Of a stretch of DNA of 64,000 nucleotides, positions 1-64,000 are shown in pieces. The stretch comes from a virus, in the IMG/VR virus record IMGVR_UViG_2864926767_000001; one strand, 5' to 3'. The position numbers and the translations under genes are program-made. How positions within the stretch are numbered: position 1 is the stretch's first letter; every line of letters starts with the position of its first letter. The notes under the pieces were generated by a model. That model saw only the letters and a program-made list of their open reading frames with translations. It did not search any database and was not told the origin of the DNA.

Positions 1-24
1 AGCACCCGCCGGGCACCCCTGAGG

Positions 25-68
25 CTGTACCTCAAATCACGGCTAGATCACCGTGATTTGAGGTACAG
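25..68. repeat. Perfect 18-bp inverted repeat CTGTACCTCAAATCACGG-N8-CCGTGATTTGAGGTACAG (two copies of the dispersed 16-mer)
   Basis: Arms read directly at 25-42 and 51-68. Confidence 0.9.
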
Positions 69-85
69 ACTCCCCCCTCAAAACG

Positions 86-113
86 AAAACCGCCAGGCAA
101 GCCTGGCGGTTTC
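86..113 (-). terminator. Intrinsic terminator downstream of nrdA
   Basis: Hairpin AAACCGCCAGGC-AA-GCCTGGCGGTTT with T-run on the minus strand, 13 bp after the stop. Confidence 0.75.
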
Positions 114-125
114 CTTGCTGAGGCC

Positions 126-2783
<2,658 letters not shown>

Positions 2784-2900
2784 CCCTTTTGTGTAAGCGC
2801 TGCGACCATCGCAGGCGCCCTAAGCCCTGCCCGGAAATCCAGGCGAATCATCTCCGCAATATATCACTAAAGGAGTCTCGCTCAGCAACCGCTCAAACCC

Positions 2901-3566
2901 TCACTTAAGCCCACGCATTAGGAAGTGAAATGGCTTCCAGACGCCCACTTGAGCATCCTGTGCCCGCTTCTGCGCGGCTTGCAGCTCTGCAGCGCTTGCA
3001 TGGTCACCGAGGCCGGCGGGAGCGCCGGGAACGGCGAGGCCCTGCTCCAGCACAGTGACCCCAAGGCTCACACCGTTGTGGTCTACGAAGCTGCAGTACG
3101 GCACCACTCTGTTGCTGTACGCCCCATAGCAGGTGAACTGATACGTGTGCCCGGCCGCCATGGCATCGATCTTGGCTTCAGACTTACCTGCATAGTCATC
3201 ATTCATCAGGTCTTTGGAGGTGTCTTCGCCGAGCTGCGGAATCTCCAGGCCGGCAATCCGGATCTGGATGGCCAAGGGATTTTCGCGGTAATTGTTGCTG
3301 TGCGAGACGTCCAGGTACTGCTTTACGGCAGCCCTGCCTTGCGTATCTTCTGGGTATGGGAGCACCCAGTACACCAGGTTCCCGGCCGGCGCCAGTACGT
3401 CGCCTATGAAGACCAGGGGGTCTTTGAAGGGTTCAGGGTCACCCAAAGGCTCCACCCCAGCCCAAGCAGGTTGGGTGCCGGCGGCTACTGCAATCCCAAG
3501 GCATTTCAGGAGGGTTCTCAACTTCACAATAAGTACACCCTGCAAAATCTCTAGTGATATGCTCAA
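2901..3566 (-). CDS. Exported thermonuclease (SNase)-like protein, probably degenerate; true start likely about 3527
   Basis: Signal-peptide-like N-terminus; IRIAGLEIPQ, LEQGLA and AQKRAQDAQVGVWK match SNase motifs. Confidence 0.6.
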   Translation of the reverse strand: MSISLEILQGVLIVKLRTLLKCLGIAVAAGTQPAWAGVEPLGDPEPFKDPLVFIGDVLAPAGNLVYWVLPYPEDTQGRAAVKQYLDVSHSNNYRENPLAIQIRIAGLEIPQLGEDTSKDLMNDDYAGKSEAKIDAMAAGHTYQFTCYGAYSNRVVPYCSFVDHNGVSLGVTVLEQGLAVPGAPAGLGDHASAAELQAAQKRAQDAQVGVWKPFHFLMRGLK

Positions 3567-3579
3567 AGTTGTCTGACAG

Positions 3580-5961
3580 ATGATCTTAACAATGAATGAT
3601 ATTACTCCACCAACCCTTAGTGAAGTTACCGACTTCCCCGAGCTGACAGCCGGGCGAGTTGAGTGGGCTTTTGCTATTGATGTGGGGATTGTCGAAGGCT
3701 CTTATAGGATCAAACCTCTCCGAGAGATATATACGGATGATCTTCCATCTGTCTCTCTGTTCCACCCTTCCCTGGGCCGGGACGAATGGTTTTCCGCGTG
3801 CCTGGACGATGGCCTGCAGCCCCCGGAGCCCGGAAACTACCTGGCCCTGGTTGAGCCTGCGCCAGCTGGCTCCCCTGCAAGCATCCAGGTGAAAGGCGTC
3901 CTCCCACTGGTGACCTTTGGGATCAAGGCGTTTGCCTATCAGGCATGTAACTCTCCAAGATTCGCATTCCTTGAAAACCGTAGAATAGACGGATTGAATC
4001 GAATCCATGATGTTTATGATATCTACGGCGAGTTGACGTTTTCCGCAATTGTTGATGCTCCTGAAGTTGTGCAGAGAATTCTCAAGCTGCCCGACTGGAA
4101 GATGCGGCGTCTGATTAAAGAAGCAACTATCTTGCGCGAGGGGTGGCAGTATATTCGCGTGATGATGCTGAACGGTCTGGACTTTAACGAAGCCGAGCGC
4201 TACGTCGATTTTTGCCGGGGCCAAAACGGCGGATTCAGCAACAGTGCCCCCTTCGACTACACCCGGCGTGCGAAGCTCAAGGCTGGTGTGGAGCGGCAGG
4301 TGTTTCATGCGGCTGGGGTTTTTGATCGTGCCTATGCAGATCCCGCCGGAACTGTCTCGGACTATCTGGATGCGCTCCTCGGCAAACGAGGGCACGCTGC
4401 AGAGTCCTTTGCTTACTGCATCGAGATGGCGTCGACTGCTCTAGACCTCCAGCCTGAGTGGGTTGAAGAGTGCATTCTTGAGCACATTGCCGAAGGCCGC
4501 GCCGATCAGCGCCGGCTTTACGGCGAAGACACCGTATCCCTGGGCAAACTGTACGATGTTGATCGACTGATGGCAGAGACCATCGTCAGGCGCTTCGATG
4601 ACATCACCTATGACATCCCCTTCGAGATGATCGACAACAAGGTTGTGGTCGAAGGGGAGACTCGCGAGCTCGGTGACGAGCAGATGGCTGCGGTCTACCT
4701 GGCACTCACCCAGAAGACCTCGATCCTGACTGGGGGCCCCGGCACCGGAAAAACCACGACTGTTGCTGCGATCACCCAGATGATCAGGCGGATTGCCCCA
4801 AAGGGCCGCATCCTCATGGCTGCACCCACCGGCAAAGCCGCCAAGCGCATGCAGGACTCCACCGGGATCAAGTGCTATACGCTGCACCGCCTGATGGGGC
4901 TATCCCCAAACTCGTCCTCGATGATGAACACCTTCGGCCCCGACGACATCCTGATCATGGATGAACTGGGGATGATGGACTTGCCCCTGGCCGCACGCTG
5001 CCTGCACCACTGCCGAGATCGCGGGCGTGTTCTGCTCGTCGGCGACTTCGATCAGCTGGAGTCCATCGAAGCCGGCTCAGTGCTCAAGGACTTGCTGGAT
5101 TCCCGGTACATTCCTGCGGTCAGGCTTACCACGCCCCACCGCTTTGCCCAGGAAAGCGCAATCATCCAGGGTGTCTACAGCATCCTGAACGGCTACATGC
5201 CCAAGTTCGACAGGCCGAACAGCGACCTGCACTTGGTCGAAACCAAGTCCACCCAGGATATCCAATACCAGGTTGGCCAGATCGTTAAGCATGAGATCGA
5301 GGTGCGAGGCACCGACCCGCGAGACATTCAGATCATCTCCGCGAACCGGTATTCCGATGCAGGGGTGACCTCGCTCAACCAGTACATCAAGTCGTTCTTC
5401 AACCCCACTGCAGGGGAAAACGGCGTTAAGCTCGGGCGCATCCAGTACGACATTGGCGACCGAATCACTTTCCAGACCAACCGGTACGACCTCGATCTGC
5501 AAAACGGGGACGTAGGTGTCATCGTTAACTTTGATGAGGCCAACCGCACCGTAGAAATCGACTTCGGCGACCGGCTGCTTAACCTCTCCTTCGACCTTTA
5601 CCGCGACCTGCTGCACTCCTGGGTAGCTACATGCCACAAGATGCAGGGGTCAGAGGCGCAGGTGGTGATCATCGTGCTCCCTAAGGAGCATGAACACCAG
5701 CTGACCCGCCGTTGGCTGTTCACCGCGCTTTCTCGCGCCAAGCGTGACGGCTATGTCGTGGGGTCGAGGCAGACCCTCTACAAGGCGATCCAGAACGTCA
5801 AAGAGCACGACAGGAAGAACCACCTGGCATTCCTCATTGCCGAGGGAATTGCTAGTAAAATCAACAACAAACTCTTCCAGGCCCTCGGCAATAGTGGTAA
5901 TAATCTGGGATTGAATCTCCTCAGGGGCGCCGATAAGGAATCGACAGTCGCACCCGGCTGA
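3580..5961 (+). CDS. recD2: RecD2-like SF1B helicase
   Basis: LTGGPGTGKTT, AAPTGKAAKR, TLHRL, VGDFDQL, TCHKMQGSE, LFTALSRAK. Confidence 0.9.
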   Translation: MILTMNDITPPTLSEVTDFPELTAGRVEWAFAIDVGIVEGSYRIKPLREIYTDDLPSVSLFHPSLGRDEWFSACLDDGLQPPEPGNYLALVEPAPAGSPASIQVKGVLPLVTFGIKAFAYQACNSPRFAFLENRRIDGLNRIHDVYDIYGELTFSAIVDAPEVVQRILKLPDWKMRRLIKEATILREGWQYIRVMMLNGLDFNEAERYVDFCRGQNGGFSNSAPFDYTRRAKLKAGVERQVFHAAGVFDRAYADPAGTVSDYLDALLGKRGHAAESFAYCIEMASTALDLQPEWVEECILEHIAEGRADQRRLYGEDTVSLGKLYDVDRLMAETIVRRFDDITYDIPFEMIDNKVVVEGETRELGDEQMAAVYLALTQKTSILTGGPGTGKTTTVAAITQMIRRIAPKGRILMAAPTGKAAKRMQDSTGIKCYTLHRLMGLSPNSSSMMNTFGPDDILIMDELGMMDLPLAARCLHHCRDRGRVLLVGDFDQLESIEAGSVLKDLLDSRYIPAVRLTTPHRFAQESAIIQGVYSILNGYMPKFDRPNSDLHLVETKSTQDIQYQVGQIVKHEIEVRGTDPRDIQIISANRYSDAGVTSLNQYIKSFFNPTAGENGVKLGRIQYDIGDRITFQTNRYDLDLQNGDVGVIVNFDEANRTVEIDFGDRLLNLSFDLYRDLLHSWVATCHKMQGSEAQVVIIVLPKEHEHQLTRRWLFTALSRAKRDGYVVGSRQTLYKAIQNVKEHDRKNHLAFLIAEGIASKINNKLFQALGNSGNNLGLNLLRGADKESTVAPG

Positions 5962-5965
5962 CGAC

Positions 5966-6448
5966 ATGGCGCACAGGGAAGAACTCTACCTGGTCTGGCT
6001 ATTCCTAGCCGGCCTCCCCCTCATCTACGTCCTGGACTTTGTCTTCAAATGCCTGTTCGGCACCAGAAGGCGGAGGAAGTACCGTCGTGTCCGCAGGAAA
6101 GGCATCTCCGCTCTCAAATCGATGAGCTGGCAGGACTTCGAGCACTACTGCGCTGAGTACTTCCTGGAGCAGGGCTACAAGGTCAAAATGATGGGTCTGG
6201 GCGGCGCCGATGGCGGGATGGATCTGCTGCTCAAGAAAGGCGGCAAGACTACGCTAGTGCAGTGCAAGCACTGGAAGTCGAAGGTCGGGGTGATGACCGT
6301 TCGCGAGATGTACGGGGTGATGTACGCCCATCAGTTTGATGCAGTGGCTATCGTGGCACTGACGGGCTTCACCAAAGACGCTCGATCCTGGGTCGGCAAC
6401 AAGCCCATCAAGCTCATTGCCGGCCAGGATATCGTTGATAAGCGTTAG
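5966..6448 (+). CDS. Mrr-catalytic-domain endonuclease with N-terminal TM helix
   Basis: FEHYCAEYF..GY.V, GADGGMDL, LVQCKHW, GFTKDA; hydrophobic N-terminus followed by a basic patch. Confidence 0.8.
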   Translation: MAHREELYLVWLFLAGLPLIYVLDFVFKCLFGTRRRRKYRRVRRKGISALKSMSWQDFEHYCAEYFLEQGYKVKMMGLGGADGGMDLLLKKGGKTTLVQCKHWKSKVGVMTVREMYGVMYAHQFDAVAIVALTGFTKDARSWVGNKPIKLIAGQDIVDKR

Positions 6449-7851
6449 CCGAAGGTTGCCCAGGCGCCGATGGCTGCGGCGATCACTGACAGGCCGGACA
6501 TGACGGCCAGCGCTACCTTCATCTGCGCCTGGTAACGGGTCTCGCTCACCAGATCACCCTGTAGACGCTCCACATCCTGCTTCAGGTTCTTGATGGCGGT
6601 CTCCATCTGGCCCTTCAGCTCTTTGTAGCGGCCGGCAGACATGCTGATCTTCATCTGCATCTCTTTGGTCAGGTGAGCATGCTCAGCAACCTGGCCACGC
6701 AGCTCCAGAGCTTCAGCATGGTAGGCCTCGGACGCTGCCTTCGCGATGTTCAGTCGCTCCTGCAGCACAACGAAGTCGCTGGCGTTGAGGCGCTTCTCCA
6801 TCAGTTCGGCGACCTTGGCTTCCATCGAGGCCATTTCTCGGCGGCTGTTGTCGAGTTGCGACTCCAGGTGCGTATTGGCCTCGCGCAGCTCCTGCTCGGT
6901 CATCTTAGATCGATCCAGCTGCAGGTTCAGCACGCCGATCTGGTCGCGCAGGCTCTGCTCTACCGTTTGAAGACTGACAACACGGGCTTCGGCGTCCTTG
7001 AGCTTGGTGGCGTCGACCAGCTCGCCACTGGCGATCCTGCCCTTGAGGGCTTCCACCTCAGCTCTGGCCAAGGCTGTTTCACCCTTGGCGCTCTCGACCT
7101 GGCGCAGCAATTCTACGCGCACCGCCGCTACAGCATTGGCGATGCTGGCGTCCTGCTCGGCCCGTACAGCCTGGATCTTGCGGCTGGTTTCGCTCTCTTG
7201 GCTCTCCATGCGCAGCGCCATCTCGTGCGTCATGGTCTGGATGCGGTTGGTGCACTCATCTCGCACCTGCTTGAGCTCAGTGCCCAACGTGACCACCTTC
7301 TGGGTCTCGTCGGCCAGCTCACGCATCAGGCCGCGAACACGCGCATCACTTTCGGCGCGGCTGGCGGCATGCTCACGATCCTGCTCGCTGATGCGTCCTT
7401 TTAGGATCTTTTGCACGGTCATGTTGAATTCAGCGGCCGTCTCCGGCAGGCGGCCCAACACGGATGCACAATCGGCAACCTGGTTGTTGATCTCCTGATA
7501 GGTCAGGTTGGACGGGAGCTGGTAGCGCGTAAAGGCGACCTGTGCAGACGCCTTTTCGAGGAAATTGTTCCAGTCCATGCCCAGGCCACCGTCGGCTTCA
7601 GGCATAGTCACCAGGGCCTGGATGGTCTTGTGGCCGGCGGAGGCGGCGATGCTGCCTTCCTTGGTGGTAGCGCCTTCGGCGAGGATCGACTGAGTGGGAG
7701 CGAGGTCGCAAAGCTTGAGCACTTGCGTGACCTGCATGTCCCACGACATCATCTTGAGCATGTTCTGCGCGGCGACGATCTCGCTGCGCACCGAGGCGCT
7801 CTGACGGTGGTCGGCAATTTGGATAACCGTGTTTTCAGCAGCTTCTGGCAT
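6445..7851 (-). CDS. Long coiled-coil protein with C-terminal membrane anchor
   Basis: About 280 aa heptad-rich E/Q/K/L/A region; ends VALAVMSGLSVIAAAIGAWATFG. Confidence 0.75.
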   Translation of the reverse strand: MPEAAENTVIQIADHRQSASVRSEIVAAQNMLKMMSWDMQVTQVLKLCDLAPTQSILAEGATTKEGSIAASAGHKTIQALVTMPEADGGLGMDWNNFLEKASAQVAFTRYQLPSNLTYQEINNQVADCASVLGRLPETAAEFNMTVQKILKGRISEQDREHAASRAESDARVRGLMRELADETQKVVTLGTELKQVRDECTNRIQTMTHEMALRMESQESETSRKIQAVRAEQDASIANAVAAVRVELLRQVESAKGETALARAEVEALKGRIASGELVDATKLKDAEARVVSLQTVEQSLRDQIGVLNLQLDRSKMTEQELREANTHLESQLDNSRREMASMEAKVAELMEKRLNASDFVVLQERLNIAKAASEAYHAEALELRGQVAEHAHLTKEMQMKISMSAGRYKELKGQMETAIKNLKQDVERLQGDLVSETRYQAQMKVALAVMSGLSVIAAAIGAWATFG

Positions 7852-7922
7852 GTCGTGGACTCTCTCGGAAGTTCCGGGATTCTCTATTTGGATTTGCCAT
7901 TCTAGTCAATAAAGGCAATAAA

Positions 7923-10028
7923 GTGATAGATCCCAAAGACGGACTTCGGATAACTCTCAAGAAATACTTTGGCTTTGACGAATTGCGGCCAGGCCAAGTG
8001 CCCATCGTCGACTCGGTGCTCAACGGTCGCGATATCCTGGCGATCTTGAAGACATCTGGGGGCAAAAGCCTCTGCTACCAGTTGCCGGCGATTCATCTTG
8101 GCGGAACCACGATTGTTATCAGTCCGCTCATTTCTTTGATGAAAGACCAAGTTGAAGCCCTCGATAAAAAGGGGATTTCAGCAACATTTGCCAACTCGTC
8201 AATTCCTGCCGGAGAAATGAGACTTCGGTATGAGGGACTTTCCAAAGGGAAGTACACCCTCTTTTACATTTCCCCAGAGCGGATGAAAGACCCAGAGTTC
8301 CTCGGGGCTCTGATCCGGTCACCTGTTCGCGTCTTCGCAGTGGACGAAGCTCACTGCGCCTCCCAATGGGGTCACAACTTCCGCCCTGCCTATGCCAAGG
8401 TCGGTGAGTACCTGGACGAGATCGAGGACTACCTGCAGCGTCCGATCCAGCGCCTGGCGTTCACGGCGACCGCCAACAGCAAGGTGCAGGAAGACATCGT
8501 GCGAATGCTGCGCCTCAAGGCCCCTGAGGTGCACATCCAGGACTTCGACCGGGACAACATCACCTATTCGGTCATCCCTTGCGCCAACACCAACCGCTCG
8601 GACGATGTCTTGCGATTGGTAATGGAACACCCCGAAGACTGCATCATCGTCTACTGCGTGACGGTCAAAGAGGTGGAGAAGGTCTGCCACTACCTGCAGG
8701 ATTTCGGGGTTCAAGCGAACCGTTACCACGGAAAGCTCCCCACCGACGAAAAGAACCAGATCCAGGAAGACTTCCTCAACGACAAGATTCGCGTCCTGGT
8801 GGCCACCAGCGCCTTTGGAATGGGTGTCGACAAACCCAACGTGCGCTTGGTAATTCACCCCCAGATGCCGGGCTCAGTCGAGGCGTACTCCCAGGAGTCG
8901 GGCCGCGCTGGACGTGATGGACTGCCGGCGAAAGCCATCCTGCTCTATCACCCGAATGACCGATCCATCCACGCTTACTTCATCGGGGTGACCAACCCCA
9001 ATGGCGCCAAGATCGAGCCCATCAAGCGGGTTATTGGAAAGATCCTGGTGAATGGGCCCGCGCCACTGAGCTTCAAGCACATCAGCCTGCAGGCCAGCCG
9101 GCAGCAGTCGATCATCAACTCCGTCCTGGAGGGCCTCAACAGCTCCCAGAGCGACATCAAGATGGTCGACGTCCAGGCCACCGTTGGCATGCTTGTGAAC
9201 CAGGGTGAACTGGAGGTCTTCGAGGGGGTGTACACCCTCGCCAATTGGCAGGATGACTCCGACTACTACTGGATCGAGGAAGTACGCAAGAACGACTGGA
9301 GCAAGCTCAGTGCCATGTGCAACTGGTGCGAGACTAACCTCTGCCGGCGCTGGACGATGCTCCGCTACTTCGACGAGCGTAAACCCATCTACCGCTGTGG
9401 CATGTGTGACAACTGCCAGCGGGAATCACTCTCTCAGCTCGCAATAGGGCCGCTAGAGAAGACGGTACGCACCAGCACCCTGATCAACCTCGCAAAGAAC
9501 CTGCAGCCTCTGGTGGGCGCTGAGGGCAGCCGCTGGCTGCACGTATTGCTGGGGACACTCTCTCCCGACGAGCTCACGCCAGGAGAGCAGGAAGTGTTCG
9601 GACGATTCGCCTGGAACGCTGTCTCAGACATTCGCCGTTGGCGGGACATGCTGGTCGAGCGGGAGATCCTCACCCAGGACAACGCCCTCACCGAGCAAGG
9701 GCACCTCTGGATTGACGGCAAACTGGTGATCGAGCCACGTTCTGTACCTCAGATCACGGTTGAAACAGGCCGCATCGTTTCAATCCAGGAGGTTGAGCAA
9801 CGCATGAAGGTGCTCAAGGCCTGGCGTAAAGCAACCGCTTACCGCGAAGACTGCGCCGAGATCCAGATTTGCTCCGAAGCCCAGCTCAAGAAGATCGTCG
9901 TTCTGGACGATGTTACGGAGTCCAGCCTGACCGGCGCCGGGTTTAACCCTTCTTGGCTCCGAAAGTATGCTGGAGGGGTGACCTTAGCCATCAGCAAAAT
10001 TCCGAAGGCCGAAGATGTATCAGCGTAA
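7923..10028 (+). CDS. recQ: RecQ family helicase
   Basis: SGGKSLCYQLP, DEAHC, TATA, AFGMGVDK, QESGRAGRDG, Zn motif CRR..CGMCDNC, HRDC-like tail. Confidence 0.93.
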   Translation: MIDPKDGLRITLKKYFGFDELRPGQVPIVDSVLNGRDILAILKTSGGKSLCYQLPAIHLGGTTIVISPLISLMKDQVEALDKKGISATFANSSIPAGEMRLRYEGLSKGKYTLFYISPERMKDPEFLGALIRSPVRVFAVDEAHCASQWGHNFRPAYAKVGEYLDEIEDYLQRPIQRLAFTATANSKVQEDIVRMLRLKAPEVHIQDFDRDNITYSVIPCANTNRSDDVLRLVMEHPEDCIIVYCVTVKEVEKVCHYLQDFGVQANRYHGKLPTDEKNQIQEDFLNDKIRVLVATSAFGMGVDKPNVRLVIHPQMPGSVEAYSQESGRAGRDGLPAKAILLYHPNDRSIHAYFIGVTNPNGAKIEPIKRVIGKILVNGPAPLSFKHISLQASRQQSIINSVLEGLNSSQSDIKMVDVQATVGMLVNQGELEVFEGVYTLANWQDDSDYYWIEEVRKNDWSKLSAMCNWCETNLCRRWTMLRYFDERKPIYRCGMCDNCQRESLSQLAIGPLEKTVRTSTLINLAKNLQPLVGAEGSRWLHVLLGTLSPDELTPGEQEVFGRFAWNAVSDIRRWRDMLVEREILTQDNALTEQGHLWIDGKLVIEPRSVPQITVETGRIVSIQEVEQRMKVLKAWRKATAYREDCAEIQICSEAQLKKIVVLDDVTESSLTGAGFNPSWLRKYAGGVTLAISKIPKAEDVSA

Positions 10029-10737
10029 GTTCGCAACCATGGTTGGCTCCCGCGAGACCCCTAATACGCCGGACTATCCCATCGGCACTCTTCTAGGGCG
10101 CGCGGCCCATAAGCTTTTGTACGAGCGTGGCTATGACCTAGGTAGTGGGGGCGCCCCTGGGGCTGACATGGAGGCTCAAAAGGCCCTTGGGGATGACGAT
10201 GCTATCCGTCAACTCATTGAGGATCATCGATTCGATCTGATACTCCCGTACAAAGGGTTCAACGGGAACAAGCATGGCCTGCTAGTTACCGATCCGCTCA
10301 TCCGAAACCGTTGTCGCCAGATCCTCATCGAGCAGGTTTACTCAAGGCTCGGGTCAGTCCCTCGGTTCATCTCGCTGAGCGATTCGCAGATTGGCGACGG
10401 CCCCGGTCAGGTGAAGCTAACCGGCAAGGAATCTTTCACACGAGAGGCATTCATCCGCAACGTGTGCCAGGTTCTCCGACGCGATCTGGAAGGGATGACT
10501 GACTTCGTTATCTGCTGGACACCTGACGGCTGTATCGACTTCTCCGGGTACAAGCAAGGGGTAACTGGCGGCACCGGTATCGCCATCCTGCTCGCGGCCA
10601 GCTACAACCGCCCCGTATTCAACTTGGAACGCGATGACCACCGTAGGCGTATCTGCGACTTCGTCGGGATGGATTACTTCGAGCGGCCGAAAGCTGCCCC
10701 AGAGCCTGGGGACACTCAGATCGGACTCGGATTCTAG
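10015..10737 (+). CDS. Phage-type DprA/Smf-like (SLOG fold) protein
   Basis: VGSRETP, SGGAPGAD, RNVCQVL, FVICWTPDG, GGTGIAI, PVFNL. Confidence 0.7.
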   Translation: MYQRKFATMVGSRETPNTPDYPIGTLLGRAAHKLLYERGYDLGSGGAPGADMEAQKALGDDDAIRQLIEDHRFDLILPYKGFNGNKHGLLVTDPLIRNRCRQILIEQVYSRLGSVPRFISLSDSQIGDGPGQVKLTGKESFTREAFIRNVCQVLRRDLEGMTDFVICWTPDGCIDFSGYKQGVTGGTGIAILLAASYNRPVFNLERDDHRRRICDFVGMDYFERPKAAPEPGDTQIGLGF

Positions 10738-11126
10738 GCTGCCGGGGACAGGCCTCTGCCGGCTTCCACAGAGGCCATACGCACCCCGCCCTCTTCGCTC
10801 ACCAGGCGCACTGGAAACTCCACGGAGATCGCGTCCAGGCCCTGCAGCTTCCACACGTCTCCGGCCTGATCCACGACCCTCTCACCAGGGATTACTTCAT
10901 GCGGAAGGTTCAGCGCATCTCGATTGGCAAACCACTGCTGAGCCCAGATGCTTTCCTGATCAGATGCGTAGAGGGAGATGCGCAGGTGCAACGCGCCCCC
11001 TGCAATCGCGCCTGTGACGTCGCCGTGCTTCAGCCCTAGCTCACTGACCAATCGCTCGATCTCTGCAGGAATTCGCCTTGCAGCGTCCTGGAGAGCCTTC
11101 TGTGCGCCCTCTTCCAACTCAATCAT
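10734..11126 (-). CDS. Hypothetical protein
   Basis: ATG at 11126 overlaps the stop of the upstream gene (ATGATTGA coupling). Confidence 0.55.
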   Translation of the reverse strand: MIELEEGAQKALQDAARRIPAEIERLVSELGLKHGDVTGAIAGGALHLRISLYASDQESIWAQQWFANRDALNLPHEVIPGERVVDQAGDVWKLQGLDAISVEFPVRLVSEEGGVRMASVEAGRGLSPAA

Positions 11127-11832
11127 GAACTCGCCCTGTCTCGACGCGATCCGTATAGGCCCCGTCTGGGCCGACGAAATCAACGAGCCTGGCCTTCCAG
11201 TAGGCACTTTGCGCATACGGGGGCAGACACTGGCTGAACGGTAGGCCGGTGGTTTCACGTAGCCGGACACGCTGAGTGCTGCTGAGCTCGTAGTAGTACG
11301 AGGAAGGCCCCTTGCCCATCTTGCATACCAGGATGGGCTTTCCATCCGGGCCGGCCGGGGGCAGACCCTTCAGCATCCGTGCGGATGAGGTGTGGACGTC
11401 AGAATTCGCCGGCAGGCCGGCAACGACCACATACCCGTTGTTCATGATCGCCTTGGGGAGGCTGTAACTGGCAGCAACAGGTCGGTCGAGGTTGAACAGA
11501 CCATCCTGGGGAACTACCGCACCATTGATGGCGCTCCGGGCGAACTGAGGCTGGAAAACGATGTAGTGATCAGCCATTTCGATAAGATTCGTCCCTGCCC
11601 TTGCCCAGGCCTGGAGATCATTACCGGCTGATTCTTTGTTACTCCACTCGGAGAACACCGAAGGGGAAGCCCCCACGTTGGGGTCGAGCCTTTTCTGCAA
11701 AATTGCAAGAGAGCTCCTGTCGGTTGGCCTGGCGACGAACTCCTCCAGGGCAGACTTGAATACGGGGTTGGCAACCGCCGATGTCGAGATCGAAACCAAG
11801 ATGAGCGCCAGCACGCTCAGAGGCTTTCTCAC
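11119..11832 (-). CDS. Hypothetical exported protein
   Basis: Sec signal MRKPLSVLALILVSISTSAVA; coupled to both neighbours. Confidence 0.7.
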   Translation of the reverse strand: MRKPLSVLALILVSISTSAVANPVFKSALEEFVARPTDRSSLAILQKRLDPNVGASPSVFSEWSNKESAGNDLQAWARAGTNLIEMADHYIVFQPQFARSAINGAVVPQDGLFNLDRPVAASYSLPKAIMNNGYVVVAGLPANSDVHTSSARMLKGLPPAGPDGKPILVCKMGKGPSSYYYELSSTQRVRLRETTGLPFSQCLPPYAQSAYWKARLVDFVGPDGAYTDRVETGRVHD

Positions 11833-12302
11833 TTCTTCTTCGCCTCCTGCTGCTGCTCGTCAATGTCCACCTGGCTCGTAACCCGGTGAAGACTGCGATA
11901 CAGGCGCATCATATTGTCGAATATGATCTTCTCCTGGATCACGTAGATCTTCTTCCCGTCATCAACCGCAACGCTGTGCTTTCCGATGATGATGACTTCC
12001 TGAATGTCCTTGAGCTTGATGGCTTCGTTGAAGCTACGCACAGGAAGGTCAGGGAAGCTGCTGGAGAGATGTGTTGCGGCCGGCAAGCGCGCTAGCGCCG
12101 AGCTCTTGCCGAGGCGAGCCTTGGTCTTGCCCGGTAGCCAAGACAGGTAGGCTTGGAACAGATGGCCGCCAGCCGGCCCTACCCCCAGGTAGTGCACGTC
12201 ACCGCGCGATTCATCAACCTCGATGAATGCCATCTTGATCTTGTTTAGGCTTGTCTCAATGTCCTCATAGACCAGGCCTTCAACTTCCATCGGAAGTGTC
12301 AT
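11829..12302 (-). CDS. Hypothetical protein
   Basis: ORF with plausible ATG at 12302; stop overlaps the next start. Confidence 0.6.
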   Translation of the reverse strand: MTLPMEVEGLVYEDIETSLNKIKMAFIEVDESRGDVHYLGVGPAGGHLFQAYLSWLPGKTKARLGKSSALARLPAATHLSSSFPDLPVRSFNEAIKLKDIQEVIIIGKHSVAVDDGKKIYVIQEKIIFDNMMRLYRSLHRVTSQVDIDEQQQEAKKK

Positions 12303-12411
12303 TGGAATTCTCCGAACGGCCCGGCAACTAAAAAGCCAAGCGTGAACTAATGCGATCTTAAACAACAAACCGCAAAAGTTCTACACTTGGCCTTTTGTAC
12401 GAAATTGGAGA

Positions 12412-13296
12412 TTAATGCTCCAATTCACCGCCCAGGTTTTCAACCATGGTGGTCAGCAGCTCTGAGACGTACTTGGAGATCAGGATCATGTCTGCCGCAA
12501 GCAGCTCCAGCGGCTCCCCGGTGCCGGCATCATGGTCTTCGAATGCGGCATCGGTGAGTTTGAAGCCCTTGAAGACAAAGTCTTCGGTCAGGCTGAAATC
12601 GACCTTCTTGTCGTGTTGCAGCTTGATCTGACTGATGACATAGCCTTCCGTGAGGTATTCGCGGAGGCGCTCGTCATCCAGGTCGTTCTTGTTGTATTTG
12701 ATCTGGCTGCCATCGCGCTCCAGGATACAGGAGTCGCCGAACAGCAGGTCTTTGGGCATCTGCGCGTGCTGCATCCAGGTAGTGATGCAGGTCTTCACGT
12801 TGTGCTGCGGACGCATCGGATAGATGACGTTTGAGGACATGCCGTCGCGGATGGCCGAAACCATCACATCAGCGTTCTTAGCGCTGCCCGTGTCGATGAT
12901 CAGCAGCTTGTTGATGTTGTCGATGTAGGCCCAGAGGTCTTTTGCCCTTGGCGCCGCCTGGTCAGTGAGGCGTTTGGTGATTTCCTCTTTGATGTCCCGG
13001 CGCTCGCTGCTCTTGATCTTCTCACCACCGCGCTCGAGCTTGAGGATCTGGATACGCTTATCCAGCTCAGTCTTTACGGCACCAGGGTCAGCTCGACGGG
13101 TTTCGGTGCGTAGGCAGAATAGGAAGCACTTATTCTGCTCGAAGACGCGCTGCTCAAGGCCGAAGATCTGGGCAAAGCCCTGAGTCTCATGCTGCTTGTC
13201 CCTGATCGGCTGGAATGCCTTCGACTCCAGGTGCTCCTGGAATGCCTCAACGTCGATGGGATCGATGCGGTAGGCGTTGATGTTTGAGAATTTCAT
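12412..13296 (-). CDS. rdgC: Recombination-associated protein RdgC
   Basis: MKFSNINAYR, AF.P....ETQGF, IKEEITKRL, LLIIDTGSAKNA, FSLTEDFVFK; about 294 aa. Confidence 0.85.
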   Translation of the reverse strand: MKFSNINAYRIDPIDVEAFQEHLESKAFQPIRDKQHETQGFAQIFGLEQRVFEQNKCFLFCLRTETRRADPGAVKTELDKRIQILKLERGGEKIKSSERRDIKEEITKRLTDQAAPRAKDLWAYIDNINKLLIIDTGSAKNADVMVSAIRDGMSSNVIYPMRPQHNVKTCITTWMQHAQMPKDLLFGDSCILERDGSQIKYNKNDLDDERLREYLTEGYVISQIKLQHDKKVDFSLTEDFVFKGFKLTDAAFEDHDAGTGEPLELLAADMILISKYVSELLTTMVENLGGELEH

Positions 13297-13319
13297 TGTA
13301 AAGGAATCGCTCCATCTCC

Positions 13320-14147
13320 GTGATCTTGGGTACGGCAGCCCGTCGAGGCGACCGAAGGGGACGTGATAATTACAGATTAATTGACAGAGTGGAAGTGAAT
13401 CCGCAGACTCCCTGCCTGCTCCTTTTCCATTATATTGTCGGTCTCGTTGTGTCACCTTCCGATCCCGTAGCCAGGCGCGAACAGCTAGCCATCTGGACGG
13501 CCCACCAGCCGTTGGCGAAGGCTCTCGTCCGGGAGAAGTGTGCCTTCAACCCCAGTATCGCCAAGGATGCGCTCCAGGAGGTGCAGCTTGCCCTCTGGGA
13601 GGCTACCCTCGAGCGGGATGTAGAGCTGGGCGACGCCTTCGCGGCCTTTGCCCACAAGCGAATGAGCCGGCGGCTCATCCACTTCCTCAGATACCTCGTC
13701 GAGGATAAGCCCAAGCTCTCAAGCCGCGAGCGTGAGCTGATCAAAGCCATTCGAACACGCGTGCGCGCCGGCACCGCACTCAACACCCTGATCATCAACG
13801 AACTCAGCCAAGAGCATGGTGTGGGCATGTTCAGGATCGTTGTCTTGCTCAATACCTGGGTGCACAACATGTCGGCGTACACGGCTGATGCGCACGCGAC
13901 TCTCGATAGGCTTTCATCGGAAGAGCCGGATTTCGATGTGGATGATGAGCACCAACTCCTTGAGTTGGAGCTGGCCTTAGCGAAGCTCAACGAACGTGAG
14001 CTTGAGATTATCCAGGGCCGTTACCTGCAAGACCCCAATTCGACACTGGCTGAACTGGCGGCGCGCTTCAGCATTACCCCCCAGCGCGTTCGGCAGATCG
14101 AGGTGGCAGCCATTGGGAAGCTAAGATCGCTGCTTCCCGCCGGCTGA
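13320..14147 (+). CDS. Sigma-70 family factor (RpoH-like region 4); true start likely GTG 13449
   Basis: Region 2 DALQEVQLALWEA..FAAFA; region 4 LNERELEII..TLAELAARFSITPQRVRQIE. Confidence 0.8.
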   Translation: MILGTAARRGDRRGRDNYRLIDRVEVNPQTPCLLLFHYIVGLVVSPSDPVARREQLAIWTAHQPLAKALVREKCAFNPSIAKDALQEVQLALWEATLERDVELGDAFAAFAHKRMSRRLIHFLRYLVEDKPKLSSRERELIKAIRTRVRAGTALNTLIINELSQEHGVGMFRIVVLLNTWVHNMSAYTADAHATLDRLSSEEPDFDVDDEHQLLELELALAKLNERELEIIQGRYLQDPNSTLAELAARFSITPQRVRQIEVAAIGKLRSLLPAG

Positions 14148-14156
14148 GACGGCGGC

Positions 14157-15002
14157 CTATCGCCCTTTCCCGAAAATGCTCAGGATCTCTTCTTTCGAGG
14201 CCTGACGATCAGTATCCTCCTCCTGTACCTCGGATCGCGGTTCTTCCAGTGAAGACCCGTCATAGAGCCATGTGCGGTACATGGCCTTGAACCGCTCTTC
14301 CAGTTCACGAGTACTTTTACCGTTCTCGCGTTTCTCAAAGCCCCCTGCCCGACCAATGGCCTTGCGCACCAGCGGGTGGAGGTCTGTCCCCGAATGGGCG
14401 CTGATTGCCGAGAACCATGCCTCTTCGATGATTGGCACGCCCCTGCGGCTGGCCTGAACGGCATCCAGGAACTGGGTGGAGTTTGGCGCAAACACGCGGA
14501 AGGTTGGGCAGTTGGTGATCGCGTGTTCTGCCTGCCGGATTTCCTCTGGAGTAGCAGACATGCTTTCCAGGTCGGCGATCCACACGCGTTCCCTTACCAG
14601 GGACTCGATGGACATTTCTGTTTTCCAGCGGGCGTAGCAAACCCCGAATTTGACATCCACGTGGGCCCAGGCCTGGCGGACGCTCTTGGCGTATTCGTTG
14701 TACGGATAACACTGCACCGTACCCGCAAGCTGAACCACCGTTTCCATACTGGGAGGAAATTTTACGAACGGGGCCAACCCGGTTCCCATCCACTCTCTCA
14801 GCTGTATCAGGGTCTCAAGCGTAATCCCTGCGAAAACCAGCTCAGCAACGAGATTCGGCAGGTAGGTGTTGCTCACCCCGAGCTGATCCTCCACCAACTT
14901 GATGTTGTACCTGGTGGTGAAGTGCTTGTAGAGCTTGGCGGCTTCAGCCAACAGCTTGGGGTAGAGTTCTTTCTTTTGCTGTTCGTCCTGCATGTTCGCC
15001 AC
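14157..15002 (-). CDS. Putative lambda P-like helicase loader
   Basis: PFVKFPPS motif and HPLVRKAIGRAGGF..ELEERFKAMY resemble the lambda P family C-terminus; coupled to an O-like gene. Confidence 0.45.
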   Translation of the reverse strand: MANMQDEQQKKELYPKLLAEAAKLYKHFTTRYNIKLVEDQLGVSNTYLPNLVAELVFAGITLETLIQLREWMGTGLAPFVKFPPSMETVVQLAGTVQCYPYNEYAKSVRQAWAHVDVKFGVCYARWKTEMSIESLVRERVWIADLESMSATPEEIRQAEHAITNCPTFRVFAPNSTQFLDAVQASRRGVPIIEEAWFSAISAHSGTDLHPLVRKAIGRAGGFEKRENGKSTRELEERFKAMYRTWLYDGSSLEEPRSEVQEEDTDRQASKEEILSIFGKGR

Positions 15003-15716
15003 CTAGCGGTTTTCAATCAGATCCAACAGGGCTGCCATGTGATCCTCTTCAGAGGCCTGCACCTGGGCTTTGGAGCCGCTCTCTTTGAGCCAGTTCCTGA
15101 TCCACAAGTGCATCATCCGGATCTTAGGCCTGGCGTTGTGTCGCAGCTCTGAGAACATGAGTGCAAGTGCTGCCTCGATGTCTACACTCGGAAACTCCGT
15201 GCGCAAGGCTTGGAGAAGTCCATCATCTGGCTTGAACGCGATACCGTCGATGCTGAAATTCTCGCACGGGAGCCAGCCCGGATACCCGCCTTCCATGAAC
15301 GGCTTTCGCTCAGCGCGCGGGATTATCAGGGTAACCTCCTGCACGACGGACTTACCAACCTTGACCAAGTCGAGCGTCTCGACGTGATCCTGGACTGTCT
15401 TCTCCTTCAGGCGGGAGTGCATCCTGGTGGTCTGCTTCCGGGCGATCCCTTTGGCAGCCTGGCTAATGGACTCACAGATCAGCAGCGGCTCGATGTTGCT
15501 GTAGTCGACCAGCCAGTAACCACACTTTTCAAGGGCGCCTATCGCGCTCCAAAGCTGCTCTGGTGGGAGTTCCCATTCACGAGCCCAGGCATCAACCGCC
15601 ATCTGCAGCTTGCCGGCCGGCCTTGCCGCCATCAGCATTGCATTCAGCTCTCGACAGATGGCCCGCTCGATGAAAGGCATCCCGGCAGCCCTGAGCTCAT
15701 GGCTCAAATCGTCCAT
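15003..15716 (-). CDS. Putative phage-type replication initiator (wHTH plus C-terminal helical domain)
   Basis: C-terminal FPSVDIEAAL..MHLWIRNWLK resembles phage initiator C-termini; YdaU-like N-terminus. Confidence 0.45.
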   Translation of the reverse strand: MDDLSHELRAAGMPFIERAICRELNAMLMAARPAGKLQMAVDAWAREWELPPEQLWSAIGALEKCGYWLVDYSNIEPLLICESISQAAKGIARKQTTRMHSRLKEKTVQDHVETLDLVKVGKSVVQEVTLIIPRAERKPFMEGGYPGWLPCENFSIDGIAFKPDDGLLQALRTEFPSVDIEAALALMFSELRHNARPKIRMMHLWIRNWLKESGSKAQVQASEEDHMAALLDLIENR

Positions 15717-15819
15717 CGTTGAATCTCCTGCTTCTGTGATGGAAGGTGGCAGTCAGGCCTGCAATTTGTATAAAATTGAGGCTTGCGAGGAGCGCGGAGT
15801 CTATTCATTTTGAGGTCAA

Positions 15820-17700
15820 ATGACAATGTTGCGCGCTCACGAAGAAGCTATCGTCCTGTTCCCCCGAAGCTACAACAAGCGCGGGGATGAGAAGCTTCAC
15901 TCGGTTCAAGGTGTCACTCTGGATGGCACCGAGGTGAACATCAAGCTGCGCATCGACACCTCTCGAAAAACCCGCGAAACACCTCCAAGCATCGCCGAGT
16001 TCTCCAGGACTGACATCAAGGCCAAGAATCTATGCCTTGCGTCGCCGGAGAACAGCCGCGAAAACCGCGAAGGAATCCTGCTCTTCACAAACTGTGAGCT
16101 CGAGGAATCCAGGAAGAACACGATCCCCACCTACGTGGCCAAGTGGGCCTTCGTCCTGGCTGACCATTCGGAGACGAACGCTCCAATCTTCGGAAAGGGA
16201 CGTATTGCGCTGATCATCAACTCCGAGGCACTGCGTCGCAACCAGGAGGCCATCAAAAACCTCCAGGACACCAAGCCCATCGGCTGGGAGGCGTTGGTAG
16301 AGCAGAAGCGCCGTGAGCTTGATGATCCTTCTCTCCACCTTTTCCACGGGCACATTTACGACGAGGCCCGTGAGGTCACCCTTCCTCTGACCGACAAGGC
16401 TGCAGTGATTGAGTACGCAAAGCTTGTCTTCGATGAGCGTTCAAAGCATGGCGCCGTCATGGGCCTTCTGGCGCGCCTGGAGGGCGAGGCCGAAGCTCCT
16501 GAGGGATACGGCTGCCAAGAGCTGTTCCCACGTTGGAGCAAGCAGACCGGCAAGTACCAGCCGGCAGAGGACGTTCTCTCGTTCTACTTCGCGAACCTGG
16601 AACGGATCAAAGTCGACAAGACCCTGTTCAGGATCAGGCTGATGCCGATCCGCCGATACGCCGCCGGCACCCAGTTCAAAAACTACTACCTCAGCCGTGA
16701 TCCTGGCGCGTCCATGGCAAAGCTGAAGCAGAAGTTCCTCATCAACAACGAGCCTACGATCTGCCAGGTAGCTTTCACGCTGACCAAGCGTGAGGAAGGT
16801 GGCGATCACTTCCTGGGCAAGTATTACGTCCTGGATGCACCTGAGAGCTCGGTAGCTCGCCTCGGGCTTAAGTCGGATGACAGGGCCATGGCCCTGGTAG
16901 CAGGTGCTATTGATCCGTTTGCTCGGTTGCCACTCGGCATATGCTGGCCGTCGCCAATCAGTCTCCCCGAATGGTGTGTAGGGGCTCCGCCGATTAACGA
17001 TGTAGAAGCGCTGGCCCATGATCACGATGATCTGACTCTCCCCCTCCCAGAAGAAACCGAGGGCGTACCAGAGACGCTCGAATTCAGCGAGGATCTCCCA
17101 GTGCCAGAGGTCGGCCAGGATGACGTACCTCAGGGAGCTGAAGCTGAAGAGGTATCTGATCCTCAGCAAGTAATTGCTGAGCATTCACCGGATGAAGATC
17201 CCGAGTCTCCCGGAGTATTCGAAGTAAAGGTTTCCGCAGAGCTCGTGCCGGATCTCACCATTTCGCCTGAGCCTGAGCCTGAGCCTGAGCCTGTGGCGGA
17301 GCCGGTTGTTCACGAAGCGTCGTCAGAACTTGTCGAGGAAGAAGATGACTCCTTGGCCGATCTCCTAGAGCTTGATGTCACAGACGAACAGCTCAGGATT
17401 GCCGAGGAAGAGCGAGAGCAAGTTGTAGCTTCCATTGCCCAGGATGCGCTCGATACCGCCCAGGAGGAGCCCCAGGAGGCCCAGGATGAACTGGAATACC
17501 CTTCCGACTCGTCTGTGGTAGGGGAAATGGTGATCGTTGATTCTGCGGCCGCTGGAGAGGCTACTGATGAAGGTGCCCGCTTTGCCCAACCAGACGGGGT
17601 AACCCCTCCATCGCTACCAGCGCCAGATGGCGAGCCAGAAACAGACAAGCCCGCCAGTGGCGGGCTTGCTGCGATTCTCAAGAAGCGCGGCTTGCTCTGA
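15820..17700 (+). CDS. Hypothetical protein with about 230 aa acidic, Pro-rich disordered tail
   Basis: 626 aa ORF, GAGG SD; (CCTGAG)n encoding PEPEPEPEP near 17266-17293. Confidence 0.8.
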   Translation: MTMLRAHEEAIVLFPRSYNKRGDEKLHSVQGVTLDGTEVNIKLRIDTSRKTRETPPSIAEFSRTDIKAKNLCLASPENSRENREGILLFTNCELEESRKNTIPTYVAKWAFVLADHSETNAPIFGKGRIALIINSEALRRNQEAIKNLQDTKPIGWEALVEQKRRELDDPSLHLFHGHIYDEAREVTLPLTDKAAVIEYAKLVFDERSKHGAVMGLLARLEGEAEAPEGYGCQELFPRWSKQTGKYQPAEDVLSFYFANLERIKVDKTLFRIRLMPIRRYAAGTQFKNYYLSRDPGASMAKLKQKFLINNEPTICQVAFTLTKREEGGDHFLGKYYVLDAPESSVARLGLKSDDRAMALVAGAIDPFARLPLGICWPSPISLPEWCVGAPPINDVEALAHDHDDLTLPLPEETEGVPETLEFSEDLPVPEVGQDDVPQGAEAEEVSDPQQVIAEHSPDEDPESPGVFEVKVSAELVPDLTISPEPEPEPEPVAEPVVHEASSELVEEEDDSLADLLELDVTDEQLRIAEEEREQVVASIAQDALDTAQEEPQEAQDELEYPSDSSVVGEMVIVDSAAAGEATDEGARFAQPDGVTPPSLPAPDGEPETDKPASGGLAAILKKRGLL

Positions 17701-17712
17701 GCAAGCCTAGGC

Positions 17713-18663
17713 TTAACGCCCCAAGGACGGGGATGGGCTCGTTTCGGGGAAGAAGAACTCTCGACCCACAGTGCAACCCATCTGCCCCTTGACCCATCGC
17801 TTCTCCAGCTCTTTGAGTCGAGTGACGATCTCTTCGTGCTCGAAGTAGTCCTCGGGCTCAATACCTGCGCGCAGAGCAATTTCAGCAGTCTTCTCCAGCT
17901 GCTGAGTGAGCTTCTGCTCGGTCATAGCGTCCTTGGGAGATCTGAATTCGTAACGCACCATCGACCTGGAGCCTTCAGGCCAGAATCGAGCCGTGTCGAG
18001 GATCTCCCCGGCAATCTCTTCCACATAGCGCGCAGGCTCACCGGGGTTGGCCGGCCGGATAAGTGCGCCTGCTGGGGCCCCGCCGCCATCGCGCCAGCTG
18101 TATCCCTCTTGTTCATCCTTCACGTTGATGTAGGCGAGGAAGCCGCCGTGCAGTGGTTTATTCATCACCAGAAGCACAGTTTCCTTCATCTTCGGGTAAA
18201 CGACGATCTTGCGCTCCCCATACTGAAGGATGTGACTATCCACCAGTGCTAGGGGCTTACCATCAACCTCCTGGCCGAGCTCCAGCTCGCCAATGTTGCG
18301 CAGCGGGTTGTTCTGCATGATGAGGTAAACCTGCTTCTTGCCCGCACCCTGCCCGCGTTCCTGCTTCTTCCTAGCGTGGAACTCATGGTTGATGTCTTTC
18401 CCGATGACTACGCTCTTGTCACCAAAGCGCAGGACACCAGAGTCGTCCTTGTACGGTACGACCTTGCCTTCAAGGGTCATGATCTCGCGGTGAAGGCTGA
18501 TGTGGCGCTTGAGGCCGTCCTCGCGGATCATGTTGTACTCATCACCTGAGATGTGGTGAGCCTCCCAGCCAACCATCAGTTCGCCAGGAAAGCAGTACTC
18601 CAAGCTAAAGGCTTTCACCAGTCGCTCTTTGTTCGGTTGTGGGCTTTTCCTGTTTGTGCTCAT
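17713..18663 (-). CDS. Hypothetical protein
   Basis: 316 aa ORF with coding-like codon usage. Confidence 0.75.
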   Translation of the reverse strand: MSTNRKSPQPNKERLVKAFSLEYCFPGELMVGWEAHHISGDEYNMIREDGLKRHISLHREIMTLEGKVVPYKDDSGVLRFGDKSVVIGKDINHEFHARKKQERGQGAGKKQVYLIMQNNPLRNIGELELGQEVDGKPLALVDSHILQYGERKIVVYPKMKETVLLVMNKPLHGGFLAYINVKDEQEGYSWRDGGGAPAGALIRPANPGEPARYVEEIAGEILDTARFWPEGSRSMVRYEFRSPKDAMTEQKLTQQLEKTAEIALRAGIEPEDYFEHEEIVTRLKELEKRWVKGQMGCTVGREFFFPETSPSPSLGR

Positions 18664-18769
18664 GTGGTGTCACCGTGGGGACGCATTTCTCTTTACCTAC
18701 TATGAAGCCGGATGACGCAGGCAAGCAAGCCTTTAGCCATAAATTGCACGATCTTACTGGGCTGCAAGC

Positions 18770-18797
18770 TTGACACCCCCCTGCCCCGCCATATAAT
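18770..18797 (+). promoter_or_regulatory. Consensus sigma-70 promoter for the HU gene
   Basis: TTGACA (18770-18775), 16 bp, TATAAT (18792-18797). Confidence 0.75.
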
Positions 18798-18862
18798 TCG
18801 TGCCAGCAGTTGTGGCCCTGTAGCAGGGATGCGCTGTCCCAACCCTCAAGCTGGAGTGAACC

Positions 18863-19135
18863 ATGAACAAACAAGATCTGATCGACGCTATCGCCCAGGG
18901 CACTGGCCAGGCCAAGACCGAAGTGCGCGCCGTGCTGGACAAGCTGGTTGAAATCGCCGTTTCCGAAGTGCAAATCAACGGCAAGTTCTCGCTGCCGGAC
19001 ATGGCCATCCTGACCAAGTCCCACCGTAAGGCCCGTACCGGCACCAACCCGCAGACCAAGCAGCCGGTTGCCATCGCCGCGAAAGACGTCGTGTCCATCA
19101 AGCCCCAGGGCAAGGTCAAGAAAGCCTTCGGCTAA
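18863..19135 (+). CDS. hup: HU family DNA-binding protein
   Basis: MNKQDLIDAIA, RKARTGTNPQT, 90 aa, GGAG SD. Confidence 0.93.
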   Translation: MNKQDLIDAIAQGTGQAKTEVRAVLDKLVEIAVSEVQINGKFSLPDMAILTKSHRKARTGTNPQTKQPVAIAAKDVVSIKPQGKVKKAFG

Positions 19136-19152
19136 GAAGCTTTCTCGGTTCG

Positions 19153-19185
19153 AAACGGCCTGCCTTGAGCAGGCCGTTTTCGTTT
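19153..19185 (+). terminator. Intrinsic terminator after HU
   Basis: AAACGGCCTGC-CTTGA-GCAGGCCGTTTTCGTTT. Confidence 0.75.
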
Positions 19186-19250
19186 CAGGGGTGTCGCCTT
19201 GTCCACTGCATTTCTATGCTCTATTATCGCGAAATTGCAAAGAGGTACGC

Positions 19251-19925
19251 ATGCGACATCCCACCATTCGCCGGCAGAACAATTTCCAAGAAAAAGACGA
19301 GCTTGAGTTTGAGCGCTTGCGCCTCGAGAACCTTCGCGCTGGCCTGGTTGAGGCCAAAGCGAGGGATCGGACGCCAGCCAACGTCGTCGCAACACTTCGC
19401 ATTGCGTGTGAGATTGAAGCCGTCACCCTAAACCTGGCTCTTCTTCAGGCTAAGAAGGATGGCCACATGGCTCTCTCTGCAGCTCGTGCGTTCCTTGATC
19501 AACTTTCCTCCATGTTTCCTCGGCACTACGTTGATCAGCTGCCGGAAACGGTCTGTGACCGTAATATAGCCGAGCTCGAACTCAAGAATGTCACGGTCAA
19601 GGCGAAGAACAAGATCCTAATTCTGAGCAACGTGATCATTGATCGCTTTAAGTCTATCGAGCCTCATGTTGCGCGTGCCCGTTTTGCGTTACCTGATGAA
19701 GCGCAAGCTGAACTGCAGGGGATCAAAACCCTGGTGTCGACTTCCACCATGGAAATTCGCAAGAACTTAGGTCAGATGGAAGCTCTCTTCAGCGCGCACC
19801 CTGACATCATACTTGAGGGAATGAACCGAATCGCCCTCCCCTCGCATGTCATTAAAGAGGTAGAGTTCCACACACCCAGGAGAACAGCTTATTTGAGGCG
19901 CCTGATGTTTGATTCGCGTGCATGA
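19251..19925 (+). CDS. Hypothetical alpha-helical protein
   Basis: AGAGG SD before ATG 19251. Confidence 0.65.
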   Translation: MRHPTIRRQNNFQEKDELEFERLRLENLRAGLVEAKARDRTPANVVATLRIACEIEAVTLNLALLQAKKDGHMALSAARAFLDQLSSMFPRHYVDQLPETVCDRNIAELELKNVTVKAKNKILILSNVIIDRFKSIEPHVARARFALPDEAQAELQGIKTLVSTSTMEIRKNLGQMEALFSAHPDIILEGMNRIALPSHVIKEVEFHTPRRTAYLRRLMFDSRA

Positions 19926-19934
19926 ACATCTACC

Positions 19935-19970
19935 AAATAAAAAGCCCCGCAATGCGGGGCTTTTTATTTG
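19935..19970. terminator. Bidirectional intrinsic terminator
   Basis: AAATAAAAAGCCCCGCA-A-TGCGGGGCTTTTTATTT between convergent genes. Confidence 0.85.
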
Positions 19971-19976
19971 TCTTGC

Positions 19977-20930
19977 CTACGAGACAGCTTCGACGCTGAA
20001 GAACTTTGCTAGCACTTCCATCAAAGCGTCGTAACGATCTTTTGGCAAATTTTCTTTACTCACGACGAGTTTGAGCTCGGTAGGAGTAACAGTCATATCG
20101 CCGACTTGAACGCCTTCATGCTTGATTACATGGTCAACGTTTACTTTCTGTCTTTTTCTTCTGGACTTAGGCGGCCCAGCAATAGCCGAAAGACGCCTGA
20201 TAATTTCAGCTCGGCTAGAGATTTCCTTCCTGCTGTACAGTTTTATGCACTCCAAAAGCTCAGAGGTGATGCTCTTCTTTTTTTCTGCATCCTCTTCGTT
20301 AGCGCTGTACAGATTGGTGATGTACATGGCCTCGTTACGGCCAAGTGCAGATGGGTAATCTGCTAGGGCATCTTTAACGACATCTGGCAAATTTCCGAAT
20401 CGGACATACTTAGTCCAATCCTCATAAACAATACACAAACGCTGACGAATAGTGTCTTCGTCTTCGTGCAGCTTCTGGAGGTTATCAATACCAACCCAGA
20501 TCTCAAAGTCGTAGGTTCGTACACGGCCGGCGTTCTCGGTCATGCACAAGTAAGCCATGTCCCGATCCGAAACGATCCTGATCACAGCCTTGACCGGGAT
20601 TCCCAGGGCCTTACAGGCACGCCAGCGACGCTCACCGAAGATGATCTCGTAACGCCCGTTTTTCTTGCGGACGCCGATAGCTTGTTGCTGTCCGTTTTCT
20701 TTGATCTGTGAAGCAAGAGCGTCGATTTCGTCCTGATCGAACTTCTGCCTGTTTTGGAATGGGTTAGGGATACAGAGTTTGTTGTCCAGCTCTTGTACCG
20801 TTTCGTTCTCCATGGCCTCGTCAGTTTTAGTATATTGCGAGGCATAGGTTGAAACGGAAGGCTTTCCTTCTACAGGAGGTGTCGCTCCGCCCTGAAGATG
20901 GGCTTGAAGCCCAAGTTTTTTACTGGCCAT
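19977..20930 (-). CDS. parB: ParB/RepB/Spo0J partition protein
   Basis: NPFQNRQKF, LASQIKENGQQQAI, IIFGERRWRA, TENAGR. Confidence 0.92.
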   Translation of the reverse strand: MASKKLGLQAHLQGGATPPVEGKPSVSTYASQYTKTDEAMENETVQELDNKLCIPNPFQNRQKFDQDEIDALASQIKENGQQQAIGVRKKNGRYEIIFGERRWRACKALGIPVKAVIRIVSDRDMAYLCMTENAGRVRTYDFEIWVGIDNLQKLHEDEDTIRQRLCIVYEDWTKYVRFGNLPDVVKDALADYPSALGRNEAMYITNLYSANEEDAEKKKSITSELLECIKLYSRKEISSRAEIIRRLSAIAGPPKSRRKRQKVNVDHVIKHEGVQVGDMTVTPTELKLVVSKENLPKDRYDALMEVLAKFFSVEAVS

Positions 20931-21798
20931 TTACTACCCCCCTTTGGGTGAGCTGCATGTCGTTAATGAGGTAATCACCCAGCTCATTGTATTTTTTCGA
21001 CAGCAAACTACCCGGATTCTGCTGAATCGCGAATTGTTTGAAGTGAGTTCCCTCTTCCACTTCCACACGGTGAGGGATGTAATGCTCAAGGCGCGGTATC
21101 CCAGCGAGCATCTTTTCTTTCAAAAGCTCCCTGGAAAGAGCTGTGCGGGTATCAACTTTATTAAGAAGCACACCGCAGATCTTGAGGTTCTCGTTAAGCG
21201 CAACAGCTTCGTTGAACTCTTCAGAGCTAACGAAGTTTTTCAGGCCATCAATCGCATAGCCGCTTTGGTCAACCACATAAAGGATATGGGTGGCCAGAGA
21301 CATGATTACTTTCGCGGCGTGATCCATTGCCGGAGTAGCGTCGATGATGATCACGTCGAATGGTAGTTCGGTCTGCTCTTCATCAAAGAGTACTTCGAGC
21401 TTTTGGGTCAGCCTGGAAACCAGTTCCACCAGAGCGCGAGGATCTTGTGCGATCCGGTTGATGGTGTTGCGCAGGCCCGGCTCTGCCGGAATGACATGAA
21501 GGTTTTGGAGTCGAGTGTGATTGAGGATGCAATCCTCAATTTTCATGTCTTTCTGGGAGATCAGATCAGAGAGCGGGAAACAACTCTCCCCCGATTCCGG
21601 ATCACGAAGATGATTTGTGCTGTTCATCGATTCGTCGAAGTCGATGAACAGAACGCGACGGCCTTTGCTTGCAAGCACAGCCGCTTCGTTGATCGCGGTG
21701 CTCGTCTTCCCCACCCCGCCTTTGTTGTTTGCAAACGCGAGAATTTTTGCTGTGCGGTTACGGAGAACGTTCGTGACAGCGTTCAGCGCTTGATTCAT
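20920..21798 (-). CDS. parA: ParA Walker-type partition ATPase
   Basis: NNKGGVGKTST, VLFIDFD, FDVIIIDATP. Confidence 0.93.
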   Translation of the reverse strand: MNQALNAVTNVLRNRTAKILAFANNKGGVGKTSTAINEAAVLASKGRRVLFIDFDESMNSTNHLRDPESGESCFPLSDLISQKDMKIEDCILNHTRLQNLHVIPAEPGLRNTINRIAQDPRALVELVSRLTQKLEVLFDEEQTELPFDVIIIDATPAMDHAAKVIMSLATHILYVVDQSGYAIDGLKNFVSSEEFNEAVALNENLKICGVLLNKVDTRTALSRELLKEKMLAGIPRLEHYIPHRVEVEEGTHFKQFAIQQNPGSLLSKKYNELGDYLINDMQLTQRGVVNGQ

Positions 21799-22981
21799 GT
21801 CCTGCTTCCTTGATCTGACGTCTAGTTATCGGTCTGTGCGTAAGAATATACCTTTTCTCTAAGGATGCGTCAAATCGTAAGGTAGACATTTTTCTCTAAG
21901 AAAGGTGACGCACGATCTTACAAGGCTTGTCATCTGCAAAATGCAGTGCCCTCCCCTACTCCGTCGAATACCAACCGAGGAGCTCGCGTCTCACCTTGCC
22001 TCGGCTTTCTGCAAAATGCAGTTAAAGCTAAGCGTTATCCGTGCCTGGTTTGACTAGCCCGTGGTTCTAGAGTTCACGGATTAGCGAAACGTATGGGCTG
22101 GCCAGCTGCTCCTGTTGCTTCTGCATTTTGCAGTACATGAGGCAAGGCAGATGATCGAGTGTCGGATCGAAATCGCAGCTACCGTCTTGCTCTAGCAACC
22201 GATCTGAGATCATCGGTCGGTGACGCGTAGGAAGTCCTGTCTTGACCTGGTTATTAGCTTCGGTCGTGAGAGCCGATTGATATCGCTTCACTCAACTCGA
22301 CAAGACTTGAGTGAATCTCCCGGTTGCGAACTGCAAAATGCAGAAGCCCTGGGGCTCGATAGACGTAAACGAAAAGTAGTCAGCAAGGCCCGGATGCCAT
22401 CAGGTTGGGATTGGTCACCCGGCCTTGCAGTTATACCGTTCCTTGGATGTGGAACTCGAAACATAACTCACCTTGGAAAGTGAGTTTTCGAGATGAGGTT
22501 TCTATGTCTTCGCCGAGCGATATCCAGAGCCTGGATTATCGACCTCTGGAGAATGCAGTAATCGTCTACCTTCTCGCCCGGTATGGCATCGGCATTGAAG
22601 GGTTTCTTATCGCCCGATGTAATGCTTTCTGCATTTTGCAGAAGATCACTGAGAGGCTTTGGAAGGGATGATGCTACTCAACAAATCTTCGTGGGTAAGG
22701 CCGGCGCTGAGCTCTTGAAGTGAGGGTTCTGCAAAATGCAGAAAGTGGCGAGCGCGAGAGGCTCTGCATTTTGCAGAAAGTCCGATTCGAGCCATCTATG
22801 AACCCCCAGGGCTGAGTGTTGGAGGCATCGGGTCTAGAGAACCTCTACGGAAGTCCCAGGGTTTCATTTTGATATCACGGTTGACCCCGCCATTTCCCCG
22901 AACCCCATGCTGGTCATTACGGGACACCTAGAAGCGAAACAGCCGGCCGACATGAAATCCTTCTGTCGTTGCAAGACTCCA

Positions 22982-23103
22982 GGAGAAGCTGGAGCTGGAG
23001 CTGGAGCAGGAACTGGAGCAGGAACTGGAGCAGGAACTGGAGCAGGTGCAGGAACTGGAGCAGGTGCAGGAACTGGAGCAGGAGAAGGAGCAGGTGATGG
23101 TGC
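22982..23103. repeat. Hexamer-based tandem repeat (GGAGCT/GGAGCA/GGAACT/GGTGCA), about 20 units
   Basis: Read directly; 12- and 18-bp higher-order units. Confidence 0.9.
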
Positions 23104-24723
23104 GACCAGGGCTTGTTTTGAGTGCTAGGTTGTCCAGGGAGCTGCGTGGCGGAATGACTAACCATAGACAGAGTAGGCGTGGCAGGCTAATGCATCGCCT
23201 GATGAGAGGTCGGGTCAGGGCAGACAGTAATGTCCTCGCGGCCTGCTCAAAGAACGCCACGCTCCGAGAAATGGAGGGGCCTTGTTCGACTCTCCTGAGC
23301 AAGGGCAAGCGTCTCTTCGTGCTCTTATTGCATGTCTGGACGCCTTCTCAAGGTGGGCGAGGCGCAGCAGTCAGCTTCGCGTTTAACCAATACCTGCAGT
23401 CGACGGAGCACCGACTTCTGCATTTTGCAGAAGGAGCAAACTGGTTATATATCCGCAAATAAACGGATTTCTGTCATTTTAGTATCAAATTCTACATATG
23501 AATCCCGATATTTATCGTCATTTCTTCTTCTGCATTTTGCAGAAAAAGCCTTCTCAGACGGCGCATCCATCTCCCTGAGACCCATGATCTGGGTTCTGCA
23601 AAATGCAGAAATCCTCGCGTTTGGCGGGTTCTGCATTTTGCAGAAACTGCCTCGTGTGACTTCTGCATTTTGCAGAAGCAGGTCGATGGGGCTGGCTCCT
23701 TTGGGGCTGGATAGTTTCTGCATTGTGCAGAATATTCGCAATGCGACCTCCCTTGAGCGGTTCTCGCCAGCAGTTCGGCTTCGCCTGCTTTGCATCTTTA
23801 GAAGGTTCCGCATGCTTGTCGGGAGTCTTCCAAATGAGGTGATGATCTACTGAGGGTGGGGTGTTGTTTCTGCAAAATGCAGAAAGAGTCTCGCGTCTTG
23901 GAGTCTTCTTGCGGCGTACTGTTGGAGGGATGGGTTGGGTGTCGTTCGTTTAGCGGTTGGTAATCTTTTTTGTTACTGGCTTTAGTGGTGACTAGGTTGC
24001 CTTCTAAAGGTGTCCGCTTTGGCTTGTGGTACGCCTTAATGTTCCTGTCTTCTAATCGTGTATAGGTGTGAAGGATCTTTCTGCAAAGTGCAGAAGAAAA
24101 ATTGACCCGTCCGCTTATTGATAGTGGTCGCTCCGTAGCGCGTGTGTCCTTGGCTAAAGCCTGTTGTATTTGAATTGCGCCGCCATCAGCTAAGCGAAAT
24201 TCCATATGAGAAGAGTGCTCCTGGGGTGGGTTAGATGCGTGGTCAAATTCTTATGTTGTTGTCCATTATCTATCGGTTCGCTTTGAAGGTCGTGCCATGG
24301 TCGTGAGCTTAAGGGTTCTGAAATCCGATCTCCGTCCATCGCTATGGTTAGTCCCTGGGTTTGTCGTTAGTTGTTAGCGGTTTTGGCTTTGGATAGGGCC
24401 GATGTCGTGAGCGGTTGTAGTGCAGGGCTTTGCGTTGGGTGAGGTGCTTATTTCTGGTCTATGGGGTGTTAGATGTTGATAGGAAAACTGAGGAGGCCCA
24501 GGAGGTTAAGTGCCGGGGTGGTTAGCCCCTTTCTGTTATTCGCCTGGAACAGACGTGTTTGATAAGGCTTCGCTACTTGATGGCCAATGAGTCATGCATA
24601 GAAGTCTTTGACTGATCGCTTGCGAAGAATGCATCTCGGGATCACTCGCTGAGAGGAGAGCGCAATCCTGGGTGATGGCAGGGAGGAGGAGGGGAGGCTT
24701 GACTCAAGACATTGTTTGCATGG

Positions 24724-24739
24724 CTGTACATGTATACAG
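24724..24739. promoter_or_regulatory. LexA (SOS) box
   Basis: CTGTACATGTATACAG = CTGT-N8-ACAG with AT-alternating core. Confidence 0.7.
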
Positions 24740-25348
24740 CCTAGGCTTCTGCATTTTGCAGAACGTCAATTTTGAAGGCACGGTTATGCTTGTTCGCATC
24801 TTGAAATGTCGCGGAGAAACACCTTGCGGTTCTGTCAGATTTTAAAATCAGAAAGCCTCTAAGGGGTGGCGCGATTCAGGGTGGAGCTTGAAGATCTTGA
24901 TCATGTGAAAACCCGAAGCTCCGTTCCGGTCTGACTGAGCTTCTGGCTGAGTTGGAGGAAGAGGCGCGGATCAGCTAACCAGGGTGATCATGGGTTATGT
25001 GGTGGGTAGGGTGGTGGGGAGTGTTCGATCTTCTGATGGAGGGGGCTTTTTTTTGGGGGGTAGGTGATCGAACTCGGCTCGAGGCCAGGCGCTGTGAGCA
25101 TATTGTGGTGTGTAACCAGTGTGCAGGTACATTAATCCAGATTTGTTAATCGTCGAAACCACTGTATTAATTGACATGTTGTCAAGTTTGATTACTTCAC
25201 CTACTGTGTTGGATATCAAATGGCTACACAGAATCAACTGCCTGTTCTGTGTAGCTAAACCGTAATGCGTTGCCTGGATACACAATCACCAGCAGCTCTA
25301 TTACGGGGATTGCCAGTCATTCTGTGTTACCAAAGTAGGATTTGAGCT

Positions 25349-27130
25349 ATGGATACTCCCTTTGAACTGGCAATGAACTTGTTCGGGCCCGGTGAGGCTG
25401 GCGAAGGGCTGATAACGCTTGGATTCTTTCTAGGGGAGGTTGAAGCTCAGACCATCCAGGACTCCATCCCATCTTGGTTCAGTCCTTCTTTCGAGGGCAT
25501 AGCAGAGATAGTGCTTGAAGTGATGACGGAGAAGGGCCTCCTGAACGGCGCTCGATACCAAGAGCACCTGGACGTCTGGCGAAAGCACGTGATGGAGCTG
25601 ACAGGGGAGGGGAAGGAGGTTATTCAACGGATCGGCTATGAACCTGTCGACCTTGGCTCTGCCTTCCTGGACGGGCACCTGTACTACCCGGTGCAGACAC
25701 TGATTCGAAAGTCTTCCTTCGGACAAGGTGGGCCGGTCAATTCAAGCGAGCGCATTGACGTAGTAGTAATTCGCTCCGACCGTACACTCTTGGAGATCCG
25801 CGAATCGAAGGACGAACACGGCCGGCGTACTGGGATTACGCGCCTGGACGATGGCACTCTTCTGCAAAAATACCCGGCTGGCAGCGATCACGCGACTTGG
25901 AGCTGGGAGAGCATCCAGAGCTACCTACGCGAGGACTACCCCAGAAAACCCATTGCAAACCTCGCCATGCGGATTGTAAGACACCTTCGCAAAGCCGCTT
26001 GGCTGCCGGACGAAAATGATTACTGGGTACTGACGTGTACTGTGATCTGCTCCTACGTGCAGGCGATCTTCGACGCAGTGCCTCTGATCCTTCTCAATGG
26101 ATCGCACAACAGCGGCAAGAGCCAGCTGGGCGTCGCCATGAAGGCGGTCTCGTGCAACGCAGTGATGATCGGCATGGTGTCACCGAGCTCCATGATGCGG
26201 CTTATGGATGAAGCTCGGGGCCTGGTGGTCATTGATGACCTGGAGTCGATTGGCGGAGCCGACAAGAGCAAAGGCAAGGAGAAGTTCAGCGACATGATGC
26301 AAACGCTGAAATTGTCCTACAAGAAGGAAACAGCCAAGAAGGTCATAACCAATCAACATCGGACTTCCGAGACAATGAACTTCTTCGGGGTCAAGGTCAT
26401 CTCCAACACAGAAGGGGTGGACGAGATCCTCGGGAGCCGGATGCTCCATGTGAGCACAAGCCAGATTCCCAAGCATGAGGTCGATGACTTCCTGCAGCGA
26501 AGCGGGGTAAGCGAGTCTGAACTACGCGTTCTAAGGGACGATCTTCATACCTGGGCGTTTGACCACGTAGCCGAGATCAATGAAATCTACCAGGAAGAGC
26601 TTGCAGGGGCCTCAGAGCGCGAGAAAGAGATTGCGGCACCTCTACGCACCATAGCTCGCTTAATTCGCCTGGAAGGCGTCCTACAGGCCGTGGAAGAGGC
26701 GGTCGGGCGTAAAGCCCTTGCTCAGAGGACATTCTCCAGCGCCGAGGACGGTCTCAAAGCAGTGTTGAACGGCCTGGCCGGCGAGGGTAGGGCAGCCGTA
26801 TCTGTTATCGAGATCGCGCTGAGGCTTCGAGCTGTAATGCGAGTGCCAATCACTAGGAGGAATCCTCCGGTCTGGACGAAGTCTGATTGGGTGTCGAAGA
26901 AAGCCCGCAGCCTGGGCTATATCGACGAAGACCTGGGAAGAACACGCATCTACGGCTACCAGACCAAGCAACTCAAAATCAGCCCGGAGAAGAGGCTTGA
27001 GAACGGGGCTATGGAGCTCAGTGAAGCGAAGATCGACACGTTCTGCGGGGGGTGCAAGCGCTGCCCGTACAACAAGCTGCAGTGCGAAATCATGCCCGGC
27101 AGGCTCAAAAAAGAAGGCGTCCTGGGTTGA
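25349..27130 (+). CDS. P-loop NTPase, primase-associated helicase-like (SF3/DUF3631-like) with C-terminal Cys cluster
   Basis: PLILLNGSHNSGKS (Walker A), VVIDDLE (Walker B), ILGSR, CGGCKRCPY..C. Confidence 0.65.
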   Translation: MDTPFELAMNLFGPGEAGEGLITLGFFLGEVEAQTIQDSIPSWFSPSFEGIAEIVLEVMTEKGLLNGARYQEHLDVWRKHVMELTGEGKEVIQRIGYEPVDLGSAFLDGHLYYPVQTLIRKSSFGQGGPVNSSERIDVVVIRSDRTLLEIRESKDEHGRRTGITRLDDGTLLQKYPAGSDHATWSWESIQSYLREDYPRKPIANLAMRIVRHLRKAAWLPDENDYWVLTCTVICSYVQAIFDAVPLILLNGSHNSGKSQLGVAMKAVSCNAVMIGMVSPSSMMRLMDEARGLVVIDDLESIGGADKSKGKEKFSDMMQTLKLSYKKETAKKVITNQHRTSETMNFFGVKVISNTEGVDEILGSRMLHVSTSQIPKHEVDDFLQRSGVSESELRVLRDDLHTWAFDHVAEINEIYQEELAGASEREKEIAAPLRTIARLIRLEGVLQAVEEAVGRKALAQRTFSSAEDGLKAVLNGLAGEGRAAVSVIEIALRLRAVMRVPITRRNPPVWTKSDWVSKKARSLGYIDEDLGRTRIYGYQTKQLKISPEKRLENGAMELSEAKIDTFCGGCKRCPYNKLQCEIMPGRLKKEGVLG

Positions 27131-27158
27131 GCAGGACGCCTCGACAGGGCTCTATCGG

Positions 27159-28688
27159 TCAGCGCGACATAGCTACCGACTGGTCTGCTTGCTTGGGCTG
27201 ACGCAGCTGAGCTGGAACCTTCTGAGCAAGCTGAACCCGCAGGGCGCCGGCCATGAAGCGGAGCTTCTTCTCGTCGACCGAAAGTCCCATTTTTGGCAAC
27301 TGATCGCAAAGCTTGGGAATGTCCTCTGCGAAATACGCCAACGCAGTCTTCTCGTCGATCCCCTTCACTTTCCGGTTGTAACCGGTGTGGAAGGTAAACA
27401 GCGCGTGGGCAACGTCTGAATAGGCCGGGATCTCAATTTTGAGTTCCTGGTTGACGATCTCACGCACCAGGTCACTGAAATTACCAGTGGTCGAGAAGGA
27501 CTTCAGTGCTTTGATGTGCCGCGTCCTGAGGCTTGCGTAGTAGTTCTGCTCGACGGTGACATCAAGCTCCTGCGGAGCCTGTTTGACCTCGAGAGATGCC
27601 TCACGGTAAGTCGTCATTCCCCAGCGAACCTCGCCCGTTACCCAGGCCTCGAGGTTCTGGCCATGGATCTCGTTGAGCATGTGGAACGACTCAGGAGCGT
27701 ACTTCATCAGGGCCGTGATGATCAGACCTGGAAGCTCCTCCGGAGTGTTGCCGGCTTCAATCGGGCGGTTGCAGTCTCGCAGGCCAATTTGTGCCAGGAA
27801 GATAACCAGCTTGCGAATGTCAGCCTTATGGCCGTATAGCCTCATTTCACGCCCGGCGCAGTCGCGCGCCAAGTTGTGGTAAGAGCCGTCAGTGCCGAAG
27901 GCATAGATGCTTTGCCCATGGGTATCTTCAAAGCGCTGGAAGCTGCAATCGATCACATCAGGCAGCACGTCATGGGCGCCGATCACGTCGCCAGAGAAGT
28001 GCCTACGACGAGTGCTCTGACCAACGCCGTTCGGGTTGATCTTGAGTTTGCTGGCAAACCGGCCTTCTTTGATGGCGTTCTTCACGTCATCGGATGCCAG
28101 GCCCAGGATGTTGTCGATAGACATGGCTTTGCCAGGCTTATGCCAGGCACGAGGCGCCACGCCCCCATCAGGGTTGTGGCTCGGGTAGTAATACATCCTG
28201 GAGGGGTTACGGCAGGACTGATCCATGTCGATGTTCTGCGCTAGCAGAACTTCGAAGCAAGTAGGCCACTGCTCTACAGGGATAGGTTCCGCGAGGCGAA
28301 CCACCATCCTGTATTTCCAGGGTGTTTCCACAGAGAAGTTGTGGGTCGAGTAGCAGACGTACTCATAGCCCTTGAATAGGTCTTCGGCGTACTGGAGCGC
28401 ACCGATCTTGTCGAGGTCGATGACCAAGGCGGTCACGGACTCGATGTTGATGTCAGCCTTGAAGTGTGGAGTCCCATCCTTGGTGTAAACCGTCACGCAT
28501 TCGTTGTCTGGCTTCATGGCAACCGGCATGAAGCATTCGCCGTCCTTGGAGCGGCGGAGGCGGTGTCTTAGCAGGTCTTCCTTGAAGTCGTCCCAAGACG
28601 GCTCCACGATGCCCTCGTCGACATCAAGGTCGAAGACATTATCGAGGTTCACAACGAACAGGTAGTCAGCGGCTTGGACTTCAGACAT
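27159..28688 (-). CDS. Archaeo-eukaryotic primase (AEP)-type primase/polymerase domain protein
   Basis: ALVIDLD, YSTHN, KYRMVVRL, DQSCRNPSRMYYYP. Confidence 0.7.
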   Translation of the reverse strand: MSEVQAADYLFVVNLDNVFDLDVDEGIVEPSWDDFKEDLLRHRLRRSKDGECFMPVAMKPDNECVTVYTKDGTPHFKADINIESVTALVIDLDKIGALQYAEDLFKGYEYVCYSTHNFSVETPWKYRMVVRLAEPIPVEQWPTCFEVLLAQNIDMDQSCRNPSRMYYYPSHNPDGGVAPRAWHKPGKAMSIDNILGLASDDVKNAIKEGRFASKLKINPNGVGQSTRRRHFSGDVIGAHDVLPDVIDCSFQRFEDTHGQSIYAFGTDGSYHNLARDCAGREMRLYGHKADIRKLVIFLAQIGLRDCNRPIEAGNTPEELPGLIITALMKYAPESFHMLNEIHGQNLEAWVTGEVRWGMTTYREASLEVKQAPQELDVTVEQNYYASLRTRHIKALKSFSTTGNFSDLVREIVNQELKIEIPAYSDVAHALFTFHTGYNRKVKGIDEKTALAYFAEDIPKLCDQLPKMGLSVDEKKLRFMAGALRVQLAQKVPAQLRQPKQADQSVAMSR

Positions 28689-28831
28689 GACGAGATCTCT
28701 CTATGACAATTCATCTTAAAAGGTGATTTGTTGGGCGCGCAACACGTGCATGAGGGGCGGGCGGATAAAAATTGACCATGTACATCTCCTTTTGATAGAA
28801 ATTGCACCCCACCTCAGGAAATGTTGCCTCC

Positions 28832-29470
28832 ATGAAGCACCTGCCCATCGCAGTCGACCTGGACGATGTTGTCGTCGTGTTCGGCCACACCCTGCATGCA
28901 GCCGCTGAAAAGGCCGGCCTGAACCCACCGAAGTTCGAGGACTGGTACACCTACAACCTCTGCACGCTGCTGAACATCAACCTCGAGCAGTTCTACAGCC
29001 TGATCATCAGGAGCGAAGTACTGAAGATCGCTCCAGTGGTGAAAGGTGCCAAGGCGGCCCTGGAGCAGCTCAAGGCAAGCGGGCACCAGCTGGTAATGAT
29101 CACCTCGCGGGGTTATCACCCGGACGCCTACGCCATCACCATGGGCTGGCTGAAGCTGCATGGGATTCCTTGTGACGAACTGATCGTTGTTCCCGAGGGC
29201 ATGACAAAGCCGGAAGCCGTAGCGCTGAAGTACCCCAATGGGTTCTCCTACATGATCGACGATTACCAGAAGAACCTGGCCGACATGAAGGCTGCAGGGA
29301 TGGTTCAGCGTACCGTCCTGGTCGATAAGCCTTGGAACAAAGCCCTCACCGAATACCGGATGGGCGTGAACCGGTTTGAATCGCTGGCCACATTCGTCGA
29401 GTCGCTGAAGGTAGAGGTCTGCCCACCAAGCCAGCGCCGGCAGGAAGAAGAAGCCGCACTGGCAATCTGA
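28832..29470 (+). CDS. 5'(3')-deoxyribonucleotidase (NT5C, HAD family)
   Basis: IAVDLDDVV, MITSR, K, YMIDDY, PWN. Confidence 0.8.
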   Translation: MKHLPIAVDLDDVVVVFGHTLHAAAEKAGLNPPKFEDWYTYNLCTLLNINLEQFYSLIIRSEVLKIAPVVKGAKAALEQLKASGHQLVMITSRGYHPDAYAITMGWLKLHGIPCDELIVVPEGMTKPEAVALKYPNGFSYMIDDYQKNLADMKAAGMVQRTVLVDKPWNKALTEYRMGVNRFESLATFVESLKVEVCPPSQRRQEEEAALAI

Positions 29471-29593
29471 CCCTGCAATTAGTGATATATTGGCGGCAGT
29501 GGTCTAACCCGATTCCTACGGTCACTGCTGTCAATGTTATGGACATGGTCTGATAGAAGGCCAAGCAGGAATCATTGAATCCCGAGGCATTCA

Positions 29594-30715
29594 ATGATGA
29601 ATACCCCCGCCCCAAAGCGCGATCTCATGAAGTTGTTGAAGGAGATTGCGATCATCGGCGCCGCTCTCTGCGCCGGTTATTTCTTCATTACCCAAGCTCA
29701 CAAGCAAAGCGCTGACGCGCCCAAAGCCGAACAGGTCGCGCAGAGCCCAACGAACGCCGACACGGCAGGGCAGGCAGCCCAGGGCGGGGAAATCCAGCGA
29801 GACGACGCTATTGCAGCTCAAGAGCCCGAGGTTACTCAGGATGAGCGCAATGCTCGAATCAAGGGCATCCTGGAGAAGCGCGCCGCCGAAGTGGACGCTG
29901 CCGGCCCGGTGCAGTTCAACTTGCCCGTCCATGGTGCGACAGACAAGCCGCGAATCCAGACCCTCCCAGCCATTCAAGCCACTCCTGCTGAAGCACTAGC
30001 CCCGGCAAAGCCGGTAAGTAGCGAGCAGGGTGGGGCTTCGGCTTCCGCGAACGGTTCTGATGTCACCAGTACCCTTCATCCGGCCCCGTTGGTTGACCAG
30101 GATGCAGCAGCCAGCATCACCGCCCACCGCACCGCCTACCTGGAAAAGCGCAAGACTGAGCCGGGCCTTCAAGGCATCTTCAAGATCGGCACCCACGTCG
30201 ACGGCGCGGCCATGACCCCGGCCGAGACTGCAGAGCAGATAAGACAAACCCTGGCCAAGATCCCTGATGAGTGGACGATCAGCTACAAGGCAGCGAACGA
30301 GCGCGCCAGGATCTACGTCTTCACGGACATCACGTGTCCGTTCTGCGCCAAGCTCCACAACTCTCTGAACGAGATCCTGGCTGCCGGCGTCAGCGTGCAC
30401 TACCTGATGTATCCGCGCGATATGGCCCGCGACGAGTCCAAGATCAGCCCCACCGCCGCAGACATGATCAACATCTGGTGCGCACCAAACCAGCAAGAGG
30501 CTATCAACGATGCCTTCCACAAGTACAAGCCGCGCGAAGCCCGTTGCGACGCACTGCCGAAAGACATCGTCCGGATCAAACCGCCGGTAATGGATCACTA
30601 CCGCATCGGCGACGTGTTCAACGTGAACGGCACCCCGACGATCTACGCCTCCATTGGCACGCACACGGTCGGGTTCTCCGACGCCGCCAAGCTTCTGGCA
30701 GAGCTTGGGCTGTAA
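29594..30715 (+). CDS. dsbC: Membrane-anchored DsbC-like thiol:disulfide isomerase
   Basis: YVFTDITCPFCAKLH, YPR, IWCA, NVNGTPTI; N-terminal TM plus linker. Confidence 0.85.
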   Translation: MMNTPAPKRDLMKLLKEIAIIGAALCAGYFFITQAHKQSADAPKAEQVAQSPTNADTAGQAAQGGEIQRDDAIAAQEPEVTQDERNARIKGILEKRAAEVDAAGPVQFNLPVHGATDKPRIQTLPAIQATPAEALAPAKPVSSEQGGASASANGSDVTSTLHPAPLVDQDAAASITAHRTAYLEKRKTEPGLQGIFKIGTHVDGAAMTPAETAEQIRQTLAKIPDEWTISYKAANERARIYVFTDITCPFCAKLHNSLNEILAAGVSVHYLMYPRDMARDESKISPTAADMINIWCAPNQQEAINDAFHKYKPREARCDALPKDIVRIKPPVMDHYRIGDVFNVNGTPTIYASIGTHTVGFSDAAKLLAELGL

Positions 30716-30727
30716 GCGCCAGCAACG

Positions 30728-30754
30728 AAAAAGCCCCGCGATGCGGGGCTTTTT
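30728..30754. terminator. Bidirectional intrinsic terminator
   Basis: AAAAAGCCCCGC-GAT-GCGGGGCTTTTT. Confidence 0.85.
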
Positions 30755-30766
30755 CATGGAGGCAAT

Positions 30767-31525
30767 TCAGAATTCCAGAGTGAGGGCGACTGCCTCGTTG
30801 CCTGCCTTCTTGGCGATACGAGCACAGGAGGCCTCGTGGCGCTCTCTGTCAGCTTTTGAGACGCTGGCTACCCGTAGGGCGCCCCTTTGTAGCGAAACCC
30901 TCTCAGGCGTGAGGATAGGGCCGATAGCGGCGTAGCTCTCTTCGACCTGCAGGGTGTTCTGCTGAACGGTCATCTCCATAAAGACCATGCTCAGCAGCAT
31001 GGCGTCCTTGAGGGCTCCGTGAAGTTCCCGGTCGATATCGCAGTTTGGTAGGTATCGGGAGACCAGGGCGTCCAGGTTGTTCCTCTTGCCTGGGTGTTTT
31101 GCCCTAGCGAGACTCAGCGAGTCGATGACCCCAATACCCATCTGCTCAATCGAGCTGGCACCGAAGGTGTTCATCTCCCAGTTTAGGAACCCAATGTCGA
31201 AAGACGCGTTGTGAGCGACTACAGTCGTGGGCCCAGGAAGGCTGCCATCTCCCTTCAAGAAGGAGCGCAGACTGGGGAGGATGTCCTGGAAGGTCTTTCC
31301 ACCGCCGAGGCGAATGGCGTCATCACGTGAGATCCCGTGTACCGCGTATGCCTCCTCCGGAACATCCCGTTGGGGGTCAAAATACCGGTGATAGATCTTC
31401 CCGGTCGGTTTGCGGTTGAAGTACTCAACAATGCCGATTTCCAGCAATCGATGGCCTTCCTTCCACTCGAACCCAGTCGACTCAGAGTCGAGGATGCAAA
31501 GTCTTCCGGACGTCATCTCAATCAT
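30767..31525 (-). CDS. dnaQ: DNA polymerase III epsilon (3'-5' exonuclease)
   Basis: LDSESTG, HNASFDIGFL, NNLDAL, HGALKDA, C-terminal alpha-binding-like helix. Confidence 0.92.
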   Translation of the reverse strand: MIEMTSGRLCILDSESTGFEWKEGHRLLEIGIVEYFNRKPTGKIYHRYFDPQRDVPEEAYAVHGISRDDAIRLGGGKTFQDILPSLRSFLKGDGSLPGPTTVVAHNASFDIGFLNWEMNTFGASSIEQMGIGVIDSLSLARAKHPGKRNNLDALVSRYLPNCDIDRELHGALKDAMLLSMVFMEMTVQQNTLQVEESYAAIGPILTPERVSLQRGALRVASVSKADRERHEASCARIAKKAGNEAVALTLEF

Positions 31526-31572
31526 GCGTATGCCCTCAAGCTATGCCGTAGTGTGGCATGGGAGACGGAACA

Positions 31573-33135
31573 CTAAAAAGGTCGCTCGGGGGCATCAACA
31601 AACGTGATCCCCTCTACATGGCTGGCCGCGTTGATCTCAACCCCAGGCCCGTCCCCAGAAAGGCTGTTCGCGAGAGCAATACTCCGCTGCCGAGCATCGT
31701 CGGCGACGACGTCTGGAAGCGTGAATAACCCTGAAATTGAACCAGCCACCAGGTTGACGAACTTCGTGAAGCGGCCCATCCATCCAAGCTTGGCCGTGCC
31801 AAGTGCACCAGCACGCTGCTTACCGACGATGATCTCGGCGATCCCCTTGTCTTCAGTCTCGGGGTGGTACACCTCGTCTCGGTAAACGAACATGATCAGG
31901 TTGGCGTCTTGTTCGATAGCACCCGACTCTCGCAGGTCGGAGTTCATAGGACGCTTGTTGGGGCGCGCCTCAAGCGCACGGCTGAGCTGCGACAGGGCAA
32001 TCACTGCGATATTGAAGGTCTTGGCGATTGTCTTTAGGGCCATGGAGTTCGCGCCAACAGCGGCAGCCATGTTCCCGCCCCATTTCTCATCGAGTGCCAT
32101 CAGTTGAAGGTAGTCGACCAGGATGAAATCGAGTTGACCATGCTCTTCAATGAAGTCGTAGATGATCGAGGTCATCTGCATTGGGGACAGCGCCGGCTCA
32201 TCGCAGACGAAGAGCTTGAGCCCCTGGACTTGGCTAAGGCTTGCGCCAAGTTTCTCGACTTCCCCGTGCTTAAGCTTGCCGGTTCGGAGGTTATGGGCGT
32301 CAATTTCGCCATAGCCGGAGACTGTTCGCTGGAAGAGCTGGTCAGCAGGCATCTCCATCGAGAAGACCAGACCAACCTTTCCTTGGAACTTAGCCGCATG
32401 TTCAGCAATGTTCATGGCAAAGGTGGTTTTACCCATGGCCGGGCGACCAGCAATGATCACCAGGTCAGTCGGCTGCATGCTGACAATGATGTCATCAAGC
32501 GCAGCAAACCCTGACTGGATTCCGGGTATCTCACCGTCTTCGATCTTCTTCTTGAACGCCTGGGCCCATTGCTCGCCAATCTGCGAGTAGGAGAAGAACC
32601 TTTTCTTCTTGCTGCGCAGGGCTGTGCCGGCGCGAGACAGCTTGGCACTGATCGTATGAATGGTGGCTTCTACAGGGATCGAGGAGTCCCTGATGTCCTT
32701 TGCCGAACGCAGCAGGGCCTGCAGCGAACTGGCACGGACTGCGAGCTCCTTCATGGCATGTACGTTCTGAACCACTGCGTCGTGCCGGGGGATCTCTGTG
32801 AGAATCCCCATGACATAGGGCTCCAGGTCGCTGCCGGCGAATTTCGACATGGCAATCTCGGGGGTTACACCCCGCTCAGCCTGGAATTCGGTGTTGATCC
32901 AGTCGAAGAATGCCTTGGCATTGGGCGATAGGAAGTCAGAAGGGGCGAGCCCATCCAGCTGCCTGAGGAGAGACGGGGTCTCAAGAACCGTGACGAGAAC
33001 GCTCTTTTCTAGGGGAATTGCACGAAGGTGAAAGTCCTCACCTACGGCACTCAACGGTTCTGCGGACATGCCAAGGGCTCCGATAGAAGGGGACGGCGAG
33101 TATATGCCGTCGCGTTTTTCTGTCAATTGATGCAA
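31573..33135 (-). CDS. dnaB: Replicative helicase DnaB
   Basis: AGRPAMGKT, FSMEM, VDYLQLM, LSQLSR, SDLRESGAIEQDA, KQRAG. Confidence 0.95.
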   Translation of the reverse strand: MHQLTEKRDGIYSPSPSIGALGMSAEPLSAVGEDFHLRAIPLEKSVLVTVLETPSLLRQLDGLAPSDFLSPNAKAFFDWINTEFQAERGVTPEIAMSKFAGSDLEPYVMGILTEIPRHDAVVQNVHAMKELAVRASSLQALLRSAKDIRDSSIPVEATIHTISAKLSRAGTALRSKKKRFFSYSQIGEQWAQAFKKKIEDGEIPGIQSGFAALDDIIVSMQPTDLVIIAGRPAMGKTTFAMNIAEHAAKFQGKVGLVFSMEMPADQLFQRTVSGYGEIDAHNLRTGKLKHGEVEKLGASLSQVQGLKLFVCDEPALSPMQMTSIIYDFIEEHGQLDFILVDYLQLMALDEKWGGNMAAAVGANSMALKTIAKTFNIAVIALSQLSRALEARPNKRPMNSDLRESGAIEQDANLIMFVYRDEVYHPETEDKGIAEIIVGKQRAGALGTAKLGWMGRFTKFVNLVAGSISGLFTLPDVVADDARQRSIALANSLSGDGPGVEINAASHVEGITFVDAPERPF

Positions 33136-33185
33136 TATTCACTCATCTGCCAGGGTATAGAAAGCCCCTAAAGCCGGAGTCTGCC

Positions 33186-36818
<3,633 letters not shown>

Positions 36819-36863
36819 TCCATCCTCCAACACCGAGGCGGCGCGAGAGATCGCGCCGATTTC

Positions 36864-37472
36864 TTGATGGTTGATACCTGGCGCAATGCGGCTGTTCACA
36901 TTCCCACCGAAGACAAGGAGAAATGGTGCAAGGAAGGTGAAGAATACGAGAGGAAGTTCGTCGAATGCATGAACAAGTACTCCGATATCCAAGTTCAGAT
37001 TAACCCCAAGAAGCAGCGCGACAAGTACGCCCCTGATTTGCTGGTTCCTGGTTATGGTGAGTGCGACCTTAAAGCACAGAGAACACCATTTTTTACTGCC
37101 GCAAAGTTCGGTATACATCCTCGTAACGCTTTTACACTTAACGAGAAGGACGTTATACGTTACCGGCAGATGTACCCCGGTATCGGCATTTTCTTCTGGG
37201 TCGACTGGCAGAATCGTGAGTCCAAGGGGCGCAACTACAAGCCGGTGGAGTACAAGTGGGGTGTCTACTACGCCACGATCCGGGAGATCCTCGGGATCAT
37301 CGATACCGGCTTGGCCAAGCTGCATTCGTACCAGCACCGCCAGGACAGCGCGGAGCACGCCACGCGCAACAAGCGAGGCATGAACGATGACGGGAATGCC
37401 AAAGGTAGTTACGTGCTGAGTGTGGAGTGGATAACTCCAATTCTTTTCAGTAAAGACGATCCCTGGGTCTAA
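36864..37472 (+). CDS. Putative PD-(D/E)xK nuclease, phage-like
   Basis: E..F helix, YAPDLL..ECDLK. Confidence 0.55.
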   Translation: MMVDTWRNAAVHIPTEDKEKWCKEGEEYERKFVECMNKYSDIQVQINPKKQRDKYAPDLLVPGYGECDLKAQRTPFFTAAKFGIHPRNAFTLNEKDVIRYRQMYPGIGIFFWVDWQNRESKGRNYKPVEYKWGVYYATIREILGIIDTGLAKLHSYQHRQDSAEHATRNKRGMNDDGNAKGSYVLSVEWITPILFSKDDPWV

Positions 37473-37482
37473 TAGACTCTTG

Positions 37483-37521
37483 AAAGAGGTCAACTATAAC
37501 GATTGTTGACCTCTTTTTTTA
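37483..37521 (+). terminator. Intrinsic terminator
   Basis: AAAGAGGTCAAC..GTTGACCTCTTTTTTT. Confidence 0.7.
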
Positions 37522-37585
37522 CCGATTGTATATTGGGTCATCTGACATTAAGTCAGCGCCATAAAAATAATAATAGAGGCGAACA

Positions 37586-38692
37586 TTGATGACCTTCAGA
37601 GCTGAGGTCAGGGAGCTCATTGCAGCTACCTTTCCGACCATCTCCACGAAAGAGCAACGCGACATCAACATCGCCAGCCGCCTGTATGGCTGGGATGGAA
37701 AGGGCGGTTGCAGCCTTCAAATCGCCGGTCAGGAATTCAACCTGACCCGCGAACGTGTCCGCCAAATCGCAGGCGAAGTCGCCGAGAAGATGAAGGCGAA
37801 GGCGCCGGAAGTCTTGAAGACGGTTCCGGGCCTACTGCAGTACATCCACCAACTGATCCCCGCCAGCGCATCCCGCGTAGAATCCGAGCTCTCCGGCCAT
37901 GGCCTGGGCGAAGATCGCGTGGAAGGCGTGATCAAGAGCGCCACGCTGTTCTTCAAGGTCGGCGACAACCTCAAGCTGGGCGACCACATCCGTGTGGGCG
38001 TCGAGAATGGCGTGCGCTACGTGACACCGCCTGACATGGAAGGCACTGCCACCAGGATCTCGGCCAAAGCGCAGAAGATCGTCACTCACGTGGGCATGGT
38101 ACATGTCAACGAACTACTCCCCCTGACGCCGGCCCTGTCGGAAGAGAGCGCCCTGGCGTTCATCCGCGATGTGCTGGGCTCTCGTTCCGATGCCCACTGG
38201 CTGGATGAGGAGTGCAACTGGGTGTGGCTGAGCGATGCGCCCAGAAACAGGCTGATCACCTGCCTCCACAAGATGCTCCACGTGTACTCCAGCACTACCC
38301 TGGAAAACATCGTGGCCGGGGTGAACCGCTACTTCCGCAAAGATGCCGAGAAAGACGCCCCTGCGACCAAGCTTGAAGCGCCGCTGGAGATCCTGGGCAA
38401 GATGATCAACGCCTGGGGTGAGGCAACCGTCTCCGAAGCCGGCATCGTCCGCAAGACAGCTACCTTCCACGCAGTGAAGCAACCGACCGAGTACGAAGTG
38501 CTGCTCGTGAAGGAGATCATGGCCAAGCCTGAGAAGATCGCCAGGGAGAAAGAGCTGGAGAACGCTCTGGTGCCGCTGGTCGATGGCAAGCCGCACCCGC
38601 ACAAGCACCGCTTCAGCATCCAGCTGAACTACTCACCGCTGGTGTGCAAAGGCGCCAAGCGGGGCGAGTACGTGGCAACTGGGGTGATCTGA
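37586..38692 (+). CDS. Protein with N-terminal sigma-70 region 4 HTH
   Basis: RLYG..SLQIAGQEFNLTRERVRQI. Confidence 0.75.
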   Translation: MMTFRAEVRELIAATFPTISTKEQRDINIASRLYGWDGKGGCSLQIAGQEFNLTRERVRQIAGEVAEKMKAKAPEVLKTVPGLLQYIHQLIPASASRVESELSGHGLGEDRVEGVIKSATLFFKVGDNLKLGDHIRVGVENGVRYVTPPDMEGTATRISAKAQKIVTHVGMVHVNELLPLTPALSEESALAFIRDVLGSRSDAHWLDEECNWVWLSDAPRNRLITCLHKMLHVYSSTTLENIVAGVNRYFRKDAEKDAPATKLEAPLEILGKMINAWGEATVSEAGIVRKTATFHAVKQPTEYEVLLVKEIMAKPEKIAREKELENALVPLVDGKPHPHKHRFSIQLNYSPLVCKGAKRGEYVATGVI

Positions 38693-38704
38693 TCCCCCAG
38701 AACG

Positions 38705-38738
38705 CAAAAGGCCTGGAGTGATCCAGGCCTTTTTGTTT
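38705..38738. terminator. Intrinsic terminator
   Basis: AAAAGGCCTGGA-GTGA-TCCAGGCCTTTTT. Confidence 0.8.
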
Positions 38739-38755
38739 ACAGCCCCTGGGAGGGC

Positions 38756-39331
38756 CTACCTTGCAGCGAGACAGCCACCCTGCATCTCGACACCCATTCC
38801 AGGGCGTTCGCGCGGTGGTGGGGCAGGGAGGGGCTTTCTGAGCCCAAAAGCTTGCTCCCGCAGAACTGCTTCTTCCCGAGAGTCTTCAACGCACTGGGTG
38901 CCGCAACGCGCCACGCGCTCCTGGTCGGCGAATAGTGCGCGCAGCATGTACGGGTTCGGATGGCGGTTGATCGCCGGCTCCAGGTACTCCATCGCAGAGC
39001 ACAGGCGTCCGTCCTTCAGGTGGAAGTAGACCATCAAGGCGCGCCGGGCGTGACGCGCCTTGGAGGCTTCGTCAGATGGGAGGTCTGCCGGGGTGACATG
39101 CAGCCACTCCTTCGCAATTGCCTCGGTATGCGCCGGGCGCGGCAGTTCTGCCCAGCCGCCGGCATCGCCAGACATCAGTCGTTCGTAGGCTTGGAGCCAG
39201 GCCTGCGCACGCTGGCGCAGAGGAGGGGCGATCATATCCATTCGGTTGCACACCACAGCAGGGAGAGCCCAGACCAACTGGTCACAGGCCAGGAAGGGCC
39301 GGATGGTAGGAGGTAGACACTGGAGTGTCAA
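38756..39331 (-). CDS. Hypothetical protein
   Basis: 191 aa ORF filling the gap; start uncertain. Confidence 0.45.
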   Translation of the reverse strand: MTLQCLPPTIRPFLACDQLVWALPAVVCNRMDMIAPPLRQRAQAWLQAYERLMSGDAGGWAELPRPAHTEAIAKEWLHVTPADLPSDEASKARHARRALMVYFHLKDGRLCSAMEYLEPAINRHPNPYMLRALFADQERVARCGTQCVEDSREEAVLREQAFGLRKPLPAPPPRERPGMGVEMQGGCLAAR

Positions 39332-39359
39332 TTAGCTGAAAATTGCGCGCTTAGACCAG

Positions 39360-41240
39360 ATGCTAGGAGCACCCGTGGCTAGCCCCAAATTGATGAAAAT
39401 TCCGCAGGAAGTCATCAACCGACTGATTGCGCAGCAAGACATCGTCTCCCTCATTGGCAAGTACCTTCCCCTGAAGAAGGTTGGTGTCGACTTCGTAGCC
39501 CTGTGCCCATTTCACAAGGAACGATCACCTTCGTTCACGGTGATTCCGAAGAAGCAGTGCTACTACTGCTTTGGTTGCGGCGCCGGGGGCAACGCCATGG
39601 TCTTCCTCCAGGACTACACCGGTAAAGGATTCCTCCCGATCCTCATGGAGATGGCGGAGGAGTGCAACGAAGACATCACGCCGTTCCTGAAGTCATCCCA
39701 GGAAGGCCAGCTGGCCCTGGCGATCAACCAGGCCATGCAGGAGGCTGGCAATTACTTCGAAAACGAGCTTTGGGAAACAGAGAACCAGGTTGGCCTGGAT
39801 TACCTGTTCGACCGTGGATTCAGTGAGCCTGTCATCAAGCTCTACAAGATGGGCTACGCCGGCTTCAGCAAAGACATCATGAGCGCGTTGAGCGAGCACG
39901 AACCGGCCCTGATCAGCTCGGGCGTTTTCGCGAAAAACGACCGTGATGAGGTCTACTCGGCCTTCCGTGACCGAATTGTGCTTCCCATCCGAGATGCGCG
40001 AGGCAAGATCATCGCGCTGAGCGGCCGCACGCTGAAAGGCGACGTGAAGCCCAAGTACCTCAACTCGAAGGAAACGGCACTGTTCTCGAAGAACAACGTG
40101 CTGTACGGGCTACACGAAGCACTAGCCGTGGCGGCGTTGGACAAGCTCGAAGAGCTCCGCGTCGTTGAAGGCCAGCTCGATGTTGTTGCTCACCGCATGA
40201 TCGGTTTGGACGCGGTAGCAGCAATGGGTTCCTCACTGTCTGTCCCACAGATGCGCCTGCTGGTGCGACACGCCAAGAAGGTGCTGTTCGTCTACGACGG
40301 CGACAAGGCCGGCCGTAAGGCACTGGTAAACGCATGCACCATCCTCCTGGAGAACCTGGCGGATCACTCGGTTGTCTTCGAGGTCGCGACGCTCCCGGAG
40401 GGGCAAGACCCAGACAGCATGATCAAAGCTGATCCCGAGGCCTACAAGGAAGCCACCGAGCAGCGTATCCCCTGGCTCGAGGCTCTGTTCACCAAACTTG
40501 AGGAGTACGAGAGCCTACAAGCAGCAGGGCCTGCAGAGGTTGGCCGGGCACGGATGGATTACGCGTCTGCCGCGCTGAGCATCATCCACGGAGCGCGCGA
40601 TCCGCTCCTGAAGTTCCAAGCTGTCGAGACGGTGTCCCGGATTGCCGACATCCCAGTGGAAGTGCTCAATGATCAGCTGCTGAAGATCCCGCTCAGCATG
40701 TCCGGGATTGCAGCCAAGCAGATCGATAAGCTGGTAGTCACCATGCCTATCCGGCTGGCGCGGATGCTGTGGGATGATCCGAAGTATGCTGCCGACATCG
40801 AGTACCTGGATGTCTGGAAGGAAGAGGGGGACGAGCTGACCGTTACCATGGCGAACTGGATCGAAGACATGCGCCAGGGTGTCTACGACCTGGAGCTCAG
40901 CGACGAGCAGATCCAAACCATTGCGAACAAGCCGTACCAGGAAGAGAGGTTCCGGCAGGACAACCGGGAACAGGGCGCCATGCAGGCGTTTGGCAACATT
41001 CTGGGTCTTCTTCCCAAGGACATTACCCAAACGATCATGGCTGAAGAGCCAGAGACGGGGAATAACACCGCCTTTGCACTGGCCATGACGATCACCTCCC
41101 TGTGTGCAGGAAAAGCAATGGAGCGCATCCAGCGCCAGGCCGGCATGAACATGCTCTCGGATGGCGATAGGGAGTATTTCCGCAAAATGATGGAAATTCG
41201 GCGTTCAGCAATTGCGCGAAGTAAGACAATTACTTTGTAA
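39360..41240 (+). CDS. dnaG: DNA primase DnaG
   Basis: CPFH..CFGC zinc finger, FRDRIVLPI, PKYLNSKET, VVEGQLDV, YDGDKAG, DPD. Confidence 0.95.
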   Translation: MLGAPVASPKLMKIPQEVINRLIAQQDIVSLIGKYLPLKKVGVDFVALCPFHKERSPSFTVIPKKQCYYCFGCGAGGNAMVFLQDYTGKGFLPILMEMAEECNEDITPFLKSSQEGQLALAINQAMQEAGNYFENELWETENQVGLDYLFDRGFSEPVIKLYKMGYAGFSKDIMSALSEHEPALISSGVFAKNDRDEVYSAFRDRIVLPIRDARGKIIALSGRTLKGDVKPKYLNSKETALFSKNNVLYGLHEALAVAALDKLEELRVVEGQLDVVAHRMIGLDAVAAMGSSLSVPQMRLLVRHAKKVLFVYDGDKAGRKALVNACTILLENLADHSVVFEVATLPEGQDPDSMIKADPEAYKEATEQRIPWLEALFTKLEEYESLQAAGPAEVGRARMDYASAALSIIHGARDPLLKFQAVETVSRIADIPVEVLNDQLLKIPLSMSGIAAKQIDKLVVTMPIRLARMLWDDPKYAADIEYLDVWKEEGDELTVTMANWIEDMRQGVYDLELSDEQIQTIANKPYQEERFRQDNREQGAMQAFGNILGLLPKDITQTIMAEEPETGNNTAFALAMTITSLCAGKAMERIQRQAGMNMLSDGDREYFRKMMEIRRSAIARSKTITL

Positions 41241-41269
41241 TTGTGCATAGAATGGAGGAATAAGGGGAG

Positions 41270-43573
41270 ATGAGCATGTTCAACGAGCTGTCCAAGAAAA
41301 TGCAGGACAACCTGCGTAAATTCGGGATTGATGAGCCATGGCAGCTCCTGTTCAGCCTCCCCAAGAACTACGACGATTTCACCAAGCCGGCACTATTGTC
41401 GGATTGCTTGAAACTGGATGTGGGAGACGGGTTCTACATCCAGGCCATGGTCTCCGGGGTTAGAACAAACACTGAGGTCGAGCAAGACAAGCGGAGCAAG
41501 GGCCAAGACGTCAAAGTCGCTGCACGCCCGTATTTGAAGATTGATGTCACTGATGGTGTGACCACGAAGTCCCCCCTGCACTTTGGATTCCAAGAGCCGT
41601 GGCTCAACGTCAAAAAACACCAACTCGGCAAGATCATCCAGCTCAGCGGAAGGATCGGCTCCTACAAAGGAGAAAACACCCTTGAGAACCTGAACCTCGT
41701 CCCTTACGAGGAGCAGGGCAAGATCAACCCCCGCTATAGGGGAAAAAAGGGGCTGATCGCTGAAGGCACCATCGCAGAGCTGACCAAGATTGCACTTCTG
41801 CACAGCGTCGATGATGCAGCTAAGAAGATCTGCGAGACACTCGGCGAGGACGAGGCCAAAGTCCTCAGGAGCTGCGGCATAAAGTTCAACAGCCTGAAGC
41901 ACCTGATCACCACGCTTCACATGCCCAGGACTTCGGAAGACCTCAGCAAGGCCCTCAATGGCGCCAGGAGGCTCAATGCCTACCTGGGCATCCGGCAGGC
42001 CATGGAGTCGACTATTCGCAAGCCTGTGCCCTCTGCAGCCGTCCCAATCGACAAGGAACTGATCAAGAGCCTGGTCGACCGCCACCCGTTCACCCCAACC
42101 GGCGATCAGCGCCGGGCGATCTGGGAGATGATCAAAGGGATGTCGCAGAACGTGCCCATGGACATGCTGCTGAGCGCTGACGTGGGTAACGGCAAGACCA
42201 TGGCATTCGGTATTGGCGCGGCTTATATGGCTTCGCAAGGCAAGAACGTGGTTATTCTCCTCCCAAACGCCGCCCTGGCCAACCAGGTGTATGACGAGAT
42301 CAGCAGCTGGTATCCGGAGCTCAAAATGCACCTGGTGCAGAAGGGCTTCAAAGGGACGGTTGAAGAGGGCTCCATCCTAGTCGGCACCAGTGCAGTCAAC
42401 TCCTGGTTGAAGAAGAACCCGGAGTGGCGCGTGCACATGGCAATCACCGACGAACAGCAGAAGATGGGCGTGCTGCAGCGTCAGGAAATCAGCAAGGAGT
42501 ACACCCACATCCTTGAGGCAACGGCCACACCGATTCCTCGGACGATGGCACAGACTCTTTTTGGCAACAAATCCGTCTGCTTCATCGAAGACAGCCCGGT
42601 TAAGAAGGAAATTGCAACCCACCTGATGGGTAATACCTTCCCCGAGCGCCGCAAGGTCATGGATCTCCTGGAGAAGGCCCTGGCGGACGGTAACAAGATC
42701 GCCGTCATCTACCCCTTGGTGGCGGAGAAGCAGGCCCATTACTACCACATCGCCGCGCAGAGTCTAAAAGAGGCCGAGAAGATCGCTGCGATGCTCAAGA
42801 AGACCGGTACGAGCATCAAGGATGTGACTGGAGTCGCGGATGCCCCTGATCTCCTGAAGCGCCTGGATGCCGACCGCGATACAGGGTTCGTTGTGGAGGT
42901 GCATGCAGAGGATATCGCCCAAGAGCGAATCCAGCAGCGATTTGATGAGTACCTCAAAGAGAATGCCTCCCTGGTGACGTACTTGGGCTCCCTGGTGGAT
43001 GAGGCCCTCGTCCAGAAGAACCGGGCAACCATTGAGGCCGGCGCCAGGATGTGGGAAGCCAAGCACCCCGGTAGGGTGAAAGTCCTGCACGGCCGTGCTG
43101 ACGAAGATGAAAAGACACGCGTTATCAAAGAGATGAACGCCGGCAACGGGGACATCCTGGTAGCTACAACCCTGGTTGAGATCGGCGTGACCATCGACAA
43201 GCTAGTGTGCCTGGTCGTTGTGGACGCAGAGAACTTGGGTGCATACACCTTGCACCAGTTGAGGGGACGGCTAGTCCGCAAAGGCGGGAAGGGCGACTTC
43301 TACATGCTCGCAGGGTCGAAGCTGGAAGACCTGTCTGACACCGCCCGTGACCGTCTACGCTTGCTGATCAAGTACACCAAGGGCTCCGACATCGCTATGC
43401 ACGACATGGATCAGCGTGGGTTCGGCAGCTTCAAGGAGGGCGGCAAGCAGAACGGCTTCACCGACGGCCTGTTCCCAGGCCTCAAGCTGTCCGCCAGTGA
43501 GTTGGAGAATTTCCTGCAGGAAGTCAGCGCCGAGATTAAGGCCCGTAACAACAATACGTCGCTGAGCCTCTAA
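41270..43573 (+). CDS. recG: RecG-like helicase (divergent, with insertion)
   Basis: ADVGNGKT, DEQQKMGV, TATPIPRT, LHGR, ATTLVEIGV, LHQLRGR, TRG-like IAMHDMDQRGFG. Confidence 0.88.
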   Translation: MSMFNELSKKMQDNLRKFGIDEPWQLLFSLPKNYDDFTKPALLSDCLKLDVGDGFYIQAMVSGVRTNTEVEQDKRSKGQDVKVAARPYLKIDVTDGVTTKSPLHFGFQEPWLNVKKHQLGKIIQLSGRIGSYKGENTLENLNLVPYEEQGKINPRYRGKKGLIAEGTIAELTKIALLHSVDDAAKKICETLGEDEAKVLRSCGIKFNSLKHLITTLHMPRTSEDLSKALNGARRLNAYLGIRQAMESTIRKPVPSAAVPIDKELIKSLVDRHPFTPTGDQRRAIWEMIKGMSQNVPMDMLLSADVGNGKTMAFGIGAAYMASQGKNVVILLPNAALANQVYDEISSWYPELKMHLVQKGFKGTVEEGSILVGTSAVNSWLKKNPEWRVHMAITDEQQKMGVLQRQEISKEYTHILEATATPIPRTMAQTLFGNKSVCFIEDSPVKKEIATHLMGNTFPERRKVMDLLEKALADGNKIAVIYPLVAEKQAHYYHIAAQSLKEAEKIAAMLKKTGTSIKDVTGVADAPDLLKRLDADRDTGFVVEVHAEDIAQERIQQRFDEYLKENASLVTYLGSLVDEALVQKNRATIEAGARMWEAKHPGRVKVLHGRADEDEKTRVIKEMNAGNGDILVATTLVEIGVTIDKLVCLVVVDAENLGAYTLHQLRGRLVRKGGKGDFYMLAGSKLEDLSDTARDRLRLLIKYTKGSDIAMHDMDQRGFGSFKEGGKQNGFTDGLFPGLKLSASELENFLQEVSAEIKARNNNTSLSL

Positions 43574-43679
43574 TATGACCAAAATGTAAGCCGGCGACTC
43601 AATCCCAAGTAGGAAGTTCAAAATATTTTTGAACAAATTGCCGGTTAGGTTGTCATGTCAATTGCTCAGAATGTTCAAC

Positions 43680-43712
43680 AGAGGGGGCTCCCACGTGGAA
43701 CCCCCTCTTTTT
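43680..43712 (+). terminator. Probable intrinsic terminator
   Basis: AGAGGGGG..CCCCCTCTTTTT. Confidence 0.55.
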
Positions 43713-44126
43713 AGCGGGTTATTGGCGGCCTCAAAAGCGGAAGCCATTCTTCCGCAGGCCAATGGCTGCGGGGTCTGCAGATGGTCTGACCAGTCCCGGC
43801 GGGCACGCAGGCATTTCAGACAATTCTTATGGAATCCTTGCCCACAGGCGTGATCTCATTTCTGGGAAAAGGTTCGCAAAAGCGCCTGTAAACCGACGAA
43901 AGCTGGCGTCGGAAAGATGGCACTAAGGCCGAACTGTGACGTATGTCCGTTTGTTACCCGGTGTGTGTCAATTGATGAACAAAGGAAGGCGGCGGAATAT
44001 GCGAAAATTGCGTCAATGAGATTGACAGCTTGTCAATTTATCAATAATGTTCACCCTACCGATATCCAACACACCCTGCTTACCTGATGAGCGCATTCTC
44101 AATTCACGACACCAAGGAGGTGACGC

Positions 44127-45302
44127 ATGACTGAGACCAGGGACGAAATCGCAATCGCAGCAATCACTTCTGCCCAACTGCTGCGCGAGCCGCTCGCCGA
44201 GCTCGAAAACACCGCAAGCGGACTGCAAGTCGTAGTCGAGAGCCTGCTGGGAAATACCCCGCGCCCGGCCACCGACCTGCCCCTGGACAAGGCTCGCACC
44301 GAACTCCTCAAGCTGAACAGCGAGCTGAATTCGCTGCGCGCTGATCACGAGGGCTTGCTGGCCCTGAAATTCGCCGAGCCGTCCGAGCACGAAGGCCTGG
44401 AAGAAGTCGCCATTGCCCGTACCAAGGTCGGCGACATCTACTTCTTCATCGAACAGCTGGCAGACCAGGTGAAGATGTGTGCCGCTCAGCTGCCGAAAGA
44501 CAGCCCGATCCTGGATCGCGTCGACGACACCCTGGAAGAGCTGAACGGTGGCCTGAAACAGTGCCGCGCCGTGATGCGCGCTCTGCCTGAACTGGGCATG
44601 AGCTTCAGCGACTTCAAGCCGATGTCCAAGACTGCACGCCGCAAACTGGGCAAGGCCGGTCGTCCGAGTGCTCCGCTGGAAGCTCAGATCTCCCGCGCCC
44701 AAGCTGCTGTCGACGACATGCTGAAGTACATCATTGCCGTGTCCGGTGGTCAGATCAAGACCCTGGAGCAAGCACTGAAAGGTGTTACCCCCAGCCGTCG
44801 TGGTCGCCCCGCTACCAGCCCGATGGGTCGACTGGAGCGCGAAATTCTGCGCGAAGTGCAAGACCTGGAACGCCTGAGCGCCGAAGAGAACGACAGCCGC
44901 GAGCACCTGCAGAAACTGGAGCGCCGCCGCAAGAAGATTGCTCGTCTGCGCCAGGAAGTGCAGGAGCTCGAAAGCGAGCTGGTTGGCGAAGACAAGGTCA
45001 TGCGCACGCTGGAGAAGCTGCGCTTCGAGCACGACCAGCTGCGTACTGCTGAATATGCAGCTACTGGCGATGAGCAGTTGAAGATCCTGATGCTCATCCT
45101 GGAAAACGAGCGCCAACAGCTGATCGCCGCAGAAGAGCTGCGCGCGTACAAGCCGGACATCCGCGTGAGCGTCCCTCACAAGGTCAATCCTGGCCACACT
45201 CGCTCTCAGATCGAGCGCCTGCGTATGACCGGTAAGCTCAAAGAGGCCGATCTCCAGCGCCTGGCCGACTACGAAAAGCAAATCGAGCAGTTCGGCAGCT
45301 AA
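44127..45302 (+). CDS. Coiled-coil protein with two AT-hook-like motifs
   Basis: AAGGAGG SD; KAGRPS and RRGRPA; highly-expressed-type codons. Confidence 0.8.
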   Translation: MTETRDEIAIAAITSAQLLREPLAELENTASGLQVVVESLLGNTPRPATDLPLDKARTELLKLNSELNSLRADHEGLLALKFAEPSEHEGLEEVAIARTKVGDIYFFIEQLADQVKMCAAQLPKDSPILDRVDDTLEELNGGLKQCRAVMRALPELGMSFSDFKPMSKTARRKLGKAGRPSAPLEAQISRAQAAVDDMLKYIIAVSGGQIKTLEQALKGVTPSRRGRPATSPMGRLEREILREVQDLERLSAEENDSREHLQKLERRRKKIARLRQEVQELESELVGEDKVMRTLEKLRFEHDQLRTAEYAATGDEQLKILMLILENERQQLIAAEELRAYKPDIRVSVPHKVNPGHTRSQIERLRMTGKLKEADLQRLADYEKQIEQFGS

Positions 45303-45317
45303 GCCAGACCGCTTAAA

Positions 45318-45349
45318 CAAAAAAGGGCACCCGATGGGTGCCCTTTTTC
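45318..45349. terminator. Bidirectional intrinsic terminator
   Basis: AAAAAAGGGCACCC-GAT-GGGTGCCCTTTTT. Confidence 0.85.
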
Positions 45350-45361
45350 ATTTGCGACGAC

Positions 45362-45829
45362 TTACTTGTCCTGGCGCTGGGTTTTTACCCTTACCTCAGC
45401 CACCGGCTTTTTCAGCCAGTAGAAGCTCATCCAGTAGCTCAAGGTGAGCAGATCGCCGAAAAGTCGTGCATCCCTACGGCTACGGTAGATATGCACGCCT
45501 AGCCAGACGAGGAGGGCGCCCAGGACGATGAGTGTGTAAGAGCCCCACATGGGCATCAGCTCGATCCGGCCGTTGGCCAGCAACCGCATGCCGATCTCCT
45601 GCAGGTTGGCGTTCCAGCCCTCGTTGTTGGCAATGTCGACCCAGATCAGCGGCATAGCCGACTTCGCGATCAACGGGAAGAACGCGAAAACCATGGCTGC
45701 AGCGCCAAGGATACCCAAGGCCACGGCATAACCGATTCGCCACTTCGCGCGCTGATCTACCGCGCGCGCATAGCTCAGCTGATCTTCATCAACGAAGCTT
45801 CGGCTGTGTTTATGAACCCCATCAGACAA
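45362..45829 (-). CDS. Hypothetical membrane protein (2 TM)
   Basis: Two hydrophobic segments. Confidence 0.65.
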   Translation of the reverse strand: MSDGVHKHSRSFVDEDQLSYARAVDQRAKWRIGYAVALGILGAAAMVFAFFPLIAKSAMPLIWVDIANNEGWNANLQEIGMRLLANGRIELMPMWGSYTLIVLGALLVWLGVHIYRSRRDARLFGDLLTLSYWMSFYWLKKPVAEVRVKTQRQDK

Positions 45830-46584
45830 GATCCACCTCCAGGTAGTGATGCAACGAACGAGTTAAGCTCCAGATAGGCTACCAGGCTGTCGTTCCGATA
45901 GCGCGGGCCTTGGTTGGTCTGGCCGGAGCTGAGCATGATCAAGCGGTTGCCGAGCTCTAGGACGGGCTCTGGCAGGCTATCCGGGGTCTCGCCGGCAATC
46001 TCGGTCTGAAAACCCGAGATCGACAGCAGAATATCCGGATTGGGAAAGCTCCTTTCTGTAACAATTACACGAGAAGCCTTGAGTCCGGGCAGGCGGCCCT
46101 CGAAGCCACGAAGCAGCGTCATGGGCTCACCATCGCGCACCAGGAGGTCAGCCTTGAGGCGTTTCCATTGGCAACCCTCAGGAAGGGGCCTGGAAGCGCA
46201 TACAGCAATGCCTTCGGCCGTTTCCACCTCGATGGCCAGGGGCAGTGCTTCCAGCGCACCACGCAGCGCCTCTCGGGCGCCTTCATCGAGCAGGTTCATC
46301 CACTGACCGACCAAAGAAGCAACCTTTTGCCCGGAAAGGCGAGTCAGCATTGCCAGTTCATTCAAGCCGGCGACCGCTTTAACCCAGGGCTTTGAAAGCC
46401 AATTGGAGGCTTCCTTCGACGTGTATGTGAATCCGAGGAAATTACCGTTCAGGATCAGAAGATCTTTCTTCGCATCGAAGTCGACTTTTTCAACCAATTT
46501 GCTTAGGGCAGCAAAATTGCCAAAAAGATCGCTGACAACTAGAACCCTTGAATATTGGGCGCTGGAAATTGACAGGACTCGCAC
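45775..46584 (-). CDS. Degenerate PPP/PphA-like metallophosphoesterase
   Basis: VVSDLFGNF..FDAKKDLLILNGNFL..PWVKAVAGLNE..LPLAIEV follows the PphA layout. Confidence 0.65.
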   Translation of the reverse strand: MRVLSISSAQYSRVLVVSDLFGNFAALSKLVEKVDFDAKKDLLILNGNFLGFTYTSKEASNWLSKPWVKAVAGLNELAMLTRLSGQKVASLVGQWMNLLDEGAREALRGALEALPLAIEVETAEGIAVCASRPLPEGCQWKRLKADLLVRDGEPMTLLRGFEGRLPGLKASRVIVTERSFPNPDILLSISGFQTEIAGETPDSLPEPVLELGNRLIMLSSGQTNQGPRYRNDSLVAYLELNSFVASLPGGGSCLMGFINTAEASLMKIS

Positions 46585-46678
46585 GTATCCACCTGTTATC
46601 TGATCTATAACGGAGATCCGCGCGGCATCGCATACCACTCATTGGAGCAAGCTCCTATGATGGCGGCGAGGAGAAGCC

Positions 46679-47407
46679 ATGCAGCGCGAAAACCACTACG
46701 TGTATCAGCCCATCGTGGACATGCAGAGCCTAGCGCTGGTGCGTTATGAGGCGCTGCTGAGAGTTGCGGGAGTGTGCAATATCGAGGAGTACATCAAAGG
46801 CCTCGAGCACACTGGCGCAATTATCGATCTAGATCTGATGACCCTACGAACGGTCATCAGCGAGGCTGAGGCTATTGCTCACCCTAAACCGACTCCTGTC
46901 GCGGTAAATATATCAGCGATCAGTCTTTCTGACTCCCTTTTTCAGAGAAAGGCGATTGATGTACTGATGAATCGAAAGAGCAGAGTTGTTCTTTCCCTGG
47001 AAATTACAGAAACGGCGCCAATTAAGAACCTGAACCTCGCCATGCTTTTCATCCATAAATTGCACCGTGCCGGCTGCACTGTCGGCATGGATGACTACGG
47101 CGAAGGTCACGCCAACCTGGAGCTAATCGACGACCTGGGCCTGGACTACATCAAGCTAGCTTCGTCGCTCACGATCAACCTTGAAACCAGCAGTGCGGCC
47201 AGGAACCTGTGCCGGCACGCGATCATTGCCGCAGACGAGAAGTGCATCGACGTCGTCGCCGAGCACATCGACAAGGTCAGCCAGTACACCTTGCTTCGAG
47301 AAATGGGTATACACCAGGGACAAGGCTGGTTGTTTGCCAAGGCCGCTCCAAAGCTCACCGACGTCGATGGCTTCGAATCCTACCTACGGAAGCAATTCCT
47401 GCCGTAA
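46679..47407 (+). CDS. Stand-alone EAL domain protein
   Basis: YQPIVD, YEALLR, AVNIS, LEITET, MDDYG, YIKL, VVAE, QGWLF. Confidence 0.9.
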   Translation: MQRENHYVYQPIVDMQSLALVRYEALLRVAGVCNIEEYIKGLEHTGAIIDLDLMTLRTVISEAEAIAHPKPTPVAVNISAISLSDSLFQRKAIDVLMNRKSRVVLSLEITETAPIKNLNLAMLFIHKLHRAGCTVGMDDYGEGHANLELIDDLGLDYIKLASSLTINLETSSAARNLCRHAIIAADEKCIDVVAEHIDKVSQYTLLREMGIHQGQGWLFAKAAPKLTDVDGFESYLRKQFLP

Positions 47408-47448
47408 AGCCCAGGAAGGGGCCCTGCAGGGGCTTCCAGACACAAAAG

Positions 47449-47473
47449 AAAAGGCCGGCTAACGCCGGCCTTG
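47449..47473 (-). terminator. Intrinsic terminator
   Basis: AAAAGGCCGGC-TAAC-GCCGGCCTT. Confidence 0.65.
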
Positions 47474-47485
47474 TCATTTCAGCCT

Positions 47486-47932
47486 TCAGGGCTCCATCGA
47501 GTCAGAGGGGCTGGAGGTAGATCGCTTGGGCTTCTTCTTGAACTCCACCCCGAAGTGGTTCTCCAGGATGTCCATCATGAGTGCGAAGGCCTTGGGGCTT
47601 TTCTCTGCCATCTTAGCCCGGCCGGTGCCTATGCCCTCCTCAGGGAAGACCAGGGTTTTACCCTGGCGACCCAGCTTGAAGAGCTCACGCAACCTACTTT
47701 TTACCAGCTCAATCTCCTCCTCCTTGTCGGAGAAGAACGAGCTGGCCGCGTTGGAGGGCGCCACCTTGGTTGGCACACCGAAGGCATTGGGTTCGTCCCG
47801 GATCACGGCCTGGCCGGCGCCGGGAGCTTTGCCCTTACCTACCGTGTTGTCCCCAAAGACGAAAATGTCATTGGGGGCCTTTCGGCACTCATCGGCGGTG
47901 TAGGTTTTCACGTAACGGATTTTGAAGCCCAT
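47486..47932 (-). CDS. Phage-type conserved protein (IFVFGDN family, macro-like)
   Basis: IFVFGDN..GAGQAVIRDEPNAFGVPTK..FP..GIGTGRA. Confidence 0.65.
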   Translation of the reverse strand: MGFKIRYVKTYTADECRKAPNDIFVFGDNTVGKGKAPGAGQAVIRDEPNAFGVPTKVAPSNAASSFFSDKEEEIELVKSRLRELFKLGRQGKTLVFPEEGIGTGRAKMAEKSPKAFALMMDILENHFGVEFKKKPKRSTSSPSDSMEP

Positions 47933-47948
47933 TTTGTTCACTTCTGGA

Positions 47949-50627
47949 TTATCGGCGTCCTGAGCCTGACCCTGGCCTAGCTGACCCCCTGGCAGAGCCC
48001 CCGGAGGACTTACTGCCGGCTGAGCCGCCAGACGAGGAACCGCTCTTGGAATCCTTGGCATGCTTATCCAAGAATTGCTTACAAGCGGCGTAGCTTTCAA
48101 GCACTTCAGGCCCAGGCTTCTGATCGTCAGCCAGCCTCTCTATGATCTTCTTCGCGAAGTTGATCATCGCCTGCGTCGGCGGATTCTGACCCTTGGCCTT
48201 GTCGTAGGCGGTTTTGTGGGCCTCGATGAAGGCGGATACCTTGGAGCGGTCTTTCTTGTCCTCCTCGCCTATCTTGATCCCCAGGGCTGCCTCGATCTTG
48301 GACACGTAGTCGATCTGCGCGTCACTCGGAGCACCCGGCGCACCGCCGGCCTCCCCAGGTGCCTTACGCTTGATGCCGTGCTCATCCAGGAAGGCCTGGG
48401 CCTTCTTCGGATCAGATAGAGCACCAGACGGAACCTTGATGTTCTTGCGCTTGCAGACCGACTGGATGAGTTCTTTCAGCTTTGGAGTTACGACATCAAG
48501 CTCACGCGGAAGAGGGGCGAGGCCCGCGTCCTTGTACTTGTTGTTCATCCAGTGGATGTAGTTCTCGATCTTCGTGATGGTCGCATCGACGAATTTGGCC
48601 TGGAACTGGAGGGCCTCAGTATCGTCCTCGATTTCCACCAGCTGGGCCAACTGGCCCTCCCACTCTGCTGTGGTTTCGATCCTGTACATCCACTCGTGCC
48701 CGTTGTCGCACTGGTAGCGGATGTACTCATCGCCTTTCGGTTCACAGAAGATGTTCCCCTTGTCGCGCACGTCGATGTAGCCACGGGCACGAAGGTTCGG
48801 CAGAACCGTCTCCCTGGTCGAAGGCGTACCGATCCCCTCGGGCTTGTTAACGCCGTCAGCCAAATAGGCACGCATCACCGGGTCGTCGACATACTTGGCC
48901 GCTTTAAGCAGCACTTCTTCGAAGGAGCCTTCGTTAAAGCGGTTCGGACACTTCGTCTTACTCTCGACCAGCTCGACTGCGGTGAGCGGGACAGGATCGT
49001 TCTTCTCCAGTTTCTGGAGAATGACATCGTCTTTCTTCTTCTCCGGAGGGAAGAAGGCCATGTAGCCAGGATCGATGAGACGGCGGCCCTGAGCTTTAAA
49101 CACGGCATAGTCATGACCGAGCAGATCCTTCGTGGGAACCGCGATGGTGATCGTCTGGGTCGCTACGGTTGCCGGAGGCAGGTGTGCCTGGACGTAGCGT
49201 TTCGCGATCAGCTGGTAAGCAATACGCATGTGCTCGGCTGTGTGCACGATGCGATCCTTTACCTTCATATTCGGTCGCATCGCTGCAAGGGCCGCTGCAT
49301 CGACCTTGCGGTTCGAAGGAATGATCCCCCAGTGCTCAAGCTTCTTGTTGGGCGGCGCATAAGAATCAGGCAAGAAGGGTTTGTACTGCTGATCCTTGCC
49401 ATCGTGGATGGCCATGGCCTTGTTCGCCGCTTCCGTGATTCCGGGTACATCCATCACGTTGTTGAAGCGCGAGTTACGCTCTTCGGGCGCGTAGAAGCTC
49501 TGCGGAATTTCTTTCTTGTCGGTACGCGCGTAAGAGGTGTAGCCCTGCAGATAGAGGTCTTCGAAGACCGCCTGGGCCTGCTCGCCATTGATCTTCGTGG
49601 CCTTGATCAGAAGCGACTTGGCTTCAACCAGGTGGAAGGTGCCATCCGGATTGTCGGACTTGATGGCCTCTTTGTAGTCGATAACGATGGCACGATGGGC
49701 GTTTTCCATGAGGCGACGTTTAAAGTCGTCGACCATGGCTTTATCCGCCCACAGCGGTTCATCCAGCTGCTTTTTCTCAGCGTTACCGCGAGGAACCCAA
49801 AGGACACCCTTGGGCTGGGAGTCGATGATTTCCTGGGTGACTTTAGGGGCGTACTCGATGTGGGTGAGGGGGGTACCCTTGACGTCGAAGTCACCGAAGA
49901 TGTTGAAGAACGGCTGTGCGACGAAGTTCTTGATCTTCTGCTCTTGCAGCCAGATCAGATAGAGGGCGGCGCCCTGAACCCGGCCGCTGGAGACAACCGA
50001 CTCACGCTTATTCCCACGCCCAAGGTAACGACCCATTGCGCCACGGCGGGCCCAGTACGTCATATCCCGAACCAGGTGCATGTAAGCCCGGTCGCAGAGG
50101 CCGCGTGCCTCCGCAGAGCGATACCCTGATTTCTTTACATGACCAGGAAGCAGATTCGTGAAGGCCTTGTCGACCGATACCTTGTCGTAGCCTTCAGAGA
50201 GCCACAGGCGTTCGACCTTCCCCTTGAAATTGAAATGCTCGATGATCGCCCAGCCGATCCACTCACCCTCTCTATCAGGGTCAGTTGCGATAACGACGCT
50301 ATCAGCATCCTTCAGGACGCTGCCGATTCGCTTGAGGCGATCCTGAGAAAGCTCCTTGTTGGAGCCATCCGGTTCTTCAATCACCGGAACGGTCTTCACC
50401 GCTCTTGGAATAGGTGCGAGGGCGAACGGATTTTCCCACCCGAGGCCTGGCGTGATCTCATCCGGATCCAGGTGCCGGGTAAGATGGCCTCGCGCCCATT
50501 GCATGACGTACAGGCGACCTTTGTGCGTACCCTCGTAGCCTCGATTCGTTCTTTGCCAGCCAAGGGCTGCTGCCAGGTCTTTTGCCTGGGGGCCCTTCTC
50601 GCAAACTACTGCTGTGTAAGACGACAT
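47949..50627 (-). CDS. topB: Type IA topoisomerase (TopB/TraE-like) with C-terminal helical repeats
   Basis: CEKG, ARGHL, ATDPDREGE, SSGRVQ, catalytic SYARTD, GIGTPSTR; repeats PSDAQIDY and PTQAMINF. Confidence 0.9.
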   Translation of the reverse strand: MSSYTAVVCEKGPQAKDLAAALGWQRTNRGYEGTHKGRLYVMQWARGHLTRHLDPDEITPGLGWENPFALAPIPRAVKTVPVIEEPDGSNKELSQDRLKRIGSVLKDADSVVIATDPDREGEWIGWAIIEHFNFKGKVERLWLSEGYDKVSVDKAFTNLLPGHVKKSGYRSAEARGLCDRAYMHLVRDMTYWARRGAMGRYLGRGNKRESVVSSGRVQGAALYLIWLQEQKIKNFVAQPFFNIFGDFDVKGTPLTHIEYAPKVTQEIIDSQPKGVLWVPRGNAEKKQLDEPLWADKAMVDDFKRRLMENAHRAIVIDYKEAIKSDNPDGTFHLVEAKSLLIKATKINGEQAQAVFEDLYLQGYTSYARTDKKEIPQSFYAPEERNSRFNNVMDVPGITEAANKAMAIHDGKDQQYKPFLPDSYAPPNKKLEHWGIIPSNRKVDAAALAAMRPNMKVKDRIVHTAEHMRIAYQLIAKRYVQAHLPPATVATQTITIAVPTKDLLGHDYAVFKAQGRRLIDPGYMAFFPPEKKKDDVILQKLEKNDPVPLTAVELVESKTKCPNRFNEGSFEEVLLKAAKYVDDPVMRAYLADGVNKPEGIGTPSTRETVLPNLRARGYIDVRDKGNIFCEPKGDEYIRYQCDNGHEWMYRIETTAEWEGQLAQLVEIEDDTEALQFQAKFVDATITKIENYIHWMNNKYKDAGLAPLPRELDVVTPKLKELIQSVCKRKNIKVPSGALSDPKKAQAFLDEHGIKRKAPGEAGGAPGAPSDAQIDYVSKIEAALGIKIGEEDKKDRSKVSAFIEAHKTAYDKAKGQNPPTQAMINFAKKIIERLADDQKPGPEVLESYAACKQFLDKHAKDSKSGSSSGGSAGSKSSGGSARGSARPGSGSGRR

Positions 50628-51281
50628 TTACTCTATAAACCTCAGCTTCTTCTGTCGAGTGTCTATCGTGATGACCCTCGACTCTGGTTGTGCCCTCAAG
50701 GAAACCGGCGCCTGGGCGGAGTAGGGGCGGGCTACCGCGCCTGGGTCTGCCTCAATCGCCGCTTCGAGAGCAGCAAGCGAAGGAATCGACGTGGCCACAC
50801 GAAGGGAGCGACCCCAGTTCGTGGTGCGCCCCAGCGACTCGCTCTCTCTACCGACGCGGATGCCCTCGACAAGGCGCGAATACGCAGTAACGGCCTTTTC
50901 GAGGTAAGTGCGTCGGACACTCGGGGTTTTCGAGTGGTAATTGCCGATGGCCACCCAAGCCTTGCCCTCGTTGTCCGTCATGTGACGGGAGAGCAGCCAG
51001 GTGCCGGCCATGATGTTCTTGCAGGGGTTGTAGACCAGATCCCGCGCGGTGTACCCGAAACGACGGAAAATATCGACCAGGTGGGTCGTGTTGATCTGCA
51101 TCGGGCCCATGTCGAACGAATTGTCGGTGTTCTTGCGGATCGTGCCGATCTGCCCGCCCTCTACGGCCAGGACAGTCTTGGTCATAATCGGGGCGACATT
51201 CGGGAACTGGGCCTGGGCCACCGCGATGCACTGGTTGATCTGCATCAGGTCGAGCGGGACTTCGGGAGGTAGATCAGCCAC
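50628..51281 (-). CDS. Lytic transglycosylase (SLT; PilT/VirB1-like)
   Basis: AVEGG, DMGPMQIN, PCKNIMAGTWLL, AIGNYHSKTP. Confidence 0.88.
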   Translation of the reverse strand: MADLPPEVPLDLMQINQCIAVAQAQFPNVAPIMTKTVLAVEGGQIGTIRKNTDNSFDMGPMQINTTHLVDIFRRFGYTARDLVYNPCKNIMAGTWLLSRHMTDNEGKAWVAIGNYHSKTPSVRRTYLEKAVTAYSRLVEGIRVGRESESLGRTTNWGRSLRVATSIPSLAALEAAIEADPGAVARPYSAQAPVSLRAQPESRVITIDTRQKKLRFIE

Positions 51282-51780
51282 TGGAGTTACCTTTGGCTGC
51301 CTTCCGGGCGCTCGGCGATCTGGTTTTCACCTTGCTGGAGGACTTCGTACCGGTCTCGTAGATCTCGATCCCATGGATGTCCTTCATCAAGCGCTTTTTC
51401 TGCAGGTACTCGCGGGTGCGGAAGCCTTTGAAGTCCTCAACAACTTCCCGGCCCTTCTCGGTGTACACGAAGTCCGCGATGTAGGTGGAGACCAGGCAGT
51501 CGCCGATCTGAAGGGGATAGCGCACCTGGCGGCGTAGATCACTGATCACCCCGGCGCGCTCGAGCAACTGCAGGTCGAGGAAGCGCTTGTACTCGCCCTT
51601 GGAGTCGAAATACCCCTCAGGCGCATTCACCGGCTCGGCCTTGAACTTGCTCTTGCCCTTTCCACCCTTGCCTTTCTTCTCCTCCGGCCCTGCGGCCGCC
51701 AGCACCTGCCGAAAATCGGCCGCACTGATCCGGGTGACGCTCGCATCGAGCTTCACATTCCGGAAGGAGACCGCTGTCAC
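51274..51780 (-). CDS. DUF1064-family PD-(D/E)xK endonuclease
   Basis: SKFKA, FDSKGE, LRRQVRY, YIADFVY, VVEDFKG, Y..KKRL. Confidence 0.8.
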   Translation of the reverse strand: MTAVSFRNVKLDASVTRISAADFRQVLAAAGPEEKKGKGGKGKSKFKAEPVNAPEGYFDSKGEYKRFLDLQLLERAGVISDLRRQVRYPLQIGDCLVSTYIADFVYTEKGREVVEDFKGFRTREYLQKKRLMKDIHGIEIYETGTKSSSKVKTRSPSARKAAKGNSSG

Positions 51781-52037
51781 TCGTCGAGTTCCCCGAACAT
51801 CGCAGAGCTCACCAGCGGGCGGCCGGCGTTGCGTAGCCTGGCGTTCTCACGGTCTTCCCAGTCCTTGGCGCAGTCTTTGTCGCACCAGCGCTTGGGAGCG
51901 GGCAGGGGGTGTTCGCAGTTGAGGCACTCGCCCGTGTAGGCGGGGCCTTTCTCGCTCTTTCCGCGAGCATTCGCCAGGCTTACGTCGAGAAAAAGTTGCT
52001 CGACGTCGGAAGCCATATCCGATTCGTTTGCCATCAC
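51777..52037 (-). CDS. TraR/DksA-like C4 zinc-finger protein
   Basis: N-terminal NESDMAS helix; CLNC..RWCDKDC. Confidence 0.65.
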   Translation of the reverse strand: MMANESDMASDVEQLFLDVSLANARGKSEKGPAYTGECLNCEHPLPAPKRWCDKDCAKDWEDRENARLRNAGRPLVSSAMFGELDE

Positions 52038-52213
52038 TACAGCCTTGAAACAGAGGGGTTGAACAGCTCAGTCGTGCAATTTATGCAAAAAAGAGAGTGT
52101 GTCCACTCAGTTTTTCATCTAAATTTTGGCGCGTCAATATACGAACAATTGCAGCTCCACGACCGTCGATGCCATGATGGAGGGAGCCAAGGAATCACAT
52201 TTAAGGTGCGCAC

Positions 52214-54355
52214 GTGAGCAAGCCGCAGACCACGCACGAGAAGCTTTTGCAGCTCCCGGAAGAGGAACGCCGGGCTTACTTGCTGTCCGACCTTAACCCC
52301 GAGCAGTACGAGGCCGCGACCACCATTGAGGGCGCGGTGCTCAACCTTGCCCCGCCCGGCGGCGGCAAGACCAAGACCATGACCAGCCGCGCGGCGAACA
52401 TGCTCTTGTCCGGCATTCTGCCGAGCAACCTGCTAATGATGACCTTCACCAACGAAGGGGCCGCCGAGCTGAAGACCCGCCTGGAAAACATGGTGGGGCC
52501 CAATGCCCAGCACATCACCGCCGGCACCTTCCACAGCATCATCTTCCGACACATCCTTCAGAACTACGCCGACCACGAGTACCTGAAGAGCATCGACCTC
52601 AACATGGCCGAGTGCGTCATCCTGGATGACAAGGAGAGCAAGACGCTCTTCGATGAAGCCATCAAGTCCCTGGACGAGACTTCTCAGGAGCTTCTGAAGG
52701 AGTCCGACTGGGCAAAGCGTATACCCAAGGAAATGGCTGCCGCCCGCGCACACGGCAAAGACGTAGAACGCTTCAAGCAGGATATGCTGGGCAATGGCGA
52801 CGAAAACGAGATGCTGTACCGCATCACGGTCGACGTCTGGCGTGCCTACACCAAGCTGTGCAGGGATGCCGGCGGCATCGACTTCGACGACATCCTGGTC
52901 GTAGCGAAGAACCTGCTACAGAAAGACCCGAACGTATCGTTCGAGCTGGCGCAGAAGTGGAAGTACATCATGCTCGACGAGTATCAGGACACTAACCCTG
53001 TCCAGATGAAGATCGTCGACGAGATCGCTCAGCACCACGGCAACCTCTACGCAGTGGGTGACGACAAGCAGTCGATCTATGGTTTCCGTGGTTCGGACAT
53101 CGAAGTGATCATGGGCTTCATCCGTCGCTACCCACACGCCAAGCTCATCGAGATGAACCGGAACTACCGGTCGACGCCGAACATCCTGGCGGCGGCAAAC
53201 GCCCTGGCGGCCTGCATGACCCGGAAGCTCGGAGAGGGCTTCATGGTACCCGGCGATGAAAAGCGCTGGAGGGACACCCAGGGCCAGGAAGTTGCCATGG
53301 TCAGCTTCGAGCGTCAGCAGGATGAAGCGGAGGTCGTCGTTGCTGCGATCAAGCGCGACATCGCTCGTGGCCAGAAACCCAAGGACATTGCCATCCTATA
53401 CCGCTCGAGGACTTGCAAGGACGACATCGAGAAAGAACTGGTCAAGCAAGGCGTCGAGTACCGTATCTCCGGTGACATCAGCTTCTTCCAGCGTGCCGAG
53501 GTCAAGAACGTCGTTGCGCTGCTGCGCACCACTTACCGCCCGTGGGATTCAATGGCAGTTCTGCGCGTGCTGGATAACACCAGCTTCGGAGTATCGGGCA
53601 TGGCCGCCAAGAAGGCCATGAAGCCCAAAGCCGGCGAGAAGGGCAGGACTGCCATGGCCTACCTAGAAGAGTGCGCCACCAAAGTCCGCGCGGACAAAAC
53701 ACCAACGGCCGTCGCCGAGAAGGTCGGCCCGTTCATCAAGTCCATGCGTTCCATTCGCCAACTTGCCGCCCTGGGCGAGGACGTTGAGTACCTCCGGGGT
53801 GCCTTTGAGCGCCTGTGGCAGTACTACATGCTCCCGAACCTGAAGCGCGCGGCTTCCAAAGACGATGACGCCATCGACAGCGCAGTCGAATCGCGCATGC
53901 TGAACGTGCAGCACCTGCTCGACCGCTTCTATGGCGAAGTAGAAAAGGGCCGCAAGCCAGAAGATATCCTGGACGAGCTGTCCTTGTTGGGTGAGGCCAC
54001 CCGCGACAACTCGGCGAACCCAGATGAGTCCATCCAACTGATGACCATGCACGCCTCCAAGGGTAAGGAGTTCCCGCATGTGTACGTGGTGGGCTTCGAC
54101 CGTGACTCGACCCCCGGAGAAGAGCCCTCTGAAGAGGATATGGAGGAAGAGCGCCGGATCGCATTCGTAGGGATCACCCGCGCCATGGAAAAGCTAGTGA
54201 TGACCTACCCCAAGCTCAAGTACAAGCACGGTGGTGAGGTGAAAACTACAGCTTCCCCCTGGGCTATTGAGATTGCGGAGGGCACCGGCAAGCCTATTCA
54301 GAACTGGCGCCGGCCGGCGCCGAAGAGGGAGTCCTCCGGGCCATCGGTCTACTGA
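52214..54355 (+). CDS. uvrD: UvrD/PcrA-like SF1A helicase
   Basis: GGGKT, TFTN, GTFHS, LDEYQDTN, VGDDKQSIYGFRG, NYRST, TMHASKGKEF, FVGITRA. Confidence 0.93.
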   Translation: MSKPQTTHEKLLQLPEEERRAYLLSDLNPEQYEAATTIEGAVLNLAPPGGGKTKTMTSRAANMLLSGILPSNLLMMTFTNEGAAELKTRLENMVGPNAQHITAGTFHSIIFRHILQNYADHEYLKSIDLNMAECVILDDKESKTLFDEAIKSLDETSQELLKESDWAKRIPKEMAAARAHGKDVERFKQDMLGNGDENEMLYRITVDVWRAYTKLCRDAGGIDFDDILVVAKNLLQKDPNVSFELAQKWKYIMLDEYQDTNPVQMKIVDEIAQHHGNLYAVGDDKQSIYGFRGSDIEVIMGFIRRYPHAKLIEMNRNYRSTPNILAAANALAACMTRKLGEGFMVPGDEKRWRDTQGQEVAMVSFERQQDEAEVVVAAIKRDIARGQKPKDIAILYRSRTCKDDIEKELVKQGVEYRISGDISFFQRAEVKNVVALLRTTYRPWDSMAVLRVLDNTSFGVSGMAAKKAMKPKAGEKGRTAMAYLEECATKVRADKTPTAVAEKVGPFIKSMRSIRQLAALGEDVEYLRGAFERLWQYYMLPNLKRAASKDDDAIDSAVESRMLNVQHLLDRFYGEVEKGRKPEDILDELSLLGEATRDNSANPDESIQLMTMHASKGKEFPHVYVVGFDRDSTPGEEPSEEDMEEERRIAFVGITRAMEKLVMTYPKLKYKHGGEVKTTASPWAIEIAEGTGKPIQNWRRPAPKRESSGPSVY

Positions 54356-54455
54356 CGTACCTCAGATCACGGTAACCACACCCCATCGCAAAGAGCCGGA
54401 GACGGCTCTTTCGTTTTGATCCCAACCAGCACTTTCCCTGTAAAGGACGCTTGAA

Positions 54456-54752
54456 ATGCAAAAGAACGACTTGGCTGCGACCCTGGTAGCTCTCAACGAA
54501 CGCGCTCAGGCCACCCGCGATAAGGAGATCAGGCTCAACGCCACTCTGGAAAGCACCCAGGCACAGCTAGCAGCGCTCGAAGACGAGATGATGAAGAAGT
54601 ACGGGACTTCCGACCTGGCCACGCTGCGCCAGATGTTCGAGAAGGCCCGAGACGAAGACTCCCGCGCCATCCAGGACTTCGCGAACACCATCGAGATGCG
54701 CGAAAACCTGTTGAACAAGGTCGCTCAGGATCTCGAAGGCCAACGCAAGTAA
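54456..54752 (+). CDS. Small coiled-coil protein
   Basis: 98 aa, all-helical heptad pattern, AAGGA SD. Confidence 0.75.
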   Translation: MQKNDLAATLVALNERAQATRDKEIRLNATLESTQAQLAALEDEMMKKYGTSDLATLRQMFEKARDEDSRAIQDFANTIEMRENLLNKVAQDLEGQRK

Positions 54753-54766
54753 GCAGGGGACACCCC

Positions 54767-56647
54767 ATGATCAACACCAGGGAACTGGAGCAAAGCGTTC
54801 GCCAGACTGCGATGAAAGAGACGCAGATCGGTGAGCGCTATCGCATTGCCGAGGCCCGGCAACTGCAGCTGTGCCAAGAGATCGAAGACGTAGACGCCAT
54901 GCTGTCGCGAAAGGACGATGTCCTGCGAGCGATCCACCAGGTGACCCTGTCCGCCCAGGCCCGTAACAAGGGGCTTTTCGAGGACATGCTGACCGACCTG
55001 GTCAACACCGTGATGCCAGGCAACGTCGACAAGATCGTCCTCACTTCGCGCATGCGCAACAACAAGGCCAACCTGGACTTCGACGCCATCGTCGGCGGCC
55101 GGCTGCGCAACATCGACAAAGACCTGGGCGGCTCCATCGCCAACCTGACGGCCATGGGCCTGCGCTTCATCGTGCTGGCGCGCCACCCGAACCGACGCGT
55201 GCTGTTCCTGGACGAGTCCGACTGCCACATCAACGAGGCCTACACCTCGGCTTTCGCCGCGTTCATGCAGTACCTGTCGCAGAAGATCGGCATCCAGGTG
55301 GTCTACGTTAGCCACTCAGACCCTCGCCACTTCGCGGGCCATGGCCGCGTCCTACAGCTCAACGTGGTCAACGGTAAGTCCGCATTCAAGACCATCGCGG
55401 AAGAGCCCGAGCCGGATGAGGAGTACGAAGCACCGGAGAGCGCGCTGCGCTACATCCGCCTGCAGAACTACGGCCCTCACGAGAACATCATGGTGGAGCT
55501 GTCCCCGCGCCTGACCATCATCACCGGGGACAACAACAAGGGTAAGAGCAAGTTCATCCAGGCCATGCTCGAGCTGTGCACCAACAGCGGGGAGGAAGGG
55601 CGTATCCGCGACGACATGCCGTACTTCGAGGTTGAGGTCGGCATCGAGGAGGGCATGAGCATCCTCTGGAAGTACGAGCGCAAGGGCAACAAGAAGACCT
55701 CCATGGTGCTTCGCGACGCCAATCTGACAGTGGTTGAAGAGTCTGACTCGGGCACTGGCGTGCCTGAGTGGCTGCACACCTACCTGAGCATGGCTCCGGT
55801 GGAAGGGCAGAACATCAACTTCCAGACCCAGAAGCAGCAGAACTTCATCCTGAACAACGAGATGTTCACCAGCGGCCAGCGCGCCATGCTCCTCCCTTTG
55901 GGGCGTGAATCGCGGGACGTGATGCGCATCAACCAGATGTTCAACGAGAAGGTGACCGAGGCCCGCTCCAAGCGTGTTTCCCTGGAAAAGGAGCTCAACG
56001 TCTACCAAAACCAGCTGGCGATCATGTCTCTGGTGGTTCAGAACCCCTATGACCCACTGCTGATGCAAAGGCAGTGCGCTGAGATTCTCGAGGCCCTGGG
56101 CACCCTGGAGAGCATGGAGGCAGACCTCAAACGCCTCGAAACCCTTCAGTCAAAGGTCACTATCCTCGACGAGGCTGACGGGAAGCTGTCCCGTGTACCT
56201 GCAAACACGGTCAAATTGATGGCCAGTGACGAGCTGGCCACCGGGATCAATCAGATCGAGGTGCTGACCCGGTGTATTGGTGGCCTCAAACAACTGGCGG
56301 AACTCCCAGCAATGCGTGATGCCCCGGTACTTCAGGTGGAATACCGGAACGAGATCGGACAGGCAGGCGCCAAGCTGAAGAAGCTACGCGAGATGGTGTC
56401 CGCGCTGGGCCAGCTGAGGGATCTGAAGCCCGCAGACGTACCCAAGATCACGGACACCTCAGAGCTCCAGGACAGCATTCAGCGCTTGGCGGCCAGCCAT
56501 ACCAGCCTTGAGAAGTCCCGGACGGAGCTCACTGCCTGCCAGGAAGAGATGAAAAGGATCGAGACCCAACGGGCTGAGTTGCATGAAGCCCTGGGCGGCG
56601 TCTGCCCAACCTGCAATGGCCCGTTGAAGGAGCATAGTCATGACTGA
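54767..56647 (+). CDS. Circularly permuted Rad50/SbcC-type ABC ATPase
   Basis: Signature LGGS, Walker B VLFLDES and H-loop VSH come before YIRLQNY and Walker A GDNNKGKS; CPTC hook at the extreme C-terminus. Confidence 0.8.
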   Translation: MINTRELEQSVRQTAMKETQIGERYRIAEARQLQLCQEIEDVDAMLSRKDDVLRAIHQVTLSAQARNKGLFEDMLTDLVNTVMPGNVDKIVLTSRMRNNKANLDFDAIVGGRLRNIDKDLGGSIANLTAMGLRFIVLARHPNRRVLFLDESDCHINEAYTSAFAAFMQYLSQKIGIQVVYVSHSDPRHFAGHGRVLQLNVVNGKSAFKTIAEEPEPDEEYEAPESALRYIRLQNYGPHENIMVELSPRLTIITGDNNKGKSKFIQAMLELCTNSGEEGRIRDDMPYFEVEVGIEEGMSILWKYERKGNKKTSMVLRDANLTVVEESDSGTGVPEWLHTYLSMAPVEGQNINFQTQKQQNFILNNEMFTSGQRAMLLPLGRESRDVMRINQMFNEKVTEARSKRVSLEKELNVYQNQLAIMSLVVQNPYDPLLMQRQCAEILEALGTLESMEADLKRLETLQSKVTILDEADGKLSRVPANTVKLMASDELATGINQIEVLTRCIGGLKQLAELPAMRDAPVLQVEYRNEIGQAGAKLKKLREMVSALGQLRDLKPADVPKITDTSELQDSIQRLAASHTSLEKSRTELTACQEEMKRIETQRAELHEALGGVCPTCNGPLKEHSHD

Positions 56648-57554
56648 AGAAGTCGAAGTTGGCCCAACGGTGGTGCTGGCCAAGACCCGTGGACTGCTGG
56701 TGATCGGCGACCCCCTGCTCGGCGGCGGGCGGCGGATCGGCCGGGTTGATGATGTTTGGGGCTCGGCCCTGGATAAGCTCCGGCAGGCGATTTCCATCGC
56801 CATCGAGCGCAACCTGCAGCCCGTGATCGTTGCTGACCTGCTCCATGAGACCCGTGACATCGGGCAGCTAGTGCCCATCATCGAGATCTTCAAGGACAAG
56901 AAGCCCATCCTGGTTCCCAGGAATTGCCGCTGGGAAGAGCAGAACCAGGGCCATGTCGCCGCCATCCTGGAGAAGGCCAACCTGACCTACATCGCCGGCC
57001 GCGATGCAGACAGGTTCCAGCTAAACCATAGCTCCGGCGGCAAGGCGAAGAAAATGGAGGTGACCTGCCACACCTGCTGGGGTGGGGCAGAGCGCCTAGA
57101 GTTTGGCTCCCGTGCGTTCCTGCGCATCCCGGCAATGAACCTCACCATCGTGCACAGCAACTCTCTACCGCTGGTGGACTCCAGTGACGGCCAGACCCTT
57201 CTGGTAGCCGGCCGACTGCTGCGCCTGGGCCCAAGCGAGGAGAGCCAGAAGGTCTACGTCCATGAGGTAACGGCCGACGGAATAGAGGCAATTCCGCTCG
57301 AACTTACCCCAATTGTGTTCTCGGGCGTATCGAACTCTGCTGAAGCTGCGGTGAACCAGTTGCGCAACGCCTCTCTGTTCGTGGAGATGCTGCGCAAGTC
57401 CACCGAGGACATTGCTGAGGAGAGTGGTCGCGAAAGCCTGCTGGAGCTGATCGACGAGGTCTGCGACTCAAACAAGCACGACGACTACATCCGACAGCTG
57501 CTCCTGCAGCTTGCCAAAGACACGCTTGAGCAGGAAACCAGTCTGAACAGCTGA
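56640..57554 (+). CDS. Degenerate Mre11/SbcD-like metallophosphoesterase
   Basis: LLVIGDPLL..R.DD....LDKL...I.IA....VIVADLLH; overlaps the Rad50-like stop. Confidence 0.65.
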   Translation: MTEEVEVGPTVVLAKTRGLLVIGDPLLGGGRRIGRVDDVWGSALDKLRQAISIAIERNLQPVIVADLLHETRDIGQLVPIIEIFKDKKPILVPRNCRWEEQNQGHVAAILEKANLTYIAGRDADRFQLNHSSGGKAKKMEVTCHTCWGGAERLEFGSRAFLRIPAMNLTIVHSNSLPLVDSSDGQTLLVAGRLLRLGPSEESQKVYVHEVTADGIEAIPLELTPIVFSGVSNSAEAAVNQLRNASLFVEMLRKSTEDIAEESGRESLLELIDEVCDSNKHDDYIRQLLLQLAKDTLEQETSLNS

Positions 57555-57558
57555 AAAG

Positions 57559-57584
57559 AAAAGGGCGCCGGAAGGCGCCCTTCT
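57559..57584. terminator. Intrinsic terminator between convergent genes
   Basis: AAGGGCGCC-GGAA-GGCGCCCTT with A-run on the left. Confidence 0.7.
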
Positions 57585-57600
57585 CAGTAACACCAGGTCT

Positions 57601-60159
57601 TCACGGGCGAGGCGCCGCGTCCCTTTCCAGACCAAGCAACTGAAGGATCGTTTTCACGATCTTTGCGACCATCTCCGCCAACTCTTGGGCAGTTTCCTTA
57701 AGATCGCGAGCCATCTCACCAATGTCGTTCTCGTGAGCAGCTGCGCTGTCGATCACCCCCTTAGATTGCAGGATCTCAGCTCTAGCTCTCTGAAGGGCAT
57801 CGCCAAGCTCACGTGGATACTTGGTAGCAGAGAACTTGGAGACGCCCTTGATCGAGGCATTGAGCGACTTCAATGCATTACCGAAGGTTTCCCAGCGCTC
57901 CTTCTCCATATCGTCAGTGACAACGTGGCCTGGGCGGGCAGGGGCACCAAGGAATGATCTGCAGGTGGCCAGATTGTCTGTGGCAGCTTCGATCCCAGCA
58001 GTGAAGTCGCCCGGCTTCACACGCTTGGTGCTGAGAGAACCCAGCGCAGAGCCTGCAATGCTGGCAACGGCTCCCACGATGGCACCGAACCCTAGGTCGA
58101 TAGCCATGCCACCACCTCCGCCTCCTCCAGGCGATCCATGGTGACGAGAATGTCTGTGTCCCCCACGCTCATGCTCACGTAGGTCATTCATCGCTTTCTT
58201 AGCGCGATCATTGAGCTCAGAGTTAGGGTCGATCTTCGCCTCTTTGGGCGTGCTCGGGCCACGTGGCTTGTTCGGCTGACCAAAGTTGATCCCTGGCTCA
58301 TCCCCCTTCGCGGAAGTTGACGAACCTTGCCCTGGAGCGAATTTTTGGCTGGCACCCGGCGACTTGCCATGGGATTTGGCTCCAGGCCTGTTCTTGTAGC
58401 TCGAGTGTTTGCCGGCGCTGCCGTTGTGCTTTGGCCGACGGTCATCTCGCTCGTTTTTCTGCTCCTGATCTTCAGCATCTCTCTCCGACTGAGACATGTC
58501 CTCTCGCCAGCGTTTACGCTGAGGAGGCTCGCTGCTCAGTTCGGCGGACTCATAGCTGGAGTAGTCCTGAGGGTCACCCTCGATGTGCGGAGGAGGGGCG
58601 TCGTCCGTAGAGCCCTGAGCATCAGATCCAGGACTGCGGTTATCGTGCGGCGCTGAATAGCCATCTTCGATTGCGCTGGCGACATCTGGCGGATAGCCAT
58701 AATCCTCGTAGGCATCGAGGGGAATCTCGTCCATAGGGGGCAGAGCGCCCTCAGGTGCGCCTGAGGCGATATTGTCCATCGCCTCGCCCTGCGGGCCCAG
58801 TTCGGGTGATTCGACGCTGGAAGGTGCCTCCTGGGGCGTTTGTGGAGGTTGCTCGGGAGCTGTCGCCGGCTTATTGCCACGCTGGTTCCTTTCACGGCGC
58901 CTTTTGGCTCGTTCCTCCATGTCACGGTTGAACTTGCCGTTCTTGTCAGCAAGAGCTTGGATAGCATCCAGATCCTTTAGATCGAACTGCTCCACAACAT
59001 AGCCGTTGAGCACCAGGTCGTACTTACCCTGGGCCGTGCTCGAAGGCTGGATTCGGTGAGGAGCGTCCAGCAGCTGCAGCAAGCCGTCATCCAGTTCGGC
59101 CTTCACCGCCAAAACGAAGCGCGCTGGGATGTCTTCACGAGAGAACTTGGCCATCTCGCCACGGTTCTGCTGGCTCAGCGTGTAGTCACGCATGATCCAG
59201 TCGGCAATGAAGTAAGCCCGGTTCCGCATCGTCGTGTGATTGTAAGGGACGTACTGATCCGAACCCTTCGGCCGGCCCTGGTCAGCCAAAGCCTTGTCGT
59301 ATTTCTCCTCGAACATCACGCGGTTGCCCAACAGATCCATGAAACTCTCATCCCACTTCATGTCGAACTGGGGGTTCAGGACGGGATAGGCGGCCGGATC
59401 TTTCGGGGCGTACTTCTCTGCGGCCGCAGCGTAGGCGGCCTTCAGCTCATCTCGCAGGCGCGCCTCTTCGGCCTTGTTGGCCTGGAACTCAGGGAAATGA
59501 GCCTCCACATCAGCCTGGGTAACGTCGTTTCTGTCCTTCCCCTGGGAGTCAAAAGCCTCAAGAACCTCAACCGTCTTGGCTTGGCGTTCAGCGACAAGCT
59601 TAGCAATCTGCTCCTGGTGAGCAGGGATGTCCTCGGGCTGCGCCATAAGCTGCCCGATCAGATCACGAGTCTTTTCCTCGTGTTTGAAGCCAACCCAGTG
59701 CTTGGGGTTGATGAACATCGGGAGCTCTTTGACCTTCTGCACCACCTGGAAGTGGGTGCCTTGCTCAAGGTCATAAACCCCTGTAACCCCGGTAAAGGCC
59801 AGGAATTCCTTGAGCTTGAGCAGGTCGATACCCTCGTCGCTGCTCTGCATGTGGTGCAGGTATTGCCCCATCTGAGAGACGAGGTGGTCGGGGACTCCGG
59901 AGCAGCGAAGCGCATCGCGCACGGCCGAAACGCTGATTTCCAGCGGGTCGCGACCTCCAGTGTCCTCTACCTCGGTGTGGTACTCGCCGGACTCGTAGTC
60001 GAAGAATTTAACAACCCTGGTGTCTTGCTGCGCGATGAACTCGCGCATGAAGGCGTCGACGTAGGGGCTGCCCTTTAGCAAGTCGTGGAAGTAGTAGGGC
60101 ACGCCGAGGTCGTAGGACTTCGGCAGCGTCCAGGATTTTTCTGGGGATTGCTGGCTCAT
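57601..60159 (-). CDS. Large hypothetical protein: globular N-terminus, disordered middle, Gly-rich hydrophobic segment, helical C-terminus
   Basis: AAGGAG SD before ATG 60159; about 852 aa. Confidence 0.8.
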   Translation of the reverse strand: MSQQSPEKSWTLPKSYDLGVPYYFHDLLKGSPYVDAFMREFIAQQDTRVVKFFDYESGEYHTEVEDTGGRDPLEISVSAVRDALRCSGVPDHLVSQMGQYLHHMQSSDEGIDLLKLKEFLAFTGVTGVYDLEQGTHFQVVQKVKELPMFINPKHWVGFKHEEKTRDLIGQLMAQPEDIPAHQEQIAKLVAERQAKTVEVLEAFDSQGKDRNDVTQADVEAHFPEFQANKAEEARLRDELKAAYAAAAEKYAPKDPAAYPVLNPQFDMKWDESFMDLLGNRVMFEEKYDKALADQGRPKGSDQYVPYNHTTMRNRAYFIADWIMRDYTLSQQNRGEMAKFSREDIPARFVLAVKAELDDGLLQLLDAPHRIQPSSTAQGKYDLVLNGYVVEQFDLKDLDAIQALADKNGKFNRDMEERAKRRRERNQRGNKPATAPEQPPQTPQEAPSSVESPELGPQGEAMDNIASGAPEGALPPMDEIPLDAYEDYGYPPDVASAIEDGYSAPHDNRSPGSDAQGSTDDAPPPHIEGDPQDYSSYESAELSSEPPQRKRWREDMSQSERDAEDQEQKNERDDRRPKHNGSAGKHSSYKNRPGAKSHGKSPGASQKFAPGQGSSTSAKGDEPGINFGQPNKPRGPSTPKEAKIDPNSELNDRAKKAMNDLREHERGGHRHSRHHGSPGGGGGGGMAIDLGFGAIVGAVASIAGSALGSLSTKRVKPGDFTAGIEAATDNLATCRSFLGAPARPGHVVTDDMEKERWETFGNALKSLNASIKGVSKFSATKYPRELGDALQRARAEILQSKGVIDSAAAHENDIGEMARDLKETAQELAEMVAKIVKTILQLLGLERDAAPRP

Positions 60160-60209
60160 GGGCTCTCCTTTCATAACCTATTGTTCGGCCGGAGAGCCGG
60201 CCGGGGCAA

Positions 60210-61343
60210 TCAATGTTGCAGCTGGTCGAGACGGACTGTGGCCTTCTGAACAAGCATTTGCTCAATGAGAAGGGTCGACTTAAGCCTCTCAATCGCAAGC
60301 TGCATGTCCACACCGGCCATGAGCAGGTCATCCCTGGCGTTCTCAGCGGGGGAGGTCGCAGAGTTCAAAGCCACTTTGTGGATGAACGACTCACCATCGG
60401 TAGAAGGACTGCCGTCCTCATCCAAGTACATCTCCGCTGGTAGGGTCTGAAGCATCAGTTTGGAGGGTTGCCCATCCGCAACGGCGGTTCTTAGCGCAAT
60501 CTGACGCCCCACCATCGCTGTGACCAAACCCCTGGCATTCTTCTTCCTGAGCTCAGAGACAATTTCAGCCTCCGTCGTGGGATCGTTCTTGCTCAAGTTG
60601 ATGTACGGGCGATAGGTTATCAGCGCCTGGTTTACCGCCATCTGCAACTCTTCGGTGCTGTAGATGGGGGAGGCATTCTGCGAGAGGAACAGCAAGGATG
60701 CATCATCGGCCAGAGGTTGCTTTCCAGCATCTTCCCAGGCCTTGTGCTGGTCGTATGCGGCCAACATCCTTTCGTTGTATGTGTCGATCAGCTTCTCAGC
60801 CTCAGTTTTCTCCCTTTTTCCGCCGGCAGGAGCAGACGAACCGTCATCAGCTGCCTGCAGCCCTACAGACGAGAGCTGGCCGTCGAGCCGGCTCTTGATC
60901 TTCAAGTACATGTCGGAGATGCCCGTAGGAGCGACCTGGATAGCGTCGTTCACTGCGGTGCCGATAACATCGTCGTTACAGAGCTGATCTGAAAGCGCCT
61001 GCTGCACGTACACCTTCTCGCATGCATCCTGCACCGGGCGCTGCCGGCTCTGCTGCTCCAGGCCTGTAACCTCCTGGAGAACGCCGTTCAGTCGCGCGAC
61101 GGTGTTAGCGGCACCGTTATTGATGGTGTCGATGCTGGAGTCGAAGTATTGCTTCTTGGCGTCCAACATCTCCTGAATGTAGAGGTTCTCTTTCATCCAC
61201 TCCATGCTGCGCTTGATGTCGCTTGTGACTGCCTGCTTCAGCTTTTCGAAGTCCGAGACCAGGAGGATGTAAGCGTTGGCCATAGGCACAGCACCCAGCG
61301 CAACCACCAGGGCCAATGCAGATAGCGCATGCTTCCTTTTCAT
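60210..61343 (-). CDS. Exported helical protein, possibly conjugative (TraW/IcmX/VirB5-like)
   Basis: Signal peptide ending ANA; helical body with a Cys pair; function is inferred. Confidence 0.5.
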   Translation of the reverse strand: MKRKHALSALALVVALGAVPMANAYILLVSDFEKLKQAVTSDIKRSMEWMKENLYIQEMLDAKKQYFDSSIDTINNGAANTVARLNGVLQEVTGLEQQSRQRPVQDACEKVYVQQALSDQLCNDDVIGTAVNDAIQVAPTGISDMYLKIKSRLDGQLSSVGLQAADDGSSAPAGGKREKTEAEKLIDTYNERMLAAYDQHKAWEDAGKQPLADDASLLFLSQNASPIYSTEELQMAVNQALITYRPYINLSKNDPTTEAEIVSELRKKNARGLVTAMVGRQIALRTAVADGQPSKLMLQTLPAEMYLDEDGSPSTDGESFIHKVALNSATSPAENARDDLLMAGVDMQLAIERLKSTLLIEQMLVQKATVRLDQLQH

Positions 61344-62752
61344 CGATAATCCTCCGGTTTCCCATCATTCTTCGCCGCGATCATCGCGTCAGAGATGCCC
61401 CAGACCCATGACATGTGCCGGCGTGCACGCGGCAGGATCTCTTTCAAGTCCGGCTCAATGTCGATCAGCGGGTCTTCGAGGGTATCCAGCCTGTCCTTGA
61501 AAGAGCGCTCGAAGAGCGAAAACTCCATCGTCGGGTGCTTGATCGTGTACTCCTCGCGCTGTGCGACGCTCATCGCCGAAAGATCGTCGATCAACCGCTC
61601 ACCGGCCTCAGACCAACTCTCTCCCATCAGCTTGTCCAGGCCCTTGAGGTACGCCGACCTCCAACGAAGTGTCTCCACCTGGCCCAACTTGGGCACCTTC
61701 GCGTTATCGGCGTAGGCCTTAGCCATGGTGCGCATACGTACCAGCAAGTCTTCAAGGGCTTTCCCCGAGTACCCCATGTCGAGCTCAGCAATGACGCTCT
61801 CCAGCAGGGGGAGGGGCATCTGGGGATCATGCTCGAGGTAATCCAGCTCTGGGAGCTGCTCACAGAGGGCTTCAACGTAGGCCCTGGAGGCCAGCTGTAG
61901 GGTCGGATTGAGCAGGCTCTTGAACAGCAGTTCCTTGTCAGTGATGTCGACCTGGCGCGACCAGGTGAACGCTACCTCTTTGGAAAGGGCCAGGGCGGCC
62001 TTCTGAAGGGCCTGGACGACCTCATGAGGCATCCACACACCCCAGAGGCCATCGAGATCCTGGAAGGCCGTCAGGGCGCCGTTGTAGAGCTCCAGTTTGA
62101 CCGTGAGCATCGAGTCGCTGGTGGCTTCCTCCAGGCGGTACTCGTTGAACTCTTCGGTCTCGAGCAACCATTGCTTGGAAACCTCGACCACACCCTCGAG
62201 CTGAGCGAAGCTGGCGCGGTCGTACATCTTGGAGAGGTTGCCACCCACCAGACGCCGCCACAGGCGCGCCATAACGTCAGCATTCGGGGCGCCGTTGACG
62301 TCCAGGACGAGGTCGATCAGCGTAAGGTGGTCTTTGCACATGACCGAGACTTTCGCCTTCAGCTCTTCCTTGGACAGGCCAGGGTTGTTCGAAATGACGT
62401 TGAGGTAGATACCGACGGCCTCGCGCAGGGCCTGTACATAGGCCTGCAGGGCCTTGTAGAAGACGAAGGACTTTGGCTGGCTCGACGTTGTCGGTGGTTT
62501 CTTTGCTGGCGCCACAGGCGGAGAAGGGGCCTTGGGCGGCGCAGAGGTGGAGCGAGGTGCGTAGTGGTTCGGCGGAGTGCCCGGTGGATTCGGGTTCTTA
62601 CGCATGGCCGGCGGCGTAGCGTCATCAAGCCAGGCGCGATGGCGCGCGGACATCTCCTGGATGTCATTGCCAAGCTCGAAGTCTTCATCGTCCTCTTCCA
62701 GGAGATCCTTCAACGACCGGCCGGTGCCGGCGTGGCCTTTTACTTCAGACAT
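61340..62752 (-). CDS. Hypothetical protein
   Basis: 470 aa ORF, Pro-rich N-terminus, GGAG SD, coupled to the next gene. Confidence 0.75.
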   Translation of the reverse strand: MSEVKGHAGTGRSLKDLLEEDDEDFELGNDIQEMSARHRAWLDDATPPAMRKNPNPPGTPPNHYAPRSTSAPPKAPSPPVAPAKKPPTTSSQPKSFVFYKALQAYVQALREAVGIYLNVISNNPGLSKEELKAKVSVMCKDHLTLIDLVLDVNGAPNADVMARLWRRLVGGNLSKMYDRASFAQLEGVVEVSKQWLLETEEFNEYRLEEATSDSMLTVKLELYNGALTAFQDLDGLWGVWMPHEVVQALQKAALALSKEVAFTWSRQVDITDKELLFKSLLNPTLQLASRAYVEALCEQLPELDYLEHDPQMPLPLLESVIAELDMGYSGKALEDLLVRMRTMAKAYADNAKVPKLGQVETLRWRSAYLKGLDKLMGESWSEAGERLIDDLSAMSVAQREEYTIKHPTMEFSLFERSFKDRLDTLEDPLIDIEPDLKEILPRARRHMSWVWGISDAMIAAKNDGKPEDYR

Positions 62753-62767
62753 GAATCGGGATCTCCG

Positions 62768-63436
62768 TTAGAAGCCTTGAGAGTATTCGTCGTCGCGCGC
62801 CGTGCGAGGCTGCTGAAGCAGCTCCTCGGCAGCTCGGCGGGCTTTGTTAAGCGCATTGATGATGTCTTCTTCAGTGGCCCAGCCAAGAAGCTCGCTCAGC
62901 CCCAGATGACCTCCTGTGAGCAAAGGGAACCCACTTTCGTTTTCCCATTCTGGGGTGGTTTTGAAGAGTGTATGAACTTTCCAATTTGGAGCTTTTTCTT
63001 TCAGCAGGGAGTTTTCGTGATCGATCTCGAAAACATCAGTAACGGCAACTTCCATAACGAGGCCTCTGAGGCCTTTTGTCAGAACTTCAAGATCACCCAC
63101 TTTAGCTTCCAGCATCGATGCAATTACTGGATCTCGGCGCTGCTCATCGGAGAGGTGGCGGGCAAGGACGATCTCGATGCCTGAAACCCTGGAGTTATTC
63201 GCAACGTAAACCACGTCAGAGAACAGGCGGAAGCCGAATAGGCTGAGAGCCAGCTCCTCCGCGCGGTGCGCCAGGCGCGGAAGGGACACGTAAGGGTGCA
63301 ATGCAGCTGATAGTGGCCAGGTATCTCCCTTGAGGGAGACCTCGAACTCGCCAAGTCCAAGACTTCCTAGAGTTTCTTCAAAAGAATTCTGGATGTCATA
63401 AACGTCTTTCAGCTTAAACGAATCTTCGTTATACAT
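62768..63436 (-). CDS. Hypothetical protein
   Basis: 222 aa ORF co-oriented with the downstream operon. Confidence 0.7.
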   Translation of the reverse strand: MYNEDSFKLKDVYDIQNSFEETLGSLGLGEFEVSLKGDTWPLSAALHPYVSLPRLAHRAEELALSLFGFRLFSDVVYVANNSRVSGIEIVLARHLSDEQRRDPVIASMLEAKVGDLEVLTKGLRGLVMEVAVTDVFEIDHENSLLKEKAPNWKVHTLFKTTPEWENESGFPLLTGGHLGLSELLGWATEEDIINALNKARRAAEELLQQPRTARDDEYSQGF

Positions 63437-63505
63437 TTCACTGTGTCTTGTATTGTTATTTTCATGATTCTAGTATCGCACCATAATCATGACAATAAGC
63501 TCGAA

Positions 63506-64000
63506 ATGAGACCACCAAAAGACGCACTGGACACTCAGTCTAACGAAGAGTCTGTTCTTCTAAGTCTGGGGCACGAAATCATCAACTTCCGCGAAGGCTT
63601 CGCAAAGCAATCGCTCAAGCACACATTCGTGCTGAGCCAGTACGGCAGCGGGATGTTTGGCCTGATGTCGAAGGACGGCCAGCTGTATCTGGGCATCCCG
63701 GAGCTCTTCTACGAGCGGTTCCAGAAGGCAAAGTGGAGGTATGCAGCCAGGGTCGCAAATGAGCCCGGCCTGTTCCTGGTGATCCGCTTCGTGCACGAAA
63801 ACGGCGGCCACGACGCCGGCCTGCGCATCTTCTTCCGCTCCAAGCGCGTCAACGCCATCGACGAGAAGGTGACCGAGATCAGGGCTGTGCCGATGGACGA
63901 GAGCGGAATCACTCGCGCCAGGGACATGCTGGAGGGCTTCCCTCTCGATATCAAGCACCTGACCCGGTACGAGTGGGAGTTCGCTGACAAGGGCTTCTAG
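63506..64000 (+). CDS. Hypothetical protein
   Basis: ATG 63506; GC3-rich coding pattern; TAG at the window end. Confidence 0.6.
   Translation: MRPPKDALDTQSNEESVLLSLGHEIINFREGFAKQSLKHTFVLSQYGSGMFGLMSKDGQLYLGIPELFYERFQKAKWRYAARVANEPGLFLVIRFVHENGGHDAGLRIFFRSKRVNAIDEKVTEIRAVPMDESGITRARDMLEGFPLDIKHLTRYEWEFADKGF

Follow-up and report, generated by a model that had tools for sequence, protein, structure and literature searches.

Iterons are the binding sites of Rep monomers with two winged-helix domains. Extra iterons beyond the minimal origin, such as those of P1 incA and F incC, lower copy number, and at inverted repeats of the iteron a Rep dimer represses its own promoter. On chromosome 2 of Vibrio cholerae, five outlying RctB iterons are located near ori2; they bind RctB and inhibit initiation, which was read as titration after their early duplication (Baek and Chattoraj 2014, PMC3937223). 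DnaA boxes outside oriC likewise tune initiation, datA being origin-proximal, and control exerted in the elongation phase was stated as not known for plasmids (PMC3937223). Replication of IncP-2 plasmids was ascribed to a different RepA, which has three repeats of 17 bp, with TrfA mentioned only in passing (PMC9537497).

The DNA analyzed here, a stretch of 64,000 nucleotides (IMG/VR record IMGVR_UViG_2864926767_000001; hereafter the window), is part of the 450-kb contig C1 of a low-GC Pseudomonas megaplasmid of about 1 Mb (~981 kb). It contains dispersed copies of a 16-mer, GTACC-N4-ATCRCGG. The account toward which we lean, taken as a whole, is that the 16-mer is a Rep iteron, that a dense array of it outside the window is oriV, and that the outlying copies are Rep sink or handcuffing sites.

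Copies of the 16-mer in the window and over the megaplasmid

A search of the window with the pattern GTACCNNNNATCRCGG returned exactly 8 matches, all at the positions given in the original prediction, versus zero copies in 100 dinucleotide-preserving shuffles; the predicted chance expectation of less than one copy was thus confirmed. The predicted bias of the spacer was also genuine (T/C, C/G/A, A/G, and A/G in order), and the fuller consensus is (T/C)GTACC(T/C)-V-R-R-ATCACGG(T). Between the nrdA stop and the recJ start, two copies, at 27..42 (+) and 51..66 (-), form a perfect head-to-head pair (27-66) with 16-bp arms and an 8-bp spacer. The right arm, 69-93 bp upstream of the recJ start, had the top matrix score genome-wide (33.2 bits), and scores of the outlying copies reach the level of array copies; since every one of the 28 exact C1 copies, whether outlying or in the array, went into the matrix, these scores are not independent. 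The copy in recQ (9744..9759, +) is on the sense strand in phase 0 and encodes V-P-Q-I-T, in a poorly conserved linker preceding the HRDC domain and adjoining a 4-residue indel relative to the RecQ of pBASL58. The copy at 13318..13333 (-) lies where rdgC (-) and a sigma-70-family gene (+) start divergently, as predicted, given that the RdgC domain of the long ORF starts at residue 54 and that rdgC is 294 aa in relatives. An ATCGCGG variant at 14225..14240 (+) is antisense within ORF 14157-15002 (-), for which no Pfam family match was found, so that Pfam gave no confirmation of the predicted P-like identity. These last three copies are all kept in relative L039.

In the right-hand part of the window, the copy at 49433..49448 (-) is on the sense strand of topB (topoisomerase III-like) in phase 0. 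The copy at 54357..54372 (+) starts one base past the uvrD stop, with a terminator-like hairpin downstream (54390-54411), and that at 56438..56453 (+) is on the sense strand, phase 0, of a Rad50/SbcC-like gene and reads as the same 16-mer as the copy at 13318. A near copy in the same Rad50-like gene (56195..56210, +; 17.1 bits) has AACACGG replacing ATCACGG, the single mismatch, and is a probable weak site. The latter three are kept in L040. A further weak copy at 51051..51066 (+), with 2 mismatches and 15.3 bits, is doubtful and may be a chance match. The original prediction had thus also been correct in its near copy, its identical pair, and its gene contexts for recQ, topB, uvrD, and the Rad50-like gene.

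In the whole genome (7.58 Mb), 29 exact copies were found, 27 of them within 123 kb (C1:84,229-207,414). The other plasmid-like contigs (531 kb) had zero exact copies, and 33 other species genomes of the genus had 0-3 apiece. The scatter is therefore not replicon-wide, as had been proposed, but confined to a zone of the ~981-kb replicon. Within C1:84-207 kb there are about 28 outlying copies (16 exact), up to ~100 kb from the array described below, and an additional trio lies at C1:317.6-318.8 kb; among the 17 exact C1 outliers, 16 are between -22 and +101 kb of the array. Ten gaps between outliers were 1.3 kb or less versus 5.6 expected (P 0.02, near copies included; P 0.18 with exact copies only), so that their occurrence in small groups of 2-4 is weakly supported.

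Copies occur both inside and between genes, on either strand and in each of the three phases, in keeping with a site acting at the DNA level, as predicted. The enrichment also held up in the codon-preserving shuffle that had been proposed as a test: the 110 genes of the zone contain 12 fully intragenic copies, whereas 300 synonymous-codon shuffles gave a mean of 0.43 (maximum 3) and codon-order shuffles gave 0.023. Half-sites alone showed no enrichment past the full sites. A peptide motif was rejected as the explanation, given sense and antisense sites in all three phases. A restriction-modification target was also rejected, by reasoning only, 12 fixed bases being too long and the distribution clustered. 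The 16-mer is distinct, as had been noted, from the palindromic, parS-like or centromere-like array by parAB, which has a different sequence (TTCTGCA-W4-TGCAGAA, ~20 copies at 21.9-24.8 kb of the window).

The array upstream of rep and its relatives

Directly upstream of rep, in a 1.2-kb gene-free stretch separating it from the next ORF, an array at C1:105,836-106,720 contains 11 exact and about 8 degenerate copies, ~19 in total. The array escaped the original prediction because it is located 27 kb outside the window, to its left. Both copy orientations are present, and 13 of 14 same-strand spacings were within 1.5 bp of n x 10.5 (P ~9e-7). A 60-bp AT-rich segment (62% AT) interrupts the array; no convincing DnaA box was seen by eye in the region. 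These are asymmetric direct repeats in non-coding DNA adjoining rep and helically phased, as iterons require, and from this arrangement we read the array as a candidate oriV.

The rep gene (ORF C1:104,584-105,708, -) matched Pfam TrfA at 6e-12, and a profile search of the genome gave no second TrfA match and no Rep_3 match. Sequence search found no solved structure for Rep, and its structural matches are by fold only: the AF2 model (pLDDT 72) fitted best to RctB domains 2-3 (E 4e-7) and also fitted RepE54 in complex with its iteron. Identity was ~22% to IncP TrfA and 43% to the nearest IncP-2 relative, the TrfA-like protein of the pRBL16/pOZ176 family. Among 5.8 billion proteins, no Rep closer than 45% identity was found outside the plasmid's own cluster, and megablast of the rep-array region against PLSDB gave no match. 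Since the dense array of the same motif lies directly upstream of the sole TrfA-like rep, the window copies are taken as outlying iterons. On adjacency, on fold, and on the co-variation described next, the 16-mer is very likely the iteron of this Rep. Its two conserved blocks are about one helical turn apart, and one winged-helix domain would be assigned to each. The original prediction of a protein-binding site is, judged from the sequence, most probably right; its unknown organiser as cognate protein is not supported, the master array adjoining only the TrfA-like rep.

Each relative examined, five further lineages in all, had a two-part repeat array upstream of its own trfA-like gene, with a sequence of its own: CGCTCA-N4-AWTCCGG in pRBL16 and G010, GTACC-N5-CTTCG in G226, GYWCA-N5-HTCCGGT in pBASL58, and GCWCA-N6-ATCG in two ~1-Mb metagenomic contigs, which were scanned 10 kb either side of rep. 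The trfA-like rep was the only gene constantly beside such arrays in all relatives examined. Four distant relatives had 4-8 copies of their own motif outside the array, 1-95 kb away (0-2 per strand in reversed-pattern controls); given these counts, the large number of outliers here could be lineage-specific. The motif of the present plasmid occurred 0-1 times in pBASL58, pPL1, and pRBL16, and pPL1, which holds the closest RecQ, had no TrfA-like gene by this profile. An 847-kb P. aeruginosa record with an nrdA match was not taken as a relative, its nrdAB being of host type.

Conservation of the outliers could be followed in a relative 95-98% identical, from SRA run DRR294288, which keeps 11 of 12 comparable outliers and has an exact copy where one near copy is found here. 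The topB copy (49433..49448) is missing from this relative's 39%-diverged topB allele. Only 1 change was found in 176 site positions versus 5.2 expected (P 0.08). Such tests of outlier conservation are suggestive (P 0.07-0.08) and go no further because the single close relative is too similar; L041, 100% identical to the window, is uninformative on conservation. Outlier positions were not conserved between plasmid lineages.

The cumulative GC-skew trough of C1 coincides with the motif zone. Its minimum is a flat trough at ~120-205 kb, lowest at parAB (~153 kb), and the array at 106 kb is on the left shoulder, where the skew is still negative (106-120 kb). Since the array is not at the skew minimum, it may not be the sole or main initiation point, or the region may have been rearranged.

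Alternative explanations for the outlying copies

Several other explanations for the outliers were considered. They might be operators, the initiator doubling as a transcription factor for plasmid DNA-metabolism genes (recJ, rdgC/sigma, the uvrD-Rad50 operon, and the T4SS coupling protein). Many of the adjacent genes act on DNA, the perfect inverted pair is 69 bp upstream of recJ, another copy is at the rdgC/sigma divergent starts, a trio is upstream of ORF C1:122,483-123,805, and 6-8 of the 28 outliers are intergenic versus 11% non-coding DNA. However, about three-quarters are deep within genes on either strand, and their positions vary between lineages, the topB copy being absent from the relative's allele, which fits selection on number and not on place. 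Consensus promoter scans at three intergenic sites also found no overlapping sigma-70-like promoter, a negative of little weight given that the plasmid encodes sigma factors of its own. On this evidence, a role as operators is unlikely. Binding of some other protein in place of Rep, such as a KorB-, MatP-, or SlmA-like global regulator or organiser of the origin domain with the array as nucleation centre, would account for a zone-restricted scatter like that of parS or matS domains, and the plasmid encodes many uncharacterised DNA-binding candidates. We consider this quite improbable, since the trfA-like rep alone is constant beside the arrays and the motif changes with it, and a separate palindromic array is already present at parAB. 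KorB OB, matS, SlmA SBS, and parS do resemble the present motif in having dispersed copies of one site, some zone-restricted, but they are palindromes bound by dimers, whereas the asymmetric 16-mer, built in two parts and helically phased, makes up the repeats of an array beside rep; having no dyad symmetry, it does not bear out the likeness to KorB, matS, and SBS sites that had been drawn.

That the outliers are functionless, tolerated by-products such as short gene-conversion patches derived from the array or slightly harmful Rep-binding sites that drift in a plasmid of low Ne, would agree with the non-significant conservation (P 0.08), the site lost from the relative's topB allele, and the few outliers in relatives. 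Yet 12 fixed bases occur at least 16 times in 123 kb with none in 531 kb of other plasmid-like contigs, and such a zone-confined excess is unexpected without selection or a directed process; spacers differ among copies, the flanks share no sequence indicative of copying, and the same origin-proximal excess is found in four lineages with different motifs. Lack of function therefore seems to us a poor explanation. Dormant or alternative initiation or Rep-loading sites, making up a broad initiation zone, could be read from the flat skew at ~120-205 kb, the part of the zone right of the array, and from the groups of 2-4 sites. This is very unlikely, because single intragenic iterons come without an AT-rich unwinding element or multiple phased iterons, both of which known iteron origins need, and rearrangement, of which the inversion of the recJ-to-parA block relative to pBASL58 is an instance, explains the flat skew equally. 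Even less can be said for polar fork barriers of the Ter type, bound by a 294-aa protein encoded just downstream of rep. Ter sites are likewise asymmetric and dispersed, and the 294-aa ORF gave a Pfam Ter match (E 0.0014) whose 18.2 bits are under the 22-bit cut-off; it had no PDB sequence match, its sole homologue was the close relative's copy, and its single-sequence model was unusable (pLDDT 36). Against such barriers, sites to the left and to the right of the array occur in either orientation without polarity, and Ter sites are not arranged as dense arrays of two orientations beside rep. The ORF was not found in G010, G226, G181, or pRBL16, and G010, G226, and pRBL16 show the array-plus-outlier pattern.

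Proposed role and comparison with known systems

The outliers share the sequence of the origin sites and are located outside the origin but origin-proximal. Under the titration or handcuffing account, they would bind Rep away from the origin, would be duplicated soon after initiation, and would from that point serve as an initiator sink and/or as handcuffing partners for the origin iterons. The ~1-Mb, presumably single-copy replicon would thereby be held at about one initiation per cycle. The sites themselves would have arisen through point changes, within coding sequence or in short gaps between genes. By analogy with known systems, we give about an even chance to the outliers being negative regulators through titration or handcuffing; the sequence by itself does not tell titration apart from handcuffing, gene regulation, or domain organisation. 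A bolder proposal, which we hold to be doubtful, is that a conjugative 1-Mb megaplasmid has independently evolved a chromosome-style, elongation-coupled control through a network of Rep sink or handcuffing sites, dozens of them within the coding sequence of origin-proximal genes. The same network might, in addition, shape the folding of the origin domain or permit initiation over a broad zone, in line with the flat GC-skew trough. Outlier number would then be a tunable trait, setting the copy number and the incompatibility of TrfA-type megaplasmids, IncP-2 resistance plasmids among them.

For a megaplasmid family in which GC skew alone had located the origin, near parA (Smith and Baltrus 2019, PMC6482414), a likely initiator and origin can now be named, and a recognition code is given for a TrfA-like Rep clade to which IncP-2 plasmids, of clinical importance, also belong. 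As a marker of this replicon the motif is lineage-specific; it is also a predicted incompatibility determinant, and it offers a clean test case of DNA-binding sites overlaid on coding sequence. If the outliers are an initiator sink, plasmids would use the elongation phase for replication control, which would supply a natural transitional form linking the control of plasmids with that of secondary chromosomes.

DnaA boxes (datA, DARS, and the DnaA-box clusters of B. subtilis) are similar in placing initiator sites beyond the origin; they are 9-mers spread genome-wide, whereas the present 16-mer is confined to a zone, and the initiator and its nucleotide-switch chemistry differ. IncP-2 plasmids (pRBL16 and pOZ176) share the two-part design, with CGCTCA-N4-AWTCCGGT there and GTACC-N4-ATCACGGT here; the half-site sequences differ, and IncP-2 also has outlying copies, which are fewer and closer (within ~16 kb). 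The megaplasmid resembles RK2/IncP and other iteron plasmids (F RepE, R6K pi, P1 RepA) in having a TrfA-family rep beside phased asymmetric direct repeats, and the AT-rich segment in the array may correspond to their AT-rich element. The iterons here bear no sequence relation to the 17-bp oriV iterons of RK2, their array is much larger (~19-30 copies), and the extra iterons, which in classical iteron plasmids adjoin the replicon, are here up to 100 kb off and within genes. Chromosome 2 of V. cholerae differs in its initiator, RctB and not a TrfA-like protein, and in being a domesticated chromosome; the present replicon, by contrast, is a megaplasmid that can be transmitted. Sites of the 39-mer or crtS type were not seen on it, and its outlying sites are several-fold more numerous (~28) and mostly in coding sequence, with a role assigned here by analogy. 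The two are alike in being ~1-Mb replicons of plasmid descent, with initiator sites identical to those of the origin scattered over an origin-proximal span outside it.

Occurrence and distribution of the 16-mer

The pattern GTACCNNNNATCRCGG was matched 8 times in the window when both strands were searched and was absent from 100 dinucleotide-preserving shuffles of the window. All 8 copies of the 16-mer GTACC-N4-ATCRCGG listed in the original prediction were recovered in position and strand, and the near copy at window 56195 was 1 base off the pattern. Alignment of the copies widened the consensus to (T/C)GTACC(T/C)-V-R-R-ATCACGG(T), in which the claimed spacer bias was also apparent.

The window corresponds to positions 133,034-197,033 of a 450-kb contig, C1, with a GC content of 57.5% as compared to 64-68% for the large contigs. 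Twelve further contigs are also low in GC, making 981 kb together with C1, and the gene order recJ, nrdA, recQ, rdgC, sigma, parBA is syntenic with that of the 904-kb pBASL58 (pMPPla107 family). The low GC and the synteny identify C1 and the low-GC contigs, as judged from sequence, as a Pseudomonas megaplasmid of approximately 1 Mb.

Exact copies in this genome numbered 29, with 28 on C1 and 27 within C1:84,229-207,414; 33 other species genomes of the genus contained 0-3 copies apiece. A weight-matrix scan gave 53 matches on C1 at 12 bits or above; the other plasmid-like contigs had none, and matches in the rest of the genome were weak (18 bits or less) and at chance level. The motif had been proposed to be replicon-wide; its copies concentrate in one 123-kb zone of C1, with a trio besides at C1:317.6-318.8 kb, and it is therefore not replicon-wide. 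The reversed control pattern (CATGG-N4-TAGYGCC read on the other strand) occurred 9 times in G010, a genome of the same genus in 3 contigs, versus 0-3 times elsewhere, and may be another over-represented site there.

Probable iteron array, rep gene and origin position

A cluster of 11 exact and about 8 degenerate copies was located at C1:105,836-106,720, in a 1.2-kb gene-free stretch adjoining a 374-aa ORF (rep, C1:104,584-105,708, minus strand) that matched Pfam TrfA (6e-12). This was the sole TrfA match in the genome, and the Pfam profile search found no Rep_3 match there. The same-strand spacings in the array were 21, 32, 33, 41, 41, 42, 52, 54, 62, 63, 74, 95, and 188 bp, with 13 of 14 lying no more than 1.5 bp from a multiple of 10.5 (P about 9e-7), and the array is broken by a 62% AT segment. 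An AlphaFold model of Rep, built with 21 homologues (pLDDT 72), matched domains 2-3 of RctB, the initiator of Vibrio cholerae chromosome 2 (E 4e-7), and many RepE54-iteron complexes. Together, the array and the adjoining TrfA-like gene are built like an iteron origin. The centres of the two conserved motif blocks are separated by about 10 bp, which would fit one winged-helix domain per block by analogy to the RepE-iteron structure. The original prediction is confirmed as an observation and partly supported as an interpretation, in that the probable binding site is separate from the parS-like palindrome near parAB; its statement that the cognate protein was unknown is not supported, Rep being the probable binding protein given the array beside the TrfA-like gene.

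Directly downstream of rep, a 294-aa ORF (C1:103607-104491, minus strand) gave a sub-threshold Pfam Tus/Ter match (E 0.0014), and homologues were found only in the close relative; it carries a near iteron copy at C1:103637, unchanged despite 14% local divergence. The trio at C1:317623-318829 (3 copies, 1 exact, spanning 1.2 kb) sits in 3 ORFs without Pfam families; lying 212 kb away from the array, it could be a distant satellite of the Rep system.

The main caveat on the array as sole origin is that the skew minimum lies at parAB. Along C1, cumulative GC skew declines between 1 and about 120 kb, stays level until about 205 kb (the level part being window about -13000 to 72000), and climbs thereafter, with the minimum at approximately 153-158 kb, at parAB and the palindrome array. 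The trough matches the iteron zone (84-207 kb) in position, and the array, at 106 kb, is on the trough's left shoulder, some 47 kb to the left of the minimum. Smith and Baltrus used skew to set the origin of this megaplasmid family near parA, with no mention of TrfA or iterons (PMC6482414). Several reasons are possible for the offset, including rearrangement, a second origin near parAB, and broad initiation; pBASL58 has the recJ-to-parA block in the opposite orientation, and this inversion may have blurred the skew.

The palindrome array, about 20 copies of TTCTGCA-W4-TGCAGAA at window 21900-24800, is next to parA (20920-21798) and parB (19977-20930) in a stretch of low GC (49-52%), few ORFs, and strong positive GC skew, and probably serves as the centromere (parS array). 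In this ORF-poor, par-proximal region, window 22964-23107 is taken up by about 12 units of a GCTGGAGCAGGA-like tandem repeat of 12 bp.

Arrays and outlying copies in related replicons

No Rep relative exceeded 45% identity. Every relative examined had a two-part repeat array upstream of its own trfA-like gene, with differing sequence: CGCTCA-N4-AWTCCGG(T) in the IncP-2 plasmid pRBL16 and G010:C3; GTACC-N5-CTTCG in G226:C18, a contig of another genome, sharing the GTACC half with the window motif; GYWCA-N5-HTCCGGT in pBASL58 (29 copies, some ending ATCACGGT as in the window plasmid); and GCWCA-N6-ATCG in two metagenomic contigs of about 1 Mb. Each of the four replicons for which a scan of the whole sequence was possible carried its own motif outside the array as well: 7 copies within 16 kb in pRBL16, 8 in G010:C3 (7 within 19 kb), 5 at 13-55 kb in G226:C18, and about 5 at 4-85 kb in pBASL58, where 1 was expected from the control. 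Reversed-pattern controls gave 0-2 per strand, and the window-plasmid motif itself occurred 0-1 times in pBASL58, pPL1, and pRBL16. The sole gene staying beside the arrays was rep; a search of the relatives did not turn up the weakly Tus/Ter-like ORF. The motif therefore tracks Rep, and outliers close to the origin characterize the Rep clade, with the window plasmid as an extreme case.

The RecQ closest to that of the window (53%) is encoded by pPL1 (NZ_CP143488.1, P. silesiensis, 1.17 Mb), in which the clade profile found no trfA-like gene; replication modules seem to have been swapped within the megaplasmid family. IncP-2 plasmids carry about 30 two-part repeats upstream of the trfA-like gene (e.g., NZ_CP015879.1:89600-91300). 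Their replication has been ascribed to another protein, a RepA accompanied by three 17-bp repeats (PMC9537497), and the TrfA-like module may be a replicon that has gone unnoticed in these resistance plasmids.

Outlying copies and their possible role

Copies outside the main array, counted at 17 bits or more, numbered 28, with 20-22 intragenic (2 borderline copies are at gene starts). The intragenic outliers (about 10 sense and 12 antisense) fall in all three phases, in genes including ligA, a secA-like gene, a T4SS coupling protein gene, recQ, topB, and the Rad50-like gene. The recQ copy falls in a linker that is not conserved and that differs from pBASL58 by a 4-residue indel. Twelve exact copies were intragenic, versus 0.43 in synonymous and 0.023 in codon-order shuffles; enrichment over a codon-preserving shuffle, the lack of which was to count against the original prediction, was thus observed. 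Half-sites were not enriched beyond full sites.

A plasmid in Logan assembly DRR294288 is 95-98% identical over three stretches and keeps all comparable outliers except the topB copy. There, topB (window 47949-50627 against L040:3192-5861, from the relative) diverges by 39% over about 2 kb between flanks 97-98% identical, which suggests allelic replacement by recombination, removing one iteron. The near copy at C1:94,622 is exact in that plasmid. Changes at 176 site positions numbered 1, versus 5.2 expected from neighbouring DNA (P 0.08), and array iterons differ by 2.4%, versus 5.0% in the intervening spacers (P 0.07); constraint on the sites is suggested, not decisively.

The extra copies are concentrated in the origin-proximal zone, as a DNA-level signal. 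Rep monomers would bind them; outliers near the origin would be doubled soon after initiation, and the duplicates could sequester or handcuff Rep, damping re-initiation. That the outliers lack function is improbable beside the shuffle results. Binding by a protein other than Rep is given similarly little weight; the motif is the repeat unit of the phased array beside the sole TrfA-like gene and co-varies with rep across lineages.

Regulation by Rep at the outliers would be sought at the 6-8 intergenic copies, among them a perfect inverted pair 69 bp upstream of recJ (window 27-66), a trio at C1:123,905-123,981, a copy at the rdgC/sigma starts, and one located one base past the uvrD stop. No overlapping sigma-70-like promoters were found at the three intergenic sites scanned, and such a role is considered unlikely. 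Dispersed initiation at the outliers, which a broad skew trough might accommodate, is very improbable, and Ter-like barriers are the least probable reading, no polarity by orientation being seen around the array.

The preferred reading, titration or handcuffing of Rep by outliers, has a parallel in chromosome 2 of V. cholerae, where outlying RctB iterons bind RctB, inhibit ori2 plasmids, and have been interpreted as titration sites that are duplicated early; according to Baek and Chattoraj 2014 (PMC3937223), such use of the elongation phase was not known for plasmids. Iterons and outlying initiator sites are both of known kinds, and we found no paper that describes them in TrfA-type Pseudomonas megaplasmids. 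The window plasmid stands out for its number of sites and for how many of them fall within coding sequence.

Follow-up and report, generated by a model that had tools for sequence, protein, structure and literature searches.

The locus examined here raises the question of what kind of machine is formed by a Rad50-like ATPase whose two halves stand in swapped order, next to a small helical protein and an Mre11-like partner. Rad50, SbcC, and SMC proteins are modelled as a single chain that ascends an arm, reverses at a hook or hinge, and comes back to supply the rest of the ATPase head; in canonical Rad50/SbcC the order is Walker A, coil, hook, coil, and Walker B. The window, by which we mean the whole analysed stretch of 64,000 nucleotides (IMG/VR virus record IMGVR_UViG_2864926767_000001), contains three genes at positions 54,456 to 57,554, and all features given below lie on its plus strand. 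An earlier note on this DNA described the locus as a candidate new SMC-like machine. The unusual three-protein architecture was upheld, but the designation proved too strong, as the module is better placed as a rearranged member of the Mre11-Rad50/SbcCD group. In our judgement, it rather probably represents a three-subunit variant of this machine, in which the small protein supplies a return coil and the complex acts as a non-cutting clamp or tether.

The central gene (54767..56647) codes for P0002, a 626-aa protein identified as a circularly permuted Rad50/SbcC-like ABC ATPase by Pfam, PADLOC, profile searches, an AlphaFold2 model (pLDDT 84.6), and alignments. P0002 is a natural circular permutant. 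It runs from the base of a return coil through the C-terminal ABC half, a linker, the N-terminal ABC half, and an outgoing arm to a terminal CxxC(HxH) motif. This order differs from that of the single Rad50/SbcC chain (N-half, outgoing coil, hook, return coil, C-half), and the chain end therefore falls where canonical Rad50 folds back. The C-terminal ABC half (residues 89-211, 55031..55399), delimited by invariant motifs, AAA_21, and Foldseek, carries the GGS signature (121-123), the Walker B motif (145-150), the D-loop (D152), and the H-loop (H183). The N-terminal ABC half (residues 229-378, 55451..55900), assigned from invariant residues, VIA, and a profile, carries the Walker A motif (254-261) and the Q-loop (Q355), so that the full nucleotide-binding set of an ABC protein is present. 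Each of the motif positions read by the earlier note was found on the translated ORF: LGGS at residues 120-123, VLFLDES from nucleotide 55199, VSH at residues 181-183, YIRLQNY at residues 229-235, GDNNKGKS from nucleotide 55526, and CPTC from nucleotide 56603. In 67 sequences of the P0002 family, G121, G122, D149, E150, D152, H183, G254, G259, K260, and Q355 are invariant. The serine that canonically precedes the GG of the signature is absent, and ATP-driven head engagement may therefore differ. The two halves are joined by an acidic linker (residues 212-228, 55400..55450), which is variable and gapped in alignment A1; the sequence AEEPEPDEEYEAPES corresponds to residues 211-225. In a split relative, locus L090, the halves are separate proteins, and the end of the one with the C-half and the start of the one with the N-half fall at the positions on either side of this linker.

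The swapped order of the halves, which the note had claimed, was borne out by three kinds of comparison. Firstly, the AAA_23, SMC_N, and Walker A models of Pfam and PADLOC fall on residues 227-460, while positions 252-300 of the 304 positions of AAA_21 in Pfam, i.e., the C-terminal end of ABC models, match residues 136-185. Secondly, a profile search of PDB sequences matched residues 224-440 to residues 4-224 of Rad50 (E 1.5e-8) and residues 20-209 to the C-terminal head halves of SMC1 and Rad50. Thirdly, residues 225-378 of the AlphaFold2 model were superposed by VIA on residues 1-163 of Pyrococcus furiosus Rad50 (Z 10.9, rmsd 2.8, 145 residues), and the best Foldseek matches of the model were the Rad50 C-half chains (Rad50 chain B). 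The conservation of the motifs and the high pLDDT suggest that both halves would assemble into one head, either within a chain or between chains. The protein is nevertheless remote from curated families: the best NCBIfam Rad50 models gave 15-21 bits against cut-offs of 700-1087, and no curated SbcC/Rad50 cut-off was reached. The long N-terminal helix (residues 4-82, 54776..55012; modelled as helices 4-47 and 49-82) is predicted to form the portion of the returning coiled coil closest to the head. In the VIA rows, residues 8-82 and 380-470 jointly align with the antiparallel arms of SMC proteins, and the A6 profile begins to align at the coil base of the SMC1 and Rad50 C-halves in the profile search of PDB sequences.

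In principle, a fused gene of this kind could result from faulty assembly, a frameshift error, or gene decay; no observation in favour of this was found. We regard this explanation as practically dismissed, because more than 120 divergent representatives have the same order. In a profile search of 1.84 billion proteins, 127 of the 135 long representatives had Walker B ahead of Walker A and ended with a CxxC, so the permuted order is family-wide and not an artefact absent from homologues; split relatives were found as well. The ABC motifs are all invariant in 69 full-length homologues with 21-52% identity, and the catalytic residues of the ATPase are thus preserved. The C-half profile gave 442 representatives at E<=1e-30, and about 140 of the best 150 of these are proteins of 590-720 aa with the C-half at residues 1-210. 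The reading frame is open, with a 99% identical copy of P0002 in another data set, and short, near-identical contigs covering parts of the stretch were found in three public runs, independent soil data sets among them. One contig of a soil metatranscriptome spans the P0002/P0003 overlap, although a contig from an RNA library does not show transcription, and the parts without coverage carry no information. A megablast search of the 6-kb region against phage and plasmid collections gave no match.

The N-half is followed by an outgoing helical arm of about 230 residues (residues 380-608, 55904..56590), which consists of five helices in the AlphaFold2 model (380-425, 430-474, 488-511, 524-552, and 565-608). 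The arm has three low-confidence breaks, with pLDDT below 50 at residues 476-486 and 516-524, and its length differs among the homologues in alignment A1. The putative CPTC hook, which had been named as the last motif of P0002, lies distal to the arm and is invariant. It belongs to a larger terminal zinc motif defined by conservation, CPTC-x6-HSH (residues 613-625, 56603..56641), in which both cysteines (C613, C616) are invariant in the 67 sequences and both histidines (H623, H625) reach a conservation of at least 90%. A CxxC was found within the last 60 residues in 133 of 135 long representatives, followed by [H/C]xH in about half of them. The near-invariant HxH after CPTC had been overlooked by the earlier note. 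It brings the number of possible zinc ligands in a single chain to four. CxxC and HxH together could make a complete one-chain zinc site, and the tip need not dimerise like the Rad50 hook.

If the ATPase chain ends at its tip, the remaining part of the return strand has to be sought elsewhere, and the candidate is P0001, the 98-aa all-helical small subunit encoded upstream (54456..54752; assigned from its translation and positional homologues). An AAGGA ribosome-binding site is located 8 nt upstream of its gene. P0001 consists of two helices of about 43 residues with a conserved Y/F-G-T/S-D turn between them. A word-based homologue search with P0001 returned only P0001 itself, and its relatives were gathered by gene position within the loci. 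The helical partner that the note had placed upstream is indeed conserved: about 78 of the 86 loci encode a small protein directly ahead of the ATPase gene. In alignment A5 of 23 positional homologues, G50 is invariant. The P0001 profile also matched gp7 of Bacillus phage 0305phi8-36 (E 9e-7).

The role of P0001 is best judged from relatives in which the parts are not fused. In the Desulfovibrionaceae locus L090, four genes code for the N-half with the arm and CPLC..HEH, a Metallophos protein, a small protein, and the C-half; in Bacillus phage 0305phi8-36 the parts are present as separate genes gp8, gp7, and gp5. The Desulfovibrionaceae operon (L089, L090) and the phage encode specific homologues of every part and share with our module the N-half, the arm, the CPLC..HEH motif, and the Metallophos partner. 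Their small protein has the same G-T/Y-D turn as the P0001 family, and their C-half is 33% identical, with the same GGS and DE-x-DCW motifs. In contrast to the window, the genes are separate, stand in the canonical order (N-half, small protein, C-half), and code for an intact nuclease. In the window, the C-half and the N-half are fused by the linker, and the head has thereby become one polypeptide in permuted order. The traits of this family of hook-terminated, split or permuted Rad50-like systems are an ATPase ending at CxxC, a small two-helix partner with G-T/S-D, an Mre11-type partner, and a C-half with GGS and DE-x-D, and the module has them all. Yoshida et al. (2011; PMC3175470), in their work on the phage 0305phi8-36 protein, noted only one missing P-loop segment. 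Microbacterium phage Magritte was considered as a further full split system and was rejected: its gene 2 codes for a C-half on its own, and genes 1, 3, and 4 have no relation to the module. The small-protein profile found no significant match in gene 1, and gene 4, judged from its sequence, resembles a clamp-loader-type ATPase.

The gene order of the split relatives, together with length bookkeeping, suggests that P0001 may serve as the return helix by packing against the arm. Where the split parts are colinear, the small-protein gene follows the piece that ends in the hook and directly precedes the C-half, i.e., it occupies the place expected for a distal return-coil fragment. This supports the return-coil role without proving it. 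The helical residues also roughly balance, with about 189 on the outgoing side and about 167 in P0001 plus P0002 residues 4-82. The alternative is that P0001 is an adaptor or regulator that might, for example, cap the zinc tip, bridge two arms, or link up with Mre11, and that the distal arm of P0002 folds on itself. The small protein measures 93-112 aa across the loci, while the ATPase spans 600 to 740 aa. The length of the small protein was not found to rise in proportion to that of the ATPase arm, which leaves full-length pairing without support: a protein that varies so little in size cannot cover the entire distal arm in all relatives. With its invariant FGTD turn, the small protein looks more like a helical hairpin than like a single long helix, the distal arm of P0002 is already split into three short helices, and the small protein has an acidic tail in Alteromonas and in phage 0305phi8-36. 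Weighed against gene position and the helical count, these observations make the adaptor role a doubtful but serious competitor of the return-coil role.

The third gene (56640..57554) starts 8 nt inside P0002, i.e., its start overlaps the P0002 stop by that length, and encodes P0003, a 304-aa protein with an Mre11/SbcD fold and degenerate metal-ligand motifs. The fold was assigned from the AlphaFold2 model (pLDDT 77), VIA, and Foldseek. Mre11/SbcD structures fill the first 37 VIA rows (Z 15.1-11.7, about 190-200 residues, rmsd 3.2-4), other phosphoesterases reach a Z of 11.4 or below, and the Foldseek matches are almost all Mre11. P0003 gave no Pfam match, including Metallophos. Its motifs DPL (56709-56717), AD (56832-56837), and RNCR (56919-56930) line up with DPH, GD, and GNHD in homologues assigned to Metallophos by Pfam, and no GHxH is present. 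The note's description of an Mre11-like partner deprived of metal ligands is thus correct for the fold (Z 15.1) and, by comparison with the orthologues, for the histidine ligands. The C-terminal helices (231-261, 266-277, and 282-303) were modelled with low pLDDT; in structures of the complex, the part of Mre11 that binds Rad50 is matched by residues 231-303 (57330-57548) only with a high rmsd.

The loss of ligands is confined to one lineage. GDPH, GDLF, GNHD, THHD, and GHxH are retained in 70 related partners, and all alpha, beta, and Desulfovibrio partners have intact motifs. The gamma clade, in which they are lost although the subunit itself is conserved, forms one side of a branch with 99% SH-aLRT in a quick tree. 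The ligands were possibly lost in a single event in the gammaproteobacterial plasmid clade that includes this window. The complex might still be a nuclease, either through residual ligands of P0003 or through a nuclease acting in trans, and would then be a divergent SbcCD working on hairpins or ends of the megaplasmid. D24, D66, and N95 survive in P0003 and are nearly invariant within the clade, which leaves room for residual or altered metal chemistry; moreover, the orthologous systems of other classes have fully intact sites, and repair helicases adjoin the module. We consider a retained nuclease unlikely, since all members of the clade, which span four genera, have other residues in place of the histidines of motifs I, III, IV, and V/VI, and no other nuclease domain was detected in P0001, P0002, or P0003.

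The comparison with Mre11-Rad50/SbcCD comprised the Rad50-Mre11 complexes of P. furiosus and M. jannaschii, E. coli SbcCD, and gp46/gp47 of phage T4. The module shares with these systems the motif set of the ABC head with a signature-like GG, a long helical arm tipped by a CPxC zinc motif, and a translationally coupled neighbour of Mre11 fold with C-terminal helices (predicted in P0003). It differs in the permuted chain ending at the zinc motif, the HxH added after CxxC, the return strand, part of which is presumably a separate 98-aa protein, the signature lacking the canonical serine, and, in this clade, the Mre11-like subunit lacking histidine ligands. A literature search on permuted or split Rad50/SbcC, which did not cover the ABC classification of Krishnan et al. 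(2020), found no relevant description.

The triad of genes was found in about 85 loci of alpha-, beta-, and gammaproteobacteria (L002, L003, L005, L008-L088, L096-L098), most of them on replicons between 250 kb and 1.9 Mb in size; all 21 of the plasmid matches are of 250 kb to 1.3 Mb. The window itself belongs to a large accessory replicon, probably a Pseudomonas megaplasmid, whose gene order is related to that of the pMPPla107-type Pseudomonas megaplasmids. Upstream of the module lies the gene for P0004 (52214..54355), a UvrD/PcrA-type SF1 helicase (Pfam UvrD-helicase 3.9e-59, UvrD_C 1.2e-50). A UvrD-like neighbour occupies the same place in L002, pMPPla107, and a Vibrio plasmid, and P0004 is the conserved upstream neighbour in the Pseudomonas/Vibrio megaplasmid clade. 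Further neighbours in the window are topoisomerase III, DnaG, and a DEAD helicase; in other loci, the module is accompanied by RecD2 and HARP, RecJ and ParAB, or RecQ and RdgC.

These surroundings bear on a different function, namely an anti-phage or anti-plasmid SMC-like defence of the Lamassu or Wadjet kind, or a decoy guarding the plasmid from host SbcCD or Wadjet. PADLOC matched residues 228-623 of P0002 to one LmuB model (E 1.7e-14) and, more weakly, to PtuA, GajA, and JetC, all of which have an N-terminal ABC half like that of P0002, with a coiled coil in LmuB and JetC. These matches, however, cover only generic head and coil regions. The defence ATPases have their own partner genes and another order of halves, whereas no LmuA/LmuC, JetABD, or effector partner accompanies our module, and P0001 and P0003 gave no PADLOC match to LmuA/LmuC. 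The module is on a mobile replicon and had no match in 24 same-genus (0/24) and 16 same-order genomes, the former being a pattern that would suit defence. Against this, it is located not in a variable island but within the syntenic backbone common to Pseudomonas and Vibrio megaplasmids, beside replication and repair genes, and orthologues with intact nucleases are near-universal in the sampled Microvirga genomes. The context favours replicon repair or maintenance, and we hold defence or a decoy to be improbable, more so than a retained nuclease.

The preferred reading, a non-cutting variant of Mre11-Rad50, can be put as a mechanism. P0001 would lie antiparallel on the distal arm, with helix 1 along P0002 residues 565-608 and helix 2 along roughly 488-552, and its C-terminus would meet the N-terminus of P0002 so that the return strand is completed. 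The Mre11-like dimer would dock on the head through its C-terminal helices, and, as happens in SbcCD, ATP binding would close two heads on DNA ends, hairpins, or branched DNA. If it does not cut, the complex could be either an ATP-gated clamp or tether, or a platform passing DNA to the UvrD-like helicase and topoisomerase III, in replication-associated repair or maintenance of a very large plasmid. From the evidence above, we infer an ATP-driven, non-nucleolytic DNA clamp or tether in repair or maintenance of the replicon. As a broader and tentative proposal, in the gammaproteobacterial megaplasmid clade (Pseudomonas, Vibrio, Aeromonas, Alteromonas) the machine may have turned into a non-cutting, ATP-gated clamp or tether with a multi-polypeptide arm open at the zinc tip, needed by large plasmids. 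Very large plasmids might use it in replication-coupled repair, segregation, or protection of DNA ends.

In this module, the chain is cut exactly at the hook, the head is a single fused piece with its halves swapped, and a free 98-aa subunit apparently makes up part of the return strand. The permuted design is common to hundreds of protein clusters and coexists with unfused relatives. The fused and unfused forms are natural constructs for the roles of arm continuity, hook, and head topology in ATP-driven clamping. The clade of the window offers a second natural experiment, in which an Mre11 partner would be kept for structure after the loss of its catalytic histidines. If the clamp or tether reading is true, a Rad50-type machine can be useful without a continuous folded-back arm or nuclease activity. 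Because it belongs to the backbone of pMPPla107-type and Vibrio megaplasmids and its homologues reside on other replicons with sizes from 250 kb to 1.9 Mb, the module may also bear on the maintenance of large plasmids.

A consensus scan of the gap between the UvrD-like gene and the three-gene module revealed a terminator-like hairpin (54390..54411), whose 9-bp stem and 4-nt loop are followed by a T-rich tail, which suggests that the module forms its own transcription unit. In a genome-wide search with TIGR00618, only the chromosomal sbcC on contig C13 was matched; the host has canonical sbcDC too, and the module is therefore an addition to it.

The module consists of three consecutive plus-strand genes, P0001 (54456-54752, 98 aa), P0002 (54767-56647, 626 aa), and P0003 (56640-57554, 304 aa), which encode a small helical protein, a Rad50/SbcC-like ATPase, and an Mre11-fold protein, respectively. 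All three translate cleanly. P0001 ends 14 nt before the start of P0002, which has an AGGGGA ribosome-binding site, and the start of P0003 overlaps the stop of P0002 by 8 nt. A terminator-like hairpin (54390-54411) lies between the upstream UvrD/PcrA-type helicase gene and the module. When the ORFs were translated, every motif named in the earlier note was found where it had been placed.

The order of the ABC head halves in P0002 was determined with profile collections. In Pfam, residues 227-460 match the starts of the profiles AAA_23, AAA_15, and SMC_N, and residues 136-185 match the last 50 positions of AAA_21, from Walker B to the H-loop. PADLOC and NCBIfam agree with Pfam on this order. 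In PHROGs, an 'ATPase' family of 211 positions matches residues 5-207 end to end and an 'exonuclease' family matches residues 226-502, which gave the first hint that the two halves may also occur as separate proteins. Positions 224-440 of the P0002 family profile match residues 4-224 of M. jannaschii Rad50 (E 1.5e-8), and the profile built from residues 1-212 aligns to the C-terminal halves of the SMC1 and Rad50 heads, coil base included. The AlphaFold2 model (67 input sequences; mean pLDDT 84.6, pTM 0.60) contains a long N-terminal helix (residues 4-82), the sheet and helices of the C-half (89-211), a linker, the N-half (229-378), and arm helices at 380-425, 430-474, 488-511, 524-552, and 565-608. 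Its best Foldseek matches are Rad50 C-half chains. In VIA structural alignments, residues 225-378 fall on Rad50 residues 1-163 (Z 10.9), and residues 8-82 plus 380-470 superpose on antiparallel SMC arms. From the model confidence values and the conserved whole set of motifs, we infer that the two halves make one head. The permuted, hook-terminated architecture is very probably as described here.

Full-length matches to P0002 were found in 69 homologues of 600-700 aa (21-52% identity). G121, G122, D149, E150, D152, H183, G254, G259, K260, Q355, C613, and C616 are invariant in the family, and H623 and H625 nearly so. A profile of the C-half only, searched against 1.84 billion cluster representatives, gave 4065 matches at E<=1e-3, of which 442 reach E<=1e-30. 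Among the 150 best, about 140 are 590-720 aa long and carry the C-half at residues 1-210; a few are free-standing proteins of 205-265 aa. In 127 of 135 long representatives, simple motif tests placed Walker B within the first 220 residues, Walker A beyond residue 190, and a CxxC among the final 60 residues; about half of these proteins have [H/C]xH downstream of the CxxC. Judged from these sequences, the permuted order is the property of a family and no accident. A rare member that continues beyond the zinc tip is the 772-aa homologue from an Acidiphilium plasmid (L098:4872-7190), which has a proline-rich tail past the CxxC.

Two Desulfovibrionaceae genomes carry the parts of the module as four genes in canonical order: the N-half with the arm, ending in GACPLC...HEH (452 aa); an intact Metallophos protein; a small protein of 104 aa with an EYGTADP turn; and the C-half (243 aa), which starts 4 nt after the small gene and shares 33% identity with P0002 residues 69-190. 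A similar set occurs in Bacillus phage 0305phi8-36, where gp8 combines nuclease, N-half, arm, and CPTC, gp7 (92 aa) matches the small-protein profile (E 9e-7), and gp5, three genes downstream of gp8, is the C-half. Gp8 was listed as an Mre11/Rad50 fusion with one P-loop segment noted as missing (Yoshida et al. 2011, PMC3175470); the segment is missing because the C-half is separate as gp5. In these colinear forms the small gene follows the hook-ended gene. It precedes the C-half gene directly in the Desulfovibrionaceae and in the window, and with gp6 (238 aa) between them in the phage. In both split systems the parts are separate genes, whereas here C-half and N-half are fused. A cyclic shift of the gene order, after which the C-half would have been joined to the N-half via the acidic linker, explains P0002.

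The triad recurs in three metagenomic loci (L002, L003, and L005; 24-28% identity) as a 101-108 aa protein, the ATPase, and a 294-355 aa protein. Across about 86 loci, the small gene and the third gene adjoin the ATPase gene in nearly all, the exceptions being contig ends and artefacts of start-codon calling. The small proteins have two helices joined at a Y/F-G-T/S-D turn with an invariant glycine. The outgoing arm has ~189 helical residues versus ~167 for P0001 (~88) and P0002 residues 4-82 (~79) together, and P0001 might form part of the return strand along the arm. Lying antiparallel, it would place helix 1 opposite P0002 residues 565-608, its conserved turn opposite the 553-564 break, helix 2 opposite roughly residues 488-552, and its C-terminus beside residue 1 of P0002, which agrees with the adjacency of the two genes. 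Simple pairing of this kind is opposed by the constant length of the small protein (mostly 93-112 aa, with start-codon calls behind the longer ORFs at some loci) against an ATPase of 600 to 740 aa. P0001 could instead be a hairpin adaptor, which its invariant turn would suit. Some small subunits have an acidic C-terminal tail after the two-helix core, namely the 176-aa form of Alteromonas pKD01 (L097:4371-4901) and phage gp7 (L006:5310-5588, poly-Asp/Glu end). Such tails point to an additional binding role, possibly DNA mimicry.

P0003 has no Pfam match; its counterparts in L003 and L005 are Metallophos proteins. The P0003 model matches Mre11/SbcD above every other phosphoesterase (top 37 rows, Z 15.1-11.7), compared with Z 11.4 or less for purple acid phosphatase and LpxH, and its C-terminal helices show a loose alignment to the region that binds Rad50 in structures of the complex. 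The Mre11 motifs (GDPH, GDLF, GNHD, THHD, and GHxH in most intact partners) are kept in all alphaproteobacterial partners (Microvirga, Methylobacterium, Mesorhizobium, and Acidiphilium), in the Variovorax and Desulfovibrionaceae partners, and in L003 and L005; Variovorax and Acidiphilium were read through motifs I-III only. The earlier claim that the Mre11-like gene lacks metal ligands is borne out by comparison with these intact orthologues from other classes: in P0003 and its gammaproteobacterial relatives (Pseudomonas plasmids including pMPPla107, Vibrio megaplasmids, and Aeromonas and Alteromonas plasmids) the histidines are gone, and D24, D66, and usually N95 are retained. On a quick maximum-likelihood ATPase tree with midpoint root, a branch with 99% SH-aLRT support separates the nine gammaproteobacterial rows from the rest, so the histidines may have been lost only once; Aeromonas and Alteromonas sit on long branches. 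The Mre11-like proteins of this clade still share 45-51% identity, suggesting that they keep a role other than catalysis.

The window corresponds to 133-197 kb of contig C1 in a 7.58-Mb genome whose contig C13 carries canonical sbcD and sbcC. The P0002 gene was absent from all 24 same-genus genomes sampled. Its neighbours in the window encode DnaG primase, a DEAD-box helicase, topoisomerase III, an SLT transglycosylase, DUF1064, and UvrD; elsewhere the triad adjoins RecD2 and a HARP protein, RecJ and ParAB, or RecQ and RdgC. Homologues were found in 21 plasmid records, all between 250 kb and 1.3 Mb in size. The neighbouring genes and this distribution favour a role in DNA repair or maintenance on large secondary replicons rather than in a defence island. 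Since the nuclease ligands are gone, we tentatively propose, at somewhat less than even chances, that the module serves as a non-cutting ATP-gated DNA clamp or tether, or as a recruitment platform.

The module descends from Mre11-Rad50/SbcCD and is predicted to work similarly. It differs in lacking the defining chain order, in falling short of curated model cut-offs, and in an Mre11-like subunit that scores negative for the catalytic motifs. A literature search of incomplete coverage found no description of a permuted or hook-terminated split Rad50. Particular to this finding are the fused bacterial form on megaplasmids, the conserved small partner, and membership of a clade-wide, apparently nuclease-dead Mre11 group.

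The order topoisomerase III, SLT, UvrD, triad is common to the window, pMPPla107 (Pseudomonas, 972 kb), a 925-kb Vibrio vulnificus plasmid, and a metagenomic contig (loci L002, L008, and L009). It belongs to a syntenic block (window 47949-63436) with an EAL protein before topoisomerase III and DUF1064 before UvrD, both variably present, and three to four large genes on the minus strand, lacking Pfam domains, after the triad, suggesting shared ancestry of megaplasmids from different genera. In the window, the latter are four consecutive genes (57601-63436, minus strand; 857, 377, 470, and 222 aa) with no significant Pfam domain, and L002, L009, and pMPPla107 have genes of similar size and placement after the triad. 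Dozens of Microvirga species genomes carry the triad with an intact nuclease (Microvirga and Methylobacterium loci L014-L088), on a 1.94-Mb plasmid in Microvirga sp. M2 and on the chromosome in strain VF16. Contigs in many of these assemblies end only ~2.2-2.4 kb from the triad, a hint of an adjacent element that is repeated or hard to assemble. Near-identical short contigs from a soil metatranscriptome library cover window positions 55486-55768, 56631-56826 (including the P0002/P0003 overlap), and 57441-57650, which does not by itself prove transcription. Together with further such contigs from a soil metagenome, they hint at soil as a habitat of the replicon or of a close relative.
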